64,000 nucleotides of DNA from the NCBI GenBank assembly GCA_964485815.1, contig CAZAJX010000003.1, positions 12,040 to 76,039 on the forward strand. The letters run 5' to 3'. The stretch comes from an uncultured Oscillospiraceae bacterium. GTDB taxonomy: Bacteria; Bacillota; Clostridia; Oscillospirales; CAG-382. Shown in pieces: positions 1-64,000 of the stretch (positions are counted from its first letter, which is position 1; the number at the start of each line of letters is the position of its first letter). The notes below the pieces were generated by a model. That model worked only from the letters and a program-made list of their open reading frames with translations, was not told the origin of the DNA and did no database searches. A program made the translations under genes and the position numbers.

Positions 1-5
1 TTTTT

Positions 6-139
6 AATGATGAATGATGAATGCGACGCGATGCAAAGCATCGCTAAATGAGGAATTTTGGTAGCTTTTTTCGCATAAGGATGCGAAAAAAGGTTTCCAG
101 CATTTCTCATTCCTCATTCCTCATTTCTCATTTCTCATT
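6..139 (+). repeat. Heptamer-armed mosaic intergenic repeat, copy R1 (full form)
   Basis: Left arm AATGATG x2 then AATGCGA. GC hairpin GCGATGC-AAA-GCATCGC, TAAATGAGGAATTTTGG, then AT hairpin TTTTTTCGCAT-AAGG-ATGCGAAAAAA. Right arm is six xxTCATT heptamers (98-139). Preceded by TTTTT at the window edge. The last heptamer contains the pyrR stop codon. Confidence 0.85.
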
Positions 140-677
140 CCAGCCCTGCGGGCTCCAAAATCGCTACTTCTGTTTTTCCGTCCAATTCTTTAACTCTTAC
201 GGCGATTTTTTCCTTGCGGGAGGTGGGTACGTTTTTACCCACGTAATCCGCACGTATAGGCAATTCTCTGTGGCCGCGGTCAATAAGTGCGGCAAGCCGT
301 ATGGCGGCAGGTCTGCCGGAGTGCATAACCGCTTCTATAGCGGCGCGCACCGTTCTGCCGGTATACAAAACGTCATCCACCAGAATAACCGTCTTTCCCT
401 CTACGGGAACGTTGAGGGTGGAGGTGCCGTGGGAATAAGGTGCGCCCGTATCGTCGCGGAAAGGGGACACGTCCAGCTCATCCACGGGAACGGCTACTCC
501 GTATGAATTTTTTATTTTCTCGGCAATGCGGGTTGCAAGGGGAAGTCCTCTGCTGCGGATACCCACAAGACACAGAGATGAGATGTCCTCGTTTTTCTCC
601 GCAATCTCGTGGCTTATACGGGTAAGAGAGCGGTCCAGCGCCTGCTCGTCCAGCAATATGGTTTTTTCTCTGTACAT
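135..677 (-). CDS. pyrR: PyrR, bifunctional pyrimidine operon regulator / uracil phosphoribosyltransferase
   Basis: Translation MYREKTILLDEQALDRSLTRISHEI...VILVDDVLYTGRTVRAA...DRGHRELPIRADYVGKNVPTS aligns along its length with the PyrR family, including the PRPP-binding motif. The ORF extends to 719, but the inferred -10 box lies at 724-729. Met at 677 has an AAAGG 9 nt upstream and matches the family N-terminus. Confidence 0.9.
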   Translation of the reverse strand: MYREKTILLDEQALDRSLTRISHEIAEKNEDISSLCLVGIRSRGLPLATRIAEKIKNSYGVAVPVDELDVSPFRDDTGAPYSHGTSTLNVPVEGKTVILVDDVLYTGRTVRAAIEAVMHSGRPAAIRLAALIDRGHRELPIRADYVGKNVPTSRKEKIAVRVKELDGKTEVAILEPAGLE

Positions 678-723
678 ATTACACGCCTTTTTGAAAAAAA
701 GATTTTTATATACCGTCATTATA

Positions 724-751
724 ATTATATTAATTTTTTAACATAAGTCAA
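724..751 (-). promoter_or_regulatory. Putative sigma-A promoter for pyrR
   Basis: The reverse complement reads TTGACT, 16 nt, TATAAT. Confidence 0.45.
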
Positions 752-792
752 CATTTTTCTTACATATTCAAAATTAATTCACACTTATTTTC

Positions 793-821
793 GTTGACAA
801 ATCGCGGTGAGTGTAATATAA
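793..821 (+). promoter_or_regulatory. Consensus sigma-A promoter for the MinD-like gene
   Basis: TTGACA (793-798), 17-nt spacer, TATAAT (816-821). The GGAAGGAG RBS is at 853-860. Confidence 0.6.
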
Positions 822-864
822 TATTATATCTATAGGTTTATGTTTAAAATGCGGAAGGAGGCGT

Positions 865-1659
865 TTGGTTTTGGGCAGATGTGTTTTTGTTACTTCCTTT
901 AAAGGCGGCGTGGGAAAAAGCTTTGTTTCCGCCAATCTTGCGGGTGCATTAACAAGTCTGGGCAAAAAGGTTCTCGTTGCGGACGGGGACTTGGGTATGC
1001 GCAGTATGGATATCCTTCTGGGCTGCGAGAGCGCCTCGCTTTTTGACATAAAGGACGTTATTGTCGGCGCTTGTCCGGTGGAAAAAGCCATTATCAAAGC
1101 AGAAAGAAAAGGCTTTCCCGATTTCATTCCCGCGCCCCAGACCTATGACGGATCCCGGCTGGACCCCGAGCGCACCCACGCACTGTTTACATATCTCAAA
1201 AGCATATACGATTACGTGCTCATAGATTCCTCGGCGGAATATTCGCCGTATTATTCTCTCCTCGCTTCCTGCGCGGATACGGCGGTCATCGTTACAGCCC
1301 ACCAGTCCACGGCAGTCCGCGCGGCGGAGAAAACGGCTTCTCTTCTGGCAAAGGAAGGATTAAAGGAGCAGTATCTCGTAATAAATATGTTCCGCAAAAA
1401 AGAAGCGGAAAAAGGCTTACTGCCCGACCCTGCGTATATTATCCTTCATTCCGCAGTTCCCCTGCTGGGAATCGTTCCCTGGGATAAAAACGTGGCTTTG
1501 GAAGCGGAAAAGGGCGGAATCGCCTTTTGCAACCCCAAGGGCAAGGCGTATCCCTTTGAGGCGGCGGCGGTCAACATCGCCTACCGTCTGTGCGGAAACG
1601 AGGTTCCCTTGTTCAAGGGAGTTTACCGCACCTTAAGAAGAAAATTTTATCTTAAATAA
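865..1659 (+). CDS. MinD/ParA-family P-loop ATPase (MinD-like, orphan)
   Basis: Deviant Walker A SFKGGVGKS, A-prime DGDLGMRSMD, Walker B YVLIDSS, and a C-terminal basic amphipathic tail RTLRRKFYLK. TTG start at 865 (or 871) after a strong RBS. No minC or minE adjacent. Confidence 0.75.
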   Translation: MVLGRCVFVTSFKGGVGKSFVSANLAGALTSLGKKVLVADGDLGMRSMDILLGCESASLFDIKDVIVGACPVEKAIIKAERKGFPDFIPAPQTYDGSRLDPERTHALFTYLKSIYDYVLIDSSAEYSPYYSLLASCADTAVIVTAHQSTAVRAAEKTASLLAKEGLKEQYLVINMFRKKEAEKGLLPDPAYIILHSAVPLLGIVPWDKNVALEAEKGGIAFCNPKGKAYPFEAAAVNIAYRLCGNEVPLFKGVYRTLRRKFYLK

Positions 1660-1687
1660 AATAAGGCAAGAAAGGACGATCATTATT

Positions 1688-2086
1688 ATGGAAATAGCAA
1701 TTATCGCCAACGATAAGAAAAAAGAGCTTATCACCGAATTCTGCATAGCTTATTGCGGAGTGCTTGCCAAGCATAATCTTTGTGCAACAGCTACGACAGG
1801 AAAATATATAAGCGAGGCTACGGGACTTAAGGTTACCCGTATGCTTGCGGGCGCTCACGGCGGAGCAGAGCAGATCGCCGCCCGTATCGCGTATAACGAG
1901 ATAGATCTGGTTATCTTCTTGCGGGATCCCAATTCGGATACCGAGTACGTAGATAATACCCTTCAGGTCATCCGTCTGTGCGATAGCCATAATATCCCCG
2001 TTGCCACCAACATCGCAACGGCGGAAGCGCTTATCCTCGCCCTCGGCAGAGGAGATCTTGACTGGAGAGAAATTCAGAGAAAATGA
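1688..2086 (+). CDS. Methylglyoxal-synthase-like (MGS fold) protein with substituted catalytic residues
   Basis: Colinear with MgsA (IIANDKKK, ATATTG, GGAEQIAA, FLRDP...IRLCD, IPVATN). However, AHD is AND, GGDQQ is GGAEQ, and PHEPD is EYVDN. The TGA stop (2084-2086) lies inside the first heptamer of repeat R2. Confidence 0.75.
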   Translation: MEIAIIANDKKKELITEFCIAYCGVLAKHNLCATATTGKYISEATGLKVTRMLAGAHGGAEQIAARIAYNEIDLVIFLRDPNSDTEYVDNTLQVIRLCDSHNIPVATNIATAEALILALGRGDLDWREIQRK

Positions 2087-2188
2087 GGAATGAGGAATGA
2101 GGAATGAGAAATTTCGGTAGCTTTTTTCGCGCAAAAACGCGAAAAAAGGTTTCCATCATTCATCATTTATCATTTATCATTTCTCATT
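2082..2188 (+). repeat. Heptamer-armed repeat, copy R2 (short form, no GC hairpin)
   Basis: AATGAGG x3 and AATGAGA, then AATTTCGGTAGC. AT hairpin TTTTTTCGCGC-AAAAA-CGCGAAAAAA, then GGTTTC. Right arm CATCATT x2, TATCATT x2, TCTCATT. Confidence 0.85.
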
Positions 2189-2208
2189 AATTTACGGAGT
2201 AAATTACT

Positions 2209-3468
2209 ATGGAACAAATAAAAAAGCCTCGCGGAACGTTGGATATTCTTCCCGAGCAGACTGCCGCTTGGCAGTATATTGAAAAAGTAATACGCAAAAA
2301 GTGTCTGGAATACGGCTTTGGGGAAATACGCTTCCCCACCTTTGAAGCAACCGAGCTTTTCTCCCGCGGTGTGGGCGATACTACCGATGTGGTTCAAAAG
2401 GAAATGTATACCTTTAAGGATAGGGACGACCGCAGTCTTTCCCTCCGTCCCGAGGGAACGGCGTGTGTTGTCCGCAGTATGCTGGAAAACGGCCTTTATG
2501 CAGGCGCAATGCCTTTGAAGCTGTATTATCTCACCAATTTCTTCCGCTATGAAAAGCCCCAGGCAGGCAGGTCCAGAGAGTTTTTCCAGTTCGGAACAGA
2601 GCTGTTCGGCTCGGAATCCCCTGCGGCAGATGCAACGGTTATCTCCCTTGCATACAGCGTGTTCAAGGAATTGGGGCTTAATAATGTGGTGCTTCACATA
2701 AATTCCGTGGGCTGTATGGGCTGCCGCCCCAAATACAGAGAGGCACTTGTTGAATATCTTGGCGGTTATACGGGTAGTCTTTGTCCCACTTGCCTTGAAA
2801 GACTTGGCAAGAACCCCCTTCGCGTGCTGGACTGCAAGTCCCCCGTTTGCTCGGGGATAGCATCCGGCGCACCCAAGACCACACAGCACCTTTGCGAGGA
2901 TTGCGAACAGCATCTTAAAGCCCTTACGGATATCCTGGATGCATCGGGAATTCCCTACGTTATAGATTCGGGTATCGTAAGAGGATTGGATTATTACACC
3001 GGCACGGTGTTTGAGTTTATAGATGAGCGTATCGGCGCCCAGTCCACGGTTTGCGGCGGCGGCAGATACGATGGTCTGGTTTCCCAGCTTGGGGGACCGC
3101 AAATGTCAGGCGTGGGATTCGGTATGGGTATTACCCGTCTTATCGCTTGCCTGGAAACGGAGAATTTGTTAAAGAGCGTGGATACCGCGCCCGATATTTA
3201 CCTCGCTCCCGCAGACAAAGAGGTGTATACAAAGGTGTTCACCCTTTGCCAGCAGCTCCGCGCTATGGGCATTAAGGCGGAAACCGACCTTTGCTCCCGC
3301 AGTATAAAGGCGCAAATGAAATATGCGGATAAAATTCACGCCCGCTTTACAGCCGTTATCGGCGGAAACGAAGCGGAAACGGGCGTAGTTACGGTTAAGA
3401 ATATGCAAGACGGAGCGCGATACGAGGTCGCACTGTCGGCGGCAGATATTGCTAACGCAATAAAATAA
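2209..3468 (+). CDS. hisS: Histidine--tRNA ligase
   Basis: Class II aaRS motifs: MYTFKDRDDRSLSLRPEGTA, FRYEKPQAGRSREFFQFG, GGGRYDGL, and a C-terminal anticodon-binding domain. 419 aa. Confidence 0.95.
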   Translation: MEQIKKPRGTLDILPEQTAAWQYIEKVIRKKCLEYGFGEIRFPTFEATELFSRGVGDTTDVVQKEMYTFKDRDDRSLSLRPEGTACVVRSMLENGLYAGAMPLKLYYLTNFFRYEKPQAGRSREFFQFGTELFGSESPAADATVISLAYSVFKELGLNNVVLHINSVGCMGCRPKYREALVEYLGGYTGSLCPTCLERLGKNPLRVLDCKSPVCSGIASGAPKTTQHLCEDCEQHLKALTDILDASGIPYVIDSGIVRGLDYYTGTVFEFIDERIGAQSTVCGGGRYDGLVSQLGGPQMSGVGFGMGITRLIACLETENLLKSVDTAPDIYLAPADKEVYTKVFTLCQQLRAMGIKAETDLCSRSIKAQMKYADKIHARFTAVIGGNEAETGVVTVKNMQDGARYEVALSAADIANAIK

Positions 3469-3644
3469 ATGAGGAATGAGGAATGCGACGCGCCGCGAAC
3501 GCGCCGCTAAATGAGGAATTTCGGAAGATTTTTGTTCGTAGAACAAAAATCAACCATCCCGGGGTTCCCCAAAAACGCTATGCGTTTTTGGGGTGGGTCA
3601 TTCATCATTTCTCATTCATCATTCCTCATTCCTCATTCCTCATT
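3468..3644 (+). repeat. Heptamer-armed repeat, copy R3 (long form with extra hairpin module)
   Basis: AATGAGG x2, then AATGCGACGCGCCGC-GAA-CGCGCCGC hairpin and TAAATGAGGAATTTCGGAAG. AT hairpin ATTTTTGTTC-GTAG-AACAAAAAT, CAACCAT, then an extra module CCCCAAAAACGC-TAT-GCGTTTTTGGGG. Right arm is six xxTCATT units (3603-3644). Sits between hisS and aspS. Confidence 0.85.
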
Positions 3645-3678
3645 CTCTACAATACTTCAAATTATCGAGAGGCAAACT

Positions 3679-5460
3679 ATGGCAGAATTACTTGGAAATT
3701 CAAAAAGAACTCACTATTGCGGTGAGTTTACTATAGAAAACGTAGGCGAGCGCGCCTGCGTAATGGGCTGGTGTCAAAGACAGCGTGACCTTGGCTCGCT
3801 CATCTTTATTGACCTGCGCGACAGAAGCGGTATCGTTCAGCTCGCTTTTGACGAAAACACCGAAAAGGCTGTTTTTGATAAAGCCTTCGGCGTAAGAAGC
3901 GAATACGTGCTGTGCGCTTCCGGTGTGGTAAGGGAGCGTTCCTCCAAAAACCCCCAGATCCCCACGGGAGATATCGAAATTGCGGTAGACGAACTTAAAA
4001 TTCTCTCCGTATCCCAGACAACACCCTTTGAAATTACCGAAAACTCCCGCGCAAACGAAGAACTGCGCTTAAAGCACCGTTATCTCGACCTGCGCCGCCC
4101 CGATCTGATGCAAAATCTGCTGTTCAGACACAAGGTTGCCAAGGTTACCAGAGATTATTTCGATGAAAACGGATTTGTGGAAATAGAAACCCCCATTCTC
4201 ATTCGCTCCACTCCCGAGGGAGCCCGTGACTATCTGGTTCCCAGCCGTATAAGAAAGGGCGCGTTTTACGCTTTGCCCCAGTCCCCCCAGCTTTACAAGC
4301 AGCTTTCCATGGTTGCGGGATTCGACAGATATATGCAGATCGCCCGTTGCTTCCGCGATGAGGACCTGCGTGCTGACAGACAGCCCGAATTCACCCAGAT
4401 CGACTTTGAAATGTCCTTCGTTCAGATGGAGGACGTGCTGAATATCGGTGAAGGCTACATCCGCCGCGTGTTTAAGGAAACTCTCGGTGTTGACGTACCC
4501 GCCATACCCCGCTACACATACCGTGAATGTATGAACCGCTACGGCAGCGATAAGCCCGATATGCGATTCGGTATGGAGATCGTTGATATTTCCGATATAG
4601 TTAAGGGATGCGATTTCTCCGTATTCACCTCCGCAGTTGCCGCAGGCGGCAGTGTAAGAGGTATAAACTGCAAGGGTTATGCCGAAAAGCTTACCCGTAA
4701 AGAGATAGACAAGCTCACCGAGTACGCAAAAGGATGCGGCGCAAAGGGTCTGGCTTGGATAAAGAAGGCGGGCGGAAACACCACCTGCTCCTTTGGCAAG
4801 TTTATGACAGAGGACGAGCTTAACTGCATCTGCACCCGTCTTGACTGCACCGACGGCGACGTGGCGTTTATTATCGCAGATACAAACGATAATGCGGTTC
4901 TTACCCAGCTGGGTCAGCTCCGTGTCGAGGCGGCAAACAGACTTAACGTTCCCAGAGAGGGATATTGCTTCCTGTGGGTAGTGGAATTCCCCTTCTTCGA
5001 AAAGGATGCGGAAACCGGCGAATGGCTGGCAATGCACCACCCCTTCACCGCACCTCTTGATGAATGCCTGCCTTATCTTGAAACGGATAAAGGTTCGGTA
5101 CGCGCAAAGGCGTATGACCTTGTGCTTAACGGAATTGAGCTGTCTTCAGGCTCTATCCGTATAACCGACCCTGCTCTGCAGGCAACCATTTTCCGTCTGC
5201 TGGGACTTTCCGATGAAGAAGCACAGCAAAAGTTCGGTTATCTGCTTGATGCATTCAAGTACGGCGCACCTCCTCACGGCGGTATGGCGCTGGGACTGGA
5301 CAGATTGGTAATGCAAATGATCGGCGCACCCACCTTGCGTGACGTTGTGGCGTTCCCCAAGGTATCCAACGCATCCGAACTTATGACAGATTGCCCTGCC
5401 GAAGTACCTGCACAGGCACTTTTGGATCTGGGTATCAGTATAGACAAACAGGAGAAATAA
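3679..5460 (+). CDS. aspS: Aspartate--tRNA ligase
   Basis: MAELLGNSKRTHYCGEF...WCQRQRDLGSLIFIDLRDRSG (OB fold), FRDEDLRADRQPEFTQID (motif 2), GGMALGLDRL (motif 3). The ORF-track start at 3511 reads through repeat R3. ATG at 3679 follows GAGAGGCAAAC. Confidence 0.95.
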   Translation: MAELLGNSKRTHYCGEFTIENVGERACVMGWCQRQRDLGSLIFIDLRDRSGIVQLAFDENTEKAVFDKAFGVRSEYVLCASGVVRERSSKNPQIPTGDIEIAVDELKILSVSQTTPFEITENSRANEELRLKHRYLDLRRPDLMQNLLFRHKVAKVTRDYFDENGFVEIETPILIRSTPEGARDYLVPSRIRKGAFYALPQSPQLYKQLSMVAGFDRYMQIARCFRDEDLRADRQPEFTQIDFEMSFVQMEDVLNIGEGYIRRVFKETLGVDVPAIPRYTYRECMNRYGSDKPDMRFGMEIVDISDIVKGCDFSVFTSAVAAGGSVRGINCKGYAEKLTRKEIDKLTEYAKGCGAKGLAWIKKAGGNTTCSFGKFMTEDELNCICTRLDCTDGDVAFIIADTNDNAVLTQLGQLRVEAANRLNVPREGYCFLWVVEFPFFEKDAETGEWLAMHHPFTAPLDECLPYLETDKGSVRAKAYDLVLNGIELSSGSIRITDPALQATIFRLLGLSDEEAQQKFGYLLDAFKYGAPPHGGMALGLDRLVMQMIGAPTLRDVVAFPKVSNASELMTDCPAEVPAQALLDLGISIDKQEK

Positions 5461-5463
5461 CCC

Positions 5464-6450
5464 ATGATCGAGATAATCGATGTTTACAAGAATTTCGGCG
5501 ATAAGCAAGCGGTTAAGGGTGTTACCTTTAACGTGGAAGAAGGAGAGATAATGGGCTTCCTCGGCCCCAACGGCGCAGGAAAGACCACCACTCTCAACAT
5601 ACTTACAGGCTATCTTTCCGCCTCCTCGGGCACCTGCCGTATCGACGGTGTGGACATACTCGAAAACCCCGTGGAAGCAAAGAGAAAGATCGGCTTCCTT
5701 CCCGAGCAGCCTCCCCTTTACGTGGATATGACGGTAAAGGAATACCTTTCCTTCGTATATCAGCTTAAAAAGTGCGTGCTTCCCAAGGATGCACACCTTA
5801 AAGAGGTTTGCGAGGTCGTAAAGATAACCGACGTATTCAACCGCAAAATAAAGAACCTTTCCAAGGGCTACCGTCAGCGTGTGGGTATCGCTCAGGCGCT
5901 TATCGGCAACCCCAAGGTGCTTATATTCGATGAACCTACCGTAGGTCTTGACCCTAAGCAGATCATCGAAATACGTAACCTTATCCGTGTTCTGGGTAAA
6001 CAGCATACGGTTATCCTTTCCACCCACATCCTGCCCGAGGTTCAGGCAGTGTGCGACCGTATCGTGGTTATCAACAAGGGCGAGATCGTGGCAAACGAGC
6101 GCACGCAGGACCTTGTTAACGCCGTTGACGGCTCCCGTAAGCTGGTTGCAAAAATAGTCGGACCCGAAAATGACGTGCTCAAAGCGGTAAAAGCCCTTCC
6201 CGGCGTAAAATATGCCGAGGTTCTGGGCAAGAGGGACACCGATTCCACCAGTTATCTTATCGAATCCGAGGATAAAATAGACATCCGCAAGCCGCTGTTC
6301 GCCCTTATCGCAAGAAACGGCTGGTATCTTATCGGTCTTGAGGGAATGGAGCTTAACCTTGAGGATATCTTTATCCGCCTTACCGAAAAGAAAAAAGAAA
6401 AAGAATCCCGCAAGACTGTAAGAAGAGTAAGAAAGGCAGGGGAAGAATAA
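5464..6450 (+). CDS. ABC transporter ATP-binding protein (ABC-2 / GldA-like)
   Basis: Walker A GPNGAGKTT, signature LSKGYRQR, Walker B LIFDEPTVGLD. Confidence 0.9.
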   Translation: MIEIIDVYKNFGDKQAVKGVTFNVEEGEIMGFLGPNGAGKTTTLNILTGYLSASSGTCRIDGVDILENPVEAKRKIGFLPEQPPLYVDMTVKEYLSFVYQLKKCVLPKDAHLKEVCEVVKITDVFNRKIKNLSKGYRQRVGIAQALIGNPKVLIFDEPTVGLDPKQIIEIRNLIRVLGKQHTVILSTHILPEVQAVCDRIVVINKGEIVANERTQDLVNAVDGSRKLVAKIVGPENDVLKAVKALPGVKYAEVLGKRDTDSTSYLIESEDKIDIRKPLFALIARNGWYLIGLEGMELNLEDIFIRLTEKKKEKESRKTVRRVRKAGEE

Positions 6451-7157
6451 TGTGGGCTATATATTGTCGTGAGCTTCGCTCCTATTTCACCACGCCTATC
6501 GGATACGTTTTCGCAGGAATGTTCCTTGCGGTTTCCGGCGCGCTGTTCTCCGCAACGGTACTGCTTCAGGCAGACACGTCTATGATGTCTATGTACTTTT
6601 TGTGCCTGCTGTTCGTGTTTGCAATACTCATTCCCTTGCTTACAATGAAGCTTTTTGCAGATGACCGCCGCACCAAGTCCGAGCAGATCCTCCTTACCGC
6701 CCCCATTTCTCTGGGCGCGATGGTAATTGCAAAGTATCTGTCCGCACTCACCGTTTTCGCCGCAGTTCTGGGCGTAAACTCCTTTAACTTCTACTTACTT
6801 TATATATACGGCAACCCTTCTTTGTCTTATATATTCCTTAACGTGCTCACGCTGTTCCTTATCGGCGCGGCGTTCATCGCTGTGGGCGTGTTCATTTCCT
6901 CCCTTACCGAGAGCCAGCTCAACGCGGCGATCGGCTCTATGGGACTCATTATCGTAATTCTTTTGCTGGGTGTCCTCGTAAACTCCATCCCCGTGGAGTG
7001 GGTGCGTACCGTTATAAAGTGGTTCTCCTTTATAGACAGATACTCCACCATGTCCTCCGGCATACTGGATCTCAGCGCGGTAGTATACTTTATCAGCTTT
7101 ACCGCAGTGTTCCTTTTCCTCACTGTCCGCGTATACGAAAAGCGCCGCTGGTCATAA
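6450..7157 (+). CDS. ABC-2 type permease (GldF-like)
   Basis: About six hydrophobic helices. The start overlaps the ATPase stop (ATAATG). Position and size are typical of ABC-2 permeases. Confidence 0.75.
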   Translation: MWAIYCRELRSYFTTPIGYVFAGMFLAVSGALFSATVLLQADTSMMSMYFLCLLFVFAILIPLLTMKLFADDRRTKSEQILLTAPISLGAMVIAKYLSALTVFAAVLGVNSFNFYLLYIYGNPSLSYIFLNVLTLFLIGAAFIAVGVFISSLTESQLNAAIGSMGLIIVILLLGVLVNSIPVEWVRTVIKWFSFIDRYSTMSSGILDLSAVVYFISFTAVFLFLTVRVYEKRRWS

Positions 7158-7172
7158 GGAGGTAACAAAACA

Positions 7173-8690
7173 ATGGCAAACAACAAAAAGAAAATGTCCC
7201 TTGCCGAGCTTTTAAAAAGCAAAAAGTTCAGATACGGCTCTCTTTCCGTAGTTTTCACCGCCGTAACTCTGGCGTTTATTATCGGTATAAACCTTATTAT
7301 CACCGCCCTTAACGCTTCCCATATTTTTTCTATAGATATGACAGCCGAGGAATTCTATTCTATCGGCGATGAAACCGTGGAATATCTTGAGGGCTTGGGC
7401 GATGATTTCGAGATCACCGTGCACTTCTGTACCGCCCGCGACAGACTTGAGGAATACGAGCAGAGCGGATACAATTATTTCCGTATGGTACACGAAACCG
7501 TCCTCGCCTTTGCGGAAAAATTCCCCGATAACATCAAGGTTGCGTATTTCGACGTAACTACCGATCCCAAATACGTAAACGATATCAAGCACTATACCCA
7601 GACTACCCTTACGGCAAGCAATATTATCGTAGAGGGTAAATATCACACCCGTATTCTTAATTTTGATTCATTCTTTATGGTAGCCGAATCCGACGGATCC
7701 TTGTATGCGTTCAACGGCGAATCCCGAATGGTTTCCGCTATTACACAATGCTCTATCAAGGAGCCCTATTCCGTTCTGTTCACTCAGGGACACGGCGAAA
7801 CCGTTTCCTCCTCCTTGGTTTCTCTGTTCCAGGACGCAGGCTTTGCCACACAGTATATCGACCTTGCCAAGGCTACCGACGAGGAGCTGGAAGAAGCATT
7901 CAAAAACGCCCGTATAATGGTTATCTGCGATCCCCAGAAGGATCTGGCGGGTTATGATAAAAACAACCCCAACGCAGACGCTGAAACGGATATTATAAAC
8001 AAGTTCCTTGGCGGCGACCGCGCTCTTATGGTGTTTGTGGACGCTTCCACTCCCGATCTTCCCAATCTCCGTGAATATTTAAGCGAGGTTTGGGGCTTGG
8101 ATTATGAGCCCAACAATATCCTTGCGGACCAGACCCATTCCCTTATGCTTAACAAGAACAACATTCTTGCTCAGCCCGCAGGTGAAACGGGTACTATCGC
8201 CGCACAGCTTCACATCTCCTTTGCGGACGATACGGATATAAAGACCGTGTTTGACGATACCGTAAAGCTGGTTAACGGCAAGGCGGCAAACGGCGCATCC
8301 ATAGATACCTCCTTTACATCTTACAGTACCGCAACGGATAAAAACGGCGTTTCCGGTCAGTTCCCCATATTTACCATATCAACTCTTATGGATTATGACG
8401 ATACCAACGCCGCAAAATATCAGTACGTAACTCTCTGCGGAAGTACCGAGTTCGTGTCCGACGCAAGCCTTTCCGCCCAGTACGGCAACCGTGAGGTTAT
8501 CGAAGCGGCAGCAAGAATGATGGCGACCGAGCGTGTTTCTCCCGATATAGATTACAAAGTATTTGCGGATACCGCCCTTTCCCTTGAAACGGGCGAAGCA
8601 AAGACACTTTCCGTTATAGTTATCGCCGTAGCTCCCCTTATAATTCTGGTGCTGGGTGTCGGTGTTTATATTAAGAGGAGACACCTGTAA
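7173..8690 (+). CDS. GldG-like ABC-transport auxiliary protein (N- and C-terminal membrane anchors)
   Basis: N-terminal TM (SLSVVFTAVTLAFIIGINLIITAL) and C-terminal TM plus KRRHL. Large extracytoplasmic domain. Follows the ABC-2 pair, as GldG homologues do. Confidence 0.55.
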   Translation: MANNKKKMSLAELLKSKKFRYGSLSVVFTAVTLAFIIGINLIITALNASHIFSIDMTAEEFYSIGDETVEYLEGLGDDFEITVHFCTARDRLEEYEQSGYNYFRMVHETVLAFAEKFPDNIKVAYFDVTTDPKYVNDIKHYTQTTLTASNIIVEGKYHTRILNFDSFFMVAESDGSLYAFNGESRMVSAITQCSIKEPYSVLFTQGHGETVSSSLVSLFQDAGFATQYIDLAKATDEELEEAFKNARIMVICDPQKDLAGYDKNNPNADAETDIINKFLGGDRALMVFVDASTPDLPNLREYLSEVWGLDYEPNNILADQTHSLMLNKNNILAQPAGETGTIAAQLHISFADDTDIKTVFDDTVKLVNGKAANGASIDTSFTSYSTATDKNGVSGQFPIFTISTLMDYDDTNAAKYQYVTLCGSTEFVSDASLSAQYGNREVIEAAARMMATERVSPDIDYKVFADTALSLETGEAKTLSVIVIAVAPLIILVLGVGVYIKRRHL

Positions 8691-11159
8691 ATGAAGCGCA
8701 ACGAAATAATTTATACAGATGCGGAAACCTTTACTCCCGAAGAGGAAAATGATGAAGGTATAACCGCGGAAAAATCCACCTTTGCATCCGCAGGGGCGGA
8801 AAACGGCAAAAAAAGAAAAACAAGCGTGGCACAGACGGGAATTATCGTCATCGCCCTGCTTGTTGCCGCCGCCGTGCTGATCGGAGGATATTTCATATTC
8901 CTTTACGAGCCCGCTACCGATACGGAGGTAGACGAATTTTACCTTCTCACCGCCGAGGGCAAGGATGCTCTGGAGGAAATTTCCGGTACCATCTCCTTTA
9001 AGGATGATGAAGACGCCCTGCTTGCCGATACCCTTGGCAGCGTGGTATACAAATTCGCTCTTTCCGTTGGGGAAGAGGGAAAAATAAAGGTTAAAACCGG
9101 TTCGGGCAGTCAGTTCTGCACCGTCACCGCCAACGGAAGCGACGTTTCCTTTGAAAAGGAAGAGTTTTTCCGCTTCCTTGAGGACGGCACCGCATACGCT
9201 TTTGACGGCGAGAATATGTTTGTAAACTCTTTCCTCTCTCTTTGCGGGGAAGAGAAGATCGAGCTTTCTCTCCGCGCAATGTCGGGCTACGATACGGACG
9301 GCGATATGGTCACCACTACGGGCAAGCCCTTTATGTACCCCTCCATTACCAGAAGCGACCTTACTTCCATTACCGTTCAGAACAAAAATACTACCTTTAA
9401 GGTTTACAGAGAGAGCAGCTCCTCTTCCACCTTCTATATCGAGGGAGCGGAGGGCGTCCAGCTCAACGCAGAGGCGTTCTCATATCTGGTGGTAAACGCC
9501 ACCTACACCTGTGCGGAAGGAAAACTTTCAAACCCCAAGGATTTCTCCCAGTACGGACTTGACGGGGACGGAACCACCGCGAAGATCACGGTCGTTACCA
9601 AAACCGGCGATACTCACGTGCTTATCATAGGCGATAAGGACTCCACGGGCTCATATAATTACGCCCGTTACGAGGGCAAGCCCCACGTTTACCTGCTCCT
9701 TAATTCCGACATTGAGTCTACCTTTGCCGCAGGAGGCGAAGCCTTCCTCACCGCAAATCTGGTATATTCCATTTCGGATACCAACGACATTTACTCCATA
9801 GACAAAATGTCTATGTATTTCCGCGATCTGGACCAGACACTTACCATCCGTCTGCGCCGCGCTATGTCCGCTTCCTCCAATCTGGTGCTTTCCAACGAAT
9901 CGGCAGACGTGGCAACACTCCTTTCCGACCTTAAGCGCGCCCCCGCGCCTTATACGGATTGGACTTCGTCGGATGCGTTTGTGGGCATCGGCTCCCAGGA
10001 CGGAGGCTCCATTCAGATCGCTATATCCCTTAACCGCGTTTCCGAAAACGGGGAGTACAGCATAAAGCTTCCCTTGGTAAGAGATGAGGCAAAGGGCGCA
10101 TACCTGCCCGAAAGCATTAAGGTGCTTATTTATACCGATGGCGGAAACTTCAACACCGTACAGACCGAGCTGCCCGACAGTATCAAAAACCAAAAGGACG
10201 GCACCTACGTTATCCATACCATCAATTTCAAGAGCGATAAGCCCGTTCAGTACATAAGACTGGATATCGACGGCTACGATACCAAGAAAATGATGGTAAC
10301 CGATGAGATCCGCGTAATGGCAGACACTCTGGATGCCAACCCTGCGGATGCGTTTATCGGTCTGTGGATGATCACTACCGATGAATTTATCCCCGAAAAC
10401 CGCAATTACGCATACGTAAACACTACCGCGTACGTTGAATATCTTATATCCCTCTGCACTCTGGTAGGTGACGAGGTGGTTGAGTTCGGTATCGAGGATA
10501 TGGACCTTGCCAAGTACGGCTTGGGCAAGACCGAGGACGGCGAGGGCACCGACCCTGCATTGACTGTCCACTACGTATACGGACAGTATACAATGGACCT
10601 TCTGTTCTCCGATCCTTTGGAGGACGGCTCCCGTTACGCCGCTTCTATGATCACCACTCTGGATTCCGACGGCGAGGAAGTCAAGTTCGTAAACCCCTAT
10701 ATAGCAAAGGTTTATCTTGAAACCGCTCCCTGGATGGATTGGGAGCCGCTGGATTACGTAAGCTCTTCGCTTTTGTATATGTATCTTGATGACGTTGACG
10801 AAATGAAGTTTACCTATGACGGCGAAAGCTATAATTTCGTTATCGGCAAGGATGAAGCGGGTATCGCTCAGTCCGCAACCTGCAACGGAAAAGAAATTGA
10901 TATGTATGCGTTCAGACAGTTCTATATCAAGGTTATCAACGTTTCCCGAGAGGGCGAATATCAGCAGGGCGACGAAACCGGCAGTGAAATGTTAAAGATA
11001 AATCTTGTCAGCGAAACCAAGTCCGACGAAATAGTATTCTACCGCGTAACCTCATCGAAGGCGTATTATACTATCGACGGCGCAGGCGGATATTATACCC
11101 TCACCTACGAGGTGTCCGAGCTGCTGGATACTCTTGAATCGCTGTTAAAGGGAGAATAA
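8691..11159 (+). CDS. Large membrane-anchored extracytoplasmic protein (822 aa, possible DUF4340-type partner of the GldG-like protein)
   Basis: Start abuts the upstream stop (TAAATG). Single N-terminal TM (IIVIALLVAAAVLIGGYFIFL). No enzymatic motifs recognised. The DUF4340 guess is based on gene order only. Confidence 0.6.
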   Translation: MKRNEIIYTDAETFTPEEENDEGITAEKSTFASAGAENGKKRKTSVAQTGIIVIALLVAAAVLIGGYFIFLYEPATDTEVDEFYLLTAEGKDALEEISGTISFKDDEDALLADTLGSVVYKFALSVGEEGKIKVKTGSGSQFCTVTANGSDVSFEKEEFFRFLEDGTAYAFDGENMFVNSFLSLCGEEKIELSLRAMSGYDTDGDMVTTTGKPFMYPSITRSDLTSITVQNKNTTFKVYRESSSSSTFYIEGAEGVQLNAEAFSYLVVNATYTCAEGKLSNPKDFSQYGLDGDGTTAKITVVTKTGDTHVLIIGDKDSTGSYNYARYEGKPHVYLLLNSDIESTFAAGGEAFLTANLVYSISDTNDIYSIDKMSMYFRDLDQTLTIRLRRAMSASSNLVLSNESADVATLLSDLKRAPAPYTDWTSSDAFVGIGSQDGGSIQIAISLNRVSENGEYSIKLPLVRDEAKGAYLPESIKVLIYTDGGNFNTVQTELPDSIKNQKDGTYVIHTINFKSDKPVQYIRLDIDGYDTKKMMVTDEIRVMADTLDANPADAFIGLWMITTDEFIPENRNYAYVNTTAYVEYLISLCTLVGDEVVEFGIEDMDLAKYGLGKTEDGEGTDPALTVHYVYGQYTMDLLFSDPLEDGSRYAASMITTLDSDGEEVKFVNPYIAKVYLETAPWMDWEPLDYVSSSLLYMYLDDVDEMKFTYDGESYNFVIGKDEAGIAQSATCNGKEIDMYAFRQFYIKVINVSREGEYQQGDETGSEMLKINLVSETKSDEIVFYRVTSSKAYYTIDGAGGYYTLTYEVSELLDTLESLLKGE

Positions 11160-11161
11160 AA

Positions 11162-11869
11162 ATGAGAAAGGCGCTTATACCCATAATTTTAGTACTTTCT
11201 CTCGTTTTGTGCTCCTGCAGCGTAGACGAAACGCTTATCACACCCGTAACGGACGGGTTTAAGGATATGAACGACGTTGCCTATGGCTTTACGTTAAGAA
11301 TTGAGCTTGGCGGAAAAACCTGTGTCCTGCTTGCTGACGGCGACGTTGCCATAACCGAGGACCCTCTGTGTATGACGGGAGAGATAGAAGAAACCCTTAT
11401 GGGCGATAATATCGGTGTTATGCAGGTAAGCTGGATGGACGGCGTGCTTACGACCGACGGAGCAGAGGAGGAATCCTCCTGGGAGGAACTGCGTTCCTCT
11501 CTGATATACGCTCCTCCCATCGTGTTCGATACCGAGCAGATAAGCTCTGCCGAATCCTCCTCCACCCTTGCAGGTACGCTGTACCGCCACTATATTAAGG
11601 ATAATTCCAAAAATTCTCTTCTTTATTCCCTGCTGGGCACCGCTTTACCCGAGGTTTGCGGTGTTGTAAGCGTGGTTGAGGAGGAAACGGAATTTAAAGA
11701 TATAGTGTGCGAATACACCTTTGATAAAGACGGCAACCCCGTTGGGTACGCCATATCCTTTACCGTGGTGTATCAGGATACGCCCCCTTACGTTCCCGGT
11801 GTAACCCAGAACAAGGATAAATACACCGTTGAGGTAGGAGTAGAGTTTCGGGCAAATTTTAAAAATTAA
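11162..11869 (+). CDS. Lipoprotein, unknown function
   Basis: Signal peptide with lipobox LVLCSCS. Starts 2 nt after the upstream stop. Confidence 0.7.
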   Translation: MRKALIPIILVLSLVLCSCSVDETLITPVTDGFKDMNDVAYGFTLRIELGGKTCVLLADGDVAITEDPLCMTGEIEETLMGDNIGVMQVSWMDGVLTTDGAEEESSWEELRSSLIYAPPIVFDTEQISSAESSSTLAGTLYRHYIKDNSKNSLLYSLLGTALPEVCGVVSVVEEETEFKDIVCEYTFDKDGNPVGYAISFTVVYQDTPPYVPGVTQNKDKYTVEVGVEFRANFKN

Positions 11870-11873
11870 ATAT

Positions 11874-11965
11874 CATTTTACGGGGTGCTGTATAATATAT
11901 ACGGCTGAGAATATACCCGATGAACCTGTCAGATAATGCTGTGGAAGGGAGAAGACGTGTAAAAG
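11874..11965 (+). promoter_or_regulatory. TPP (THI-box) riboswitch
   Basis: GGGGTGC...GGCTGAGA...ACCC..TGAACCTG-TCAGATAATGCTG-GGAAGGGA matches the conserved TPP aptamer core. Directly upstream of thiT. Confidence 0.85.
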
Positions 11966-11989
11966 CGTTTGGAAATGGTAAAAAATTAT

Positions 11990-12025
11990 CGGCTTGTTCT
12001 TAATAAAAAAGGACAAGCCGTTTTT
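11990..12025 (+). terminator. Riboswitch expression-platform terminator
   Basis: CGGCTTGT...ACAAGCCG stem followed by TTTTT. Confidence 0.7.
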
Positions 12026-12061
12026 GCGTTAAAAAACAGTAAGTACACGTCGTAAAAAACA

Positions 12062-12607
12062 ATGAACAAAAAACTTAAAGACAGACTTTTGATAATTTGC
12101 GAATGCGGTATAACCGTAGCGTTGGCGTTGGCACTTTGCCCGCTGGAGATCGACTTCGCCTGGCTTCAGGGCGGGGGAATAGACATACTTATGGTTCCCC
12201 TGGTTATCCTTGCCTTGCGCCGCGGCGGGGGATGGGGTATCGCCACGGGTGCCATCTTCGGCTTGCTCAAATACCTGCTGTGGTCCTCGGGCGGGTACGG
12301 AATACCCTCAATTTTATTGGATTACGTTCTGGCATACGCCGCTGTCGGCACTGCAGGCTTCCTTAAAAAAGGTATCGCAGGTACCGCAGTTGCCACGGGC
12401 GTGCGCTTTTTGATCCACTTTGTAAGCGGAATTACCATTTACGCCATCACCGCTTCGGAAACGGTCTACGGTATCACCACCGCTTCGCCGTTTATATATT
12501 CTATCGTCTATAACGCACCCTACGTTCTCGCAAACGGCGTTATTTGCGCGATAATCGTTGTATTGCTCGAAAAACCTATGAGCAAGATACCTAAAAACTT
12601 TAAGTAA
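12062..12607 (+). CDS. thiT: ECF-transporter S component for thiamine (ThiT family)
   Basis: Six-helix membrane protein with a glycine-rich ThiT-like sequence, immediately downstream of the TPP riboswitch. Confidence 0.8.
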   Translation: MNKKLKDRLLIICECGITVALALALCPLEIDFAWLQGGGIDILMVPLVILALRRGGGWGIATGAIFGLLKYLLWSSGGYGIPSILLDYVLAYAAVGTAGFLKKGIAGTAVATGVRFLIHFVSGITIYAITASETVYGITTASPFIYSIVYNAPYVLANGVICAIIVVLLEKPMSKIPKNFK

Positions 12608-12642
12608 GACGTGCCAAAAACGCAAGCAGGACAAACAAAGAA

Positions 12643-12668
12643 ACTCCCGATATAATCGGGAGTTTTTT
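12643..12668 (+). terminator. Intrinsic terminator of thiT
   Basis: ACTCCCGA-TATAA-TCGGGAGT followed by TTTTTT. The U-tract runs straight into repeat R4. Confidence 0.75.
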
Positions 12669-12782
12669 AATGAGGAATGAGGAATGAGAAATTATGGTTG
12701 ATTTTTGTTCGCAGAACAAAAATCTTCCGAAATTCCTCATTTAGCATCGCAAAGCGATGCGTCGCATTACTCATTTCTCATT
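12669..12782 (-). repeat. Heptamer-armed repeat, copy R4 (full form, inverted orientation)
   Basis: The reverse complement is colinear with R3 minus the extra module. AATGAGG x2, AATGAGA, ATGGTTG, ATTTTTGTTC-GCAG-AACAAAAAT, CTTCCGAAATTCCTCATTTA, GCATCGC-AAA-GCGATGC, then xxTCATT x3. Confidence 0.85.
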
Positions 12783-13412
12783 TTATTCAGCCTTGGGCAG
12801 ACTCCATTTAAATCTTGCTGCCAGAAAGCGTATGGTTATTACAACCACTGCGGAAATCGTCATAGCCGCCGTTGCGCCCAAGGGCTTCCACAGCGCCACG
12901 CACACTGCCGCCCCTGCCAGGGAAGCGGAAGCGTATATATGCTTTACAAATATGTATGGCGTGTTGCCCGCCATCATATCTCTCAGCAGTCCGCCGCCCA
13001 CGCCCGTGACCACACCTACGAACATAAGCAAAAAAATATTTTCACCTTGTCCTGCGGTTATGGCGGTGCGTATGCCGACTACCGTGAATATGCCCAGCCC
13101 CACCGAATCGGTAATAAGCAAAAACATATCAAAAACCTTGGGGTTCTTACCCGCAAGCCTTCTTACGGCGGGAATAAAGGTAAGTATTCCCGTGGCGATG
13201 GCGACGAGGGCATAAACGGGGTTTCTGAACGTCATGGGCGGTGTGTTGCCCAAAACGACATCCCGTATCGCTCCGCCGCCAACGGCGGTTACGAGGGCGA
13301 GTATTACCACGCCGAAAATATCCATTTTCTTTTTAAGACCGGTTATGGCTCCGGAAACGGCGAATGCCACCGTACCGATGATCTCAAAAACAAAAACCAG
13401 AGTTTCTATCAT
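12783..13412 (-). CDS. UPF0126 / TRIC-type membrane channel protein (YadS/YicG family)
   Basis: Two UPF0126 repeats: FEIIGTVAFAVSGAITGLKKKMDIFGV and GGGAIRDVVLG / GGGLLRDMMAG. The start overlaps the ackA stop (TAATG). Confidence 0.8.
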   Translation of the reverse strand: MIETLVFVFEIIGTVAFAVSGAITGLKKKMDIFGVVILALVTAVGGGAIRDVVLGNTPPMTFRNPVYALVAIATGILTFIPAVRRLAGKNPKVFDMFLLITDSVGLGIFTVVGIRTAITAGQGENIFLLMFVGVVTGVGGGLLRDMMAGNTPYIFVKHIYASASLAGAAVCVALWKPLGATAAMTISAVVVITIRFLAARFKWSLPKAE

Positions 13413-14617
13413 TACTTATTAAGTCCTGCAACAACGTCTGCGGTATCGCGGGCGATAACCAGCTCTTCGTTGGTGGCGATAACCAGAATTCTCACCTTGC
13501 TGTCGGGAGCGGAAACGTCTGCGGGAACGGGAAGGTCGCGGTAGTTAAGGTTCTTGTCCTCATCCATCTTTACGCCCAGAAATTCCATATCTGCGCAAAC
13601 TTCACTTCTTACTCTCGCATCGTTTTCGCCGATACCTGCGGTGAATACGAGGCAGTCCAGACCGTTCATAGCGGCTGCGTAAGAGCCGATAAACTTCTTT
13701 ATTTCATATACGAGGATATCGGATGCAAGATTAGCTCTCTCGTTGCCCTCTGCCTGCGCCTTGCGGAGGTTACGCATATCGGAGGAAACGCCGGAAACGC
13801 CCAGCAGACCGCACTTTTTGTTCATCCAGTTGCCCATTTCGGTAACGGGAATATTCTCTGCTTCCATAATATAGGGAACGATTGCGGGGTCGATAGCGCC
13901 GCAACGGGAGCCCATAATAATACCGTCAAGGGGAGTGAAGCCCATGCTGGTGTCCATACACTTGCCGCCTCTTACTGCGGAAATGGAAGAACCGTTGCCG
14001 ATATGGCAGGTGACGATCTTGCTGTCTTCCTTACCCAGATATTCGTTTGCGATAGCGGAAACGTATCTGTGGGAAGTGCCGTGGAAGCCGTAACGGCGGA
14101 TATTGTATTTCTCTGCTACTTCGTATGCGATAGGATAGGTATATGCCTTTGCGGGCATAGTGGAATGGAAAGCGGTGTCGATAACCAGTACCTGAGGCAC
14201 GTTGGGCATAACCTCTTCACAGCCCTGAATACCCTCAAGATGTCCCTTGGTGTGAAGGGGAGCGATGGTAAGGCATTTGCGAAGGTCTGCTTTGGACTGC
14301 TCGGTAACGAGGGTGGGCTTGGTGAGCCAAGGACCGCCGTGGACTACGCGGTGACCTACTGCGCCGATCATATCAATACTCTCGATACAGCCTGCGTCTT
14401 TATCCACAAGTGTTTCAAGCACCTTTTTAATAGCATCTGCGTGGGTGGGGAAGGGAGTGGGAGTGGCGGTCTTTTCTTTACCTATAACCTGATGCTCCAA
14501 CACGCCGTCAATACCGATACGGTCGGCATTACCTTTTGCCAAAAGCTTTTCGCCCTCCATATCAAAAAGCTGGTATTTAAGGGAAGAGCTTCCTGCGTTT
14601 ACGACAAGAATATACAT
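13412..14617 (-). CDS. ackA: Acetate kinase
   Basis: MYILVVNAGSSSLKYQLF, GHRVVHGG, RRYGFHGTSH, TCHIGNGSS, VFTAGIGEN. Confidence 0.95.
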   Translation of the reverse strand: MYILVVNAGSSSLKYQLFDMEGEKLLAKGNADRIGIDGVLEHQVIGKEKTATPTPFPTHADAIKKVLETLVDKDAGCIESIDMIGAVGHRVVHGGPWLTKPTLVTEQSKADLRKCLTIAPLHTKGHLEGIQGCEEVMPNVPQVLVIDTAFHSTMPAKAYTYPIAYEVAEKYNIRRYGFHGTSHRYVSAIANEYLGKEDSKIVTCHIGNGSSISAVRGGKCMDTSMGFTPLDGIIMGSRCGAIDPAIVPYIMEAENIPVTEMGNWMNKKCGLLGVSGVSSDMRNLRKAQAEGNERANLASDILVYEIKKFIGSYAAAMNGLDCLVFTAGIGENDARVRSEVCADMEFLGVKMDEDKNLNYRDLPVPADVSAPDSKVRILVIATNEELVIARDTADVVAGLNK

Positions 14618-14634
14618 TGTTCATTTCTCCTTGC

Positions 14635-14663
14635 TTGACATTTTAATTATTTTTAATTATACT
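14635..14663 (+). promoter_or_regulatory. Sigma-A promoter for tmcAL-dagK
   Basis: TTGACA, 17 nt, TATACT. Confidence 0.55.
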
Positions 14664-14693
14664 ACCGTTAGAAAATAAATGCAAGGGATTTTT

Positions 14694-15806
14694 ATGGAAA
14701 GATTAAAAGGAACAGCCGTTAGTTTATGCGAATTCAATCCGTTTCACTTCGGCCACAAGCATCTTTTGGACGAAGCACATAAATTATACCCAATAGTTTT
14801 CGGCATTATGAGCGGAAACCTTGTTCAGCGGGGTATCAACGCCTGCGCCGATAAATATCTGCGTGCTTCCGCCGCCGTGGAGTGCGGGTTTGACGGAGTG
14901 TTGGAGCTTCCTTTCCCCTTTTCCTCCCTTTCCGCCCGTGATTTCGCCCGTGCGGGAGTGCATATAGCCGAGGAAGCGGGGTTTGAAGCCCTCGTTTTCG
15001 GCGCAGAGGACAGAGATGCGGTTCTCCGTGCAAGGGATATTGTATGCGCACCGGATTTTGAGGAAAAGACCGCCGCCCTCATAAAAACGCAAAAAAATCT
15101 TTCATACCCCAAAGCGGCAGAGCTTGTATTGGCGGAAGCGTTGGGAGCGGAAACCGCCCGCAGTCTTTCAAAGCCCAACAATATTTTGGCTATTGAATAT
15201 ATAAAAGCCGCAAGCAAACGGAATTTATTAAAAATAGAAATCATCCCCCGTTCACCCCTCTTTTCTTCCGCAGGCTCTTTGCGGTCGGCGGGCGTGCCGA
15301 AGGACGGACTCCCCCGTGAAGCCTCGACCTTTTTTGAAAACACCGTATCCGATACCGCCCTTTACCCCTATTTAAGCGTGGCGGCAAAGCTGTATACGGG
15401 AGATAAAGCTATGCTATACGGCATAGACGAGTCCTTGGCAGGGCGCATAACCAAAGCCTGCCGTGAAAACGGCGGAACTGAGGAAATTATTTCCGCTTGT
15501 GTCAGCGCCCACGATACGGTTGCCCGTGTCCGCCGAGCCCTTGTAAGTATACTGTTCGGCATAACCAAATACAAGGCTGCGGAAATGCCTTCATACACCA
15601 CCCTCCTTGCGGCGGGAGAAAAAGGACTTCCCGTAATAAAGCAGATAAGCAAAAATTCCTCTCTTTCTCTCGTGGTAAAGCCCGCTTCCGTTACGGGCAA
15701 CAAGCAGTTCGAATCCGCCCTGCGGGCAGAACGGGTGTTGAGAGAGGTGTTCGGCACTCCGGATCCTCTTTGCCGCACACCCTATATCAAAGGAGCAAAC
15801 AAATGA
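14694..15806 (+). CDS. tmcAL: tRNA(Met) cytidine acetate ligase (YlbM/TmcAL family nucleotidyltransferase)
   Basis: EFNPFHFGHKHLL, MSGNLVQRG, LSKPNNILAIEYIKA align with B. subtilis YlbM as recalled from memory. ATG at 14694 has an AAGGGA RBS. The ORF-track start at 14679 is too close to the -10 box. Confidence 0.7.
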   Translation: MERLKGTAVSLCEFNPFHFGHKHLLDEAHKLYPIVFGIMSGNLVQRGINACADKYLRASAAVECGFDGVLELPFPFSSLSARDFARAGVHIAEEAGFEALVFGAEDRDAVLRARDIVCAPDFEEKTAALIKTQKNLSYPKAAELVLAEALGAETARSLSKPNNILAIEYIKAASKRNLLKIEIIPRSPLFSSAGSLRSAGVPKDGLPREASTFFENTVSDTALYPYLSVAAKLYTGDKAMLYGIDESLAGRITKACRENGGTEEIISACVSAHDTVARVRRALVSILFGITKYKAAEMPSYTTLLAAGEKGLPVIKQISKNSSLSLVVKPASVTGNKQFESALRAERVLREVFGTPDPLCRTPYIKGANK

Positions 15807-16735
15807 AGCATCTTTTTATATTAAACCCCGTTGCGGGCAGTAAGGACCGTTCCGGCATTATTTCCGAAGCGGTTGAAAAGTTAAATCTGGAAAACAGCGA
15901 AAAATACGTTACCGTATGCGCCAAGGACGCTATACGGGAGGTGTGCGAGCAATTAAAAAACACCGATGAACACCTGCGTATTTACGCCTGCGGAGGTGAC
16001 GGCACCTTTAACGAGGTGGTTACGGGAATTATCCGTTCGGGCAGTAAAAACTGCTCCGTGGCGGTTGTCCCCACGGGAAGCGGAAACGATTTTATAAAGG
16101 CGTTTCCTCAGTATTCCCCGTCGGATTTCCGCGATCTCAAAAGGGTTTCCAAGGGAAATACTGTGCCTTTGGACGTAATTTCCGTTACGGATTCGGAAAG
16201 CGGCACAGAATACATAAGCGTAAACGTGGCGAGCGCGGGTTTTGATTCCGCGGTGGCAGACGGAATGGGCAAATACCGCCGTATTTTGGGCGGAAAAGGC
16301 TCTTACAATATGTCCTTGGTGGAGTGCTTTTTAAAGTACGAAAAATACGAATACACCGTCATTTGCGATGACGAGGACGTTTTCGGCGGTGCCCACCCCT
16401 GTATGTTTGCCCTCGCCGCCAACGGAAATTATTACGGCGGCGCATATAAAGCCGCACCTTACGCTAAGGTAAACGATGGATTGATGGATTTTGTCTGTAT
16501 CGACCGTGTTTCCCGCGCAGGGATTTTAAAGCTGGTAAACATATATAAAAAAGGCGAGCATTTTGAAAAAGCGAAGGATATCGTAACCTACCGCCGCTGC
16601 AAGAAATTGAAAATATGCTCTCCCAACCGTATCCCCTTCAACGTGGACGGAGAGATAATCTTAATGCGCGATCCCGAGCTGAGGATATTGGAAAGCGCAG
16701 TTGAGTTGGTTTTGCCTAAAGGCAATGAGAAATGA
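15803..16735 (+). CDS. Diacylglycerol/lipid kinase family protein (YegS/DagK-like)
   Basis: MKHLFILNPVAGS..., ACGGDGTFNEV, VPTGSGNDF. ATGA overlap with the tmcAL stop. The last three codons (NEK) and the TGA stop are encoded by heptamers of repeat R5. Confidence 0.8.
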   Translation: MKHLFILNPVAGSKDRSGIISEAVEKLNLENSEKYVTVCAKDAIREVCEQLKNTDEHLRIYACGGDGTFNEVVTGIIRSGSKNCSVAVVPTGSGNDFIKAFPQYSPSDFRDLKRVSKGNTVPLDVISVTDSESGTEYISVNVASAGFDSAVADGMGKYRRILGGKGSYNMSLVECFLKYEKYEYTVICDDEDVFGGAHPCMFALAANGNYYGGAYKAAPYAKVNDGLMDFVCIDRVSRAGILKLVNIYKKGEHFEKAKDIVTYRRCKKLKICSPNRIPFNVDGEIILMRDPELRILESAVELVLPKGNEK

Positions 16736-16817
16736 TAAATGATGAATGATGAATGATGGTTGATTTTTGTTCACAGAACAAAAATCTTCCGTAATTTCTC
16801 ATTCCTCATTCCTCATT
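16724..16817 (-). repeat. Heptamer-armed repeat, copy R5 (short form, inverted orientation)
   Basis: AATGAGA, AATGATA, AATGATG x3, GTTG, ATTTTTGTTC-ACAG-AACAAAAAT, CTTCCGTAATT, then TCTCATT and CCTCATT x2. Confidence 0.85.
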
Positions 16818-16849
16818 AAAAAAAGAGCAGATATAATCTGCTCTTTTTT
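16818..16849. terminator. Bidirectional intrinsic terminator (dagK / zinc-ribbon gene)
   Basis: AAAAAA-AGAGCAG-ATATAAT-CTGCTCT-TTTTTT. Confidence 0.75.
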
Positions 16850-16850
16850 A

Positions 16851-17369
16851 TTACATTAGCATCTTCAGCCATTCCGTTATTGCCGCCACAACTGCGGAAT
16901 AACCGAACACGGCGGATATTCCCACGATACCGCCAACCAGCACCAAAAGGATCACGTGCAGTATTACCGCACTTAATGCGTGTCTGCGGCGGTTTACCTT
17001 TTTGGATGCGCACGCCGTTATAATTGCGATTATAAGACCTATAACGGGGAGCGCAAACAATATCTGGTTTACAAGATATCCGCCCGTGGAAAGGACTGCG
17101 TATCTTCCCGTGGGAAGAACGTTATCGCTGTACGAGGTTTTTACCGGCGCTTGCTCCTTTTCCTCTGCGGGCGCGGGGATAGGGAACGCTTCCGTCTGCT
17201 CGGGGGCAGAGAGGGGTGCGGACTCCGCTTCCGTCAGAATTTGCGCTATACTCTCTTCCTTTTTTTCTTCCTTTACGGGGAGAATTTCGCAAAGAGTTTT
17301 TGTTCCGCAGGAGGGGCAGATCGCCACTCCTTCACGAAGTGCGTATCCGCATTGAGGGCAATATGTCAT
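16851..17369 (-). CDS. Zinc-ribbon membrane protein
   Basis: N-terminal CPQCG...CPSCG zinc ribbon, acidic/proline linker, two C-terminal TM helices. Confidence 0.7.
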   Translation of the reverse strand: MTYCPQCGYALREGVAICPSCGTKTLCEILPVKEEKKEESIAQILTEAESAPLSAPEQTEAFPIPAPAEEKEQAPVKTSYSDNVLPTGRYAVLSTGGYLVNQILFALPVIGLIIAIITACASKKVNRRRHALSAVILHVILLVLVGGIVGISAVFGYSAVVAAITEWLKMLM

Positions 17370-17398
17370 AAAAACCTACTCCTTTTTTCTTAAAAAAA

Positions 17399-19882
17399 TC
17401 ATTTTTTCGGCGGCTTTGTAAGTAGTCCGTCAAAATAAGCCTTCCGCTTTTTGAATCCCTTTAAAGTGGTGTAAACGTAATCGTTCAATGCAAGCATATG
17501 CTTTCCTGCCGCCGCCAGCTCTTCCTTGGTGCAGACACCGCCGAACTCGGCTTTGCGGAAGTATTCCATTACAAAAGAGGGATTGGGCATATCGGGTGCA
17601 GATCTGCGCACACGCTTTATATATTCGGGATATTTTTCGCCCTTAATGGGGGTAAAGCCTTTAAGACGCAAAAGCTTTATGTGCTGTGAATGCATCTCGA
17701 TCAAGCCTTTTTCCGCATCCCCTTCGCCACGGGAGTATTTTTCCCTCGTTTTAAAGGTGTTTTTGCGCCGTTTTTCGTTGCGGCGGTATATAAGGGCGAT
17801 AATAAGCGTAACGATTATACCACAGGAAGCGGCACAAATACAATAGATAATCGCTTTTTTATTGTTTTTCGGCACGTCTTCGGATATTTCGCCAACACTT
17901 TCAACCAAAGAGCTGTTATCGGATACGTCGGAAACCGCAGAGTCTTCGCTTGATTCCTCTTCGCTGCTCTCGGCTTCGCTTGATTCCTCTTCGCTTATCT
18001 CCTCGCTTTCGTCGGCGGAGGGCTCTTCCGTGGAAACCTCCTCGGGGAAATGAGGGCTGTCAAGCAGAGGACCTTCGGAGCCAATGGAGTTTTGCATAGC
18101 GGCGTAGGTCATTTCAAAGGGCACCCAGCCGTAGCCGTAAAGCTCAACCTCGCACCAGGCGTGGGAGTTGGAATCGTAAATATGTCTGTTTCCGCTGAAG
18201 TCCGCGCCTCTGGAAGAATATCCCGTAACGTAACGGGTATTTATACCGATGGAGCGAAGCAGCAGTGCGGCGGTGGAGGCAAACTGTACGCAGTATCCCT
18301 CGCCCGTGTTAAACAGGAAGTTGTATATACTGTCCTTTTCGTGATCGTAATTTTCGTACCGATCGGACATCTGGGGGTTCATTGTGTAATATTTTGTTTC
18401 GGAAAGGTATATCTGTACGGCTTCGATAGCGTCTATAACCGAATCCTCCGCAGCCAGCCATTCATCGTAGGTCTGATAACCGCAGTAGCGCATAAGAAGA
18501 TCCAGCATAAGGGCACGCAATTCCTTATCCAGCAATTCGTCGCCGGAAATAACAAACTCGGGGTTTTGGTAATCCATCATACCAAAGGCTTCGTAGCCCC
18601 AGTCGATATCGGTGTTTTTGCGCAGATAATCGAACCACTCCACATCGTACTCAAAATCGCTGAGTCGGTAAGTGTCAGTCGTAACTGCGGGATACCGTTC
18701 TACCACACCGTCGCTGTCCAGATCGTAAAATGCTTCATCGTCGCCGTTGGTGATAAGGGTGCTTCCCGCAGGTATGGCAGGGTAAAGAGGCTTTACCACG
18801 CCCGCCACGGTAACAAAGCTTCGTATGACATCCGTGCTGTCGGTTCTGTCCTGCGTGTCCGCAAGAAACCTGAAAGCATCATCTGTCAGATCCGTAGAGG
18901 TTGAAGTAGACAAAGTCCAGGAGTTGTTGCCGTATTCGTAGTGTATACGGCGGCGGAGGAACATATCGCCGCTGTCATCGGCGCCGGACACGATATATAA
19001 AAGCACGTTATCAAACTCTATATCCTCAAGGTCGGTTTTGGATTGCTTTTCCTCAAGGTCGTTCATAAACTGCTCGTATCCGTCCATAGATACGTCGCTG
19101 CTGGCATCCCCGAACCCGCCGGGGGAAACCGTGGGCGGCTTTATACCCGTAAGCTGTGAAACCATATTCATTACGGATTTTGAAAACGCCTCGTCGGACG
19201 CCACGGGTATAAGCACTATGGCGGCGGCAAGGAAAAACGCCAACGTCTTTACGCCGATTTTGGTTATGGGTATAACGCTTCCCATAGCCTTTCCGCCTTT
19301 GCCCTGCACGGCAACGCACAGCATTGCGGCAATACAAAGGATCATTATGAAAAAGTGTATGCTTTCGTTTCGCTCAAGGGAAACGAACAGTCCCAGCGTT
19401 ACCCCGGAGGTAAGCAAAACGGGGACGAGTGCCTTACATCTTAACATAAAGTGGGTAAGCAGTACTGCGCAGACGGATGCCAGCAGTATTGCAACCAGAG
19501 TAAGCTCCCAATCGTGATATGGGATATAGTATTCGGGCTCGAATTTGTATATTTCGGTACCTATTTTGTTTATCTTGTCCGTTATGGCTTCGCTTAAGGG
19601 AATAAAGCATAAAAGGGAAATTCCCGCTCCGCCCAAAGCGAGGGCGGGGTAAACTATCCATTCTGCGGAAAACAGAAACGCTGTTCCCGTTGCCGCGATC
19701 ACCGCCGCGGAAGCGAACCAAACCGTGCCAACGCTTATTTCGGGCAGGATGGTCTGCTCTGCGTATCCCGCAATTCCGAAAACGGTAACCATACACAGTA
19801 TAAGGCAGGCGAAAAATCCCATTGCCGAGGATGCGGATTCAAAAATACGGTATTTTCTTGTTGCATTGGGACGGAAATTCAT
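17399..19882 (-). CDS. Transglutaminase-domain polytopic membrane protein
   Basis: Multi-TM N-terminus. Transglutaminase core GYCVQFAS...HAWCEVELYGYGWVPFE (Cys-His-Asp/Glu type). Acidic Ser/Glu linker, a further TM helix and a C-terminal cytoplasmic domain. Confidence 0.85.
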   Translation of the reverse strand: MNFRPNATRKYRIFESASSAMGFFACLILCMVTVFGIAGYAEQTILPEISVGTVWFASAAVIAATGTAFLFSAEWIVYPALALGGAGISLLCFIPLSEAITDKINKIGTEIYKFEPEYYIPYHDWELTLVAILLASVCAVLLTHFMLRCKALVPVLLTSGVTLGLFVSLERNESIHFFIMILCIAAMLCVAVQGKGGKAMGSVIPITKIGVKTLAFFLAAAIVLIPVASDEAFSKSVMNMVSQLTGIKPPTVSPGGFGDASSDVSMDGYEQFMNDLEEKQSKTDLEDIEFDNVLLYIVSGADDSGDMFLRRRIHYEYGNNSWTLSTSTSTDLTDDAFRFLADTQDRTDSTDVIRSFVTVAGVVKPLYPAIPAGSTLITNGDDEAFYDLDSDGVVERYPAVTTDTYRLSDFEYDVEWFDYLRKNTDIDWGYEAFGMMDYQNPEFVISGDELLDKELRALMLDLLMRYCGYQTYDEWLAAEDSVIDAIEAVQIYLSETKYYTMNPQMSDRYENYDHEKDSIYNFLFNTGEGYCVQFASTAALLLRSIGINTRYVTGYSSRGADFSGNRHIYDSNSHAWCEVELYGYGWVPFEMTYAAMQNSIGSEGPLLDSPHFPEEVSTEEPSADESEEISEEESSEAESSEEESSEDSAVSDVSDNSSLVESVGEISEDVPKNNKKAIIYCICAASCGIIVTLIIALIYRRNEKRRKNTFKTREKYSRGEGDAEKGLIEMHSQHIKLLRLKGFTPIKGEKYPEYIKRVRRSAPDMPNPSFVMEYFRKAEFGGVCTKEELAAAGKHMLALNDYVYTTLKGFKKRKAYFDGLLTKPPKK

Positions 19883-21141
19883 ACCTTTCCTCCCTTCTCT
19901 GCCAAGGAAAATCCTATGATAATTCCTGCGCTTTCCAGCTTTTTAATTATATTTTCGTCGGTTATGGGAGCCTCTCCCTCGGGAGCGCACACCATTACCG
20001 CAATACCCTTTATATTGGGTGCTTCGGTCTGCAGAGCGATTATCTGAGCGGCGGTGTCCTCGTTAACGGCGGCTGTAACCAGCGTTACCGCGTCCGCCTC
20101 GCCGATAATGACGGGGTCTATACGTTTACCCGTACCAAGGGGTATGTATCCGCTTTTGCAAAGGGAAATAAAGCTTTCCTCCATAGAAGCGGTCACGCCT
20201 ATATCCTCTTTTCCGTCCCGCCAACCCAGCAAAACGCTGTCCCCCTCCGATGAAAGGGATAAGCACAGCCCGTAGGCGGTTTCCATAACCGCATCCAAAA
20301 GGGCGGGGTTTTTATCCTTTTTGTTTTCCGTGCCGCAGGCAAGGTAATCTCCCGTATCGCAAAGCACGCACTGGCACTTTTCCTTGGGAGAAGCAAAGCG
20401 GATTATCTGCAGCTCTTCTTCCCTTGCGCTTCTTTTCCAGTGAATGTCCTTAAGACTGTCGCCGGGAACGTAATCTGCGATCTCGAACACCTCGTCACGA
20501 TCATCGCCGCGGCGGTTTCTGTCCGCCCCTTCGCCCATACCCGTGTTTATTCGGAGCTGTTCCGTCTTTCTGCCCTCTACGGGGATTACGGGCATATCTA
20601 CCCTGAATTCCGCATTGCTCACTATCCTGAACAAGCCCAGCGGGTCGTGGACGGAAAGCTTTTTACAGCATACGGTAAATCTTCCCGCCAGCCCGAAGGA
20701 CACCTGTTTTACGGCTGTTACCGCCCGCATTCCACCCATAGTTACACCCGTCTTGTTCTTGACGGGGATACGGGTATAAGCGTACCCGTCCTTTTCCTCT
20801 TTGGGAAGATACAGCGCCGCCGTAAGTCCGGGGAGGGGAATGGGGAAATAATTGTATACTGTAAGGGTCGCGTAGGCGCTTTCGCCCTTGCGCAGGAATT
20901 GCTTATCAAAGCTCAATTCCGCGCTTATTCCGCAAAAGCATATAAAGGCGTAAATAAGTGATATAACGGGAAGCACCATCAAGAAGGTGGCAGCTATTCC
21001 CATAGGTGTGTTTTTACGGATTATGGCATAACAGCAAAGCCCGAACACCGCCGCCCCGTAAAAGGGGAACAAAAGGGTGGGCACGGGGTAAAAGGGTTGT
21101 TTTATAAGCCGTGTTTCACCAAACTTTTCGCTTTTTTTCAT
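19879..21141 (-). CDS. DUF58-family protein (vWA-like, MoxR partner)
   Basis: Two N-terminal TM helices and a DIHWKRSAREEELQIIRF motif typical of DUF58. 4-nt overlaps with both neighbours. Confidence 0.8.
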   Translation of the reverse strand: MKKSEKFGETRLIKQPFYPVPTLLFPFYGAAVFGLCCYAIIRKNTPMGIAATFLMVLPVISLIYAFICFCGISAELSFDKQFLRKGESAYATLTVYNYFPIPLPGLTAALYLPKEEKDGYAYTRIPVKNKTGVTMGGMRAVTAVKQVSFGLAGRFTVCCKKLSVHDPLGLFRIVSNAEFRVDMPVIPVEGRKTEQLRINTGMGEGADRNRRGDDRDEVFEIADYVPGDSLKDIHWKRSAREEELQIIRFASPKEKCQCVLCDTGDYLACGTENKKDKNPALLDAVMETAYGLCLSLSSEGDSVLLGWRDGKEDIGVTASMEESFISLCKSGYIPLGTGKRIDPVIIGEADAVTLVTAAVNEDTAAQIIALQTEAPNIKGIAVMVCAPEGEAPITDENIIKKLESAGIIIGFSLAEKGGKV

Positions 21142-22100
21142 ATTCTGCCTTTTCCGCGGTGGGGGATATCCGTTTCCTTAAGAATAGCGTTCAGAACGTC
21201 CTCTACGCTGAGGAACTGTCTTTTTGCCTCCTGAGAAAGAGTAATTCTGTGGTTTATGCAGGGAACGAACATGGCGTGAATATCCTCGGGCAAAACGTAA
21301 TCTCTGCCCTGCAGGTAAGCGTATGCCTTTGCAAGGCGCACTACCATTACGCTTCCGCGGGGAGATGCGCCCAGAGATATGTATTTGTTGTTACGGGTGG
21401 CGGTTATGAGTGAAACCGCGTATTTGTATATCTCCTCGTCCACCGTAACCTTTTTTACTTCCTCACGCATAGCCAGAATAGACTCCGCATCCGTTACGGG
21501 AGTAAGTGTGGGCAGGGTGTTTTCGTGGGTCATACCTGCGGCAATACGCATTTCCGCCTCAAAGGTGGGGTAGCCCATGGAAAATCTCATACAAAATCTG
21601 TCAACCTGGGCTTCGGGCAGGGGATACGTACCTACAAATCCCATAGGGTTCTGGGTTGCAATAACCGTAAACACCTTGGGGAGAGGGTGTATCTCGCCGT
21701 CAACGGTGACGGTGCCTTCGTTCATACATTCAAGGAGCGCAGACTGTGTCTTGGGGGATGCGCGGTTTATTTCGTCGCCCAAGAAAATATCCGTGCTTAC
21801 CGCGCCGGGGCGGAACACAAAATCGCCGGAGCGTTTGTCAAACATATTAAATCCGGTTATATCGGAAGGGGTTACGTCGGGAGTAAACTGTATACGGGTG
21901 TAATCCAGACCCGAAAGTCTTGCCAAAGCGGAAGCAAGGGTGGTCTTACCCACGCCGGGCACGTCCTCGATCAGCACGTGTCCCCCTGCGAGAAATGCGG
22001 TAACCAGCAGCACCGCTTCCTTTTCCTTGCCCAGAACCGCCTTAAAAAGACCTTTCGTAAGGGCTTTTGCCTGCTCGTGTCCGTTTGTTAATTGTGACAT
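21138..22100 (-). CDS. MoxR-family AAA+ ATPase
   Basis: Walker A EDVPGVGKTT, Walker B FLGDEINRASPKTQSALLE, ATQNP sensor, about 320 aa. Confidence 0.9.
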   Translation of the reverse strand: MSQLTNGHEQAKALTKGLFKAVLGKEKEAVLLVTAFLAGGHVLIEDVPGVGKTTLASALARLSGLDYTRIQFTPDVTPSDITGFNMFDKRSGDFVFRPGAVSTDIFLGDEINRASPKTQSALLECMNEGTVTVDGEIHPLPKVFTVIATQNPMGFVGTYPLPEAQVDRFCMRFSMGYPTFEAEMRIAAGMTHENTLPTLTPVTDAESILAMREEVKKVTVDEEIYKYAVSLITATRNNKYISLGASPRGSVMVVRLAKAYAYLQGRDYVLPEDIHAMFVPCINHRITLSQEAKRQFLSVEDVLNAILKETDIPHRGKGRI

Positions 22101-22119
22101 TAATGTGCCTCCTGTGTCA

Positions 22120-23172
22120 TTAAACCTTTTTTGCGTGTCTTACCTTTAAAACAACTGCCAGAATTATGTGAATGATTATGAATACCACGCCTACCGATGC
22201 GGCGATAATGCCCGCTTTAAGAATAGGCTCGAAAATTACGGATAAAACTGTCCTTGCCACCGTCATCATCGTGGCGGGCATAGGTATCTGCGCGATCACA
22301 AATTCGGTAATGGTGGAGGAAAGGGCAAATACTGCGGTAAGCGCTCCGCCCAAAAGAAGCGCGGGCATACCGGAGAATACGAACACCGCTTCCTTTCTGC
22401 GCAGGAAGGGGATCATAAGCAAAATACATACTGCGCAGACGGCAAAGCAGGCTATGGGGATATAGGGGCTTATCACCACGTTAACGGTGGTCATGGTAGT
22501 CTTTACCGCGGGGTTGGCAAGAACCTCGGTCGCCGCCTGATTAATGGTTTCGGTGTGCTCCTCCAGCACCCCTTCTATCTGCTCAAGGTCCGCGTCGGTT
22601 ATCTCGTATCCCGTTGCATCGTAAATATTCTGCTTGTTGTCCTCAACCAGAACTATTATCTGCTCGGGTGTTATTTCAAAGCTTTCGGCATTTCCCATAA
22701 GGTAATCCTGCGCCTGATCCAGCAGATTCTTCATCGCATCGTTAAGTCCTGCGTTTTCCGCAAAAGCACGTATCTCATCGGTGGTCATGGAAGCGAGGGT
22801 TTCGTTGCCTGAGGATTTGAGCACCTCTTCTACCTTTTCCACAACCGTAGTACCGCCTATTTCAAGGGAGAGCACGTCGGTCTTTTCCACAACTGTATGT
22901 ACTATATCGCCTGCAACGGCGTTTCTCAAAAGCAAAAATCCCGTTCCTGCGGCGGCGGAAACAAATACTCCGAACGCTAAAATTAAGCAAAGAGTCACGC
23001 CCCACCAGGAATTTCTGCGGCGGCGCTTTTTTGCGGGAGCCTTCTTGGGCGCGTTAACTTCGGGCGCGTTAACTTCGGGCGCGTTAACTTCGGGCGCACT
23101 TACTTCGGGTGCGGTTACTTCGGGTTCGCTTGCTTCGGGGGTCTGTGCGGTTTGGTTAGTATCCATTTTCAT
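22120..23172 (-). CDS. Membrane protein with N-terminal PEV(N/S/T)A pentapeptide repeats
   Basis: PEVTAPEVSAPEVNAPEVNAPEVNAP, then a KKRRRR stop-transfer, a TM helix, a roughly 200-aa extracytoplasmic region, and three or four C-terminal TM helices. 4-nt overlap with the glycerate kinase gene. Confidence 0.7.
   Translation of the reverse strand: MKMDTNQTAQTPEASEPEVTAPEVSAPEVNAPEVNAPEVNAPKKAPAKKRRRRNSWWGVTLCLILAFGVFVSAAAGTGFLLLRNAVAGDIVHTVVEKTDVLSLEIGGTTVVEKVEEVLKSSGNETLASMTTDEIRAFAENAGLNDAMKNLLDQAQDYLMGNAESFEITPEQIIVLVEDNKQNIYDATGYEITDADLEQIEGVLEEHTETINQAATEVLANPAVKTTMTTVNVVISPYIPIACFAVCAVCILLMIPFLRRKEAVFVFSGMPALLLGGALTAVFALSSTITEFVIAQIPMPATMMTVARTVLSVIFEPILKAGIIAASVGVVFIIIHIILAVVLKVRHAKKV
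23047..23136. repeat. 15-bp tandem repeat (6 units, 3 perfect) inside the CDS
   Basis: GGGCGCGTTAACTTC x3 perfect (23047-23091), then three degenerate units. Encodes the PEVNA repeats on the minus strand. Confidence 0.9.
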
Positions 23173-24251
23173 ACCTCGTATATATTTTTTATTTGTTTTC
23201 CTGCGTTAATAAGATATTTTCTCGGGTCTGCCATAGTCATCTGCGGGGTAATATCCCCGTGGGAAAGGGGTATATAAAGGTCTGCTCCCAGATTTTTGCC
23301 CTCCCCGGTTATCATACCCGAAACACAGATCACCTTTTTGCCCATTTCCTTTGCAAGCGCCGTTACACGCAACGGAAGCTTTCCCATTAAAGTCTGGGAG
23401 TCCGTCTTACCTTCTCCCGTAATAATTACGTCTGCGCGGGAAATTCTCTCTTTAAGTGAGCAAAGGTCAGCCAGCACGTCGAACCCGCTTTGTATTTTCG
23501 GCTCACATACAGCCATAATTCCACCTGCAAGTCCCCCTGCCGCCCCTGCGCCGGGAATGTGGGAAATATCCTTTCCCGTAGCGCGGAAAAGTAATTCGGC
23601 AAACCGCCGGTGGCTCTTTTCCATACGCACGGCAGTTTCCTTGTCCGCCCCTTTTTGGGGTGAAAACACCATAGATGCGCCTTTTTCTCCGTGGTACGGG
23701 TTGTCCACGTCGCAGGCGAATATAATTTCTGCTTCCTTCAGGAGAGGGGTGAGGTTTTCAAGGTCAATACCCGTTGCCCATTCTCCCGCCAGGGCGGTAA
23801 GTCCTTTTTCACCTTTAATGCGGGCACCCAAGGCGAGCAATGCACCTGCGCCTCCGTCGTTAACGGCACTGCCTCCGAATCCGATTATCAGCTTTTTGCA
23901 TCCGTCTTCAAGGGCTTTTTTTACGGTGTGCCCCGTGCCGAAGGAGTTGGCGTATATAATATTCGGGTGGTCTGCCCCCACGGTCATAAGTCCGTCCGCC
24001 AGCGCGGTTTCGATCACCGCCGTATTGCCTATACGCAGATAGTAAGAGGATATCTCTCTGCCGTAGCTGTCAAAGGTGGGAAAACATATTCTTTTACCTC
24101 CGCAGAGGTATTCGACACATTCGGCAAATCCCTCGCCTCCGTCGGAAAAAGGGACAATCTCTCCGCTTCCCAAGCCTTCTTTAATAGCGTCGGCGGCGTT
24201 TCGGGAGGATATGCTTCCCTTAAAAGAATCGAGTATAAGCAAACAATTCAT
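23169..24251 (-). CDS. Glycerate kinase (GlxK/GarK family)
   Basis: LILDSFKGS, a GGSAVNDGGAG-type motif, ITGEGKTDSQTLMGK and a C-terminal VCVSG motif are typical of glycerate kinases. Confidence 0.9.
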   Translation of the reverse strand: MNCLLILDSFKGSISSRNAADAIKEGLGSGEIVPFSDGGEGFAECVEYLCGGKRICFPTFDSYGREISSYYLRIGNTAVIETALADGLMTVGADHPNIIYANSFGTGHTVKKALEDGCKKLIIGFGGSAVNDGGAGALLALGARIKGEKGLTALAGEWATGIDLENLTPLLKEAEIIFACDVDNPYHGEKGASMVFSPQKGADKETAVRMEKSHRRFAELLFRATGKDISHIPGAGAAGGLAGGIMAVCEPKIQSGFDVLADLCSLKERISRADVIITGEGKTDSQTLMGKLPLRVTALAKEMGKKVICVSGMITGEGKNLGADLYIPLSHGDITPQMTMADPRKYLINAGKQIKNIYEV

Positions 24252-24346
24252 CTTTTACCACCTCTTTCCTTATATTATAACATAGAATTAACATATTGTA
24301 AACATTTATGCATATCGGGTCATAAAAATTTACATTTGAAAATACG

Positions 24347-24375
24347 TTGACATTTTTATGCAAACAGCGTATAAT
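24347..24375 (+). promoter_or_regulatory. Consensus sigma-A promoter upstream of repeat R6 and surface-protein gene A
   Basis: TTGACA (24347-24352), 17 nt, TATAAT (24370-24375). Confidence 0.6.
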
Positions 24376-24409
24376 TATAGCACATAAAATAATGACACAG
24401 GGCGTTTTT

Positions 24410-24532
24410 AATGAGGAATGAGGAATGCGACGCGCCGCGAATGCGACGCTAAATGAGGAATTTCGGAAGCTTTTTGCGAGGCAGCGCAAAAAGCCACCAT
24501 CATTCATCATTTATCATTTATCATTCATCATT
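24410..24532 (+). repeat. Heptamer-armed repeat, copy R6 (full form)
   Basis: AATGAGG x2, AATGCGACGCGCCGC-GAA-TGCGACGC, TAAATGAGGAATTTCGGAAG, CTTTTTGCG-AGGCA-GCGCAAAAAG, CCACCAT. Right arm CATCATT x2, TATCATT x2, CATCATT. Confidence 0.85.
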
Positions 24533-24562
24533 TCCACGTTGTGTTCAAAAAGGAGTAAAACA

Positions 24563-25882
24563 ATGAAAAAAAGAATCTTAAGCGTACTTATCGTTCTTGC
24601 CGTTGTTTGCGCTTTGTTTGCGATTCCCGCAGATGCAAAGGCAAACGTAACCAAGGTTTGGTTTGAGGGCGATAACGTAGCAGTCCGCGCAGGCGCAGAC
24701 CTTTCCCTTCTTTGCGATAACAAGATCCTTTCCGATGAAAATGCGGAAGCAAAGGATTTTAAAAAGGACGGTATCGTGCTGGTGCAGAACACCAATATGC
24801 ACGACACGGAAAACCTCACCCGCGCAACTATGTATATTGAATTGGATTCTCTCCAGAATATCGATTCCGTTTACATCACATGGTACGTTTTCTATAACGC
24901 AATTATCGCTTTGCCTGATCAGAATACCCTCATTATCGGCTATTCCGCAGACGGCGAAAACTATAACGAGATCGGTGCATACACTTTCGAGGGCGAGGCT
25001 GATCCCGAAACCTCCTCTCAGCTTGAAACCACTATCAGACTGGGTCAGACCGTAAAGGCAAAATACGTTTCCGTTTCCTTTGAATTCGGACCTTACGATG
25101 AGCCTACCTGGTACTGTCCCGTTCTGGAATGGGTCGGCTTTACCGAAGTCGGCGCAGGTGTGATGAGCGACGAAGTTCTGGACGGCGGCTATGACGAAGT
25201 AAGTCAGGACAACACTCCTCTTGATCAGATCGATCCTATCGTAGAAATTCCCGAAGGACACGTAGCACTCAAGCACGCCAAGTTCAACACCTCCATCACC
25301 ACCGGTTCTTACACTATCATTACCGATCCCGCAACCATGCAGGACTTTAACGTTAAGTGGACCTCCTGCGCACTTATCAGACCTACCGAAACCGAAGGCG
25401 TTTACGAGGTAGTGGCAGTTGAGTGGGTAAACGGAAGCGAAACCTTTGTTTTTGCCGATGCGGCAGAGGGTGATATGGTTCTTTCCGTTCACGGCGATGA
25501 CGATACCGACGGAACCAAGGCAAACAGACTTGCTCTCAACGCCCTCGTTCCCGGCGATACCGTTACATTTGCAGGCTATGATTTCGCAGAACAGTCCTTT
25601 GAAAGAGGCGCGGTTGTTTACTTTATAGATAACACCGCCGCTCCCGATAACGGCGAAGCTTCCGAAGAGCCCTCCGATGACGTTTCCGAAGAGCCTTCCG
25701 ATGAATCCGAACCCGCAGAAGAGTCCGAAGAAGATACCTCCGTTCCCGCAACCAACAATTCCGACGCTGCTTCCGATAAGGAAGACGGCGGCAACACCGG
25801 TCTTATTATCGGTATCGTTGTAGCAGTGATCGCAGCAGCTGCCGTTGTAGTGGTTATCGTTGTTGTAAAGAAAAAGAAATAA
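24563..25882 (+). CDS. Tail-anchored surface protein A (signal peptide, discoidin-like domain, second beta domain, acidic linker, C-terminal TM plus KKKK)
   Basis: ATG at 24563 after AAAGGAG. Signal peptide MKKRILSVLIVLAVVCALFAIPADA. IELDSLQNIDSVYITW...IGYSADGENYNEI...VKAKYVSVSF fits the F5/8-type-C pattern. C-terminal GLIIGIVVAVIAAAAVVVVIVVVKKKK. The ORF-track start at 24425 reads through R6. Confidence 0.8.
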   Translation: MKKRILSVLIVLAVVCALFAIPADAKANVTKVWFEGDNVAVRAGADLSLLCDNKILSDENAEAKDFKKDGIVLVQNTNMHDTENLTRATMYIELDSLQNIDSVYITWYVFYNAIIALPDQNTLIIGYSADGENYNEIGAYTFEGEADPETSSQLETTIRLGQTVKAKYVSVSFEFGPYDEPTWYCPVLEWVGFTEVGAGVMSDEVLDGGYDEVSQDNTPLDQIDPIVEIPEGHVALKHAKFNTSITTGSYTIITDPATMQDFNVKWTSCALIRPTETEGVYEVVAVEWVNGSETFVFADAAEGDMVLSVHGDDDTDGTKANRLALNALVPGDTVTFAGYDFAEQSFERGAVVYFIDNTAAPDNGEASEEPSDDVSEEPSDESEPAEESEEDTSVPATNNSDAASDKEDGGNTGLIIGIVVAVIAAAAVVVVIVVVKKKK

Positions 25883-25902
25883 TACTAAAATATAAACGAA
25901 AA

Positions 25903-25926
25903 TGTCCGTAAAACACGGACATTTTT
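25903..25926 (+). terminator. Intrinsic terminator of gene A
   Basis: TGTCCGT-AAAAC-ACGGACA followed by TTTTT. Confidence 0.7.
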
Positions 25927-25936
25927 GTTTTTGTTG

Positions 25937-25965
25937 TTGACTTTCCGCCGCAAATAGTGTATAAT
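25937..25965 (+). promoter_or_regulatory. Sigma-A promoter for surface-protein gene B
   Basis: TTGACT, 17 nt, TATAAT. Confidence 0.6.
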
Positions 25966-26007
25966 CACTTCACCAAGATAATATTTTTTTAAAGGAGCAA
26001 AATCCAA

Positions 26008-27294
26008 ATGAAAAAGCTTTTATGCGCAATTCTTGCAGTTGCTCTCGTTTCAGTTCTTTTTCTGATACCCGCAGCAGCAGAAACAAACGTTGTATCCGTT
26101 GAATTCAAGGGCGATTATATTAAGCCTCTCGCAGCAGACGATCCCGCTCAGCTTTACGACGGCACTGTGCTTTCTGATGCAGACGCAGCAGAAGGCGACT
26201 TTAACAAAGCAGGTATCTTCCTTGTTCAGAACACCAACTGCACTTCCGAAGAGCCCTCCGAATGCACCATCGTTTTCGAGCTTGATTCTCTCCAGAGCAT
26301 CGATACCGTTTACATCAACTGGTACGTATATTGTAACGCAATGATCGGTCTTCCCCAGGATAACGCGCTTATCGTAGGTACCTCCAAGGACGGCGTTTCT
26401 TTCAATGAAATCCCTTGGACTATGGAAGGCGAAGTTGACCTTACCGCTTCCTATCAGATCGAAACCGTTGTTGATCTCGGCGCTCCCGTAGACGCAAAGT
26501 ACGTTTCCGTATCCTTCTTCATGGGCCCCAACGGTCAGGGTTGGGATAAGGTTTCCTGGGAATGGATCGGCCTTACCGAGCTTGGCGCAGGCCTTAAGTC
26601 CGAACAGGGCGACAACAAGTACAATGAAGTAAGCCAGGAAGAATCCGTAGACCTCGACACTATCGAGCCTATCGTTGAAATTCCCCAGGGCGCAAGCTAC
26701 ATCAAGCACGTTCCCTTCAACAAGTCTATCGTAACCGATTCCAACACCATCATCACCGACCCCACCAACCTCGCTACATACAACGTAGCTTGGTCCGGCT
26801 GCGTACTTCTCAGACCTACCGAAACCGAAGGTCAGTACTCCGTAGTAGAAGTTTATACCGGCACCGGCGACTATGAATTCGCATTTGCAGACGTTCAGGA
26901 AGGCGATATCGCTCTCGCAGTTCACGGCGAAAGCACCGAGCCCGCAGCAAACAAGGCAGCGCTCACTGCTCTCGTTGCAGGCGACATCGTATACTTCGCA
27001 GGCTACAACTTCGCAGAACAGACTCACGAAACCGGCGCAGTAGTTTACTACGCAGTTCCCGCTGAACAGCCCGACGAACCCTCCGAAGAACCTTCTGATG
27101 AGCCCTCCGAAGAACCCTCCGAAGAGCCTTCCGAAGAGTCCGAAGAAGACACTTCCGTTCCCGCAACCAACAATTCCGATGATACTTCCGATAAGGAAGG
27201 CGGCAACACCGGTCTTATCATCGGTATCGTAGTAGCAGTAGTTGTTATTGCAGTTGTTGCAGTAGTAGTTGTTGTTGCAAAGAAAAAGAAGTAA
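26008..27294 (+). CDS. Tail-anchored surface protein B (paralogue of A)
   Basis: Same architecture as A, with roughly half of positions identical by eye. The last 50 or so residues (SEEDTSVPATNNSD...NTGLIIGIVVAV...KKKK) are nearly identical to A. Confidence 0.8.
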   Translation: MKKLLCAILAVALVSVLFLIPAAAETNVVSVEFKGDYIKPLAADDPAQLYDGTVLSDADAAEGDFNKAGIFLVQNTNCTSEEPSECTIVFELDSLQSIDTVYINWYVYCNAMIGLPQDNALIVGTSKDGVSFNEIPWTMEGEVDLTASYQIETVVDLGAPVDAKYVSVSFFMGPNGQGWDKVSWEWIGLTELGAGLKSEQGDNKYNEVSQEESVDLDTIEPIVEIPQGASYIKHVPFNKSIVTDSNTIITDPTNLATYNVAWSGCVLLRPTETEGQYSVVEVYTGTGDYEFAFADVQEGDIALAVHGESTEPAANKAALTALVAGDIVYFAGYNFAEQTHETGAVVYYAVPAEQPDEPSEEPSDEPSEEPSEEPSEESEEDTSVPATNNSDDTSDKEGGNTGLIIGIVVAVVVIAVVAVVVVVAKKKK

Positions 27295-27426
27295 TAAAAC
27301 ACCCCAAAAAAGGTTTTTAGGTGTGTAATGCGTAACGGACGAAAGTGTTCTGTTAAAAACGCTTTTTCGGGAATCCCGAAATAAAACACTCCCAAAAATA
27401 ACAAAGGGAAACTACAAATTAACATA

Positions 27427-27461
27427 GAACAGAAAAGTCCGTTAAACGGACTTTTCTGTTC
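27427..27461. promoter_or_regulatory. 35-nt perfect palindrome immediately upstream of the glpA-like RBS
   Basis: GAACAGAAAAGTCCGTT-A-AACGGACTTTTCTGTTC with 17-nt arms. No clean U-tract follows. The ATG is at 27475. Confidence 0.6.
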
Positions 27462-27474
27462 TTGGGGGATTAAA

Positions 27475-28884
27475 ATGTTTGACGTTATAATTATCGGCGG
27501 CGGTGTTATCGGATCAGCCGCGGCGTATGAACTTACAAAATATAATCTTCGCGTGGCGCTGTTTGAGAAAGAAAACGATATCGCCACGGGCACCACAAAA
27601 GCAAATTCCGCAATAATCCACGCAGGGTACGATCCCGTGCCCGGCTCACTTACCGCCCGTCTTAACGTGCGGGGAAACGAGCTTGCCCACGAGATCTGCA
27701 AAAAGCTGGACGTTCCCTTCAAGGAAACCGGCTCGGTCGTTTGCGCCTTCGGCGAGGAGGACGATGAAACCGTAAAAGAGCTGTATGCCCGCGGTGTGGA
27801 AAACGGCGTTCCGGGGCTTCGTATTTTAAATAAGGACGAGCTTCGCGCCCTCGAGCCCAATATATCCGATGAGGCGACCTCTGCCCTTTACGCTCCCACG
27901 GCGGGAATTATCTCCCCTTGGGAATACGCCCTCGCTTTTGCGGAAACGGCGGTGGTAAACGGGCTTGAACTGCACCTTAACGAAGGGGTTACGGATATAA
28001 AGGAAAACACGGTCATTACCGAAAAAGGCGAGTACAAGGCAAAATTCATCGTTGCGGCGGCAGGCGTTAACTGCGCCGAGGTAGAAGGCTTCGTGCGTGA
28101 GCCCGATTACGTTTTGAAGCCCAACAGAGGCGAATACTTCCTGCTGGATAAAACCGCTTTCGGTATCGTAAACACCGTGGTGTTCCAATGCCCCAATAAA
28201 AACGGCAAGGGCGTGCTTATCTCTCCCACCGTCCACGGAAATATTATCGTCGGTCCCAATGCGGAAGCCGCTTCGGATAAAACGGATATTTCCACCACGG
28301 CGCAGGGGCTGGATTTCGTCCGCAACGCCGCTTACAAAAGCGTGCCCACACTCAATCTTTCCACCAACATACGCAATTTCGCAGGTATGCGCGCAAATAC
28401 AAATAACGAAGATTTTATCATACGTTTTGTTTCCCCCTGCTTCCTTTCTCTTGCAGGCATAAAATCCCCCGGTCTTGCATCCGCCCCCGCTATCGCAGAG
28501 TACGTGTGCGAGCTGCTGGGTGAAGCAGGACTTACCTTAAACAAAAAAGAATCCTATACGGATTCCCGTTCGGTCATCCGCTTCAAGGAGCTTTCTGCGG
28601 AAGAAAAGAACGCTCTCATTAAAAAAGACCCCGCATACGGCAGAGTTATTTGCCGTTGCGAAACAATAACCGAGGGCGAGATAAACGCCACCTTCAAAAC
28701 CCCCATTCCCCCCGTCAGCATAGACGGAGTAAAGCGCCGCTGTAACGCGGGTATGGGCAGATGTCAGGGCGGTTTCTGCGCACCCAGAGTTCTGGATATT
28801 ATTCACAAACACACAGGTATCCCCAAGGAAAAGATATTAAAGGACAAAGCGGGCAGTTACGTGCTTTCGGGAGGTGCGCTATGA
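27475..28884 (+). CDS. FAD-dependent oxidoreductase, GlpA-like (glycerol-3-phosphate dehydrogenase family) with a BFD-like [2Fe-2S] domain
   Basis: N-terminal DVIIIGGGVIGSAAAYEL dinucleotide fold. C-terminal CRCETITEGEI...RRCNAGMGRCQGGFC. Confidence 0.8.
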   Translation: MFDVIIIGGGVIGSAAAYELTKYNLRVALFEKENDIATGTTKANSAIIHAGYDPVPGSLTARLNVRGNELAHEICKKLDVPFKETGSVVCAFGEEDDETVKELYARGVENGVPGLRILNKDELRALEPNISDEATSALYAPTAGIISPWEYALAFAETAVVNGLELHLNEGVTDIKENTVITEKGEYKAKFIVAAAGVNCAEVEGFVREPDYVLKPNRGEYFLLDKTAFGIVNTVVFQCPNKNGKGVLISPTVHGNIIVGPNAEAASDKTDISTTAQGLDFVRNAAYKSVPTLNLSTNIRNFAGMRANTNNEDFIIRFVSPCFLSLAGIKSPGLASAPAIAEYVCELLGEAGLTLNKKESYTDSRSVIRFKELSAEEKNALIKKDPAYGRVICRCETITEGEINATFKTPIPPVSIDGVKRRCNAGMGRCQGGFCAPRVLDIIHKHTGIPKEKILKDKAGSYVLSGGAL

Positions 28885-30122
28885 GAGATGTTATAGTTAT
28901 CGGCGGCGGTCCCGCAGGTCTTGCGGCGGCTGTAAGCGCCAGAGATAACGGCGCATCGGATGTTCTCATTATCGAGCGCGACACCTGCCTTGGCGGAATA
29001 CTCAACCAGTGCATACACAACGGATTCGGACTCCACCGCTTCAAAGAGGAGCTTTCGGGACCCGAGTACGCTTCCCGTTTTACCGAAAACCTTGAAAATA
29101 TCGAGGTTTTAACGGACACGATGGTACTTGAGGTCACCTCTGACCGTATCGTGCGTGCCGTCAGCCGTGAGCAGGGCTATGTCGAGCTCAAAGCAAAGGC
29201 AATCGTTCTCGCAATGGGATGCAGAGAGCGTACCAGAGGTGCAATTTCTATCCCCGGCGACAGACCCGCAGGTGTTTACACCGCAGGTGCCGCCCAGAGA
29301 TACCTTAATATCGAAGGATATATGGTGGGCAAAAACGCTGTCATTCTCGGCTCGGGCGATATCGGTCTTATAATGGCGCGCCGTATGACACTTGAAGGCG
29401 CAAAGGTGCACGCCTGCGTGGAATTAATGCCTTATTCCGGCGGACTTACCAGAAATATCGTGCAGTGTCTTAACGATTTCGATATTCCCCTTTATCTTTC
29501 CCATACCATCACCCGCATCCACGGCAAAAACCGTGTGGAGGGTGTAACGATCGCCAAGGTGGGACCCGACCGCAAGCCTATAGCGGGCACGGAATTTGAT
29601 ATCGAGTGCGATACGGTGCTTCTTTCCGTAGGTCTTATCCCCGAAAACGAGCTTACCCGCGGCGCGGGAATCCCCATCGACCGCCGTACCAACGGAGCCT
29701 TCGTTTATGAAAATATGGAAACCCTTTGCGAAGGCATTTTCGCTTGCGGTAACGTGGTCCACGTTCACGATCTGGTGGATTACGTTTCTGCGGAGAGCGA
29801 GCGTGCAGGCGCAGCCGCCGCAAAATACGCTTTGGGCGACAAGGCTTCCGGCAGAGTTATCACCGTGGAAAACGGCGAGGGCGTTTCCTACACCGTTCCT
29901 CAATACATCCGTCCCGAAAACTGCGATAAGACAGCTTCCTTGTTCTTCCGTGTGCGCAACGTATACCGCAACAAGCGTATCGTGGTAAAAGACGGTGAGC
30001 GTGAGGTGGTGTCCTTTAAGAGAGAGCATCTCGCCCCCGGCGAAATGGAAATTATACCCGTTCCCGTCGCCCTTATGGGGGATGCGGAGCGTCTTACCGT
30101 TTCCATAGAGGAGGTAGAGTAA
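28881..30122 (+). CDS. NAD(P)/FAD-dependent pyridine-nucleotide-disulfide-type oxidoreductase
   Basis: MRDVIVIGGGPAGLAAA and a second GSGDIGLIMA fold. ATGA overlap with the upstream stop. The ORF-track start at 28761 is an upstream extension. Confidence 0.8.
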   Translation: MRDVIVIGGGPAGLAAAVSARDNGASDVLIIERDTCLGGILNQCIHNGFGLHRFKEELSGPEYASRFTENLENIEVLTDTMVLEVTSDRIVRAVSREQGYVELKAKAIVLAMGCRERTRGAISIPGDRPAGVYTAGAAQRYLNIEGYMVGKNAVILGSGDIGLIMARRMTLEGAKVHACVELMPYSGGLTRNIVQCLNDFDIPLYLSHTITRIHGKNRVEGVTIAKVGPDRKPIAGTEFDIECDTVLLSVGLIPENELTRGAGIPIDRRTNGAFVYENMETLCEGIFACGNVVHVHDLVDYVSAESERAGAAAAKYALGDKASGRVITVENGEGVSYTVPQYIRPENCDKTASLFFRVRNVYRNKRIVVKDGEREVVSFKREHLAPGEMEIIPVPVALMGDAERLTVSIEEVE

Positions 30123-30123
30123 A

Positions 30124-30465
30124 ATGGCAAATATAGTATGTATAGTCTGCCCCAAGGGATGCCGTCTTACCGTAGACGACAAAACCTTTGAGGTTACGGG
30201 CAACAACTGTCCCAGAGGCGCCGCCTACGGCAAAACCGAGCTTACCTCTCCCACCCGTGTGATCACCTCTACCGTAAAGGTGGAAAACGGCGATATATGC
30301 AGATGCCCCGTCCGCACCAAGGGCGCTGTCCCCAAGGGCAAAATGTTTGATATTATGGCGGCAATAAGAGAGGTTACCCTCGTGTCCCCCGTAAAGATCG
30401 GCGACGTGGTCATTCAAAACGTCTGCGATACGGGAATAGACGTTATTGCTACAAGAAATATATAG
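30124..30465 (+). CDS. DUF1667-domain protein
   Basis: CIVCPKGCRL...GNNCPRG... cysteine pattern and a 113-aa size. Third member of the conserved GlpA-like trio. Confidence 0.8.
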   Translation: MANIVCIVCPKGCRLTVDDKTFEVTGNNCPRGAAYGKTELTSPTRVITSTVKVENGDICRCPVRTKGAVPKGKMFDIMAAIREVTLVSPVKIGDVVIQNVCDTGIDVIATRNI

Positions 30466-30466
30466 T

Positions 30467-30496
30467 AAAAAATCCGTGGGAAACCACGGATTTTTT
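30467..30496 (+). terminator. Intrinsic terminator after the DUF1667 gene
   Basis: AAAAA-ATCCGTGG-GAAA-CCACGGAT-TTTTTT, running straight into repeat R7. Confidence 0.75.
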
Positions 30497-30575
30497 AATG
30501 AGGAATGATAAATGATAAATGAGAAATGATGGGAGTTTTTTGCACCGCAAAAAACAAATTTGTAATTTTTAATGA
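30497..30575 (-). repeat. Heptamer-armed repeat, copy R7 (degenerate right arm)
   Basis: AATGAGG, AATGATA x2, AATGAGA, AATGATG, then the GTTTTTTGC-ACC-GCAAAAAAC hairpin and CAAATTTGTAATTTTTAATGAC. Confidence 0.75.
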
Positions 30576-31094
30576 CTATTCTTTTACGGTTAAACTTGCT
30601 ACGATGGTATCGGATTTTTCCTTGATGGAATCATAATATTCGGGCAGGGTGGTAACCAACACCCAGGCGCAGATATCGCTTTCGGGAATATCTACCAGAT
30701 AACATACGTAGTAGTTTTCATCCCCGTCCAGCACGGCGGAAAAGACTGTGCGGATAATGGTTTTGCCGTTTTCCGTTTTCTTGGTTTCCTCTTCAAGAAC
30801 CTCGGTGTCTTCTCTGCGGGTGAAAATATCCTCGTTTTGCAGAGAATATATCTCCTCGGGAGTTATATCGCCCAGCTCTTCGTAGGTAAAGGGCATTACG
30901 CTGATATAGGTTTTGTAATTGGTTATCTGCAGGCTCCATTCGCCGCCGGTGTCCTCTGTAAATCCTTCGTCTGCGGTTATAACCATATTATAATCCGCCA
31001 CTTCAAAATCCTTGGGCGCGGGGTTGAACAAAGAGCATCCCGCCGCGGATAATACCACGCATAAAATCAATGATAATATAAGTGCTTTTTTCAT
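30576..31094 (-). CDS. Lipoprotein, unknown function
   Basis: Lipobox LSAAGCS. 4-nt overlap with the upstream membrane protein gene. Confidence 0.7.
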   Translation of the reverse strand: MKKALILSLILCVVLSAAGCSLFNPAPKDFEVADYNMVITADEGFTEDTGGEWSLQITNYKTYISVMPFTYEELGDITPEEIYSLQNEDIFTRREDTEVLEEETKKTENGKTIIRTVFSAVLDGDENYYVCYLVDIPESDICAWVLVTTLPEYYDSIKEKSDTIVASLTVKE

Positions 31095-31717
31095 TGTTGT
31101 ACTTCCTCTGTGTCGGGCGTAGCTTCGGGAGCTTCTGCGGGTTCGGAAACCTCTGCGGGTTCGGCAGCTACGGCTTCAAACTCTGTAACAGGTGCTTCCT
31201 CGGGCAAAATTTTAAGCTTGCGGTGGGCAATAATACCCATAACGAGATAGTATATGACCCAAGCGTGGAATACAATATCCACTATGCCGTCAGCGGCAAT
31301 GCCGTTAAATATCAACATTCCCACGGTGTCCAGCCCAAAGAAAACAAGGGCAAAAATAAGCCAGCCCACGCGGTTTTTCCTTGACATAAACCAAGCAAGC
31401 AGATACAAAGAAGTAAGTATTATCGCAAATATGAGCAGGGCTACGAACAGAGATTTATCGTAAAAAATATAATTCTCCAAAGGTTCAGCATAAAACTCGG
31501 GAGGCAAAAGTCCGCACTGGACCATTCCTATGGTTGTCAAAAAATAGGGAATAAATGCGGAAAAAAGGAAATATGTATCAGATCCGCTTACGATCAGGAA
31601 CATATTTATCGCCGTGGCAATAACCACAAGCAGCAGATTTGCTCTGGACGCATTGTATTTGCGCTCATAATTCTGGCGAGGCGTTAACGAAACACCCTGA
31701 TTAAATAACTTTGACAT
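31091..31717 (-). CDS. Polytopic membrane protein with acidic Pro/Glu/Ala C-terminal tail
   Basis: About five TM helices and a C-terminal EFEAVAAEPAEVSEPAEAPEATPDTEE. No family recognised. Confidence 0.65.
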   Translation of the reverse strand: MSKLFNQGVSLTPRQNYERKYNASRANLLLVVIATAINMFLIVSGSDTYFLFSAFIPYFLTTIGMVQCGLLPPEFYAEPLENYIFYDKSLFVALLIFAIILTSLYLLAWFMSRKNRVGWLIFALVFFGLDTVGMLIFNGIAADGIVDIVFHAWVIYYLVMGIIAHRKLKILPEEAPVTEFEAVAAEPAEVSEPAEAPEATPDTEEVQQ

Positions 31718-31786
31718 TTTTTAAAAACTCCTTTTTAAAATAAAACGGTTTGTTTATCTTATTATAACAAACAATCACAAACCATT

Positions 31787-31824
31787 ATACTCAATATATT
31801 GAGTATTGTCAAGAGGTTGAGTAT
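31787..31824. promoter_or_regulatory. Putative operator: 20-bp perfect palindrome plus a third half-site overlapping the HTH promoter
   Basis: ATACTCAATA|TATTGAGTAT (31787-31806), with TTGAGTAT again at 31817-31824. An extended -10 box TGTTAAAAT is at 31824-31832. Confidence 0.55.
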
Positions 31825-31848
31825 GTTAAAATCATTTCGGTGATAAAA

Positions 31849-32049
31849 ATGATTTCATATAGACCGTTTTACGAAACTCTGTATAAGAAAAACATTACGG
31901 AATATCATTTGATTTTTAAGCAAGGATTTTCCGCAAACACCCTGCACCGTATTAAAAAAGGCGAAGCGATCAGCACAAAGACGCTGGATGCCCTTTGCTA
32001 CGTTCTGGATTGCAAGGTAGAAGAAATTATTGAATTTGTAAAAGAATAA
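31849..32049 (+). CDS. Small XRE/Cro-type HTH transcriptional regulator
   Basis: About 66 aa. ITEYHLIFKQGFSANTLHRIKKGEAISTKTLDALCYVLDCKVEEIIEF fits the HTH_26-type pattern. The start could also be GTG at 31840. Confidence 0.75.
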   Translation: MISYRPFYETLYKKNITEYHLIFKQGFSANTLHRIKKGEAISTKTLDALCYVLDCKVEEIIEFVKE

Positions 32050-32374
32050 GTTTTTTGCGGAGCAAAAAACCGAAATAACCGTTTTCGAAACGCAACGTCT
32101 GTAGTAGCCGTGGCTTGGAATGAGCGATGGTAAAACGCTGTAGAAAACGTTCTTTACGAGCGTGCTGTAGTAATCTACAGCTAGCGAAGTAAAGACGTTT
32201 AAAAAACGCAAATAAAAAGAAAATTCCGTAGAATTTGTTTTCTACGGAATTTTTACACTATAATATATGCTGTGGGGAGCGGGACGTCGAGGCGCCGTCC
32301 CCTACATTCGGTGCAGAACCTTACTACATATTAATCTTTTTTGCGTTTTTGCTCTACAGTGTTTTACCGAGCGA
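32050..32374 (+). repeat. Extended mosaic repeat S1
   Basis: Starts with the GTTTTTTGCGGAGCAAAAAAC hairpin shared with R7 and R9. Contains GCTGTAG-TAAT-CTACAGC and ATTCCGTAG...CTACGGAAT hairpins and a GC-rich hairpin. Ends TTTTTTGCGTTTTTGCTC...TTTTACCGAGCGACTAATC at the stop of the Gfo/Idh/MocA gene. Colinear with the reverse complement of S2. Confidence 0.8.
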
Positions 32375-33430
32375 CTAATCGAGAACTATCTCACGACCAG
32401 ACTCGGAGGAGTCATACATCGCCTGCATCATCTTAGCAGTAACAGCAACGGTATCGATATGAGAAGGAAGCTTTTCGCCGGTGTGGATACACTCGATAAA
32501 GCGGTCGATCTCTTTCTGGAAGTGAGGCTCATCCTTGTACTTGGGCTTGAAGGAGCAGAGAGAGCCGCAGGAGGTGGTGTATACGGTGAAGTCGCCGCCG
32601 TAGTTAAGACGGATACCTGCCTTGGTGCCGATGAAATCGATATAGCTTTCGCCAACGCCGATATTCTGTGCCCATGCGCCGTTGAAGGAAATGGAGGGAC
32701 CGGAGGTACGAACGAAGCCGGAAACCATATCGTCAACGTCATAAGTACCGTTAACGTCCTTGGTGTCCTCAGCCCACATGCCTTCGTATACGTAGTTGGG
32801 CATATCTACGCCCAGCTTGGAGTATGCGTTACAGGTAACGGTCTTGGGAGTGGGGTCGCCGGTGCAGTACATAACGATATCAAGATAGTGTACGCCCCAG
32901 TCGATAAGTACGCCGCCGCCGGAGATAGCCTTGGTGGTGAATGCGCCGCCCAAGCCGGGGATGGAACGGTGAGAACGGAAGCTTACGTATACGTGGTAAA
33001 CTTCGCCCAGATCGCCGCGCTGAATAAGCTCACGAACTTTATTTACAGCGGAGTTAAAGCGGTTAACAACGCCGATATTGAGAACCTTACCGGTTTCGTG
33101 CTGTGCCTTCTGCATCTCAAGCGCTTCTGCATATGTTCTTGCAGCGGGCTTTTCGCACAGAACGTGCTTGCCTGCGTGGAGAGCGTCAATAGCGATTCTG
33201 GAGTGCTCTCTGTTGGGAGTACAGATAGAAACCGCCTCGATCTCGGGATCGGCAAGAACTTCTTTGTAATCTTCAACAGCTTTACCGCAGCCGTATTTAG
33301 CTACGCAAGCTTCTGCCTTGTGAAGCAGGATATCACAGAAATAAACGATCTCTGCTTCGGGATTGTTCATATAAGAGGGGATGTGTGCGCTGTTTGCGAT
33401 AGTACCGCAGCCGATAATTGCTATTTTCAT
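32375..33430 (-). CDS. Gfo/Idh/MocA-family NAD(P)-dependent oxidoreductase 1
   Basis: MKIAIIGCGTIANSAH Rossmann motif, GKHVLCEKP motif, 351 aa. Confidence 0.85.
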   Translation of the reverse strand: MKIAIIGCGTIANSAHIPSYMNNPEAEIVYFCDILLHKAEACVAKYGCGKAVEDYKEVLADPEIEAVSICTPNREHSRIAIDALHAGKHVLCEKPAARTYAEALEMQKAQHETGKVLNIGVVNRFNSAVNKVRELIQRGDLGEVYHVYVSFRSHRSIPGLGGAFTTKAISGGGVLIDWGVHYLDIVMYCTGDPTPKTVTCNAYSKLGVDMPNYVYEGMWAEDTKDVNGTYDVDDMVSGFVRTSGPSISFNGAWAQNIGVGESYIDFIGTKAGIRLNYGGDFTVYTTSCGSLCSFKPKYKDEPHFQKEIDRFIECIHTGEKLPSHIDTVAVTAKMMQAMYDSSESGREIVLD

Positions 33431-33519
33431 TATAAAATTTTCCTCCGCTTTTATATAGTGGTTACAATCTGGATTTTACCACAAGATGTAAAGAATGGCA
33501 ATAGATTTATTAAAAAAAC

Positions 33520-33548
33520 TTGATTTTTTAAGTAACCCGTAATATAAT
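33520..33548 (+). promoter_or_regulatory. Sigma-A promoter for solute-binding lipoprotein 1
   Basis: TTGATT, 17 nt, TATAAT. Confidence 0.5.
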
Positions 33549-33583
33549 ACATTTATGTAAAAATATGAAGGGAAACAGAACAT

Positions 33584-35032
33584 ATGAAAAAGATTTTTGC
33601 TATTGCACTTGTAGCACTTATGCTCCTTTCCGTGCTTTGCGCTTGCAACACCGTAGATCCCGACGTTCAGCAAGGCGCCTCCGTTACGGACGCTTCCTAC
33701 GGCGAAGTTGATTTTGACGACCGCGCAAACGTAAAGGACAACCTTCCCGAGAAGGATTGGGGCGGAAAGACATATACCATTCTTCAGCGTACAGAGAACG
33801 ATTACGAATTCGGTGTTGAGGAATTGGGCTTTTCCACAGTAAAAGACCTTATCTATGAAAGAGATGCGGTTGTTGAAGAGCGTTTCAACGTAGATATAGT
33901 TTCCAAGCCTATTAACGGCGGCTGGGGCGTGCACGAGGACTTTATAGATTACGTGCGCGATACCGTGGCTACCGGCTCCGTGGATTACGATATTATCGCA
34001 GGCTACGCCGCTATTATCCCTACTCTCATTGCAGAGGGCATCTTTATCGATTGGTACGATATCCCCTACGTTGATCTTGAGAGAGAATGGTGGTCCCAGG
34101 ACCTTGTTGATGAGCTTACCATAGACGATAACCTTTATCTCCTCTCTGGTGATATTTCCCTCCTTTTCTGGGAAAGTATGCAGGGTATGTTCTTTAACAA
34201 GACTCTTGCTGAAAACGCAGGTATCGAAAACCTTTATGACGTTGTACGTGACGGCGACTGGACCTTTGATAAAATGATGGAAGTTATCCGCACCGCCAGC
34301 GTTAAGGACGATAACCCCGATACGAAGGTATACGGCTATACCTCCTGCCTTACCACTCAGGTTGACGTATATCAGGACGCATTCGATATCCCCGTAACCA
34401 CCAAGGATGCGGACGGCAGACCTTACTTCACCATTAATCAGGAAAAGACCTATACCGCACTCCAGATGGTTTACGATCTCGTTTACAGCTCCGACGAATT
34501 TTACAAAGCTGCTGACAAAACCGAAAGCATAAAGATGTTCGGCGAAAACCGCGCTCTCTTCCTTCCCACTAAGCTGGGTAACGGCAGTATTATCAATACT
34601 TACGATTGCAACTTCGGTATCCTCCCCATGCCCAAGTTTAACGAGGAGCAGGAAAACTACCACTCCACCTGTGAGGACGATTATTCTCTTATGGCAGTTC
34701 CCATAACCAGCAAGAACAACCTTGAGTTTATCGGTATGATTACCGAAGCTCTCTGCGCACAGAGCTACCGCGCAGTTGTTCCCGAATGGTACACCGTAAT
34801 TCTTCAGAACAGATACACCAAGGATGAGGATTCTATCGAAATGATCGAGATCATCCGCGAGGGTATCCTCTGTAACTTCGGTTATATCCATTCCTATGCG
34901 CTGGATTGGCCCGCACACCAGTTCAATATCTGCATAAACAACGGCTCTATCGATTTCGCATCCAACTGGCAGTCCAAGGAAGCAACCTTCAATAAAAATC
35001 TTGAAGACCTGCTGGACGCTTATTTCGATTAA
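33584..35032 (+). CDS. Extracellular solute-binding lipoprotein 1 (family-1 / LplA-like sugar SBP), orphan
   Basis: Lipobox LSVLCACN and a 482-aa size. WW/aromatic-rich SBP-like sequence. Paralogous by eye to 38307-39803. No permease or ATPase genes nearby. Confidence 0.75.
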   Translation: MKKIFAIALVALMLLSVLCACNTVDPDVQQGASVTDASYGEVDFDDRANVKDNLPEKDWGGKTYTILQRTENDYEFGVEELGFSTVKDLIYERDAVVEERFNVDIVSKPINGGWGVHEDFIDYVRDTVATGSVDYDIIAGYAAIIPTLIAEGIFIDWYDIPYVDLEREWWSQDLVDELTIDDNLYLLSGDISLLFWESMQGMFFNKTLAENAGIENLYDVVRDGDWTFDKMMEVIRTASVKDDNPDTKVYGYTSCLTTQVDVYQDAFDIPVTTKDADGRPYFTINQEKTYTALQMVYDLVYSSDEFYKAADKTESIKMFGENRALFLPTKLGNGSIINTYDCNFGILPMPKFNEEQENYHSTCEDDYSLMAVPITSKNNLEFIGMITEALCAQSYRAVVPEWYTVILQNRYTKDEDSIEMIEIIREGILCNFGYIHSYALDWPAHQFNICINNGSIDFASNWQSKEATFNKNLEDLLDAYFD

Positions 35033-35044
35033 AAATGAAACAAA

Positions 35045-35071
35045 AACGGCTGATTATATCAGCCGTTTTTT
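35045..35071 (+). terminator. Intrinsic terminator of SBP1
   Basis: ACGGCTGAT-TAT-ATCAGCCGT followed by TTTTTT, running into repeat R8. Confidence 0.75.
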
Positions 35072-35160
35072 AATGATAAATGATAAATGATAAATGATGA
35101 ATGATGAATGTAGGAAAGTTTTTTGCTGTACGCAAAAAACAAATTTAATGTTTTAAAAGG
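35072..35160 (-). repeat. Heptamer-armed repeat, copy R8 (degenerate right arm)
   Basis: AATGATA x3, AATGATG x2, AATGTAG, then the GTTTTTTGC-TGTAC-GCAAAAAAC hairpin and CAAATTTAATGTTTTAAAAGG. An extra hairpin GGACAG-GCGTCCTCGA-CTGTCC follows. Confidence 0.75.
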
Positions 35161-35203
35161 CTATACGATAACCGTAGGGACAGGCGTCCTCGACTGTCCG
35201 CCA

Positions 35204-35662
35204 TTAATTTAACATTGCTACCCCGTAAGATAAATATGCTGCAAATGATAACCATATCATATAGGGCAAAAACAGTATTCCCGCAACGGGACGGCACACC
35301 CAGAATTCCCGTGTGAGGACGAATCCCACCGCCCACATAACCAGAATTACCAAAAAAGAAAGCATAAAAAGCTGCCATTTAAAAAACAAAAAGGGCCATA
35401 TAAAGTTTAAAGCAAGGGTTATTACGTACAGCACCTTCCAAAGCTTTCCTTTACAACCCGATGTATATGCAAAATAGCTTGAAAGTCCCATAAGGGCATA
35501 CAGCACAGTCCACACCGCGGGGAACACCCATCCGGGAGGAGAAAGGGCAGGTAAGGCGATACCCTGATACAAGCCCGATCCTGCCGCAGTAAGCGCGCCC
35601 GCAAGCCCGCCCACAAACAGCGGGATAAACAACGAAACCAATAAAACGCCTAATCTTTTCAA
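35204..35662 (-). CDS. TspO/MBR-family tryptophan-rich sensory protein
   Basis: Five TM helices, with the PPGWVFPAVWTVLYALMG and FLPYMIWLSFAAYL motifs. Confidence 0.85.
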   Translation of the reverse strand: MKRLGVLLVSLFIPLFVGGLAGALTAAGSGLYQGIALPALSPPGWVFPAVWTVLYALMGLSSYFAYTSGCKGKLWKVLYVITLALNFIWPFLFFKWQLFMLSFLVILVMWAVGFVLTREFWVCRPVAGILFLPYMIWLSFAAYLSYGVAMLN

Positions 35663-35754
35663 GCCGCACCGCTCCTTTTTCCAAAGAGGAATTTGAATTA
35701 ATATAATTTATGCAAAAGACCGATAAATTATGCAGGCAAATTAATGCGCATCTA

Positions 35755-35783
35755 TTGAAAAAAACGGCAAACTGCTATATAAT
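35755..35783 (+). promoter_or_regulatory. Sigma-A promoter for Gfo/Idh/MocA gene 2
   Basis: TTGAAA, 17 nt, TATAAT. Confidence 0.55.
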
Positions 35784-35828
35784 GTCCGTGTAAAATCAAA
35801 ACAAGAAGCAATGGAAAGGAAGCAGAAA

Positions 35829-36899
35829 ATGGAACAGAAAAAACTTAAAGTCGCCGTTGTAGGCGTTGGCGGCATATCCGAGGTACATATTAACGGCTAT
35901 AAAGCCTGCCCCAACGTGGAACTTTACGCTTTTTGCGATATCAACGAAAAAACTCTTAAATGGAAGGGCGAGCGCCACGGCGTAACCAGACTTTATACCG
36001 ACGAAGCCACTATGCTTGCGGAACTTCCCGAGATCGACGCGGTTTCCGTTTGCACCTGGAACTCCGCTCACGCACCCTGCACCATTATGGCGCTTAACGC
36101 AGGCAAGCACGTTCTGTGCGAAAAGCCTATGGCTATGAACACCCGGGAAGCCGAGGCTATGCTGGAAGCGGCAAAGCGCAACAATAAATTGCTTATGATC
36201 GGCTTCGTGCGCCGCTTCGGTAACGATGCGGCTGTGCTTAAGGATTTTATAGACGCAGGCGATTTCGGCGAAATTTACTACGCAAAGGCAAACTATACCC
36301 GCCGTAACGGATGCCCCGGCGGCTGGTTCGGTGAAAAAGCGCGCTCCGGCGGCGGTCCTCTTATCGACCTTGGCGTACACGTTATCGACCTTGTCCGCTA
36401 TCTGCTGGGCAATCCCAAGCCCGTTTCCGTTTACGGCGTAACCTATGATAAGCTTAAAAACCGTCCCGGCATTAAGGGAACGGTGGACTATAAGTCCGAA
36501 ACCGATGCGGCAAAGCCTGTGTTCGACGTTGAGGATATGGCAAGCGCACTCATCCGCTTCGATAACGGCACCACTCTGGCAGTTGAAGCATCCTTCAGCC
36601 TTAATATCCCCCACGATGTGGGCAAGATCGAGCTTTACGGAAGCAAGGCAGGCGCGGTGATCGACCCCGAATTAAAGATATACACCCAGCAAAACGGTTA
36701 TCTCACCAACGTAACTATGCATCAGTCTACAGCACTCAGCTTTGACGGTCTGTTCGAAAACGAGATCTCCCATTTCGTAAGATGTATTACCGAGGGTATC
36801 CCCTGCCGTAACCCTGCGGAAGACGGCGTAGAAATGATGAAGATACTGGATGCAGTATATGCATCCGCCTCCACCGGACATGAAGTGGTGATTGATTAG
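35829..36899 (+). CDS. Gfo/Idh/MocA-family NAD(P)-dependent oxidoreductase 2
   Basis: KLKVAVVGVGGISEVH and GKHVLCEKP motifs. Paralogue of gene 1, at roughly one third identity by eye. ATG at 35829 has an AAGGAAG RBS. The ORF also opens at 35811. Confidence 0.85.
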   Translation: MEQKKLKVAVVGVGGISEVHINGYKACPNVELYAFCDINEKTLKWKGERHGVTRLYTDEATMLAELPEIDAVSVCTWNSAHAPCTIMALNAGKHVLCEKPMAMNTREAEAMLEAAKRNNKLLMIGFVRRFGNDAAVLKDFIDAGDFGEIYYAKANYTRRNGCPGGWFGEKARSGGGPLIDLGVHVIDLVRYLLGNPKPVSVYGVTYDKLKNRPGIKGTVDYKSETDAAKPVFDVEDMASALIRFDNGTTLAVEASFSLNIPHDVGKIELYGSKAGAVIDPELKIYTQQNGYLTNVTMHQSTALSFDGLFENEISHFVRCITEGIPCRNPAEDGVEMMKILDAVYASASTGHEVVID

Positions 36900-37308
36900 T
36901 CGCTCGGTAAAAAACGCAGAACAAAAACGCAAAAAACACATAGTTCTGTTTAGCGCGTTCTCAAATGTAGGGCGGGTGGCTTATCCGGGGTCCCCAAAAA
37001 ATGCGGCAGCATTTTTCGGGGTGCCCCTTCCCCCCGCCGTTACTCATATTAAAAGGAAAACTTCCGTAGAAGTAAAAAAACATCTACGGAAGTTCTTTTA
37101 TTTTTATTTTGCGTTTTTTATAAATTTTCGCTTCGCTGGCTGTAGGTTACTACAGCTCCCGCTCGCGAAAATTCATTCTGCGCCATTTTACCATCGCTCA
37201 CTCCAAACCACGGCTATTACAGACATTACGTATCAAAAACAATTATTTCGGTTTTTGCTCCGCAAAAAACTTCCGAAATTTATCATTTGTCATTCCTCAT
37301 TCCTCATT
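36900..37308 (-). repeat. Extended mosaic repeat S2 with terminal heptamer arm (R9)
   Basis: The reverse complement reads AATGAGG x2, AATGACA, AATGATA, AATTTCGGAAG, GTTTTTTGCGGAGCAAAAAC, and is then colinear with S1. Anchor: CCGTGGTTTGGAGTGAGCGATGGTAAAAT versus CCGTGGCTTGGAATGAGCGATGGTAAAAC in S1. The middle GC hairpin is swapped for the CCCCAAAAAATGC...GCATTTTTCGGGG module. Confidence 0.8.
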
Positions 37309-37337
37309 AAAAAACGCCCGTATTATCGGGCGTTTTT
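37308..37337. terminator. Bidirectional intrinsic terminator (patatin gene 3' end)
   Basis: AAAAAA-ACGCCCG-TATTAT-CGGGCGT-TTTT. Confidence 0.7.
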
Positions 37338-37338
37338 A

Positions 37339-38187
37339 TCACGGTTTTTGTATTTTCGTTATCTTTTTGCCTATTTTATTCAGACCGGTAATAACCGTAT
37401 CCGTAGTAAGTCGGATCTTCTTTTTGGGGTTTTCCTTGTTAAGGGTAGTAATGGTGTTGTAAATGTGGGGCAGGTTATCCGTACCCTCCTCAAACACGCG
37501 GCTGAGAGTGGCGCGGGCACGCTCGTACCCGTCCTCCAGCATTCTGTCCACGCTTTCGCGGGAGATGACGAAGGATGTCTTTGCCCGCGTGGGATCGGGG
37601 AAAAATATTTTTACTATCTTATTATCGAAATAGCTGTCCTCAAAGGTGTACCAATAATCGTCAAAATAAATACAGATAATATAATCCAATTTATGCTGCA
37701 TCAAGGGATACACGGGGATATTGTCTACCAAGGCGCCGTCAAAATAATAATCGTTTTCTATTCTTACGGGGCGGTTGAATACGGGCAAAGCAATTCCCGC
37801 CCGCAAGGATTTTCTCGTGTGCTGGCGCATGGAATTAAGCTCGGAATACTCCATCTTCATGGAGTTTATGTTGAGATGGGCAACATACAGCTTGCTGTAA
37901 AGCTTATCCTCGGGGGAGGCGAGGTCTGTAATTATCTGCTGCAGTTTATCACTGCGAAGCAGGCGCATTACGTTGGTACCTGAGTTCTCGCCGCAAAATC
38001 CCTGCCACATTTCCTGCGCCTTTTCCAATTTTTGTGCGGCGAAGGCATATCCGTTCAGCGCGCCGATAGATGCACAGCTTATATATTTTATATCTTCGAT
38101 AGGGATAAATTCCCGTATCGCCTTCAGCGCACCTACCTGGTAAGCGCCTTTGGCAAATCCGCCTGCAAGAACTATTCCGATATTCAT
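37339..38187 (-). CDS. Patatin-like phospholipase
   Basis: Oxyanion GGFAKG, nucleophile elbow CASIG (GxSxG variant), and catalytic Asp in DGALVDNIP. Met at 38187 follows GGGTGG. The ORF-track start at 38223 lies only about 5 nt from the inferred TSS. Confidence 0.8.
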   Translation of the reverse strand: MNIGIVLAGGFAKGAYQVGALKAIREFIPIEDIKYISCASIGALNGYAFAAQKLEKAQEMWQGFCGENSGTNVMRLLRSDKLQQIITDLASPEDKLYSKLYVAHLNINSMKMEYSELNSMRQHTRKSLRAGIALPVFNRPVRIENDYYFDGALVDNIPVYPLMQHKLDYIICIYFDDYWYTFEDSYFDNKIVKIFFPDPTRAKTSFVISRESVDRMLEDGYERARATLSRVFEEGTDNLPHIYNTITTLNKENPKKKIRLTTDTVITGLNKIGKKITKIQKP

Positions 38188-38234
38188 TGTGCGCCCACCC
38201 TTCTGTTTAAAAAATATGCGCAAGGCAACAACAT

Positions 38235-38263
38235 ATTATACAACGAACGATCAGCAAAGTCAA
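38235..38263 (-). promoter_or_regulatory. Consensus sigma-A promoter for the patatin-like gene
   Basis: The reverse complement reads TTGACT, 17 nt, TATAAT. Confidence 0.6.
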
Positions 38264-38265
38264 GA

Positions 38266-38299
38266 GGAAAAAGCCTTAACGGTTTTTCCGTTAAGGCTT
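38266..38299 (-). terminator. Intrinsic terminator of SBP2
   Basis: AAGCCTTAACGG-TTTTT-CCGTTAAGGCTT, with a T-tract on the minus strand. Confidence 0.7.
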
Positions 38300-38306
38300 C
38301 TTGGGG

Positions 38307-39803
38307 TTAATTAAATTCTACCAGAATTTCCAGAGTTTCTTCCATATCGCTTTGCGCCTTGTCAGCCACCGCCTCAAAACGGGATGCGTAGTTGGGGTCT
38401 GCGTTATACATCTGTCCGCATACTGCGCCCCAATTATATATGGCGCCGAGGTCGAACACGCGGGAATCGAAGATTATATCAAGCATTCTTCCCGATTCAT
38501 CATCGCGGGTCGCCTGAAGCTTCAGGGTTCTGTCATAGTATTCGGGGGTAACGAGCTGCTTGCTCAATGCGCCGAGAGCCTCTATTACCAAGCCCAGATC
38601 CTCGGGATTTTTAGCCGAATAGGGGATGGCGAGAGAGGATGTCTGGTGGTAGGAAACGGAATGGTAATATCTGTCCTGATCGGGGTCACCCTTGGGAATG
38701 GGAAGCATACCGAAATCGTCCTCCATTGCGCGGAAGGCGGTAAGGTTCATAAGTCCGCCCATATAGAAAAGCTCTCTGCCGTCGGTAAAGGCTTTTACTA
38801 CCGTCGCTTCGAACACGTTGGAGTATCCCTTGCCGGAAAATCTGCCGTCATCGGCGATCATAACCGTGCCTTTATCGCTGTAGAAATTGCTTATTTTTGC
38901 AAGGGCATCGTACATACCCTCGGTCTGGAAGGAGAAATAGGGGATATCGTCCGCATCCTTGGAAACTACCTTTTCCCCTGCCGCAAGGGCGTGAACGTAT
39001 ATGTTATAGGTTTCTGTGCCCAGCGCCCAAGTGTCGAATTCATCAACCGTGCCGTCACCGCTGCTGTCAAAGGTTATACCCTTGCAGATGGTAATGAAGT
39101 TGTCCATATTCCACTCGTCGTTATCAACCATTTCGTAAAAGTTGTAATCCGAGCACATTTCACTTGCCAAACGCTTGTTGAAGAAGATGAGCCAGGTGCC
39201 GTCATTATCCTGAGTGTTAATATCTCCCAGAGCAACGAAAATTCTTCCCGCAACGGAAAGATCGTTTACCGCCTGCTGGTCCCACCAAGGGTTGGAAAGG
39301 TCGATAGTATCAATAGAATTCAAATCTCTGTATACGCCGTCAAGCCACGAAGCGGCGGTGTAGGTTATGTTTTCAAACAACAGATCGTATGCGTTATCTC
39401 CCGAAAGTCCTGCCGCCATCTGGTCTACGATGATCCGGTTTAATTCCGCTTGTTCGGCGGCGGTTATGACGCCCTCAAGAACACAGTTGTATCTTTCCTC
39501 GATAACACGTCTTGCTTCTGCTTTTGCTACGTCAACTGCGGAAGCCGTGTCCTCGGAGTAATCCTCTCTCTGGATTATCTCACCGCCGAATCCCAGTATA
39601 GATCCGCTTCCGTTGGCGTTCCAGTCCCTGCAGAGAATACGGATCACACGTCCGCCAAGGTCCTTTACGGGCAGATCTGCGCCGTAGCCGCTGTCGCTTA
39701 AGTCTGCGCCGCTCTGTTCGTCTGCGGGGGTGTTGTCATTACACGAAACCAGCACACCGCACAGCAAAAGGAGAATAAGAAAAACAGATAAAGCCTTTTT
39801 CAT
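38307..39803 (-). CDS. Extracellular solute-binding lipoprotein 2 (paralogue of SBP1), orphan
   Basis: Lipobox GVLVSCN and a 498-aa size. Colinear blocks with SBP1, for example NPWWDQ versus REWWSQ and LIFFNKRLA versus GMFFNKTLA. Confidence 0.75.
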   Translation of the reverse strand: MKKALSVFLILLLLCGVLVSCNDNTPADEQSGADLSDSGYGADLPVKDLGGRVIRILCRDWNANGSGSILGFGGEIIQREDYSEDTASAVDVAKAEARRVIEERYNCVLEGVITAAEQAELNRIIVDQMAAGLSGDNAYDLLFENITYTAASWLDGVYRDLNSIDTIDLSNPWWDQQAVNDLSVAGRIFVALGDINTQDNDGTWLIFFNKRLASEMCSDYNFYEMVDNDEWNMDNFITICKGITFDSSGDGTVDEFDTWALGTETYNIYVHALAAGEKVVSKDADDIPYFSFQTEGMYDALAKISNFYSDKGTVMIADDGRFSGKGYSNVFEATVVKAFTDGRELFYMGGLMNLTAFRAMEDDFGMLPIPKGDPDQDRYYHSVSYHQTSSLAIPYSAKNPEDLGLVIEALGALSKQLVTPEYYDRTLKLQATRDDESGRMLDIIFDSRVFDLGAIYNWGAVCGQMYNADPNYASRFEAVADKAQSDMEETLEILVEFN

Positions 39804-39886
39804 TTTTATAAGCCCTCCGTATCGTTAGTGGTTATTATATATTATCATATTTTCCGTTTCAAGTCAATAAAGAGTAAGCACCATGG

Positions 39887-40250
39887 AAATGAGGAATGAT
39901 AAATGAGGAATGATGGAAAGTTTTTGGTCAGCAGACCAAAAACATCATATTTTCTCAAACTCACCAAACTACCGTAGAAGAAGGTAAAACTCACGGTTTT
40001 CGATACGTAAAATAGGAGAAGGTAGGACGCCGGGTATTTAGCGCAGAAAACGATTTTTAGGCGTGTGGGGCTGTACAAAGGTACTGCCCACCGACTAAAA
40101 ACGTTTAAAAACGCGAATAAAAAAGGAATTCGTGTTTTCACGAATTCCTACATTAATAGTGCCTCAAACAAATGTCAGCGAAAACAGTGACGGTTTTGCG
40201 GTACATCTTCTTTTAACTTTTTTCGCGTTTTGTTCTGCGGTAAATAACCA
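39887..40250 (+). repeat. Heptamer arm R10 fused to extended mosaic repeat S3
   Basis: AATGAGG, AATGATA, AATGAGG, AATGATG, then the GTTTTTGGTC-AGC-AGACCAAAAAC hairpin. It is then colinear in outline with S1: CGGTTTTCGATACG, ACGTTTAAAAACGCGAATAAAAAAGGAATTCGTG...CACGAATTCC, and TTTTTTCGCGTTTTGTTCTGCGGTAAA. More diverged than S1 versus S2. Confidence 0.65.
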
Positions 40251-40254
40251 AGTC

Positions 40255-41151
40255 CTACAGATCGGCGGTGTCGTGGGACTTGTAACCCTGCCCGAGTATC
40301 TCCGTAGCATTTGTTACTATAAGGAACGCACCGTTATCCTCCGCACGTATAAGCTCTTTTGCTCTGGGAAGCTGTTGCTTTTTAAGCACGCACATTATTA
40401 CGGGCTGATTTCTGCCGGTGTATCCGCCGTGGGAGTGAACGATGGTTGCGCCCACGTCCAGCTCCTTCAGAAGCCGCTGGGTGATAACGTCGTTTTTCTC
40501 GCTCATTATATATATCATCTTCGCGCTGTCAAAGCCGTAAAGCAGCTTGTCCACCACGATGGTCTGAACAACTACGCAAACGCCGGCGTATATGGACAAT
40601 TCGAACCGCTTAAAGGAGATAGCGGATGCGATAATAACCATAATGTCGAATATCATAAAGATAGTGCCGGTGGAGATGTGCTTGAATTTAAGACGCATCA
40701 ATTTTACCAGAATATCCGTACCGCCGGTGGATGCGCCTGCGTGGAACATAGTGGCAATTCCTATGGAAACCAGCACGGGACCCGCGAAAGCGGCAAGCAT
40801 AGGATCGTTGGTGGCGGCGCCGATATATTGGGATCCCAAATTCATAAAAAGGGAAGACATTATTATGGCGTATATGGTGGTAAAAAGGAACTTGAATCCG
40901 AATTTCCACGTGGCGATTATCAGCAGGGGCACGTTAAGTATGATTATCCAGGTACCCGTGGGGAAAAGTCCGATCAAGTGGCTGAGTATAATGGATACAC
41001 CCGAAATTCCCCCCGATGCAAGGGCGTTGGGGTCCAAAAACAGGAAAACTCCCGCCGCGTATGCCGCACAGCCGATGGTTATCATCACCATGTTCACGAG
41101 AAACTGTACTTTTTTATTTTTGAATCTGTGAAAAATATTCACCTTTTTCAC
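40255..41151 (-). CDS. YitT-family membrane protein (DUF2179 C-terminal domain)
   Basis: Five or six TM helices with GG(I/T)SG motifs, and a C-terminal soluble domain (HSHGGYTG...VLKKQQL). Confidence 0.8.
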   Translation of the reverse strand: MKKVNIFHRFKNKKVQFLVNMVMITIGCAAYAAGVFLFLDPNALASGGISGVSIILSHLIGLFPTGTWIIILNVPLLIIATWKFGFKFLFTTIYAIIMSSLFMNLGSQYIGAATNDPMLAAFAGPVLVSIGIATMFHAGASTGGTDILVKLMRLKFKHISTGTIFMIFDIMVIIASAISFKRFELSIYAGVCVVVQTIVVDKLLYGFDSAKMIYIMSEKNDVITQRLLKELDVGATIVHSHGGYTGRNQPVIMCVLKKQQLPRAKELIRAEDNGAFLIVTNATEILGQGYKSHDTADL

Positions 41152-41224
41152 CTCTGTATATATTTTGGGGCGGAAAATATTATATCACCCGAGTAAAATT
41201 TTGTCAATAAAGAGGAAAATACAG

Positions 41225-41566
41225 TCAATCTTTTTTCAAAGTTTTACAGCTTGATATCAGCATTCTTCTTATCCGTCCGCAGAGATTTCTGTTGTTTTTG
41301 AAGGTTTGCTCGTCAATGGCTCCGGTGTTCAAAAGAATCTGAAGCCAGCCTTCCGTTTCGGTGCATTCTTTTATGGAAATCTCGAATTTCGAAATCATAT
41401 CGGCTTTGCTGTGTCCGTAATTTGCCTCGCGGATATTTGCATAAATACTGCTTGAACTTTTGCGGATTTGAAAAATCGTGTTTGAAGGAGCCTTTGTGCT
41501 TTGACAAAGCAATTCTATATCGGTTGCAAGCTGTTCGGAGTAGATCAATAAATAATTTTTTGACAC
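41225..41566 (-). CDS. Four-helix-bundle protein (23S rRNA intervening-sequence protein / Avd-like family)
   Basis: 113 aa. IRKSSSSIYANIREANYGHSKADMISKFEISIKECTETEGWLQIL matches the family signature (S..NI.EG....S..D....I..KE..ET..WL). GTG start 7 nt after GGAGGG. Confidence 0.75.
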   Translation of the reverse strand: MSKNYLLIYSEQLATDIELLCQSTKAPSNTIFQIRKSSSSIYANIREANYGHSKADMISKFEISIKECTETEGWLQILLNTGAIDEQTFKNNRNLCGRIRRMLISSCKTLKKD

Positions 41567-41585
41567 AACTAACCCTCCGTAAAAA

Positions 41586-41815
41586 TCAACGGCGCAAGCC
41601 GTTGTATATCATCAAGGCGAAAGCCTTGTATATCATCAAAACGAAGTTTTGTATATCATCAAGCCGCAGGGAATACACGCTGACGCGTGATGAGATACAA
41701 GGGCGGTTTGCCGCCCTTGATGATATACACCGCACTTCGTGCGTTGATGATATACCAAGCCTTATGCACCCCGAAAAAAACGCTTTGCGTTTTTGGGGGA
41801 CCCCGCTGCGGCTTG
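41586..41815. repeat. Array of three direct and three inverted 14-mers separated by short stable hairpins
   Basis: TTGTATATCATCAA at 41602, 41626 and 41649. Inverted copies are GTGATGAGATACAA at 41687, TTGATGATATACAC at 41717 and TTGATGATATACCA at 41744. Spacer hairpins: CGGC-GCAA-GCCG, GGC-GAAA-GCC, AAC-GAA-GTT, GGGCGG-TTTG-CCGCCC, CGCAC-TTC-GTGCG. Terminal CCCCGAAAAAAACGC-TTT-GCGTTTTTGGGG module. Confidence 0.85.
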
Positions 41816-41818
41816 GAT

Positions 41819-41853
41819 AAAAAAATCCTCGTTCTATTGAACGAGGATTTTTT
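41819..41853. terminator. Bidirectional intrinsic terminator downstream of tRNA-Val
   Basis: AAAAAAA-ATCCTCGTT-CTATTG-AACGAGGAT-TTTTTT. Confidence 0.75.
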
Positions 41854-41930
41854 TGGTGGGGGCTACAGGACTCGAACCTGTGACCCCCTGCTTGTAAGGC
41901 AGGTGCTCTAACCAACTGAGCTAAGCCCCC
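41854..41930 (-). tRNA. tRNA-Val (anticodon TAC), CCA encoded
   Basis: The reverse complement is GGGGGCTTAGCTCAGTTGGTTAGAGCACCTGCCTTACAAGCAGGGGGTCACAGGTTCGAGTCCTGTAGCCCCCACCA. It folds as a cloverleaf: 7-bp acceptor, GCTC/GAGC D stem, CCTGC/GCAGG anticodon stem with loop CTTACAA, ACAGG/CCTGT T stem with GTTCGAGTC. Confidence 0.95.
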
Positions 41931-41945
41931 GTGTTCGACTTGTAA

Positions 41946-41974
41946 AGTATATCACAAGTCTTTTCGTTTGTCAA
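41946..41974 (-). promoter_or_regulatory. Sigma-A promoter for tRNA-Val
   Basis: The reverse complement reads TTGACA, 17 nt (ending TGA), TATACT. This predicts a leader of about 9 nt. Confidence 0.55.
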
Positions 41975-41977
41975 TAC

Positions 41978-42520
41978 CTAATTGAAATAAAAATTAGAAA
42001 TTATTTTATCAAAATCAGCGCTCACGCTTTCATAGTCGGTTTCGCTGGCGGTGAGGGTGATTATGTACGCAGAATAACCGCCTACAGCTACTACCTGAAC
42101 GAAATGATAGGTGCTTCCGTCTACCTTTGCGGTGTAGTGGTATTTACCCGCAGTGTTTCCGTCCACCTTTATCTCTTCGCTCTTTACAGCCTGGTATTCG
42201 TTAAGCTCTTCGGTAAGTCTTTCCTCGTAGGTCTTCCAGTAATCCTTGTAATTCTGGGCGTCGGTACCGTATTTGGTAACGGAAAGGCTGGCGTATGTGC
42301 TTACCATGGAAGAAGAGGAGGTGTCCTTAAGGAGGGACAGCATACCGTCGTTTCTGTCAACGCTCCATTCCAGAGGATAGCACATAGAAACCGCAAGTAT
42401 TTCGTTTTTAACGTATGTCATTCCTTCGGGCACGTTAACGTCAGGCGTTTCGCCGCTTCCGCAGGCGCAAAGAGAGAATATCATACAAGCCGCAATAAGG
42501 GCAAAAATTATCTTTTTCAT
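41978..42520 (-). CDS. Lipoprotein, unknown function
   Basis: MKKIIFALIAACMIFSLCACGS lipobox. The ORF-track start at 42574 is an upstream extension. Confidence 0.7.
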   Translation of the reverse strand: MKKIIFALIAACMIFSLCACGSGETPDVNVPEGMTYVKNEILAVSMCYPLEWSVDRNDGMLSLLKDTSSSSMVSTYASLSVTKYGTDAQNYKDYWKTYEERLTEELNEYQAVKSEEIKVDGNTAGKYHYTAKVDGSTYHFVQVVAVGGYSAYIITLTASETDYESVSADFDKIISNFYFN

Positions 42521-42723
42521 TTGTTCTTCCTCGCTTTCTCCCCGTATTATATACCACCCTTTCAAAAAAGGCAATAGACGGAATGTGAATTTTTTATGTT
42601 TTTAGGGGAAAAAGACACGTTTTTCCTCTCTTTTTTAAACGAATTCATCAAAAATACTTTATTTTTTCACCTTTTCGTGTTAGAATAAAATGATAAGTTA
42701 TTGCTTTTAAGGAGGCGGGGAAA

Positions 42724-44673
42724 ATGGATAAGTTCAAGCTGGTATCCCCCTTTGCGGCGACGGGTGACCAGCCCGAGGCGATACGCGCTCTTTGTGAGGG
42801 GCTGGACAAGGGTTATACCGACCAGACTCTGGTAGGCGTTACCGGTTCGGGAAAGACCTTTACCATGGCAAACGTTATTGCCGCGGCAAACCGTCCCACG
42901 CTGGTGCTTGCCCACAACAAGACTCTTGCAGCCCAGCTTTGCTCGGAATTCCGCGAATTCTTTCCCGAAAATGCGGTGGAATACTTCGTTTCCTATTACG
43001 ATTATTACCAGCCGGAAGCCTACGTTCCCGGCAAGGACATTTATATCGAAAAAGACGCTTCCATAAACTCGGAAATAGACAAGCTCCGCCATTCCGCCAC
43101 CACGGCGCTTATGGAAAGGCGCGATGTTATCGTGGTTTCTTCCGTTTCCTGCATATATTCTCTCGGCGATCCCGAGGAATACGGCAGAAACGTTATCTCC
43201 CTCCGTCCGGGAATGATATTCCCCCAGCGTGACCTTATAAAACGGCTGGTGTCCCTGCAGTTTTCCCGCTCCGATATCGGCTTTGACAGAAACAATTTCC
43301 GTGTGCGGGGCGACGTTATAGAGATATTCCCCCCCAATTCGGACAGATACGCATACCGCGTGGAATTGTTCGGGGACGAGATAGACCGCATCTCTCAGGT
43401 GGACACGGTTACGGGTGAGATAAACGCCCGCCTTTCCCACGCCGCCATATATCCCGCATCCCATTACGTTACCTCCGAGGAAAAGCGGGAAGCGGCAATA
43501 CACGAAATTTTAGAGGAATTGGACGAAAGAATAGAATATTTCGAAAAACAGCAAAAGTACGTGGAAGCACAGCGCATCCGCGAGCGTGTGCTGTTTGATG
43601 CGGAGCAAATACGGGAAATGGGCTTTTGCTCGGGTGTGGAAAACTATTCCCGTGTGCTGGCGGGCAGAAAGCCGGGCAGTACGCCTTATACCCTCCTTGA
43701 CTTTTTCCCCGCAGATTATCTGCTTTTAATTGACGAAAGCCACGTTACCGTGCCTCAGGTACGGGGAATGTCGGGCGGAGATTACGCCAGAAAGAAAAAT
43801 CTTATAGATTACGGCTTCCGTCTGCCCTCGGCGTTTGATAACCGCCCTCTTAATTTTAATGAATTTTTGGATAAAAAAGGGGCAACCCTTTACGTTTCCG
43901 CCACACCTGCCCCCTTTGAAAAGGAGCGTTCACAGCAGATCGCGGAGCAGATAATCCGCCCCACGGGACTTTTGGATCCCGAGGTGGAGGTGCGCCCCGT
44001 AAAAGGTCAGGTAGACGATCTGCTTACCGAAATACGCGCCCGCGCGGAAAAAGGGGAGCGTGTGCTGGTTACCACCTTAACCAAAAAAATGGCGGAGGAC
44101 CTTTCGGAATACCTTATCTCCGCCGACGTAAAGTGCCGTTATATGCACCACGATATCGACGCTATGGAGCGTATGGAGCTTATACGCGACCTGCGTAAGG
44201 GCGTTATCGATGTGCTGGTGGGAATAAACCTGCTCAGAGAGGGCTTGGACCTGCCCGAGGTTTCCCTTGTGGCTATTCTGGATGCGGACAAGGAAGGCTT
44301 TTTGCGCAGCGAAACAAGCCTTGTTCAGACAATCGGCAGAGCCGCCCGCCACGTAAACGGCAGGGTAATTATGTACGGGGACAAGATAACGGGCTCTATG
44401 GAAAGAGCCATAAACGAAACCAACCGCCGCCGTAAGATACAAAAGGAGTATAACGAAAAGCACGGTATCACTCCCAAGAGTATTGTAAAAGAGCTTCGTG
44501 ATCCTATCGCTATCACGGGCGCGCCCACCGAGCAGGCGGACCCCAAGAAGATGAGCGAAAGCCAAAAGAAGAAGCAAATAGAAGCGCTTACAAAGCAAAT
44601 GAAGGAAGCGGCAAAGGTGCTGGATTTCGAAACCGCCGCCGCTCTGCGTGACAGAATTAAACGTTTAATGTAA
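42724..44673 (+). CDS. uvrB: Excinuclease ABC subunit B
   Basis: [17 protein letters not shown], helicase motifs, the [14 protein letters not shown] beta-hairpin region, and a C-terminal UVR domain ([16 protein letters not shown]). Confidence 0.97.
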
Positions 44674-44683
44674 GGAAAAATAT

Positions 44684-47479
44684 ATGGAAACAGAAATTAA
44701 GGTAAAAGGCGCACGAACACACAATTTAAAGGATATTTCCGTTACCGTTCCCCGCAATAAGCTTACCGTTTTTACGGGGCTTTCCGGTTCGGGTAAATCC
44801 TCCCTCGCCTTCGATACCATTTATGCGGAGGGACACAGACGGTTCGTGGAATCTCTGTCCTCTTATGCAAGACAGTTTTTAGGTCAGCTTGATAAGCCGG
44901 ACGTGGATTTTATCGAAGGTCTTTCGCCTGCTATAGCTATCGACCAAAAGACCACCTCCAAAAACCCCCGCTCCACCGTGGGCACGGTTACAGAAATATA
45001 CGATTACATCCGTCTTATGTACGCCCGTATCGGTGTGCCTCATTGCCCCGTGTGCGGAATTCCCATAAAACAGCAGAGTATAGACGAGATCGTTTCCCGT
45101 GTGCTCACTATGGAGGACGGCACCCGTTTTATGGTGCTTTCTCCCGTGGTTTCGGGAAAAAAGGGTATGCACGAAAAGGTGCTTGACGATGCCCGCAGAG
45201 GGGGCTTTGTCCGCGCATACGTGGACGGGGAGTTGTACGATCTTTCCGAAGTGCCTGCACTCGATAAAAATTTGAAGCACGATATAGATATAGTTGTTGA
45301 CCGTCTTGTTATGCGGGCGGACGGTATTGCCTCCCGCCTTACGGACAGTATCGAAACCGCCGCGGGACTTTCAAACGGTATTATAAAGATAATGCTGGCA
45401 GACACAGGGGAGGTTTTGCGCTTTTCCCAGAATTACGCCTGCCCCGAGCACGGTATTTCTCTCGGAGAATTGGAGCCAAGGCTGTTTTCCTTTAACAGCC
45501 CCGTAGGCGCTTGCGAGGACTGCTCGGGTATCGGGATGAACTACGTGGTTTCTCCCGACAGACTTATTCCCGATAAATCTCTCTCCCTTTTTTCGGGTGC
45601 GGTAATATGCAACGGATTCAAGACCTTTGATCCGGGCAGCTATACCTACGAGCTGTTCAATTCCGTGGGCAAGCATTACGGTTGGGACGTTCATACGCCC
45701 ATTCAGGATATGACCGAGGACGGCTTGCACGTGCTTTTGTACGGCAACAAATATGCCCGCAGAAGCTACAGTATACCCAAGTTCGAGGGTATTGTTAATA
45801 TGGTAAAGCGGAGATACGATTCCAACACATCTCCCGAATCCCGCGAATATTACGAAGCGTTTATGGATAACGTGCCCTGCCCCTCCTGCGAGGGAAGAAG
45901 ACTCCGTCCCGAAGCGCTGGCGGTTACCGTGGGAAATAAAAATATCCACGAGCTGTGCGAAATGTCCGTGTCCAAGCTCCGTGAATTCTTTAAAAATCTT
46001 GTCCTTACCGAAACCGAAAAAGCGGTTGCCAAGGAGATTTTAAAGGAAATAAACTCCCGCTTGGGCTTTCTTGAAAACGTGGGGCTTGAGTATCTCACTC
46101 TTTCCCGCGCCGCAGGCAGTCTTTCGGGCGGTGAAGCCCAGAGAATACGCCTTGCCACTCAGGTAGGAAGCGCGCTGGTAGGAGTTATGTACGTGCTTGA
46201 CGAGCCCAGTATAGGACTTCATCAGCGTGATAATATCAAGCTTATCAACACCCTTAAATCCCTGCGGGATCTGGGCAATACCGTGCTTGTGGTAGAGCAC
46301 GATGAGGAAACTATGATGAGCGCAGACCATATCGTGGATATCGGTCCGTACGCAGGCGTAAGGGGCGGGGAAGTACTGTTTTCAGGCACGCCCGAGGAAT
46401 TGTTAAAAGCGGAAGATTCCATTACCGCCGAATACCTTTCGGGCAGAAGAAAAATTCCCGTACCCTCCACCCGCCGCGGCGGAAACGGGCTGTATCTCAC
46501 CGTTAAGGGCGCAACTCAGAACAACCTTAAGAATATAGACGTGGATTTCCCCTTGGGCAAGCTTATTTGCGTAACGGGAGTTTCGGGAAGCGGTAAATCC
46601 TCTCTGGTAAATTCCGTGTTGTGCGAGGGCGCCGCCCGCGCTCTGGGCAGATTAAGCGCCCATCCCGGCAAATGTGCGGGCATTGAGGGGCTTGAGAATA
46701 TAGACAAGGTCATTCAGATCGACCAATCCCCCATAGGACGCACTCCCCGTTCCAACCCCGCCACCTATACGGGTATGTTTACGGATATCCGTTCTTTGTA
46801 CGCCTCCACTCCCGATGCAAAGGCGAGAGGCTATAAGGAAGGCAGATTTTCCTTTAATATAAAGGGCGGCAGATGCGAAGCCTGCGAGGGCGACGGAACC
46901 ATAAAAATAGAAATGCATTTTCTTCCCGACGTATACGTTAAATGCGATGTGTGCAAGGGCAGACGCTACAACAGAGAAACCCTTGAGGTAAAATACAAGG
47001 GCAAAAATATTTATGACGTTCTGGAAATGACGGTTGACGAGGGTATGGAGTTTTTTGCAAACTACCAGTCCATCTACCGCCGTCTTAAGACTCTTTCCGA
47101 GGTAGGCTTGGGATATATCAAGATCGGTCAGTCCTCCACCACTCTTTCGGGCGGCGAAGCCCAAAGAGTAAAGCTGGCTACCGAGCTTGCCCGCCGCAGT
47201 ACGGGAAAGACTCTGTATATACTTGATGAGCCCACCACGGGACTCCACAGCTATGATGTGGACAAGCTTAACGACGTGCTTCACCGTCTGGTCGATGCGG
47301 GCAACACCGTAGTGGTTATCGAGCACAATCTCGATCTTATCAAAACCGCAGACCATATTATAGATTTAGGTCCCGAAGGAGGCGACGGCGGCGGAACTAT
47401 CGTTGCCACAGGCACTCCCGAGGAGATAGCGGCTTGCGAAAACAGCTATACGGGACAGTTCTTAAGAAAGGTGCTTTGA
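44684..47479 (+). CDS. uvrA: Excinuclease ABC subunit A
   Basis: Two ABC modules ([20 protein letters not shown]; LSGGEAQR x2) and zinc-finger Cys clusters. 931 aa. Confidence 0.97.
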
Positions 47480-47481
47480 AT

Positions 47482-48582
47482 ATGAAAAAGCTTATAATAC
47501 TTCTCTTGGCTTTGTGCCTTCTTCTCGCTTCCTGCGAAAGCGAGGGAGGCGTATCCGTGCCGGATGTTTCCGTGGAAAACGAGAGCAGCGAAGTTTCCGA
47601 TACTTCCGTTCCCGAAGAAAGCGAAATAAGCGAAGAGAGCGTGTATATCCCCGTAAATCTGTTTGAAAAAACGGATGCGGTAAAGGAAGGAAGACTGGAA
47701 TACGATTTTGATTCTTCCGCGGCGGATTTTGAATTCCAAAACCTTAAAACCTTTATGGAAACCCTTTACAGCACGGGCAACAAGTTTGCTTTCCCTACAG
47801 ACGAAAAGTATATGCTTGAGGGCTACACCGGCAACGCTTCGGATAATTTTGCTTTCGTATATATAGATCTGGAAACGGGCTGTCAAATGGCGTATAACAC
47901 CACTACCATTTACCAGACCTGCTCGGTAATAAAGCCCTCCCTTGCCGTATTTATACTCAAAAGCGGCGCTGATCTTACGGAAGAGATCGCCATAACCAAA
48001 TATTACGGCGGTTCGGGCGTGCTTAAAAGCGGCGACGTGGGTAAATCCTTTACCGCAGAGCATCTTATGGAAATAATGATCACCGAATCGGATAACACCG
48101 CATACGTGCATCTGCTCAAAAAGTACGGTCAGCAGGCATTTTCGGATTACCTTGCGTCTATCGGCAATAAAAACACCAACGTAGGCGCGCCCACCTGGTA
48201 TAAATTCGGTCTTATCTCCGCTCCCGACCTTGCAGTTATGATGCAGGATGTCTATGAATATTCCACACAGGACGAAAAAGGCGTGTGGGTGCTTGAGCTT
48301 ATGCAAAGAACCACATATAACGAGCTTATCACCTCTGTAGAGGGCGGTATTCCCGTGGGCCACAAGTACGGAGAGGATAACGGTATCGAGCCTTCTCTCC
48401 ACGATGGCGCGGTGTATCTGGGCGAGCATCCTTACGTGCTTGTAATATTGAGCAAGAGCGACGTAAGCAAGACCGAATCCTATGATAAATTCAAGGCGAT
48501 CACCATTCTTGTAAACGAATTCCACGCCGCAATGCACGGCGGCGCCGATATATTTACCCCCGAAAGCGAGGTAACCCAATAA
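47482..48582 (+). CDS. Class-A beta-lactamase-like serine hydrolase lipoprotein
   Basis: Lipobox LLASCES. SxxK (SVIK), SDN (ESDNTA) and a KTG-like HKYG. ATG lies 3 nt after the uvrA stop. Confidence 0.65.
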   Translation: MKKLIILLLALCLLLASCESEGGVSVPDVSVENESSEVSDTSVPEESEISEESVYIPVNLFEKTDAVKEGRLEYDFDSSAADFEFQNLKTFMETLYSTGNKFAFPTDEKYMLEGYTGNASDNFAFVYIDLETGCQMAYNTTTIYQTCSVIKPSLAVFILKSGADLTEEIAITKYYGGSGVLKSGDVGKSFTAEHLMEIMITESDNTAYVHLLKKYGQQAFSDYLASIGNKNTNVGAPTWYKFGLISAPDLAVMMQDVYEYSTQDEKGVWVLELMQRTTYNELITSVEGGIPVGHKYGEDNGIEPSLHDGAVYLGEHPYVLVILSKSDVSKTESYDKFKAITILVNEFHAAMHGGADIFTPESEVTQ

Positions 48583-48584
48583 CT

Positions 48585-50423
48585 ATGAATACAGACAGAT
48601 ATTCCCACCTGCTTTCCCGCGTGGAAAAGCCGGGCAGATACACGGGCAACGAATACGGCGAAACACGGAAAAACCTCGATGAAGTGGATACCCGTATGTG
48701 CTTTTGCTTTCCCGATACTTACGAGATAGGTATGTCCAATCTGGGCATGAAGATACTTATGGGCTGTGTAAACCGTCTTGACGGTGTGTGGTGCGAAAAA
48801 GCCTTCGCTCCCTGGGTGGATATGGAAGAGTTTATGCGCCAAACGGGCACGAAGCTGTTTTCCCTTGAAACGGGAGACCCTCTGGATAAGTTCGATATAG
48901 TTGCTTTTACTCTGCAGTATGAGCTTTGCTATACCAATATGGTAAACATGCTCTCTCTGGCGGATATCCCCCTTTACGCCAAGGACAGAGGGGAAGAATA
49001 TCCCCTTATAATCGCGGGCGGTCCCTGCACCTATAACCCCGAGCCCGTGGCGGATTTTGTGGATGTTTTCTCTATCGGCGAAGGGGAAGAGGCTATTCCC
49101 GAGCTGGTGGAGCTTTACAGAAAATGCAAAAGAGAGGGCAAGACGAAAAAAGAGTTTTTGTTCCTTGCCGCCACCACCCTTGAGGGATTTTACGTTCCTT
49201 CTCTTTACGATGTGGAGTATAACTCCGACGGCACCATACGCTCCTTTATGCCTCGTGACGGCGTGCCCGCAAAGATCACAAAGAGAATAATAAAAGATCT
49301 GGATAAGGTATATTACCCCGTGAATTCGGAGATACCTTATATCGAAACCGTCCACGACCGTATCGTTATGGAAATATTCCGCGGCTGTATAAGAGGATGC
49401 AGATTTTGTCAGGCGGGTATGGTCTACAGACCTTACCGCGAAAAAACCCCCGACGTTATCAACGCCTGCGCCAAGGAATGCTTTGAAAACACGGGATATT
49501 CGGAAATGTCCCTTTCCTGCCTGTCCGTTTCGGACTATACCCGCCTGCCCGAGCTTATAGACAAGCTCCTTTTATGGACGGATGAAAAAAAGGTTTCTCT
49601 TTCCCTCCCCTCCCAGCGTATAGACGCGTTTTATGAGGAATTGATGGAAAAAGTAATGAGCGTCCGCAAAAGCGGTATGACCTTCGCACCCGAGGCGGGC
49701 ACTCAAAGACTTCGTGACGTTATAAACAAAAACATTACGGAGGAAGAAATACTCTCCGCCTGCCGCAAAGCCTTTGACGGCGGCAGAAACTCTCTTAAGC
49801 TGTACTTTATGAACGGTCTTCCCACCGAAACCGACGAGGATATCGTGGGTATCGCTAACCTTTCCCAGAGCATTGTGGACGAATTTTATTCCGTAAAGCG
49901 TCCCGGCAGAAAGGTGGAGGTGGGTATATCCGTTTCCTGCTTCGTGCCCAAGCCCTTTACCCCTTTCCAGTGGGAAAAGCAGGATACTATGGAGGAATTG
50001 CGCAGAAAGCAAATGCTCCTTCGTGATAACATAAAGACCCGTAAAATAAGATATTCCTGGCACGAATCCAAGGTTTCCCACGTGGAAGCCATATTTGCCA
50101 AGGGCAACAGAAAGCTTTCTGGCGCCCTCGTTGAAGCAAACAAGCGGGGACAGCGCTTTGACGGCTGGGACGAATGCTTTGATTTCGAAAAATGGATGGA
50201 TATTTTTTCTTCCGTAGGGTTAGACCCCGCCTTTTACGCCAACAGACAAATGTCCTATGATGAAATTTTGCCTTGGGATCATATCGATTGCGGCGTAACC
50301 AAGGAATTTTTGATACGTGAAAGCGAAAAAGCACGCGGCGGCGTTACCACGCCCGATTGCCGCACTCAATGCTCCGCCTGCGGTGCAAATAAACTGGGAG
50401 GTGAGAGAAAATGCTGTCGGTAA
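48585..50423 (+). CDS. Radical SAM protein, TIGR03960-like (B12-binding-like N-terminal domain)
   Basis: CIRGCRFCQAG CxxxCxxC cluster motif. 612 aa. Paired with a DUF2344-type gene. Confidence 0.85.
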   Translation: MNTDRYSHLLSRVEKPGRYTGNEYGETRKNLDEVDTRMCFCFPDTYEIGMSNLGMKILMGCVNRLDGVWCEKAFAPWVDMEEFMRQTGTKLFSLETGDPLDKFDIVAFTLQYELCYTNMVNMLSLADIPLYAKDRGEEYPLIIAGGPCTYNPEPVADFVDVFSIGEGEEAIPELVELYRKCKREGKTKKEFLFLAATTLEGFYVPSLYDVEYNSDGTIRSFMPRDGVPAKITKRIIKDLDKVYYPVNSEIPYIETVHDRIVMEIFRGCIRGCRFCQAGMVYRPYREKTPDVINACAKECFENTGYSEMSLSCLSVSDYTRLPELIDKLLLWTDEKKVSLSLPSQRIDAFYEELMEKVMSVRKSGMTFAPEAGTQRLRDVINKNITEEEILSACRKAFDGGRNSLKLYFMNGLPTETDEDIVGIANLSQSIVDEFYSVKRPGRKVEVGISVSCFVPKPFTPFQWEKQDTMEELRRKQMLLRDNIKTRKIRYSWHESKVSHVEAIFAKGNRKLSGALVEANKRGQRFDGWDECFDFEKWMDIFSSVGLDPAFYANRQMSYDEILPWDHIDCGVTKEFLIRESEKARGGVTTPDCRTQCSACGANKLGGERKCCR

Positions 50424-51031
50424 GAATGTTCTTTTCCAAAAAAGGCACGGTGCGATATATTTCACATCTTGATATTTCCCGCGCCATTTCCCGCGCTCTG
50501 GTAAGAAGCGGATTGGATATAGTGTATACCGAGGGATATAACCCCCACGTGCGTCTTGTGTTTATACAGCCCCTTTCCATTTTTCAGGAAAGCGTCTACG
50601 AGGCGGCTGATTTCCGCATACATAACGAGGATATTTCCTTTGAAGATATCACCGCGGCGATAAACCGCGCCCTTCCCGCAGGACTTGAGGTGCTGTATAC
50701 CGCTTCCCCCGTTATGGATATTTCGGAGTGCGCCTACGCCACATATTCCATAAAGCTGGATACGGATATGTCCGATGACGAAGTGCGTGATGAACTTTCC
50801 GGCGAAATGGTTATAAACAAAAAGACCAAAAGCGGATATAAGGACGTGGATATTTCCGAATTCGTAAAGAGCGTGTCCGTAAAAGACGGAACCGTGGAAA
50901 TGACGGTATGCGCCGCCTGCAACCGCTGTCTTAATCCCGCTCTTGCTATCGGTTATCTGGGGGACAAAGTGCGCTCCCATCTTATTACCAGAACCGGTCT
51001 TTACAATGAAAAAATGGAGAAATTCGTTTAA
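50411..51031 (+). CDS. TIGR03936/DUF2344-family radical-SAM-associated protein
   Basis: FSKKGTVRYISHLDISRAISRALVRSGLDIVYTEGYNPH is the family N-terminal signature. 13-nt overlap with the radical SAM gene. Confidence 0.75.
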   Translation: MLSVRMFFSKKGTVRYISHLDISRAISRALVRSGLDIVYTEGYNPHVRLVFIQPLSIFQESVYEAADFRIHNEDISFEDITAAINRALPAGLEVLYTASPVMDISECAYATYSIKLDTDMSDDEVRDELSGEMVINKKTKSGYKDVDISEFVKSVSVKDGTVEMTVCAACNRCLNPALAIGYLGDKVRSHLITRTGLYNEKMEKFV

Positions 51032-51104
51032 AAGGTTGATTATATTCAAGTATTCTGCTATAATTAACTGATTAAGTATATATTTCTCTTTTCCCCTTAG
51101 TTTT

Positions 51105-52463
51105 TTGGAGTTGATTTATTTGAAAAAGCTTTTAGTTTTAATTTTAATATGTCTTGTCTGCCTTTGCTCCTGTGTCAACACGCCGGAGGATACGTCCGAT
51201 ATTTCGGATACCTCTTCGGCGGAGGAAAACGTTTCCGATACCGCTTCCGATGAGGATTATTCCCCCGTGGGAATGGAGGAGCTTGTTTCCCGTGCGCAGC
51301 AGCTTGTAAATGACGATATAGTTCTTATGGGCATTTTTGCGGGAGGAGCGCTGGCAGACGGCAGCGAGAAAAACGCATATACTCCCGCCCGCGGCGATTA
51401 CGAGTATTATGAGGTGCTTTCCGTTATGGCGGACAATACTTATTCTTCCGCCGACGTAAAGGAAAGAATGCTGTCTTATCCCGATTACGGACCGGATTCG
51501 GTTATAAACAACGAGGGCAAGACAGAATATAATTACACCTATATAAACGATTTCGCCAAGTCGGCAAAAAACGCAACGGTTTCCGTTACCTCCTTTGATG
51601 ATACCGAGGCGGTAATATCCGTAAAAATTTCGGGCAAAACGCTGGAATTGGGGCTGGAAAACGTTGACGGCAAATGGAAGCTTAAAAACAGTCTGTATTT
51701 CGCATATCTCCAGAGCGAAATAGATTCACAGCTTTCTACCGGCTGGTCGGAGAGTATATATCTGGGCACACGGCAGAACGCGGGAAGTATGCCCAAGCTT
51801 ACGGGAAAAATACTCATTTTGAACGTTTTTCTTAACGATACCTTTACCTCCTGGACGGAAGCCAACCGCAAAACCGTGGAGGAAAATATAGACCGTGCCT
51901 GCGAGTGGATAGTAAACAAAAGCCGCGGCTTTGCTTCGGCAAACCTTGCCATAGACACTCAATCCCTGTTTTACGTTCACAGCCATACCGTGCCTCAGAA
52001 TTACGAAATGGCGTTTCTGGATATTATGTTTCAGGATACCGTGTACGTCGATGTTAACGGGTATATAGAGAAAAACACCCCGAGCGGATACGACGGAGTG
52101 TGCGTTTTGTTCCACGTGTGGAAAAACGGCGATGATTACTGCATCCCCTGCGATAAGGAAAACACAGATTACCTCACCTATTACGGCGAGCGGGCTATGT
52201 TCTATTATTCCAAAAACGCGGGACACGAGCCCTCCAGCTACGTATATATGCTGCTTCAGCTTTGCGGAGGAGAATTGCTTTACGGCAGAGAAGACACTGC
52301 AGATATACAAAAGCTGTTTCCCGACGATATACTGCTGAGCAAAAAATACTTATCCCTTCCTTTGCAGGATTATTCGGTAAGCCCGCTCACCGCATTTATG
52401 CTGGGCTGGAACGAATATATTGATATACAGCTAATTCAGTTTACAGATACACAGGGGGAATAA
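51105..52463 (+). CDS. Lipoprotein, unknown function
   Basis: LICLVCLCSCVN lipobox, with a TTG start at 51105 or 51120. No family recognised. Confidence 0.6.
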   Translation: MELIYLKKLLVLILICLVCLCSCVNTPEDTSDISDTSSAEENVSDTASDEDYSPVGMEELVSRAQQLVNDDIVLMGIFAGGALADGSEKNAYTPARGDYEYYEVLSVMADNTYSSADVKERMLSYPDYGPDSVINNEGKTEYNYTYINDFAKSAKNATVSVTSFDDTEAVISVKISGKTLELGLENVDGKWKLKNSLYFAYLQSEIDSQLSTGWSESIYLGTRQNAGSMPKLTGKILILNVFLNDTFTSWTEANRKTVEENIDRACEWIVNKSRGFASANLAIDTQSLFYVHSHTVPQNYEMAFLDIMFQDTVYVDVNGYIEKNTPSGYDGVCVLFHVWKNGDDYCIPCDKENTDYLTYYGERAMFYYSKNAGHEPSSYVYMLLQLCGGELLYGREDTADIQKLFPDDILLSKKYLSLPLQDYSVSPLTAFMLGWNEYIDIQLIQFTDTQGE

Positions 52464-52468
52464 AGGCA

Positions 52469-53173
52469 ATGAAGTACAAACGCATTTTATTAAAGCTTTC
52501 CGGCGAGGCACTCTCCGGTAAGGACAATATTCTGGATCCCGTATTTTTAAAGGAAACGGGCGAGAATATTAAAAAATGTATGGACGAGGGTATGCAGATA
52601 GCCATTGTCTGCGGCGCGGGAAATATCTGGCGCGGCGGCAGACAGCACGGACATAATATCGACAGAGTCCGCGGCGACCATATGGGTATGATGGGTACTA
52701 TGATAAACGCTCTCGCCATTCAGGATGCCATAATCAAAGCAGGTGCGCCCTGCGTGGTTATGAGCGCCGTTCCCATGACACAGATATGCGAGGTATATTC
52801 CCAGTACAAGGCGATCGAGCATCTGGAAAACGGCAAGGCGGTAGTGCTTGCCTGCGGAACGGGATATCCCTTCTTTACCACGGATACGGGCGCTTTGCTC
52901 CGCGCGGCGGAGATCAAGGCGGATGTGGCTATGTTTGCAAAGAATATAGACGGTATCTACGATAAAGACCCCGCAAAACATCCCGATGCGGTTAAGTATG
53001 ACCGTATCACCTATGCGGAGATGCTGGAGAAGGATCTCCACGCAATAGATACTGCCGCAGGCGCGCTGGGCAGAGAAAATGACCTTAAGGTACTTATGTT
53101 CAGGCTGGATAAGCCGGACAACATATACACCGCGGCTATGGACGAAACCGTGGGAACAATTCTTGAAAATTAA
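52469..53173 (+). CDS. pyrH: UMP kinase
   Basis: YKRILLKLSGEAL, VCGAGNIWRG, TTDTGALLRAAEI. Confidence 0.95.
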   Translation: MKYKRILLKLSGEALSGKDNILDPVFLKETGENIKKCMDEGMQIAIVCGAGNIWRGGRQHGHNIDRVRGDHMGMMGTMINALAIQDAIIKAGAPCVVMSAVPMTQICEVYSQYKAIEHLENGKAVVLACGTGYPFFTTDTGALLRAAEIKADVAMFAKNIDGIYDKDPAKHPDAVKYDRITYAEMLEKDLHAIDTAAGALGRENDLKVLMFRLDKPDNIYTAAMDETVGTILEN

Positions 53174-53198
53174 AAAAACATAAACGGAGGAAACAAAA

Positions 53199-53753
53199 AT
53201 GAAGCTTGACCTTAAACCCTATGAAGAGAAAATGAAAAAGAGTATCGCCATTCTGGAAGACGAATTCGGCGGTATCCGTGTCGGCAAGGCTTCCGCCAAG
53301 CTCCTTGATAAGATAAGAGTGGATTATTACGGCTCTCCCACGTCTATCGATGGCGTTGCTACCGTAAAAGCTCCCGATCCCCGTACGCTGGTTATCACTC
53401 CTTGGGAAGTAAATATGCTTAAGCCTATCGAAAAGGCAGTGCAGGCTTCCGATCTGGGCATCACTCCCCAGAATGACGGTAAGTGCATCCGCCTTGCGTT
53501 CCCTTCTCTCAACGAGGAGCGCAGAAAAGAACTGGTTAAGCAGGTTACCAAGATGGGCGAAGAGGGCAAGGTTGCTCTCCGTAACATCCGCAGAGATGCT
53601 AATGACGCTTGCAAGACTATGAAGAAGAACGGCGAAATGACCGAGGACGAACAGAAGTCCTCCGAAAAGAGCGTTCAGGATCTTACCGATAAGTACATCA
53701 AGGAAGTTGATGCTGTGGTAAGCAAAAAAGAAAAGGAAATAATGGAACTTTAA
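53199..53753 (+). CDS. frr: Ribosome recycling factor
   Basis: MKKSI..LEDEFGGIRVGKAS..LLD.I.VDYYG, and LNEERRKELVKQV. 184 aa. Confidence 0.95.
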   Translation: MKLDLKPYEEKMKKSIAILEDEFGGIRVGKASAKLLDKIRVDYYGSPTSIDGVATVKAPDPRTLVITPWEVNMLKPIEKAVQASDLGITPQNDGKCIRLAFPSLNEERRKELVKQVTKMGEEGKVALRNIRRDANDACKTMKKNGEMTEDEQKSSEKSVQDLTDKYIKEVDAVVSKKEKEIMEL

Positions 53754-53755
53754 TT

Positions 53756-54466
53756 ATGGCGGATGATATAAAGATCCCACGTCATATCGCAATAATAATG
53801 GACGGCAACCGCAGGTGGGCAAAGCGAAAATTCTTGCCCACCGGCTACGGCCATAAAAAAGGGTTTGATACCTTTGTGTCCGTTGCCGATGCTTGCGGTA
53901 AATTGGGTGTTGAATATCTTACCGTCTATGCTTTTTCTACGGAAAACTGGTCCCGCTCGGCAGACGAGGTGGATACCCTTACGGGAATTATAAAAGATTC
54001 CGTAAGCAGTTATATCCCCAAGCTTACCGAAAACAACATCCGTCTTCGGGTGCTGGGTGAAATGCACCGCTTCGATGAGGATACCCGCAAAGCGCTGGAG
54101 GAAAGCATAAAGGCATCGGAAAACAACACCGGTCTTAAAGTTAATATATGCCTTTCCTACGGAGGCAGGGCGGATATAACGAGGGCGGTAAACAAACTTA
54201 TCGCTTCGGGTAAAAAGGATGTTACGGAAAATGACATTTCCGAATATCTGTATACCGCATCTATGCCCGATCCCGAGCTGATGATCCGCACGGGTGGGGA
54301 AATACGCATTTCCAATTTCCTGCTGTGGCAGTGCGCCTACAGCGAAATGTATTTTACAGACGTGCTTTGGCCCGATTTTAATAAGGATACCCTTATGGAT
54401 GCCGTTAAATGGTATTCGGGCAGATCGCGCCGTTTCGGCGGAACGGAAGGAGAAACAAAAAAATGA
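53756..54466 (+). CDS. uppS: Isoprenyl transferase (undecaprenyl-diphosphate synthase)
   Basis: PRHIAIIMDGNRRWA, YAFSTENWSR, RTGGEIRISNFLLWQCAYSE. Confidence 0.95.
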   Translation: MADDIKIPRHIAIIMDGNRRWAKRKFLPTGYGHKKGFDTFVSVADACGKLGVEYLTVYAFSTENWSRSADEVDTLTGIIKDSVSSYIPKLTENNIRLRVLGEMHRFDEDTRKALEESIKASENNTGLKVNICLSYGGRADITRAVNKLIASGKKDVTENDISEYLYTASMPDPELMIRTGGEIRISNFLLWQCAYSEMYFTDVLWPDFNKDTLMDAVKWYSGRSRRFGGTEGETKK

Positions 54467-55251
54467 AGCGAATACTCACGGCTTTGGTGCTCCTTGCCGT
54501 TTTCGTGCCCGTGCTGGTGTTTTCCCACACACCCGCATACCCCATCTTTTTAGCGTTGGCGGGGGTTATGTGCGTATGGGAAACGAGCAGATGCAAAGGG
54601 CTTAATAAAAAATATTATCTTTGGGTGCCCTCTGCCCTTTACGTGGGCTTTGCACCCTTCGCCGCAAGAATAGACCTTAAATGGTTTTTGGCGGCAACCC
54701 TTGTCTTTTTGGTATATATCTGGTTTTCCGGCGTATTTTATTATGGAAAAACAAATATAAACGATCTTTCTTTTATCGGCTTTATGGGCTTTTATATCGC
54801 CTTGGGTGTATACAGCGTAGTGGCGGTACGAGATGCGTGGTCTTCTCTTTATCTCCTTGTGTTTATCGCCCCTTGGGTCAGCGATGCTTTAGCTATGTAT
54901 ACGGGAAAGCTGTTCGGCAAAAAGAAGCTTTGCCCCAAGATCTCTCCCAAAAAGACGGTTGCGGGCGCTATCGGCAGTATGGCGGGCACTATGCTGGTCA
55001 CGCTGGTGTATCTGTTTATCGCAAACACTTGGCTGGGCTGTGATTACAGCTATCTTTTGTTCGGTCTGCTGGCAATTCCCGCAGGAATTATAATTCAGCT
55101 TGGCGACCTTTCCGCATCCGTTGTAAAGCGCAACTGCGGCGTGAAGGATTACGGCAACCTGCTTCCCGGCCACGGCGGTGTTATGGACAGGTGCGATAGC
55201 ATTCTTCCCACCGCAATATTCGCATTTTTGCTTACGTTTTTTGTGGTATAA
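54463..55251 (+). CDS. cdsA: Phosphatidate cytidylyltransferase
   Basis: Multi-TM protein with the C-terminal signature SVVKRNCGVKDYGNLLPGHGGVMDRCDS. ATGA overlap with uppS. Confidence 0.9.
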   Translation: MKRILTALVLLAVFVPVLVFSHTPAYPIFLALAGVMCVWETSRCKGLNKKYYLWVPSALYVGFAPFAARIDLKWFLAATLVFLVYIWFSGVFYYGKTNINDLSFIGFMGFYIALGVYSVVAVRDAWSSLYLLVFIAPWVSDALAMYTGKLFGKKKLCPKISPKKTVAGAIGSMAGTMLVTLVYLFIANTWLGCDYSYLLFGLLAIPAGIIIQLGDLSASVVKRNCGVKDYGNLLPGHGGVMDRCDSILPTAIFAFLLTFFVV

Positions 55252-55260
55252 ATTAAAAAT

Positions 55261-56385
55261 ATGAAAAGCTTGATAATTCTGGGAGCCACCGGCTCTATCG
55301 GAACACAGACCTGCGACGTGGCTCGCCGCCACGGATTCAGAGTCACCGCTTTGAGCGGACATTCCAACGTAAAATTATTAGAATCCCTTTGCCGTGAATT
55401 TTCTCCCCTCTATGCAATAGCAGGGGAGGAATATCTCTCTGACCTTAAGACCCGCCTTGCGGACACAAGCGTTAAGGCGGTGGGAGAGAGTGAGCTTCAC
55501 TATATTGCGGCAGAGTGCGAGGGAGATACCGTGCTTAATGCCGTAACGGGTATTGCGGGGCTTCGCTCATCTCTTTCCGTTCTGGAAGCGGGCAAGACAC
55601 TTTGCCTCGCCAACAAGGAGAGTATGGTTACGGGGGGCGACCTTGTAAACGCAGCCGCAAAAAAAACGGGGGCGAAAATTCTCCCCGTGGATTCGGAGCA
55701 TTCCGCTATCTTCCAGTGTCTTGACGGAAACAAGGTCAAAAAGATACTTCTCACCGCATCCGGCGGACCTTTTTACGGTTGGAGCAGGGAAAGACTGGAT
55801 ACGGTCACTCCCGAGGATGCTTTAGCCCATCCTACCTGGAATATGGGCAAAAAAATAACCATAGATTCCGCAACACTTATGAACAAGGGGCTGGAATTGA
55901 TCGAAGCGGTACAGCTTTTTGATGTGCGCCCGGATCAGATACAGGTGCTTGTCCACCGCCAATCCATAGTACATTCTATGGTACAGTACGAGGATAACGC
56001 CGTGCTTGCCCAATGCGGCGCACCGGATATGCGCACCTGCATACAGTACGCCCTTACTTACCCCGAAAGAAAAGAAGGACTTGCAAAGGAATTGGATTTT
56101 TCTACCCTTTCCACCCTTACCTTTGCTTTGCCCGATGAAGATACATTTACCCTGCTTCCCCTTTGCCGTGAAGCCATTACCCGTGGCGGAAACCTTCCCG
56201 CGGCGGTCAACGGCGCAAACGAGGCGGCAGTAGATGCGTTTTTACGCAAAAAAATTGGCTTTACCGAAATTTTCCGCGTGGTGGAGAAGGCGTACCAAAA
56301 GGCGTCATTTATTGAAGATCCCACCGTGGAAGATATTTTTGAAACAGACCGCGCGGCAAGAAACGCGGTCGCGGAGGAATACTGA
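55261..56385 (+). CDS. dxr: 1-deoxy-D-xylulose-5-phosphate reductoisomerase
   Basis: ILGATGSIGTQT, LANKESMV, PVDSEHSAIFQC, HPTWNMGKKITIDSATLMNKGLE. Confidence 0.95.
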   Translation: MKSLIILGATGSIGTQTCDVARRHGFRVTALSGHSNVKLLESLCREFSPLYAIAGEEYLSDLKTRLADTSVKAVGESELHYIAAECEGDTVLNAVTGIAGLRSSLSVLEAGKTLCLANKESMVTGGDLVNAAAKKTGAKILPVDSEHSAIFQCLDGNKVKKILLTASGGPFYGWSRERLDTVTPEDALAHPTWNMGKKITIDSATLMNKGLELIEAVQLFDVRPDQIQVLVHRQSIVHSMVQYEDNAVLAQCGAPDMRTCIQYALTYPERKEGLAKELDFSTLSTLTFALPDEDTFTLLPLCREAITRGGNLPAAVNGANEAAVDAFLRKKIGFTEIFRVVEKAYQKASFIEDPTVEDIFETDRAARNAVAEEY

Positions 56386-56387
56386 TA

Positions 56388-57479
56388 TTGGCTAATACTC
56401 TTATTACGGTAGTGGTTACCGTTCTTATGCTGGGAATACTCGTCCTCGTTCACGAAGGGGGACATTACCTTGCCGCCCGCGCCTTTAAGGTGGGTATAAT
56501 GGAATTTTCCATCGGTATGGGTCCCGTGCTCTTTAAAAAGAAGGGCAAATACAACGATTTTTCTATCCGCGCTCTGCCTATCGGCGGTTACGTAAGTATG
56601 ATCGGGGAAGAGGATACCGAAATTCCCGAGGAACATCAGGGCAAGCCCAGCATTAACGATAAAAAGACATGGCAGAAAATGATAATTGTTCTGGCAGGTC
56701 CCTTTATGAACGTGCTTTTAAGCGTGCTTTTAATGGTGGGACTTGTGATTTCCACCGATGTTATCGGCTCTACCACCGTAGCCCAGCTGGTTGATGAGGC
56801 GGTAAGCGAGGAAAAAGGACTTCCCGTGAATATATCGGGCGAATACGGTCTGCAGGCAGAGGATAAGATTATAAAAATAAACGGAAAGAGAATTTTCGTT
56901 TATTACGATATGGCGTATTATCTCACTACTATGGGCAACGAGCCCGTTGACCTTGTGGTCGAAAGAGATGGCGAAGAGGTTGAGCTCAAAGGCGTTTGCT
57001 TCCCCGTGGACGAGATGGACGGCGTGAAGTACGGCTCTATGGACTTTTTGGTCTACCGCAAGGATAAGACCTTTGCCAACGTGTGCTATGAAGCCTTCTG
57101 GCAGCCCATTTCCACCATACGCACCACCGTTCAGGGCTTTTTGGATACAGTTACGGGCAGATACGGAATCTCGGGCGTATCCGGCGTAGTCGGTATGGGC
57201 GACGCTATGAACGACGTTATCTCCACGGGAGAGAGTATCGGCGTTATTGTGGAAAATCTGCTTAATTTTATGGTGCTTATATCCCTTTCGCTGGGTATAT
57301 TCAACCTTATCCCTCTTCCCGCGTTGGACGGCGGACGGTTTGTCATTTACGCTATCGAGGGCATTATCGGCAGAAGACTGCCCGAAAAAGCGGTTACCAT
57401 TGCAATTTCCGTAAGTATGGGACTTCTTCTCCTGCTTATGGTGCTTATAACCTTTAAGGATATTATAAAACTATTTTAA
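56388..57479 (+). CDS. rseP: RIP metalloprotease RseP/RasP (M50, site-2 protease)
   Basis: The HEGGHYL zinc motif, a PDZ-like middle region and a C-terminal NLIPLPALDGG. TTG start. Confidence 0.9.
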   Translation: MANTLITVVVTVLMLGILVLVHEGGHYLAARAFKVGIMEFSIGMGPVLFKKKGKYNDFSIRALPIGGYVSMIGEEDTEIPEEHQGKPSINDKKTWQKMIIVLAGPFMNVLLSVLLMVGLVISTDVIGSTTVAQLVDEAVSEEKGLPVNISGEYGLQAEDKIIKINGKRIFVYYDMAYYLTTMGNEPVDLVVERDGEEVELKGVCFPVDEMDGVKYGSMDFLVYRKDKTFANVCYEAFWQPISTIRTTVQGFLDTVTGRYGISGVSGVVGMGDAMNDVISTGESIGVIVENLLNFMVLISLSLGIFNLIPLPALDGGRFVIYAIEGIIGRRLPEKAVTIAISVSMGLLLLLMVLITFKDIIKLF

Positions 57480-57494
57480 AACAGAAGGATTTTT

Positions 57495-58487
57495 ATGAAG
57501 AAAATTCTTATGATCGCCACGGGCGGTACTATTGCCTGCCGCAGAACACCCGAGGGGTTAAAGCCCCTTTTGGGCAGCGCTGACCTGCTTAAATACGTGC
57601 CCGATGTAAAGAATGTCTGCGTTGCGGACACTTTACAGCTTTATAATCTGGATTCCACGGATATCCGCCCCCATCATTGGGTGGGAATGGCAAACGCGGT
57701 AAAGGAAAACTACGAAAAGTACGATGGATTCGTCATCACCCACGGGACGGACACTATGGCGTATACAGCCGCCGCGTTGTCTTATCTCCTGCTTTCCTCT
57801 CCCAAGCCCGTGGTTATAACGGGCGCACAAAAGCCTGTGGATATGGAAAACACGGATGCGAGGGTAAACCTTTACGATAGCTTCGTCTACGCTTCGGATG
57901 ACGATGCTTCGGGGGTGAATATCGTTTTTGACGGCAAGGTGATCTTGGGTACCCGTGCAAAAAAGACACGCTCCAAAAGCTACAACGCATTTTCTTCCAT
58001 AAATTATCCCGAGGTTGCCCGTGTTTCCGAAGGGCAGGTCCGCCATTATATAAAGCGGGAAAAACGGGAAAAAGAGTTTTTTGATTCACTCAACACCCGC
58101 GTTTCCGTCTGTGCTCTCGCGCCTTCTATGGACAGCGGCGCACTTAAATATATGATGGATAACAGCGATGCGGTAATTATCGAAACCTACGGCGTGGGCG
58201 GTATTCCCGCAGAAGGCGGCTTTGAAGAGGTAATACGGGAAGGCGTTAAAAAGGGCGTTACCGTAGTTATCACCACTCAGGTGCTTAACGAGGGAAGCGA
58301 TATGGCGGTCTACCGTGTGGGCAAGCAGATAAAAGAGGATCTCGGTCTTCTGGAGGCCTATGATATGACCCACGAATCCGCATTGGCAAAGCTGATGTGG
58401 ATACTGGCGCGGCACACAAAAAGAGAAGATATAATCAGGGAATTTTACACTCCCGGAAACTTTGATATTTACGAAAAGAAGATATGA
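57495..58487 (+). CDS. ansA: Type I L-asparaginase
   Basis: ATGGTIA catalytic Thr motif and HGTDTMAYTAAALS. 330 aa. Confidence 0.9.
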   Translation: MKKILMIATGGTIACRRTPEGLKPLLGSADLLKYVPDVKNVCVADTLQLYNLDSTDIRPHHWVGMANAVKENYEKYDGFVITHGTDTMAYTAAALSYLLLSSPKPVVITGAQKPVDMENTDARVNLYDSFVYASDDDASGVNIVFDGKVILGTRAKKTRSKSYNAFSSINYPEVARVSEGQVRHYIKREKREKEFFDSLNTRVSVCALAPSMDSGALKYMMDNSDAVIIETYGVGGIPAEGGFEEVIREGVKKGVTVVITTQVLNEGSDMAVYRVGKQIKEDLGLLEAYDMTHESALAKLMWILARHTKREDIIREFYTPGNFDIYEKKI

Positions 58488-59551
58488 ACGAACATAAACG
58501 TATTTCCCGCGCCGTTAAGGTAGGGCGACTTACCATAGGCGGAAATAATCCTATTGCCGTTCAGTCTATGTCAAATATAGACACGGCAGATACGGAAAGA
58601 GTAATAAAGCAAATAAAAGAATTAAAATCCGCAGGGTGTCATATCCTGCGCTTTGCGGTTAACAGTATGGATGCGGTGCGGGCTATCCCCGTGTATAAAG
58701 CGGTTACGGATATGCCTCTGGTTGCGGATATCCACTTCGATTACCGCCTTGCATTGGAGGCGGCGGAAGCGGGAATAGACAAGATCCGTATCAACCCCGG
58801 CAATATCGGCGCAGAGGAAAACGTAAAAGCCGTTGCCCGCGTGTGCAACCAAAAGAACATACCCATTCGTATCGGCATAAACGGCGGCAGTCTTGAAAAG
58901 GATATGCTTTTAAAATACGGCGGTCCCACGGCGGAGGCTATTGCCGAATCCGCCCTGAACAACGCCCGTCTTTTGGAAAAATACGATTTTAACAACATAG
59001 TCCTTTCCGCAAAAAGCTCCGATGTTTCCAAGATGATCCGCGCAAACGAGATTATTGCGTCCGCCTGTGATTACCCTCTGCATTTAGGTGTTACCGAAGC
59101 GGGCGGGGAAGCCAACGGAACTATACGAAACGCTATCGGTATCGGCGCATTGTTGGCAAAGGGAATAGGAGATACCATAAGAGTATCTCTTACCGCAGAC
59201 CCCGTGAAGGAGGTTTATGCGGGTCACAGAATTTTGCGTGTAATGGGCTTGGAAAGCGGTATAAACGTGGTTTCCTGCCCCACCTGCGGCAGAACGAAAA
59301 TTGATCTTATTCCCCTTGCTTCCCGTGTGGAAAAACTGTGCGAGGGAATAGAAACCTCAAAATACGTTACCGTCGCCGTAATGGGCTGTGTGGTAAACGG
59401 TCCGGGGGAAGCAAAGGAAGCTGACGTAGGTATTGCGGGAGGAAACGGGGAAGCCGTCCTTTTCCGCAAGGGAGAAGTTATCGGAAAGATAGACGAACAA
59501 GAGATAGAAACATTACTTAAACAGGAGATAATGAGGATTATCAATGAATGA
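58484..59551 (+). CDS. ispG: 4-hydroxy-3-methylbut-2-en-1-yl diphosphate synthase
   Basis: VQSMSNIDT, IRINPGNIG, and the CPTCGR...GCVVNGPGE Fe-S cysteines. ATGA overlap with ansA. Confidence 0.95.
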   Translation: MNEHKRISRAVKVGRLTIGGNNPIAVQSMSNIDTADTERVIKQIKELKSAGCHILRFAVNSMDAVRAIPVYKAVTDMPLVADIHFDYRLALEAAEAGIDKIRINPGNIGAEENVKAVARVCNQKNIPIRIGINGGSLEKDMLLKYGGPTAEAIAESALNNARLLEKYDFNNIVLSAKSSDVSKMIRANEIIASACDYPLHLGVTEAGGEANGTIRNAIGIGALLAKGIGDTIRVSLTADPVKEVYAGHRILRVMGLESGINVVSCPTCGRTKIDLIPLASRVEKLCEGIETSKYVTVAVMGCVVNGPGEAKEADVGIAGGNGEAVLFRKGEVIGKIDEQEIETLLKQEIMRIINE

Positions 59552-62500
59552 ACGGTTTTACAAGCAGTTCGCCAAGGTAGATTTTACCGAAGAGCAAAGA
59601 TCGCTGCTTAAAAATGCCACGGATTATAAGCTGCAGGTAGACCGCGCAGGTAACGGTCTTAAAATGGAGCTTTATTTTCCTATGCCCGTTTCAGCAGACA
59701 GACTGTTTGATATAGAAAAAACCGTTACCACCGCTTTGCGCCTTAATTACTGCCTGGCTTTGCCCGTTTACGAGGGCTGCACCTTCGCCACCGACTATAT
59801 GCCGGAATTGGTAAAGCTGTACGCCAACAGAGCGAATATCACCTTGGGCAGAGGGGGAATGGATAAATACGATTATTCCTATGACAGAGAAAAAGCGTTA
59901 GTTACCATAAAGCTCCGCAAGGGCATATCCTCCGCTTTAATGGATATGGCGGGGGCTGGAAAATTCTTTTCCGAATGTGTTTTTGCCCAGTTCGGACAGA
60001 ATATAACCTTCGTTTTCGAAGAGGACGAAAATTACGATTACGTCCCTATTTTCGATACAAAGGCTTTGGAGCAGCAGGCGAAGGCGGATTACGCCGAGTA
60101 CGAGAAAAACCGCGCTCCCAAGGAAGTTGAAACCAAGGACAGCTTTTTCAAAACCGTGGAGGATACCGAGGATAAATACGATATCGGCGGAACCCGTATC
60201 GGCAATATGCATTTTGATCTTTCCGAGCGCGCTCCCATTTTCAAGGAGCTTATCCGCAAAGAGCCCTTTGCCATAAAGGAGATACATATAGAGCCCACCG
60301 TAAACGCCGAGGGACGCACCTATTCCAAGCGTATTCCCGTGTGCATATGCGGTGAGATGTTCCAGATCGAGGATAAAGAATCCCGCGACGGAAGCAAGAC
60401 CAATTACAAGGCTTATATAACTGACGGAGAGGCTTCCGTTATGCTCCGTTTTTCCGTAAACAAAGAGGATACGGAGTTTTCCGCTCCCAAGCCCGGTGCG
60501 GCACTGCTTATAGAGGGCAAGGCGGCTTATGATGATTACGAAAAAGAAACGGTTATCCGTGTAGAAAAAATAAATAAAATAAAGCGTCTGCGCCGTAAGG
60601 ATAAATATCCCCGCAAGCGTACGGAATTGCATCTTCACACCTCAATGTCCGCCAACGACGCTTTATCCGACCCCGAAACGGTTATGGCTACCGCCTCCGC
60701 CTGGGGCTGGAACGCCGTTGCCATTACCGACCACGGCAACGTGCAGGCGTACCCTATGATAATGAAAGCGCGGAAAAAATATCCCGATGTAAAGCCCATT
60801 TACGGTATGGAGGGATATTTGGTAGACGATACCGCCCGCGCGGTTTTCGGAGTTAAAAATCCCAAAGAGTGCGTCTTTGACGAAACCGAGTTTATTATAT
60901 TCGATATAGAAACCACGGGACTTTCCCCCGTGGACTGCGCCATAACCGAAATCGGCGCATCCCTTTACAAGGGCGGGGAGATAATAGATACCTTCGGCAC
61001 ATACGTTGACCCCGAAATGCCCATTCCCGAGAACATTACCCGTCTTACGGGAATTTCCGCGGAAACCGTAAAGGGCGCACCCAAGGTAAAGGAAGCTGTA
61101 AAAGCGTTCCTTGAATTTGCGGGAAACCGAATTTTGGTTGCCCACAACGCAAATTTCGATATCGGCTTTATCCGCAAGGCGTGCGAAACCCATAAGATAA
61201 AGTTTACAAACCCCTATCTGGATACTTTACCCCTTTCCAGATATATAAATTCCGATCTTAACAAGCATACTCTTGATTCTATCGGAAATTATTATAACCT
61301 CGGCGAATTCAACCACCACCGCGCTACCGACGATACCGCAATGCTGGGCGCAATCTTTTCCTGTATGGCGGAAAGACTCCGCAAGCAGGGTATAAGAAAC
61401 GTGGAAGAAATGAATATGGCAATGGCGGCAAACAGCGATCCCAAAAAGCTCCGCGCATACCATATTACCATACTTGTTAAAAACCTTGCGGGACTTCGCA
61501 ATCTGTACCAGCTTATATCCCAGTCTTATCTGGATTATTACCACCGCAACCCCCGTATACCCAAAACCGTTCTTGACGCACACCGTGAAGGACTTATTAT
61601 CGGCTCTGCCTGCGAAGCGGGCGAATTATTTAGAGGCATACTTGACGGCAAGCCCAATTCCGAGCTTGAGCGTATCGCAAAGTTTTACGATTACCTTGAG
61701 ATAATGCCAAAAGCCAACAACTCTTTCCTTATAGACGAGGGCACCCTTACGGATTACGGCAGATTAGAGGAGATAAACAAGCAGATACTCCGTATCGGCG
61801 ATAAGCTGAAAAAGCCTGTCTGCGCCACGGGGGACGCTCATTTTATAGATCCCGATGATGAGATCTACCGCCAGATAATGCAGGTGGGGCTTAAATACAA
61901 GGACGCTATGCACGAAAGCAAGCTGTATCTCCGCACCACCGAGGAAATGCTGGAGGAATTTGCCTATCTTGGCGACAGAGCAGAGGAAGTTGTTATTGAT
62001 AATCCGCAGAAAATAGCGGATATGATCGACGGCTCCATAAAGCCCATTCCCGACGGAACCTATACTCCCGAGATCGAGGGAGCGGAGGAGGAGCTTACCA
62101 CCTCCTGCCATCAGACCGCTATGGATTGGTACGGCTACGAGGGCGTAGTTCCCGAAATAGTTCAAAACCGTCTTGACAGAGAGCTTACCTCCATTATCAA
62201 AAACGGATTTTCCGTGCTTTACGTTATAGCCAGAAAGCTTGTGCTCAATTCCGAGCGTACGGGATACCTCGTTGGCTCCCGTGGTTCGGTTGGTTCTTCC
62301 GTAGTTGCAACCTTTTCCGGCGTTTCGGAGGTTAACCCCCTGCCTCCCCATTACAGATGCCCGTCCTGCAAATACAGCGAATGGTTTACCGACGGCTCTG
62401 TGGGCAGCGGATTTGACCTTCCCGATAAGATCTGCCCCAAGTGCGGGGAAATGATGATATCCGACGGACACGATATCCCCTTCGAAACCTTCCTTGGCTT

Positions 62501-63953
62501 CCACGGAGAAAAAGCGCCGGATATTGACCTTAACTTTTCATCGGACAACCAGTCCGAAGCCCATCATTATACCGAAGTGCTGTTCGGCAAGGAAAACATC
62601 TTCCGCGCAGGCACGGTAGGTACTATCGCTTCAAAGACCGCATACGGTTACGTTAAAAAGTTTTTGGAGGAGCAGGGCAAGCACCTTTCCAAGGCAGAGG
62701 AAAACCGCCTTGTAAACGGACTTGTAGGTGTAAAGCGCACCACGGGTCAGCACCCCGGCGGTATCGTGGTTATCCCCAAGCAGTACGAGATATACGATTT
62801 CACTCCCGTACAGCACCCTGCGGATAAGGACGATTCCGGTGTTATCACCACCCACTTCGCGTTCGAATATCTTCACGATACCCTGCTTAAATTGGATATT
62901 CTGGGACACGATGTTCCCACCATTTACAAATGGCTGGAAACCTTTACGGGCAAGGACGTGCGCACCGTTCCCATGAACGACAGAGCCACAATGGAGCTGT
63001 TTGAATCCACCCGTCCTCTGGGAGTTGCTCCCGACCAGATCGGCTCGGATTTCGGCACCTTCGGTCTGCCCGAATGCGGGACTCCTTACGTTCGTGAAAT
63101 GATACGCGACGCACACCCCACCAAATTTTCCGACCTTTTGCAGCTTTCGGGACTCTCCCACGGTACGGGAATATGGCTGGGCAACGGTCAGGAGCTTATT
63201 AAAAACGGCACCTGCACCATATCCGAAATTATCGGTACCCGTGACAGTATAATGGTATACCTTATGTACGCGGGAGTTGAAAAGGAAAGCGCCTTTAAGA
63301 TCATGGAGTTCGTCCGTAAAAACAAAAAAGGTCTTCCTATTCCCGAAGCAATGGTAGAAACCATGCGGGCATCAAACGTGCCCGAATGGTATATAGAATC
63401 CCTTGGCAAGATACGTTACATGTTCCCCAAAGCCCACGCCGCCGCCTATATGATATCGGCGATCCGTCTGGGCTGGTACAAGGTGCACGAGCCCTTGGCG
63501 TTCTATGCAACCTATTTTACCGTAAAATGCTCCAAAAATGCGGGATTTGACAGCGAGCTGGCGTTATCATCGCCCTCCGTCATATCCAAGCGTATAGAAG
63601 AATTGGAAGCCCTTTCGGATACCACCGCCAAGGACGAGGACACCATCACCGTAATGCAGATGGTGCGTGAGATGTACGCAAGGGGTATAAAGTTCTTACC
63701 TGTTGACGTGTATAAATCCGAAGCCTACGTATTCAAGCCCGAGGACGGCAAGATACGTCTGCCGCTGTCCGCGCTTAACGGTCTTGGCGATACTGCGGCG
63801 GAAAACATTTACAAAACCATACACGAAACCGATTGCGCCACCTTGGAAGAACTGCGCATAAACGCAGGACTTAACAAAAACGTGGTGGAAATACTTAAAA
63901 ATAACAACTGTTTGGGAGATCTTCCCGAAACCGATCAGTTATCTCTGTTTTAG
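59544..63953 (+). CDS. polC: DNA polymerase III PolC-type (Gram-positive replicase)
   Basis: 1469 aa. PHP domain (HLHTSMSANDA), inserted DEDDh exonuclease (IIFDIETTGLS...HNANFDIGF), zinc-finger CPSC...CPKC, and the polymerase core (GHDVP, PDID). Confidence 0.97.
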   Translation: MNERFYKQFAKVDFTEEQRSLLKNATDYKLQVDRAGNGLKMELYFPMPVSADRLFDIEKTVTTALRLNYCLALPVYEGCTFATDYMPELVKLYANRANITLGRGGMDKYDYSYDREKALVTIKLRKGISSALMDMAGAGKFFSECVFAQFGQNITFVFEEDENYDYVPIFDTKALEQQAKADYAEYEKNRAPKEVETKDSFFKTVEDTEDKYDIGGTRIGNMHFDLSERAPIFKELIRKEPFAIKEIHIEPTVNAEGRTYSKRIPVCICGEMFQIEDKESRDGSKTNYKAYITDGEASVMLRFSVNKEDTEFSAPKPGAALLIEGKAAYDDYEKETVIRVEKINKIKRLRRKDKYPRKRTELHLHTSMSANDALSDPETVMATASAWGWNAVAITDHGNVQAYPMIMKARKKYPDVKPIYGMEGYLVDDTARAVFGVKNPKECVFDETEFIIFDIETTGLSPVDCAITEIGASLYKGGEIIDTFGTYVDPEMPIPENITRLTGISAETVKGAPKVKEAVKAFLEFAGNRILVAHNANFDIGFIRKACETHKIKFTNPYLDTLPLSRYINSDLNKHTLDSIGNYYNLGEFNHHRATDDTAMLGAIFSCMAERLRKQGIRNVEEMNMAMAANSDPKKLRAYHITILVKNLAGLRNLYQLISQSYLDYYHRNPRIPKTVLDAHREGLIIGSACEAGELFRGILDGKPNSELERIAKFYDYLEIMPKANNSFLIDEGTLTDYGRLEEINKQILRIGDKLKKPVCATGDAHFIDPDDEIYRQIMQVGLKYKDAMHESKLYLRTTEEMLEEFAYLGDRAEEVVIDNPQKIADMIDGSIKPIPDGTYTPEIEGAEEELTTSCHQTAMDWYGYEGVVPEIVQNRLDRELTSIIKNGFSVLYVIARKLVLNSERTGYLVGSRGSVGSSVVATFSGVSEVNPLPPHYRCPSCKYSEWFTDGSVGSGFDLPDKICPKCGEMMISDGHDIPFETFLGFHGEKAPDIDLNFSSDNQSEAHHYTEVLFGKENIFRAGTVGTIASKTAYGYVKKFLEEQGKHLSKAEENRLVNGLVGVKRTTGQHPGGIVVIPKQYEIYDFTPVQHPADKDDSGVITTHFAFEYLHDTLLKLDILGHDVPTIYKWLETFTGKDVRTVPMNDRATMELFESTRPLGVAPDQIGSDFGTFGLPECGTPYVREMIRDAHPTKFSDLLQLSGLSHGTGIWLGNGQELIKNGTCTISEIIGTRDSIMVYLMYAGVEKESAFKIMEFVRKNKKGLPIPEAMVETMRASNVPEWYIESLGKIRYMFPKAHAAAYMISAIRLGWYKVHEPLAFYATYFTVKCSKNAGFDSELALSSPSVISKRIEELEALSDTTAKDEDTITVMQMVREMYARGIKFLPVDVYKSEAYVFKPEDGKIRLPLSALNGLGDTAAENIYKTIHETDCATLEELRINAGLNKNVVEILKNNNCLGDLPETDQLSLF

Positions 63954-63967
63954 GAGTGAATAAAAAT

Positions 63968-64000
63968 ATGAAAACAAAGCTTCTTTCGATTATCGAAAAA
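63968..64000 (+). CDS. Start of a downstream ORF, truncated by the window edge
   Basis: ATG at 63968 follows AGGAGTG. Only 11 codons (MKTKLLSIIEK) are visible. In Firmicutes rimP often follows polC, but this cannot be verified here. Confidence 0.2.
   Translation, partial: MKTKLLSIIEK

Follow-up and report, generated by a model that had tools for sequence, protein, structure and literature searches.

Intergenic foldback repeats with tandem AATGAKR heptamer arms in an uncultured Oscillospiraceae bacterium

Introduction

Several gene spacers of an uncultured Oscillospiraceae bacterium, a member of the Clostridia, carry runs of the heptamer AATGAKR next to small hairpins, which raises the question of whether these runs belong to one family of elements and, if so, what kind of element it is. 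The window, i.e. the whole stretch of 64,000 nucleotides analysed, was originally predicted to hold eleven intergenic loci of one modular architecture, mosaic in composition, present in both orientations and unlike any named family. The analysis described here shows that the family is real and changes fast, and that it consists of small DNA repeats that form hairpins and have AATGAKR runs as arms.

Results

Reality and distribution of the family

AATGAKR dimers occur 43 times on the two strands of the window against 0.03 expected from shuffles, period-7 arrays at these loci are also recovered by Tandem Repeats Finder, and the content originally described is present at all eleven loci. The 43 dimers are confined to 6-39915, and none lies beyond 40.3 kb, in agreement with the predicted absence from 42-64 kb, which is explained by the tight packing of that region, where ORFs on one strand follow each other with no spacer longer than ~75 nt. 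The window is likewise free of transposase genes, as predicted. A common architecture, however, holds for six loci only, these being complete foldbacks in which small hairpin modules stand between an AATGAKR arm and its inverted counterpart; two others (30497-30575 and 35072-35160) are half-elements with one arm and one hairpin, and the three long loci (32050-32374, 36900-37308 and 39887-40250) have a separate ~300-nt repeat in common.

Structure of the elements

The six foldbacks, El1 to El6, each fold as one long hairpin, with minimum free energies (MFE) of -34 to -78 kcal/mol and z scores, relative to dinucleotide-shuffled sequences, of -4 to -9; stability hardly differs between the sense and the antisense fold, so that nothing in the folding is specific to selection at the RNA level. 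El1 (6-139; MFE -52.8 kcal/mol, z -7.0) consists of two AATGATG units (6-19), the GC hairpin of module 1 (20-51), AATGAGG with the linker AATTTTGGTAGC (47-65), a T6-stem-A6 hairpin (66-91) and, as its other arm, five inverted heptamers (105-139), the outermost of which contributes its TGA as the stop codon of pyrR (135-719, minus strand). Between mgsA and hisS, El2 (2082-2188; MFE -42.8 kcal/mol, z -9.2) opens with a G-type arm of four heptamers (2082-2109) and closes with an inverted T-type arm of five (2154-2188), the linker AATTTCGGTAGC (2110-2121), a hairpin (2122-2147) and GGTTTC lying between them; the mgsA stop codon (2084-2086) is the TGA of its first heptamer, and the hisS ATG starts 20 nt past its end. 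El3 (3468-3644; MFE -77.8 kcal/mol, z -8.1), between hisS and aspS, is bounded by one arm of two heptamers and an inverted one of six (3603-3644), the core between them running from module 1 (3482-3514) through the linker (3517-3528) and hairpin 3 (3529-3549) to module 4 (3567-3593). El4 (12669-12782; MFE -50.2 kcal/mol, z -9.3) begins directly after the intrinsic terminator of thiT, the sequence ending in CGGGAGTTTTTT being followed at once by AATGAGG, and its core, which runs opposite to that of El3, starts with linker B and continues with hairpin 3 (12702-12722), linker A (12723-12734, minus) and module 1 (12737-12768, minus). In El5 (16724-16817; MFE -33.9 kcal/mol, z -7.0), a T-type arm of five heptamers, GTTGA, hairpin 3 (16764-16784), linker A (16785-16796, minus) and a G-type arm of three heptamers succeed one another, the right end abutting the terminator T-run of a minus-strand gene (16851-17369). 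In El6 (24410-24532; MFE -43.9 kcal/mol, z -4.3), a G-type arm of two heptamers leads into module 1 (24424-24456), after which come linker A (24459-24470), a hairpin (24471-24492) and, as the inverted T-type arm, five heptamers (24498-24532).

The half-elements at 30497-30554 and 35072-35139 (both plus strand) each have an arm of five heptamers and lack the inverted arm. The former ends in a T6-GCA-CC-GCA-A6 hairpin, gives no long fold and starts directly after the terminator of a DUF1667 gene (CCACGGATTTTTT, then AATGAGG); the latter ends in a hairpin at 35119-35139 and starts directly after the terminator of the gene at 33584-35032. Two more are fused to the ~300-nt repeat: one on the minus strand (37252-37308), with AATGAGG twice (37295-37308), degenerate heptamers plus linker A (37270-37294) and a hairpin (37252-37269), which abuts the terminator of a patatin gene, and one on the plus strand (39888-39942), with an arm of four heptamers (39888-39915) and a hairpin (39921-39942). 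The ~300-nt repeat itself is not part of the family, contrary to the original grouping, and relatives carry it without any AATGAKR arm. Its first copy (32051-32374, plus), downstream of a GFO/IDH/MocA gene (32375-33430, minus), starts with a T6-stem-A6 hairpin and lacks the heptamer arm that had been claimed at 32050-32374; spacers homologous to it are present in relatives without AATGAKR arrays. The second, inverted copy (36900-37251, minus), which contains module 4 at 36992-37021, lies downstream of a paralogous GFO/IDH/MocA gene (35811-36899, plus), and the third, more diverged (39943-40250, plus), lies downstream of a YitT gene (40255-41151, minus).

All core modules of the original prediction were found again by regular expression. 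Module 1, AATGCGACGC-hairpin-GCTA, is present in El1, El3, El4 and El6; there are eight copies of the linker AATTWYGGWWG with a T-run after it, against 0 expected; T5-6/stem/A5-6 hairpins are found once in each foldback, as placed above, and at 30536-30554, 32051-32069, 35119-35139, 37252-37269 and 39921-39942; and module 4, CCCCAAAAACGC-N3-GCGTTTTTGGGG, occurs in El3 and in the second ~300-nt copy. A further module 4 copy lies at 41769-41798, beyond the range first given for the family. Arm, linker and T-run together make a motif of 17-24 nt common to eight loci (0 expected). Arms range from 2 to 6 units across loci, with no fixed terminal sequence, and the proposal that their heptamers vary only at positions 6-7 needs qualification, inner 'heptamers' being degenerate (AATGCGA, AATTTCG, AATGACA, AATGTAG). 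The two arms differ systematically: the heptamer adjoining the linker AATTTCGGAAG is always AATGAGR and the one adjoining GGTTGA or GGTTTC always AATGATG. The imperfect complementarity noted originally is thus present but not random, each heptamer pairing with one non-wobble mismatch (G.A or U.C).

Genomic context and variation among relatives

The elements sit at the extreme 3' end of genes or directly past terminators, and the element can supply the stop codon of the upstream gene, as for pyrR and mgsA and for hisS in a relative with 88% HisRS identity (L130), where it is again the TGA of the first heptamer. The neighbouring genes share no common functional theme. The only strong promoter near El1 to El3 lies at 794-822, with neither room nor signal for another between mgsA, hisS and aspS; El2 and El3 lie within an operon.

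Elements are gained, lost, flipped in place and re-assorted among close relatives, and their arms change in copy number; the presence/absence polymorphism that the original prediction had proposed to look for was seen, together with inversion and module exchange, at the same intergenic sites. The closest relative (L129, 95% HisRS identity) has elements at the same three sites, with the outermost heptamer kept, the cores reverse-complemented and modules added or replaced, and its HisRS is three residues longer (NDE), these being encoded by heptamers. L130 has an element only at hisS-aspS, an 87% relative (L131) has none in 21 kb, its mgsA-hisS spacer being 38 nt, and an 82% relative (L132) has a decayed copy only. 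The differences between orthologous sites involve whole modules rather than steps of slippage; the relatives compared offered no clean empty site at which both flanks could be aligned. Relatives use AACGAKR arms, whose units contain neither TGA nor ATG, so a stop in all three frames is not essential. In more than 15 short-read assemblies, contigs break inside the arms and heptamer number differs, which is evidence of high copy number and of slippage.

Heptamer arrays around four-helix-bundle genes

A gene for a four-helix-bundle protein (TIGR02436/PF05635, 2.6e-20), overlooked in the original prediction, lies at 41225-41566 (minus strand). It forms part of the context rather than of an AATGAKR element, being preceded by a different array (41585-41815) with flanking repeats that are not AATGAKR, and no PF05635 gene lies inside or next to any element of the window. 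Elsewhere, genes of this family, which is that of the 23S rRNA intervening sequences and of Avd, are bracketed by heptamer arrays. Among ten PF05635 genes collected by tblastn from plasmids of six phyla, tandem heptamer arrays flank the gene on both sides in 10/10 and are clearly inverted in 9/10; five further heptamer-flanked cases are L117, L028, L465, L526 and Xanthomonas XCC0516 (PDB 2GSC), whose start codon is overlapped by a GGGAATC array. Within 50 kb of Nostoc punctiforme pNPUN02, period-7 arrays number just two, the pair around its PF05635 gene, and a PF05635 gene of Monoglobus, itself a member of the Clostridia, has AATTAGG/AATGAGG/AATGAGA arms. Other units around such genes include AACAGTN, ACTGGTC and AATCCCC, which we take to resemble cyanobacterial short tandemly repeated repetitive (STRR) units. 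Among the AATGAKR-pattern matches listed, the gene is present at 2 of 120 genome loci, so the link between the two consists of a shared architecture and a shared heptamer, not of demonstrated homology.

Discussion

The reading preferred here, at about even odds (a probability of roughly 0.5), is that each short locus is a copy, without the ORF, of a foldback insertion cassette that has inverted tandem heptamer arrays as its ends and elsewhere brackets a PF05635 gene, the stems being co-transcribed and possibly cut by RNase III. The elements would be transcribed together with the flanking genes, their arms pairing into a long imperfect stem that would serve as a processing or 3'-end structure, most likely as an RNase III substrate by analogy with the Coxiella intervening sequence; such processing would make insertion within operons tolerable. 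Replication slippage may change arm length, recombination between shared heptamer arms may invert cores and exchange modules, and the first insertion might be due to the four-helix-bundle protein working in trans, which is no more than a candidate. Arms of the same type around PF05635 genes tie the repeats of the window to a widespread, poorly understood insertion cassette.

Other mobile elements could produce such a pattern. Mosaic composition and both orientations would also be expected if the hairpin modules were repetitive extragenic palindromes of REP/BIME type, moved by a REP-associated tyrosine transposase (RAYT) encoded elsewhere, with the heptamers as incidental flanks; several hairpin loops, and repeatedly the ~300-nt repeat, contain GTAG or GCAG, and the hisS-aspS spacer of L132, a site that holds an element in the window, contains a broken IS200/RAYT-like gene. 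This is improbable, since GTAG lies in loops, whereas REPs have it at the palindrome's 5' foot, heptamer arms and linkers, which REPs lack, are the conserved, defining parts, L132 itself has no intact element, and tblastn found no RAYT-like sequence in the window or in element-carrying relatives. A classical MITE, moved by a DDE transposase from elsewhere with the arrays as subterminal binding sites, would account for inverted arms, small size, intergenic position, high copy number and presence/absence differences between relatives; it is quite improbable given that a target-site duplication, for which the original prediction had suggested a search, was seen at none of the eleven loci (0/11), that arms of 2 to 6 units lack a fixed terminal sequence, that neither the window nor 80 kb from relatives yielded a transposase, and that a metagenome scan with the arm-plus-linker motif returned no long copy with a coding insert.

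Explanations without spread meet other difficulties. Equal in probability to the REP/BIME reading is that the heptamers are iterated sites at which a protein binds RNA or DNA (one of the cold-shock, S1 or CsrA type, or else the four-helix-bundle protein), kept by selection for control of translation or stability of neighbouring genes. Regular unit spacing, a conserved AATGA core with two variable positions, GGA and GAGG motifs and a GAGG 8 nt before the next ATG fit such a role, and similar proposals have been published for TAACTGA arrays (PMC4679880); yet several copies lie past intrinsic terminators, where little transcript is expected, AATGATA units lack GGA, the neighbouring genes have no theme in common, and the same housekeeping genes do without elements in close relatives, with no other change. 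That no mobility is involved, the arrays arising by local polymerase slippage at AAT-rich stop-codon or terminator contexts beside hairpins that are ordinary gene-end structures and resembling one another by convergence, is very improbable. Heptamer simple-sequence repeats are indeed common everywhere, array length differs between samples, AATGAKR arrays of other phyla in many cases stand alone, adjoining start or stop codons, and a viral-contig scan gave 119, 88 and at least 120 stretches for permuted control heptamers against at least 120 for AATGAKR. Slippage does not, however, account for the arm-plus-linker-plus-T-run motif at eight loci with its multi-part cores, the same complex modules at different sites in both orientations, the whole-module differences at orthologous sites, or a partner bias in bacterial genomes of 27 arrays with a convergent inverted partner to 3 divergent. 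Least probable of all are bidirectional intrinsic terminators, suggested by the position at gene ends and by stems that contain G+C and have T- and A-runs at their sides: whichever strand is read, the T-run comes before the stem and the A-run after it, so the runs pair with each other and leave no 3' U-tail; a terminator scan of 1-19 kb called no element hairpin save a weak minus-strand match in El3 (3574-3557), while calling a separate gene terminator just upstream of El4; and the essential genes downstream of El2 and El3 have no promoter of their own.

Comparison with known systems

REP/BIME of enterobacteria and pseudomonads, and BOX, RUP and Correia elements, are likewise small, intergenic, hairpin-forming, numerous and strain-variable, with interchangeable modules in both orientations. 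They lack tandem-heptamer arms, however, and the elements of the window share no sequence or Rfam similarity with them, do not match the defining REP tetranucleotide position, and have yielded neither a RAYT/transposase partner nor a target-site duplication. Eukaryotic Foldback (FB) transposons, which are much larger, have long inverted termini of short tandem repeats in variable number around a variable middle with or without coding sequence; the likeness is an architectural analogy only, with no homology implied.

An insert bounded by complementary, stem-forming ends and tolerated, selfish-like, in a transcribed unit is also found in the 23S rRNA intervening sequences with an S23p/PF05635 ORF of Coxiella and Leptospira (PMC4990558). 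The Coxiella sequence has two to three strain-variable copies of the tandem heptamer GACAGAT at its 5' end, and RNase III cuts at the first of them (PMC4990558). These inserts are sited in rRNA helices, carry an ORF and are demonstrably processed, whereas the elements of the window lie between protein genes, carry only small hairpins and would be processed by inference from the likeness. Cyanobacterial STRR heptanucleotides (Calothrix, Nostoc) and the TAACTGA arrays of Beggiatoaceae, Cyanobacteria and Bacteroidetes (MacGregor 2015, PMC4679880) are intergenic tandem heptamers of unassigned function and sporadic phylogenetic spread, directly adjoining start or stop codons, with stop codons on the forward strand and an open reverse strand; they differ in being described mostly as direct repeats, not as foldbacks with cores, and not in Clostridia.

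Intergenic tandem heptamers are the commonest long simple-sequence repeats in prokaryotes. Those of Xanthomonas (GGGAATC) and Nostoc (GGGGAYT) are among the systems nearest in kind (Rehm et al. 2015, PMC4692102). Two such arrays converge on opposite strands in 70-75 cases per genome, inverted pairs lying just downstream of ORFs in Xanthomonas; the arrays are nearer the upstream ORF (about 28 nt) than the downstream one, differ in length between related species and are mostly transcribed (PMC4692102). One is placed by their table on the XCC0516 start codon, the link to a four-helix-bundle gene not being drawn (PMC4692102). Their unit is G-rich and G-quadruplex-forming, they belong to other phyla than the window, modular hairpin cores or linkers are not described for them (PMC4692102), and they do not share its systematic arm mismatch. 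The original view of an unnamed family stands as far as Rfam is concerned, where the element sequences had no match, but the kind of repeat has precedents (PMC4692102, PMC4679880): since tandem intergenic heptamers, convergent inverted pairs included, have already been described, the kind is known, and the AATGAKR family itself is new.

Heptamer Arrays and Hairpin Modules in the Window

The heptamer dimer AATGAKRAATGAKR matches 43 times on the two strands of the window, against 0.03 matches expected from dinucleotide shuffles, and all of these matches are confined to 6-39915. The window holds 16 AATGAKR arrays of two to six units each, which are intergenic or overlap a gene only by a stop codon, and the same period-7 arrays are called by Tandem Repeats Finder. 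Two other tandem repeats, one of 15 nt in about six copies (23047-23139) and one of 12/36 nt in about five copies (27071-27157), are in-frame repeats inside coding regions and unrelated to the heptamer family. As originally described, elements are missing from 42-64 kb, because same-strand ORFs are tightly packed there.

Reading through the eleven loci, combined with regular-expression mapping, bore out the core modules listed in the original prediction. The GC hairpin, AATGCGACGC-hairpin-GCTA, is present at four loci, the linker AATTWYGGWWG plus T-run was matched 8 times against 0 expected, and hairpins with T5-6 and A5-6 on either side of the stem occur at every locus. The short palindrome CCCCAAAAACGC-N3-GCGTTTTTGGGG is found in three places, one of which (41769-41798) lies beyond the range previously given for the family. 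The claim of a single architecture shared by all eleven loci stood for six of them (6-139, 2082-2188, 3468-3644, 12669-12782, 16724-16817 and 24410-24532), for which a single long hairpin with paired arms is predicted (minimum free energy -34 to -78 kcal/mol; z -4 to -9), whereas the loci at 30497 and 35072 consist of a single arm with one hairpin. The three long loci had been counted as family members too, but they share a further ~300 nt that constitutes a separate repeat. The imperfect complementarity of the arms is likewise only part of the picture: in four of the six full elements each paired heptamer forms six base pairs and is mismatched at one position (G.A or U.C), but the mismatches are not random, being tied to the identity of the linker-side heptamer. 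The heptamer adjoining the linker AATTTCGGAAG is always AATGAGR, and that adjoining GGTTGA or GGTTTC is always AATGATG. Sense and antisense folds of the elements show no consistent strand difference.

Gene Context and Transcription

The genes of the window are Firmicutes-like (PyrR, MinD, methylglyoxal synthase, HisRS, AspRS, ECF ThiT, YitT), and the named relatives of its HisRS, at ~63% identity, are 'Clostridia bacterium' metagenome-assembled genomes. The elements are placed at gene 3' ends, the TGA of the outermost heptamer serving as the stop codon of pyrR and of mgsA, and at seven loci the element begins where the T-run of the adjacent gene's intrinsic terminator ends. The foldbacks at 2082-2188 and 3468-3644 lie between mgsA, hisS and aspS with the next start codon 20-45 nt away. 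The only strong promoter near them is at 794-822, upstream of minD, and since a promoter scan found no promoter-like site in the spacers between mgsA, hisS and aspS, both foldbacks are most likely transcribed within the operon.

Turnover among Relatives

Syntenic loci from four relatives, with HisRS identities of 95% (L129), 88% (L130), 87% (L131) and 82% (L132), were compared with the window site by site, and the presence/absence differences proposed for close relatives are seen among them, together with inverted cores and exchanged modules. L129 carries elements at each of the three shared sites, in which the cores are reverse-complemented and modules have been gained or swapped. This pattern is the expected product of recombination between inverted arms; the outermost heptamer of L129 provides the mgsA stop as in the window. 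The HisRS of this relative is longer by three residues (NDE) encoded by the heptamers (L129 11245-11269 versus window 3457-3475), and several database HisRS clusters of 422-423 residues have the C-terminal NDE extension too, a small consequence of the element at the protein level. L130 has an element only between hisS and aspS, where the hisS stop is the TGA of the first heptamer, and one elsewhere in the locus. L131 has no element in 21 kb, its mgsA-hisS spacer measuring 38 nt, and L132 has a decayed copy. Target-site duplications, looked for at all eleven loci, were visible at none, and the relatives offered no empty site whose two flanks could be aligned, the flanks being too diverged or synteny broken.

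Other small elements occupy some of these spacers. The mgsA-hisS spacer of L130 (9840-10000) contains, instead of a heptamer foldback, an insert of another kind that has the motifs GGGGCGATTCACGAATCGCCC and GGGGACCCC, so the same site is occupied by different small elements across lineages. The hisS-aspS spacer of L132 holds a broken, frameshifted IS200/RAYT-like gene (11333-11813; fragments YFVTVCT…, MPNCVHI…, YYDHIIRNQEDF…) at a site where closer relatives have a heptamer foldback.

Over 15 short-read assemblies from the source population have contigs that end in the arms, and they differ in the number of heptamers, the hallmark of a dispersed high-copy repeat that undergoes slippage. In this organism, every copy of the elements breaks short-read assemblies.

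A Separate Repeat at the Long Loci

In three relatives (L582-L584), the spacers 3' of orthologous GFO/IDH/MocA genes contain one to three copies of a ~300-nt unit, and no AATGAKR array was found in them. The long loci are a different repeat from the AATGAKR family, two window copies being merely fused to half-elements (one arm and one hairpin). Copies lie at 32051-32374, 36900-37251 and 39943-40250 of the window, downstream of two paralogous GFO/IDH/MocA genes and one YitT gene, and at L582 3690-4500, L583 1-165 and L584 8340-8795; in one relative the unit is duplicated tandemly or invertedly. It has CTGTAG-rich hairpins, a central hairpin resembling a bidirectional terminator and TTTTGCGTTTTTGTTCTGC ends, and matches no Rfam family. 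TnpB/IscB guide-RNA regions were ruled out for the long loci, the adjoining ORFs being GFO/IDH/MocA oxidoreductases and a YitT membrane protein.

Heptamer Arrays in Other Genomes

The elements belong to no named Rfam family, as had been surmised: in a covariance-model search of the window against Rfam 15, only a tRNA reached its gathering score, and matches to the elements stayed far below theirs, E-value mode included. Neither the foldback at 3468-3644 nor the long repeat had a blastn match among PLSDB plasmids, and a literature search on the exact heptamer strings returned irrelevant eukaryotic matches only. A metagenome scan with the arm-plus-linker motif gave 17 stretches, of which three are true family members (L590, L591, L599), two come from another lineage of 38% G+C with AATGATA arms and a AATTATGGTTG linker (L585, L592), and the rest are chance matches; no copy among the 17 has a coding insert. 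The arms of the three family members mix AATGAGR with AACGAGR, AACGATG and AACGCGG, so neither TGA nor ATG is a required part of the unit. This weakens the idea that three-frame TGA stops are what is selected, since the AACGAKR arms of relatives contain neither triplet.

Three tandem AATGAKR units occur in at least 120 stretches from many phyla in a collection of species-representative genomes. Among the matches listed, roughly one array in five has an inverted partner no more than 400 nt away, in convergent orientation in 27 cases versus divergent in 3; the cores of these arrays are unrelated to those of the window. Abundance across phyla was dropped as a sign of a special unit, permuted control heptamers being about as frequent in a viral collection (at least 119, 88 and 120 stretches, against at least 120 for AATGAKR; one control, AGAATKR, is a register shift of AATGRAG and not independent). 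Mere presence in many taxa is thus uninformative, unlike the polarity-biased foldback architecture.

Four-Helix-Bundle Genes Bracketed by Heptamer Arrays

At a Bacteroidia locus (L117), large inverted arrays of AATGATG, AATGGTG and AATGATT surround a 121-residue ORF with a match to TIGR02436 ('four helix bundle protein'; 1.2e-28), and inverted arrays bracketing a four-helix-bundle gene were also found at L028 (Verrucomicrobiota), L465 and L526. To remove selection bias, the gene family itself was sampled by tblastn in PLSDB plasmids and ten matches from six phyla were fetched. Tandem heptamer arrays lie on both sides of the PF05635 gene in all ten, mostly less than 60 nt from the gene ends, and are clearly inverted in nine. 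The unit is ATTAGTG in Bernardetia, ACTGGTC in Euhalothece, AAGTAAA in Anabaena, GAAAGNG in Treponema, CAATTCG in Nostoc punctiforme, AACAGTN in Chondrinema, GATGAAG in Chlorohelix and ATTTTAG in Gloeocapsa; Planktothrix has AATCCCC/AATCGTA and Monoglobus pectinilyticus (Clostridia) AATTAGG/AATGAGG/AATGAGA. Two controls speak for the specificity of the pairing: the only two period-7 arrays in 50 kb (49 genes) of N. punctiforme pNPUN02 are the pair around the four-helix-bundle gene, and one of the two in 50 kb of Monoglobus lies at such a gene. Published data provide independent support, as a table of Xanthomonas repeats (PMC4692102) lists a GGGAATC array of four units that lies 6 nt from bccP and overlaps the start codon of XCC0516, the protein of PF05635 structure 2GSC. 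Three papers on heptamer repeats, PMC4679880 and PMC4692102 among them, make no mention of four-helix or intervening-sequence proteins.

Several cassettes lie in defence and other operons (L605, Anabaena cylindrica pANACY.01; L606, Monoglobus; L609; L611; L612), with insertion points at cas2|cas1, hsdS|hsdR, RND adaptor|permease, helicase|methylase and DUF1156|HEPN, and accB|XCC0516 is a further operon setting. A '23S rRNA IVP' has been statistically associated with CRISPR adaptation modules (PMC10910872), and insertion of cassettes into operons could account for this association without a functional link. On the viral contig L526 (~900-2450), one recurrent spacer, (AACGTAG)x4 and then a GGGGCGG-loop-CCGCCC hairpin, punctuates a run of genes that includes an SSB-like and a four-helix-bundle gene, with an inverted array at the end; an alignment search of viral contigs for relatives of the four-helix-bundle protein returned the seed locus only.

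The window has a four-helix-bundle gene of its own (41225-41566, minus strand; family match 2.6e-20). It lacks AATGAKR flanks and is preceded, at 41567-41815, by another type of armed repeat, inverted arrays of 23-26-nt GNRA-hairpin units (ATCAA-stem-GNRA-stem-TTGTATATC): first come three in direct orientation, then two to three inverted. Stems vary from unit to unit with complementarity kept. The units are followed by the palindrome at 41769-41798 and a long-range pairing of ATCAAGCCGCAGGG with CCCCGCTGCGGCTTGGAT. In L123, a Firmicute of 39% G+C, the orthologous gene has this arrangement in front of it too. Database relatives of the window protein number more than 3000; identity is 81-96% throughout the best 120, nearly all of which lie on contigs shorter than 3 kb. 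This suggests a multi-copy, fast-diversifying, assembly-breaking gene. A tRNA gene (41857-41930, minus strand, 77.7 bits) adjoins this repeat-rich region, and the L123 ortholog is also beside a tRNA cluster. No PF05635/TIGR02436 ORF is present inside the AATGAKR elements of the window, and among the matches listed only 2 of 120 genome loci selected by AATGAKR contain the gene. With no AATGAKR at the window's own gene either, the window elements are at most ORF-less relatives of the cassette.

Interpretation and Rival Explanations

The reading to which we give a probability of about one half is that a heptamer-armed foldback cassette is present in the window elements in the form of non-coding copies. 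Observed for them are placement at gene 3' ends, donation of stop codons, gain and loss, inversion in place, exchange of modules and change in arm copy number. The proposed link to the cassette rests on the common architecture and polarity, the abutting or replacing of upstream stop codons and the same heptamers in a Clostridia cassette, rather than on sequence homology of the cores. Mechanistically, the elements would be co-transcribed and their arms would pair into a long imperfect stem, which as an RNase III site or 3'-end structure may render insertion into operons harmless. Arm length would change by slippage, and cores would be flipped and re-assorted by recombination between the universally shared arms.

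None of the rival explanations accounts as well as the foldback cassette for the arms, the shared linkers and the comparative pattern. As for a REP/RAYT system, GTAG/GCAG lies in hairpin loops in the window, whereas REPs have a conserved GTAG/CGTC at the 5' foot of a 20-40-bp palindrome; the feet of the window hairpins are T-runs or AATGCGACGC, and no RAYT gene was found in the window or in element-carrying relatives, and L132 has only the pseudogene. A classical MITE is defined by terminal inverted repeats and a target-site duplication; the window copies have inverted arms but no flanking direct duplication, and none of the 17 metagenome stretches contains a full-length insertion sequence with the same ends. 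A Porphyromonas 'BrickBuilt'-type MITE, which 48% G+C and a 23-nt tandem repeat had suggested, was ruled out, the host here belonging to an uncultured Clostridia lineage. Intrinsic terminators, too, were ruled out by sequence inspection and a terminator scan of 1-19 kb, the T-run lying 5' and the A-run 3' of the stem on either strand: the window elements lack a G+C-rich stem with a 3' U-tract, and the scan called none of their hairpins except for one weak minus-strand match inside the foldback at 3468-3644. Purely local slippage would cover changes in heptamer number, and a protein-binding regulatory array the 7-nt periodicity; both leave the shared linkers and the comparative pattern less well explained than the cassette does.

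A wider and more tentative proposal, which we hold to be somewhat less probable, is that a single system of selfish cassettes, spread across the bacteria, has inverted tandem-heptamer arrays as its ends. The coding form would carry the PF05635 protein, a member of the Avd and 23S-rRNA-intervening-sequence family and putative trans-acting factor recognising the 7-nt periodic arms, and the ORF-less form would comprise STRRs, Xanthomonas GGGAATC pairs, TAACTGA arrays and the AATGAKR foldbacks. If true, it would explain the long-noted surplus of heptanucleotide repeats in prokaryotes and the origin of rRNA intervening sequences, and the protein's reported 'association' with CRISPR adaptation and restriction operons would be simple cassette insertion. 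Should the gene-array link hold genome-wide, scattered observations would join into one mobile cassette and the abundant 'four helix bundle protein' family would gain a candidate role. The main value of the analysis lies in bringing to light this association, general and easy to test, of heptamer repeats with the four-helix-bundle/intervening-sequence protein family.

Comparison with Known Systems

Heptanucleotide tandem repeats were found in cyanobacteria decades ago, and three have been reported in Calothrix. In most prokaryotic genomes, no long simple-sequence repeat is more abundant than the heptanucleotides (Mrazek 2007, as summarised in PMC4679880), and TAACTGA arrays occur in Beggiatoaceae, Cyanobacteria and Bacteroidetes (PMC4679880). 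The intervening sequence of Coxiella 23S rRNA encodes a protein of the four-helix-bundle family, has two to three tandem GACAGAT at its 5' end and is cut by RNase III at these heptamers (PMC4990558); such excision or cutting is shown for Coxiella only. Stem-forming inverted tandem-heptamer ends, characteristic of the PF05635/intervening-sequence cassette, are also predicted by folding for the window elements, but the cassette has a protein gene between its arms and the AATGAKR elements have no such ORF. In Xanthomonas, GGGAATC arrays form 70-75 convergent inverted pairs per genome, which lie ~28 nt from the ORF upstream, are mostly transcribed and differ in length between species (PMC4692102), and six window loci qualify as convergent inverted pairs of this type near the 3' end of an upstream ORF. 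Like STRR-type heptanucleotide repeats, the window arrays are intergenic, consist of head-to-tail 7-nt units and vary in copy number between relatives. The AATGAKR foldbacks are thus real and of a kind already known but unexplained, of which this family is a new form and the window a clean and unusually dense Clostridia example.

Follow-up and report, generated by a model that had tools for sequence, protein, structure and literature searches.

The question raised by this locus is what a highly ordered array of short repeats and small hairpins is doing between the terminator of a tRNA-Val(UAC) gene and a PF05635 gene (41581-41818 on the minus strand of the 64,000-nucleotide stretch of DNA analysed here, which we call the window), and whether array and gene belong together. 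PF05635 is a very large family with solved structures, for which we know of no role outside the diversity-generating retroelements (DGRs). The initial annotation had read the minus strand in the order promoter, tRNA-Val(TAC), terminator, array and GTG-started gene, and this is the order that we find:

41946-41974, minus strand: tRNA-Val promoter, TTGACA-17-TATACT with TG before the -10 box, 11/12 consensus matches.
41854-41930, minus strand: tRNA-Val(UAC) gene with CCA encoded, 77.7 bits; the element begins at the next base.
41819-41853, minus strand: A6-stem-loop-stem-T7 hairpin of the bidirectional-terminator type, with 16-nt arms that are 100% complementary.
41806-41818, minus strand: 5' strand and loop of hairpin H1, ATCCAAGCCGCAG, the left inverted repeat (IRL), complementary to the array centre.
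41761-41805, minus strand: nested insert in the H1 loop, a CCCC/GGGG hairpin module of another small repeat family.
41687-41760, minus strand: arm 1 (D arm), with the H1 3' strand GCTTGG, then three units at 41744-41757, 41717-41730 and 41687-41700, and between them hairpins with G(N)NA-type loops.
41658-41688, minus strand: centre, with hairpin ACGCGTCAGCGT, the degenerate unit GTATTCC, and CTGCGGCTTGAT (IRR), complementary to IRL.
41602-41662, minus strand: arm 2 (I arm), with three exact inverted units TTGATGATATACAA at 41649-41662, 41626-41639 and 41602-41615, and loops that are complements of G(N)NA.
41581-41604, minus strand: last hairpin, CAACGGCTTGCGCCGTTG plus ATTTTT, terminator-like, holding the terminal partial unit TTGATT.
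41573-41578, minus strand: ribosome-binding site GGAGGG, ahead of the GTG start at 41566.
41225-41566, minus strand: PF05635/TIGR02436 four-helix-bundle gene with GTG start, 113 aa, PF05635 E 3e-18, encoding the putative cognate protein of the array.

The PF05635 gene has the tRNA and a YitT membrane protein as its neighbours. No promoter was found between array and PF05635 gene in the window copy, and the lack of a promoter of its own, together with the terminator-like hairpin ahead of it, makes expression of the gene here uncertain. The orthologue at locus L003 begins with ATG at the place of the window's GTG.

The array is built of two mirror-image arms, each of three GTATATCATC units with small hairpins between them. 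On the plus strand TTGTATATCATCAA occurs exactly at 41602, 41626 and 41649, at spacings of 24 and 23, and on the minus strand with one or two mismatches at 41744, 41717 and 41687, at spacings of 27 and 30; the window holds seven matches where 0.40 are expected, a number reached by 0/100 shuffles. Six 14-mers with these spacings had been described before, and their positions hold; the order does not, since read in the direction of the gene, the exact copies follow the imperfect ones. Nor are there five mini-hairpins, as had been claimed: we count seven, H1 and three in each arm region, the last one terminator-like. In many other copies the partial unit TTGATT is the -35 box of an outward promoter, TTGATT-N17-TGnTATAAT, which is found at the array end in 25/88 copies and 0 times in shuffled sequence, and the ORF after the array is co-directional in 70/88 copies; no -10 box follows TTGATT in the window copy. 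The array had also been linked to a mosaic repeat system through its CCCC module. That module is present, with similar copies elsewhere in the genome, but it is merely a nested insertion, absent from the orthologous array of sister species G004 and present in the H1 loop at L010, L053 and L091; its exact CCCC...GGGG 15-mer occurs once only in the window, with an 85%-similar copy near 3560-3595.

The array is not unique to this locus, nor are its surroundings arbitrary. There are four arrays in this genome, each directly behind a tRNA gene with a terminator; array matches occur in 22 of 61 relatives, and a scan of public genomes returned more than 120 array stretches. Gut Clostridia yielded 95 near-full copies, of which 52 immediately follow one of 24 kinds of tRNA or tmRNA gene and a further 18 come after tRNA 3' remnants ('...CCA + A-run'); the A-run starts at most 2 nt from the tRNA end in 36/36 tRNA-adjacent copies. 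The tRNA is not incidental and serves as the element's address. The terminator hairpin moves together with the array, its sequences recurring behind different tRNAs in different genomes with compensatory changes. Of the near-full copies 61/95 retain the 3 + 3 arrangement, with variation in unit number, and an arm found on its own may face either way with respect to the terminator. At the orthologous tRNA-Val and tRNA-Tyr sites of sister species we find array plus gene, a lone variant array, half arrays, relics, or a different array type right after CCA; a truly empty orthologous site was sought within the genus and none was found, all 7 tRNA-Val(tac) sites holding an array or relic. The array gave no plasmid match. 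Carriage by phage was considered and rejected, because only 1 of 26 pattern matches on viral contigs is a true element (beside tRNA-Arg) and the other 25 are unrelated tandem repeats.

The 113-aa protein scores 66.3 bits against PF05635 (cut-off 33.8) and 72.7 bits against TIGR02436 (cut-off 24), and matches none of the PADLOC defence models. Its AF2 model, the confident one of five (pLDDT 92.7), has helices at residues 5-23, 28-50, 54-80 and 86-112, and in a Foldseek search gives TM 0.85 to 2RLD, 0.83 to 2GSC and 0.78 to Avd. Solved relatives are pentameric rings (2RLD with 5 chains; PMC4990558, which cites Lin et al. 2006), and a homopentameric ring is accordingly predicted for this protein. 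The dN/dS of the gene is about 0.04, with saturated synonymous sites.

That array and gene should be treated as one unit, as the initial annotation had suggested, with a branched stem or protein-binding sites as its possible forms, is supported by the recurrence of the same gene after the same array: behind at least 12 different tRNAs, the array is immediately followed by a close homologue (E 1e-60 to 1e-30). Such homologues, 77-82% identical, follow about one fifth of array copies, and about 80% of copies are gene-less. Arrays are carried by 7/7 relatives (of the 61) with a protein at least 79% identical, the protein occurs in 0/47 array-less genomes, and in seven genomes arrays occur although an intact cognate gene is missing. 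The four PF05635 genes of this genome each have their own array, each with a different unit. More widely, four-helix-bundle homologues do adjoin such arrays, a 7-mer being repeated at least four times in the flanks of 75/84 PF05635 loci in relatives, against 12/84 with shuffled flanks. Units are shared by 70% of protein pairs at 75% identity or above and by 2% of those below 60%, a contrast reached in 0/1000 permutations. Sister genomes with a 58-63% identical protein (G002, G040) carry GTAT-GKM-ATC units at many loci, with 15 and 10 variant-unit pairs genome-wide; there are none in the present genome (G000) or in G004, the orthologous tRNA-Val locus included. Unit columns are 94% identical, compared with 55% for spacers and 33% for flank. 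Purifying selection acts on the protein and on the units. The unit tracks the protein subfamily, part of the correlation being expected by common descent without recognition, since linked sequences co-vary.

In the spacers between the units it is the shape that persists, while the sequences vary. Hairpins were scored spacer by spacer, since the MAFFT alignment places indels asymmetrically, and 77-96% of spacers form end-to-end hairpins, as against 2-10% of shuffled ones. Each position has 26-37 distinct hairpin sequences, with lengths of 10-36 nt, whose shape is kept by compensatory change and whose modules are shuffled between spacer positions. G(N)NA loops prevail in arm 1 (35 vs 3) and their complements in arm 2 (0 vs 41; p = 3e-19), and the ratio of G.T to A.C pairs, from small counts, is 10:3 in arm 1 and 2:5 in arm 2. 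We discarded a rule that G(N)NA loops point towards the array centre in every case; sister families show the opposite polarity, their arms still mirroring each other, so that any appeal to 'stable DNA mini-hairpins' loses force. IRL has two alternative pairings, one inside H1 and one with the centre, and covariation links all three segments; for IRL and the centre it beats 500/500 shuffles and involves at least 8 sequence variants.

The explanation that we favour, and to which we give about an even chance, is that this is a docking array for its cognate ring protein, read as folded DNA, and that it heads a small cassette which colonises tRNA 3' flanks and leaves gene-less copies. Positions 41581-41853 of the window would be the non-coding head of such a cassette, whose site in gut Clostridia (Oscillospirales-type MAGs) is the base next to the CCA end of tRNA and tmRNA genes. 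The head would consist of its own bidirectional-terminator hairpin and two mirror arms, each of about three full GTAT-NNN-ATC units plus partial units with a hairpin between neighbours, and in many copies would include the outward promoter, whose -35 box TTGATT would be the truncated last unit. The adjacent 113-aa PF05635 protein would be the cognate trans factor, a ring that docks on each arm through recognition of its recurring 10-nt units, and the spacer hairpins would fold out and so place the units side by side. Since each arm matches the other only when the opposite strand is read, the protein most likely meets DNA that is folded or unwound locally, and not a single RNA. TRAP, a ring-shaped oligomer, reads the (G/U)AG repeats of the trp leader with one unit per subunit, on plain RNA with 2-3-nt spacers. 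It may serve as a working analogy in so far as a ring meets repeated short units; the fold is unrelated, and in the present case hairpins take the place of plain spacers, one arm mirrors the other, and the ring more probably meets DNA.

Gene-bearing copies would be the autonomous form of the docking-array cassette, and the three other arrays in this genome, with about 80% of copies elsewhere, would be gene-less non-autonomous or relic copies matching the resident protein variant. We infer both the binding and the mobility of this cassette, and likewise that the DNA form of the array is the ligand; binding could serve promoter control, the spread or maintenance of the cassette, or both. The mirror-image arms could be compared with the terminal inverted repeats of a transposon or MITE. 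Against a transposon-like cassette it counts that in this family the gene lies outside both arms, which do not bracket it as transposon ends would; moreover, no recombinase or cognate transposase was identified for the cassette, and the tRNA junction shows no target-site duplication, a duplicated 3' end of a tRNA having come to light solely beside another type of array, C59.

Of the competing explanations the one that survives best, though we think it unlikely, is a structured RNA, made by tRNA read-through or as a gene leader, which would be either a Gut-1-type ncRNA or a branched hairpin cut by RNase III as in the PF05635-bearing 23S rRNA intervening sequences (IVS), with the protein binding RNA. 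The long interrupted stem of D and I units suggested in the initial annotation is indeed what the strand is predicted to fold into (D1:I3, D2:I2 and D3:I1 with side hairpins; z = -6.7 as RNA, -9.2 as DNA), but covariation lends it no support: D:I pairing across copies is 94.7%, against 95.0% when shuffled, and a conserved C in D3 is mismatched (C/T) in 33/52 copies, and on this evidence the stem was rejected as a selected RNA helix. The compensatory changes in the hairpins would suit an RNA, the alternative pairing of IRL has the logic of an RNA switch, and a promoter is missing between array and gene in the window; the array nevertheless occupies the least transcribed position, behind a strong terminator and in 25/88 copies also ahead of a promoter. 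A single sense RNA predicts neither that the sense loops of arm 2 are merely complements of G(N)NA nor that G.T gives way to A.C in that arm, and the occurrence of single arms in both orientations also speaks against it. Parallels from elsewhere lie on the side of RNA, in that Avd, a relative by fold, is part of an RNA-protein complex (8UB7), IVS stems are RNase III substrates (PMC4990558), and sister arrays exceed the Rfam cut-off for Gut-1, a motif rated as RNA by Weinberg et al. (PMC2864571).

Gut-1 (RF01706) is the closest known relative of the array, though the array fails its model. At a gathering score of 50 bits, sister arrays with the units GTGAAAT, ATGAAAT and AGTTATAT, beside other PF05635 genes and tRNAs, exceed the cut-off, one element doing so on either strand (positive controls: L176, 64.4 and 51.4 bits; L153, 56.8; L177, 50.1). 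The array with the GTATATCATC unit gave no Gut-1 match at E <= 1 over 40000-43500 and none at E <= 10 over 41560-41860, and no Rfam model except tRNA matches at this locus. Set against the model consensus (Weinberg et al. 2010, PMC2864571), one arm is alike in its four short conserved linkers or units and three small hairpins of free sequence, as is the gut-metagenome habitat; Gut-1, however, was described as a single orphan non-coding RNA, and in the literature searched we found no paper that ties it to tRNA flanks, a mirror-image partner arm or PF05635 genes.

Less probable again is that the PF05635 protein is a conventional transcription factor and the units its operators, lying around and overlapping the outward promoter, so that gene-less arrays would mark a regulon of accessory genes and the apparent mobility would be recombination among tRNA flanks. 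The use of TTGATT as a -35 box, the co-directional ORFs, the match between unit variant and resident protein across genomes and the inverted arrangement of sites typical of operators would all follow. Double-stranded operators, however, need neither hairpin spacers of free sequence and 10-36 nt nor strand-biased loops, and many copies, that of the window included, have no end promoter; the strict tRNA-CCA address and the swap to other array types at the same site would be left unexplained, and we know of no DNA-binding motif in the four-helix-bundle fold of PF05635.

REP/BIME sequences with their RAYT, MITEs and foldback elements are high-copy extragenic hairpin repeats with inverted arms of short tandem units, in which gene-less copies rely on a factor encoded elsewhere. 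It is very improbable that the present arrays are repeats of this sort, moved by another enzyme such as the Y1 HUH transposase of this genome with the PF05635 gene as a passenger. They too are hairpin-rich, extragenic and present in many copies, G000 does encode a PF01797 protein, and PF01797 is somewhat commoner in array-bearing relatives (9/14 vs 12/47), but PF01797 gave no match in G004, G002, G005 and G040, all rich in arrays, and the hairpin sequences conserved in REP are free here (the 26-37 per position noted above). On these two grounds a REP/RAYT link was rejected. Dependence on a Y1 transposase and target duplication are likewise not seen, the tRNA-CCA address is fixed, the units co-vary with the PF05635 protein and not with another gene, and the assembly has no reverse transcriptase. 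Functionless repeat DNA, built up in tRNA flanks by slippage and gene conversion, would account for variable unit number, swapped modules and relics, and is scarcely credible given units that stay 94% identical where the neighbouring gene's synonymous sites are saturated, hairpins kept by compensatory change and a 3 + 3 layout in 61/95 copies.

The docking-array reading can also be set beside the two contexts from which the protein family is known. With the ORF-bearing IVS of Coxiella and Leptospira (PMC4990558) the locus shares the S23p/PF05635 family, the company of inverted arrays of short tandem units (heptamers were noted in the Coxiella IVS), and a stable-RNA gene as host, the IVS being seen as a selfish element; in this genome the paralogue C19 is flanked on both sides by inverted heptamer arrays, just as in an IVS. 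It differs in that the element lies behind tRNA-Val and not in an rRNA helix (helix 25 or 45 for the IVS), no rRNA being found by Rfam over 40000-43500, or over the whole window at the gathering threshold; in that both arms are upstream of the ORF, whereas an IVS encloses its ORF in terminal inverted repeats that form the excision stem; and in having 10-mer units with hairpins between them and mostly gene-less copies. With Avd of the DGRs (4DWL, 8UB7), a nucleic-acid-associated pentamer, the protein has in common the four-helix-bundle fold (TM 0.78) and the same or a neighbouring Pfam family; the sequence identity is 14%, template and variable repeats are missing here, and the free-standing proteins 2RLD and 2GSC resemble this one more closely. 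The label 'Avd-like' given to the gene stands for fold and family and falls for retroelement context, a DGR or other retroelement link being rejected on the absence of a reverse transcriptase (PF00078) from the 91%-complete assembly.

A broader proposal, which is tentative and less likely than not, would make PF05635 proteins ring-shaped, sequence-programmable readers of unit-plus-hairpin arrays, and protein and array together a self-propagating cassette of a new class, homing, at any tRNA or tmRNA gene, to the base that immediately follows the CCA, without a recognisable recombinase. Arrays would then be both cassette ends and docking sites, gene-less arrays would be non-autonomous copies, and Gut-1 and the ORF-bearing 23S rRNA IVS would be explained as well.

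This locus and its relatives tie together PF05635, Gut-1, an orphan motif since 2010, and the rRNA intervening sequences, whose origin has been open for more than 30 years, and a testable function can be proposed for two long-standing orphans, the Gut-1 type of motif and the 23S-IVS/Avd-like family. The reagents are small, a 113-aa protein and a 70-nt arm, and a natural specificity pair is at hand in the ATC-type units (GTATATCATC arms) with the G000-type protein and the GKM-type units (GTATGGAATC arms) with the 63%-identical G002-type protein. Were the array only an operator or insulator, it would still show a protein recognising DNA (or RNA) in a new way, at sites spaced by hairpins. If it is true that the cassette homes to tRNA ends without a known recombinase, this would be a new mechanism of mobility or gene capture, and such homing would be a frequent cause of the variable genes found beside tRNAs in gut Clostridia.

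The locus is read on the minus strand, where a tRNA-Val gene, a hairpin, the repeat array and a gene of the four-helix-bundle family PF05635 follow one another.

Features of the locus
41974-41946, minus strand: tRNA-Val promoter TTGACA-17-TATACT
41930-41854, minus strand: tRNA-Val(UAC)
41853-41819, minus strand: perfect A6-stem-loop-stem-T7 hairpin
41818-41581, minus strand: unit-hairpin array
41566, minus strand: GTG start, preceded by the RBS GGAGGG
End at 41225, minus strand: 113-aa PF05635 ORF (66.3 bits against a cut-off of 33.8)

The six-unit 14-mer array described in the initial annotation is confirmed: the six occurrences fall within 41602-41757, and the window holds seven matches where 0.4 are expected, a number reached in none of 100 shuffles. 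The hairpins between the units are also present, though we count seven and not five. By structure prediction the array has a fold z-score of -6.7 as RNA and -9.2 as DNA, and the predicted fold of the strand reproduces the proposed D1:I3, D2:I2 and D3:I1 helices between direct and inverted units, with their side hairpins.

In tRNA orientation, a T-run leads through ATC into a first hairpin, H1 (CCAAGCC-GCA-GGCTTGG). The units of arm 1 follow (GTATATCATC, GTATATCATC and GTATCTCATC, a hairpin behind each), then the centre, GTATTCC-CTGCGGCTTGAT, and arm 2, made of three GATGATATAC units with a hairpin behind each, the final hairpin being followed by GATTTTT. Given this layout of arm 1, centre and arm 2, the element as a whole has dyad form, ATC-H-(unit-H)3 ... 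(unit-H)3-GAT. The H1 5' strand and loop, ATCCAAGCCGCAG (the IRL), are complementary to the centre CTGCGGCTTGAT. The CCCC...GGGG module with which the array had been said to end is present, as a nested insert that interrupts H1 in its loop and has no counterpart in the orthologous array of a sister species. This 45 nt hairpin module (41761-41805) has similar copies near 3560-3595 of the window and elsewhere in the genome (contig C36:10166-10201), and at three loci of other genomes (L010, L053, L091) inserts resembling it occupy the same loop; by its appearance the module belongs to a second family of small repeats, targeting hairpin loops.

Arrays of this family have the 3' end of tRNA genes as their address. 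The genome (G000; 1.85 Mb, 77 contigs) holds four such arrays, each directly 3' of a tRNA and terminator (tRNA-Val(tac), tRNA-Tyr(gta), tRNA-Val(gac) and tRNA-Glu(ttc)). By DNA search, 22 of 61 relatives, drawn from its genus, family and order, carry the array, with at most 20 matches per genome. Scanning one genome per species for the pattern gave at least 120 array stretches; nearly all matches listed come from MAGs of gut or rumen Clostridia (Acutalibacteraceae, Oscillospiraceae, 'Eubacteriales', Christensenella). A profile from tRNA-oriented copies yielded 95 non-overlapping near-full elements, of which 52 lie directly 3' of a called tRNA or tmRNA gene (24 kinds), 18 behind tRNA 3' ends that are duplicated or survive as '...CCA + A-run' remnants, 20 elsewhere and five at contig ends; the 3 + 3 unit layout is kept in 61. 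The A-run starts at most 2 nt from the tRNA end in 36/36 copies, and the first ATCC of the array lies 32-46 nt beyond that start. Since identical terminator sequences, with compensatory stem changes, stand behind different tRNAs in different genomes, the terminator is part of the element. Some arrays (loci L080, L046, L068, L044) have 6-12 units, all in a single orientation, which suggests slippage expansion and shows that single arms are able to exist alone.

The genome has four PF05635 genes. Every one is located within or next to a unit array of its own, and no two share a unit.

PF05635 genes of the genome and their units
Window gene: unit GTATATCATC
C16:32263-32571: PF05635 gene, units GTGAAGTT / AACTTCAC
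C19:34493-34792: PF05635 gene, AATGAGGAAT upstream and ATTCCTCATT downstream
C59:693-986: PF05635 pseudogene (TAA), 3' of tRNA-Glu(ctc), units CTTTTCACT / AGTGAA

The C19 gene, bracketed by inverted heptamer arrays, has the same layout as a 23S rRNA intervening sequence (IVS). Behind the C59 gene the 14-nt tRNA-Glu(ctc) 3' end, ACGGGTCACCAAAA, is repeated, att-like. Among relatives, 75 of 84 PF05635 loci have a 7-mer at least four times in their flanks, against 12 of 84 with shuffled flanks, and the suggested co-occurrence of such arrays with the family is thus borne out. The two loci of a pair have a top 7-mer in common in 70% of pairs at 75% protein identity or above, 17% at 60-75% and 2% below 60%, with the observed value reached in 0 of 1000 permutations. 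Common descent of linked DNA accounts for part of this correlation; the genome-wide unit pattern goes beyond what it accounts for. The GATGATATAC pairs number 7 in G000 and 16 in its relative G004 (protein 96-100% identical), both of which lack variant pairs, whereas G002 (63% identical) and G040 (58%) have 15 and 10 GATKMCATRC pairs and 1 and 0 ATC-type pairs. The orthologous tRNA-Val(tac)-to-YitT locus is split in the same manner, with ATC-type units in G000 and G004 and GG(A/C)-type units in G002 and G005; because of these splits, the unit can be written as GTAT-NNN-ATC, its centre varying in step with the protein.

The spacers are end-to-end hairpins of at least 4 bp in 77-96% of cases, against 2-10% when shuffled, despite 26-37 different sequences at each position and lengths of 10-36 nt. 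Hairpin shape is thus what is selected, and this calls for a single-stranded form. The long D:I stem fails as a covarying pairing: its helices are 94.7% paired, no better than shuffled columns (95.0 ± 0.2), and in 33 of 52 copies the C that is conserved in the third unit has a mismatch opposite it. The units are thus conserved as words and not as pairing partners. The IRL and the centre, by contrast with shuffled copies, do covary (38 double changes against 12 expected, reached in 0 of 500 shuffles; at least eight co-varying variants by eye), and as H1 itself co-varies too, the three segments are linked.

Arm 2 is a true mirror image of arm 1, loops included, their likeness being found only on the opposite strand, since loop types reverse between the arms: arm 1 has 35 G(N)NA loops and 3 complements, arm 2 has 41 complements and no G(N)NA (Fisher p = 2.6e-19). 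G.T and A.C pairs reverse likewise (10:3 in arm 1, 2:5 in arm 2; small numbers). The d(GNA) mini-hairpins are known for their stability; we do not use this as an argument, because sister families, whose arms are likewise mirrored, have the opposite polarity relative to the centre. An array acting as structured RNA or as a substrate of RNase III would fit the strong fold, but a single sense RNA does not predict mirroring down to the loops, as a symmetric complex on DNA does, and we consider it unlikely. That the words form a plain operator array we think quite doubtful.

The tRNA-Val(tac)-to-YitT locus is common to seven species of the genus, none of which has an empty site.

Occupants of the tRNA-Val(tac)-to-YitT locus
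G000, G004: array and gene
G002: no gene; a variant array joined to the same YitT promoter
G005: variant array and another gene
G006: one arm and the other gene found in G005
G007: relic, one unit
G003: different array type, GTGAAGTG / CACTTCAC

At the tRNA-Tyr locus of G004 an ATGAAGC / GCTTCAT array with its own terminator lies directly 3' of CCA and has displaced arm 1 of the GTATATCATC array, which is intact in G000. Comparison of these two loci across species suggests that new elements land at CCA and push older ones outward. In the same genome, at L222 (tRNA-Thr/tRNA-Tyr, about 290-520), the terminator stem of the other-type array reaches into the acceptor end of the tRNA (CCACCAATAG...CTATTGGTGG), and this array stands between the tRNA and the leftover second arm of a GTATATCATC array. 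Neither a target duplication nor a recombinase was found for the array cassette. In G000, other gene-less unit-hairpin arrays occur 3' of tRNA-Gln (C48:~700-994) and tRNA-Ser(tga) (C64:~3900-3992). In one of them the hairpins are joined by AACATCATT linkers; the other is a lone arm made of ATTCCTC heptamers and has the same build as the C19 element's right arm. A further module of 130-230 nt, starting GGGATTCGAAC... (antisense T-arm-like), sits between tRNA terminator and duplicated tRNA 3' end on C39 (tRNA-Arg(acg), tRNA-Trp), C64 (tRNA-Ser(gct)) and C12 (tRNA-Ser(gga)), and at loci L053, L111, L039, L069 and L027; the GTATATCATC element can stand behind its tRNA 3' duplicate. The tRNA flanks appear to have been stacked by one insertion after another.

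Membership of the window array in the Rfam motif Gut-1 is ruled out by score. Sister arrays with GTGAAAT, ATGAAAT or AGTTATAT units, beside other PF05635 genes and tRNAs, do exceed the Gut-1 cut-off, with both strands of one element scoring. Gut-1 is built of four linkers and three hairpins and, since these sister arrays score and one element does so on both strands, is one arm of such a unit-hairpin element; the window array is a relative with another unit. Our literature search found no paper linking Gut-1, PF05635 and tRNA flanks. A diversity-generating retroelement is ruled out, the assembly search having found no reverse transcriptase, and a phage- or plasmid-borne identity is rejected. 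The protein has no place in PADLOC; its model is a four-helix bundle (pLDDT 92.7) closest to the pentameric structures 2RLD and 2GSC (TM 0.83-0.85), with the retroelement accessory protein Avd more distant (TM 0.78, 14% identity). In the Coxiella IVS a protein of the same family lies inside a stem with tandem heptamers, and a once-mobile element has been proposed (PMC4990558). The genome has a single Y1 (IS200/RAYT-type, PF01797) transposase gene, at C46:10187-10543. This family is somewhat commoner in array-bearing relatives yet absent from several array-rich ones, which rules out Y1 dependence and makes REP-like repeats moved by another enzyme very improbable.

Array and gene do behave as one unit, as had been proposed. 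At 19 of the array loci the gene that starts immediately 3' of the array encodes a protein closely homologous to that of the window (E 1e-72 to 1e-30; 77-82% identical), behind tRNAs for Val(tac, gac, cac), Glu, Trp, Arg(ccg, acg), Tyr, Met, Leu, Ser and Thr. The protein is present at 79% identity or more in 7 of the 61 relatives, all seven with arrays. In another seven genomes the arrays stand without an intact gene, and three of these retain fragments of it; the gene is absent from all 47 relatives without arrays. Its dN/dS is ~0.04 where dS is measurable, most pairs being saturated at synonymous sites; nevertheless the unit columns are 94% identical, against 55% for spacers and 33% for the 3' flank, so that neutral repeats are scarcely credible. 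The array is real, strongly constrained and part of a unit with the neighbouring PF05635 gene. In many other genomes, with nine loci as examples (L007, L092, L110, L111, L026, L123, L120, L056, L057), the array-linked gene has the ending ...AAGGAG..ATGA, which overlaps the start codon of a gene that varies from locus to locus; this downstream cargo (small lipoproteins, nucleotidyltransferase-like and ATPase-like proteins, for example) appears to be translationally coupled.

The array lies 3' of a strong bidirectional-type terminator, and the next ORF is co-directional in 70/88 copies. In 25/88 copies, against 0 shuffled, the array ends in TTGATT-N16-18-TAnnAT, often with TG. Expression of the gene in the window is uncertain, because this promoter is absent from its array and the orthologue, and the last hairpin with ATTTTT, just 5' of the RBS, is terminator-like. 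Binding of the array by the protein is inferred, and so are the form of the nucleic acid, the benefit and the way copies are made; we give roughly even credence to the following scheme. A ring-shaped PF05635 protein would dock on each arm through the repeated GTAT-NNN-ATC units, the spacer hairpins folding out as the units are read, and its partner would most likely be locally folded DNA. Array, terminator and often promoter would form the head of a cassette that may colonise tRNA 3' ends, leaving gene-less copies behind.
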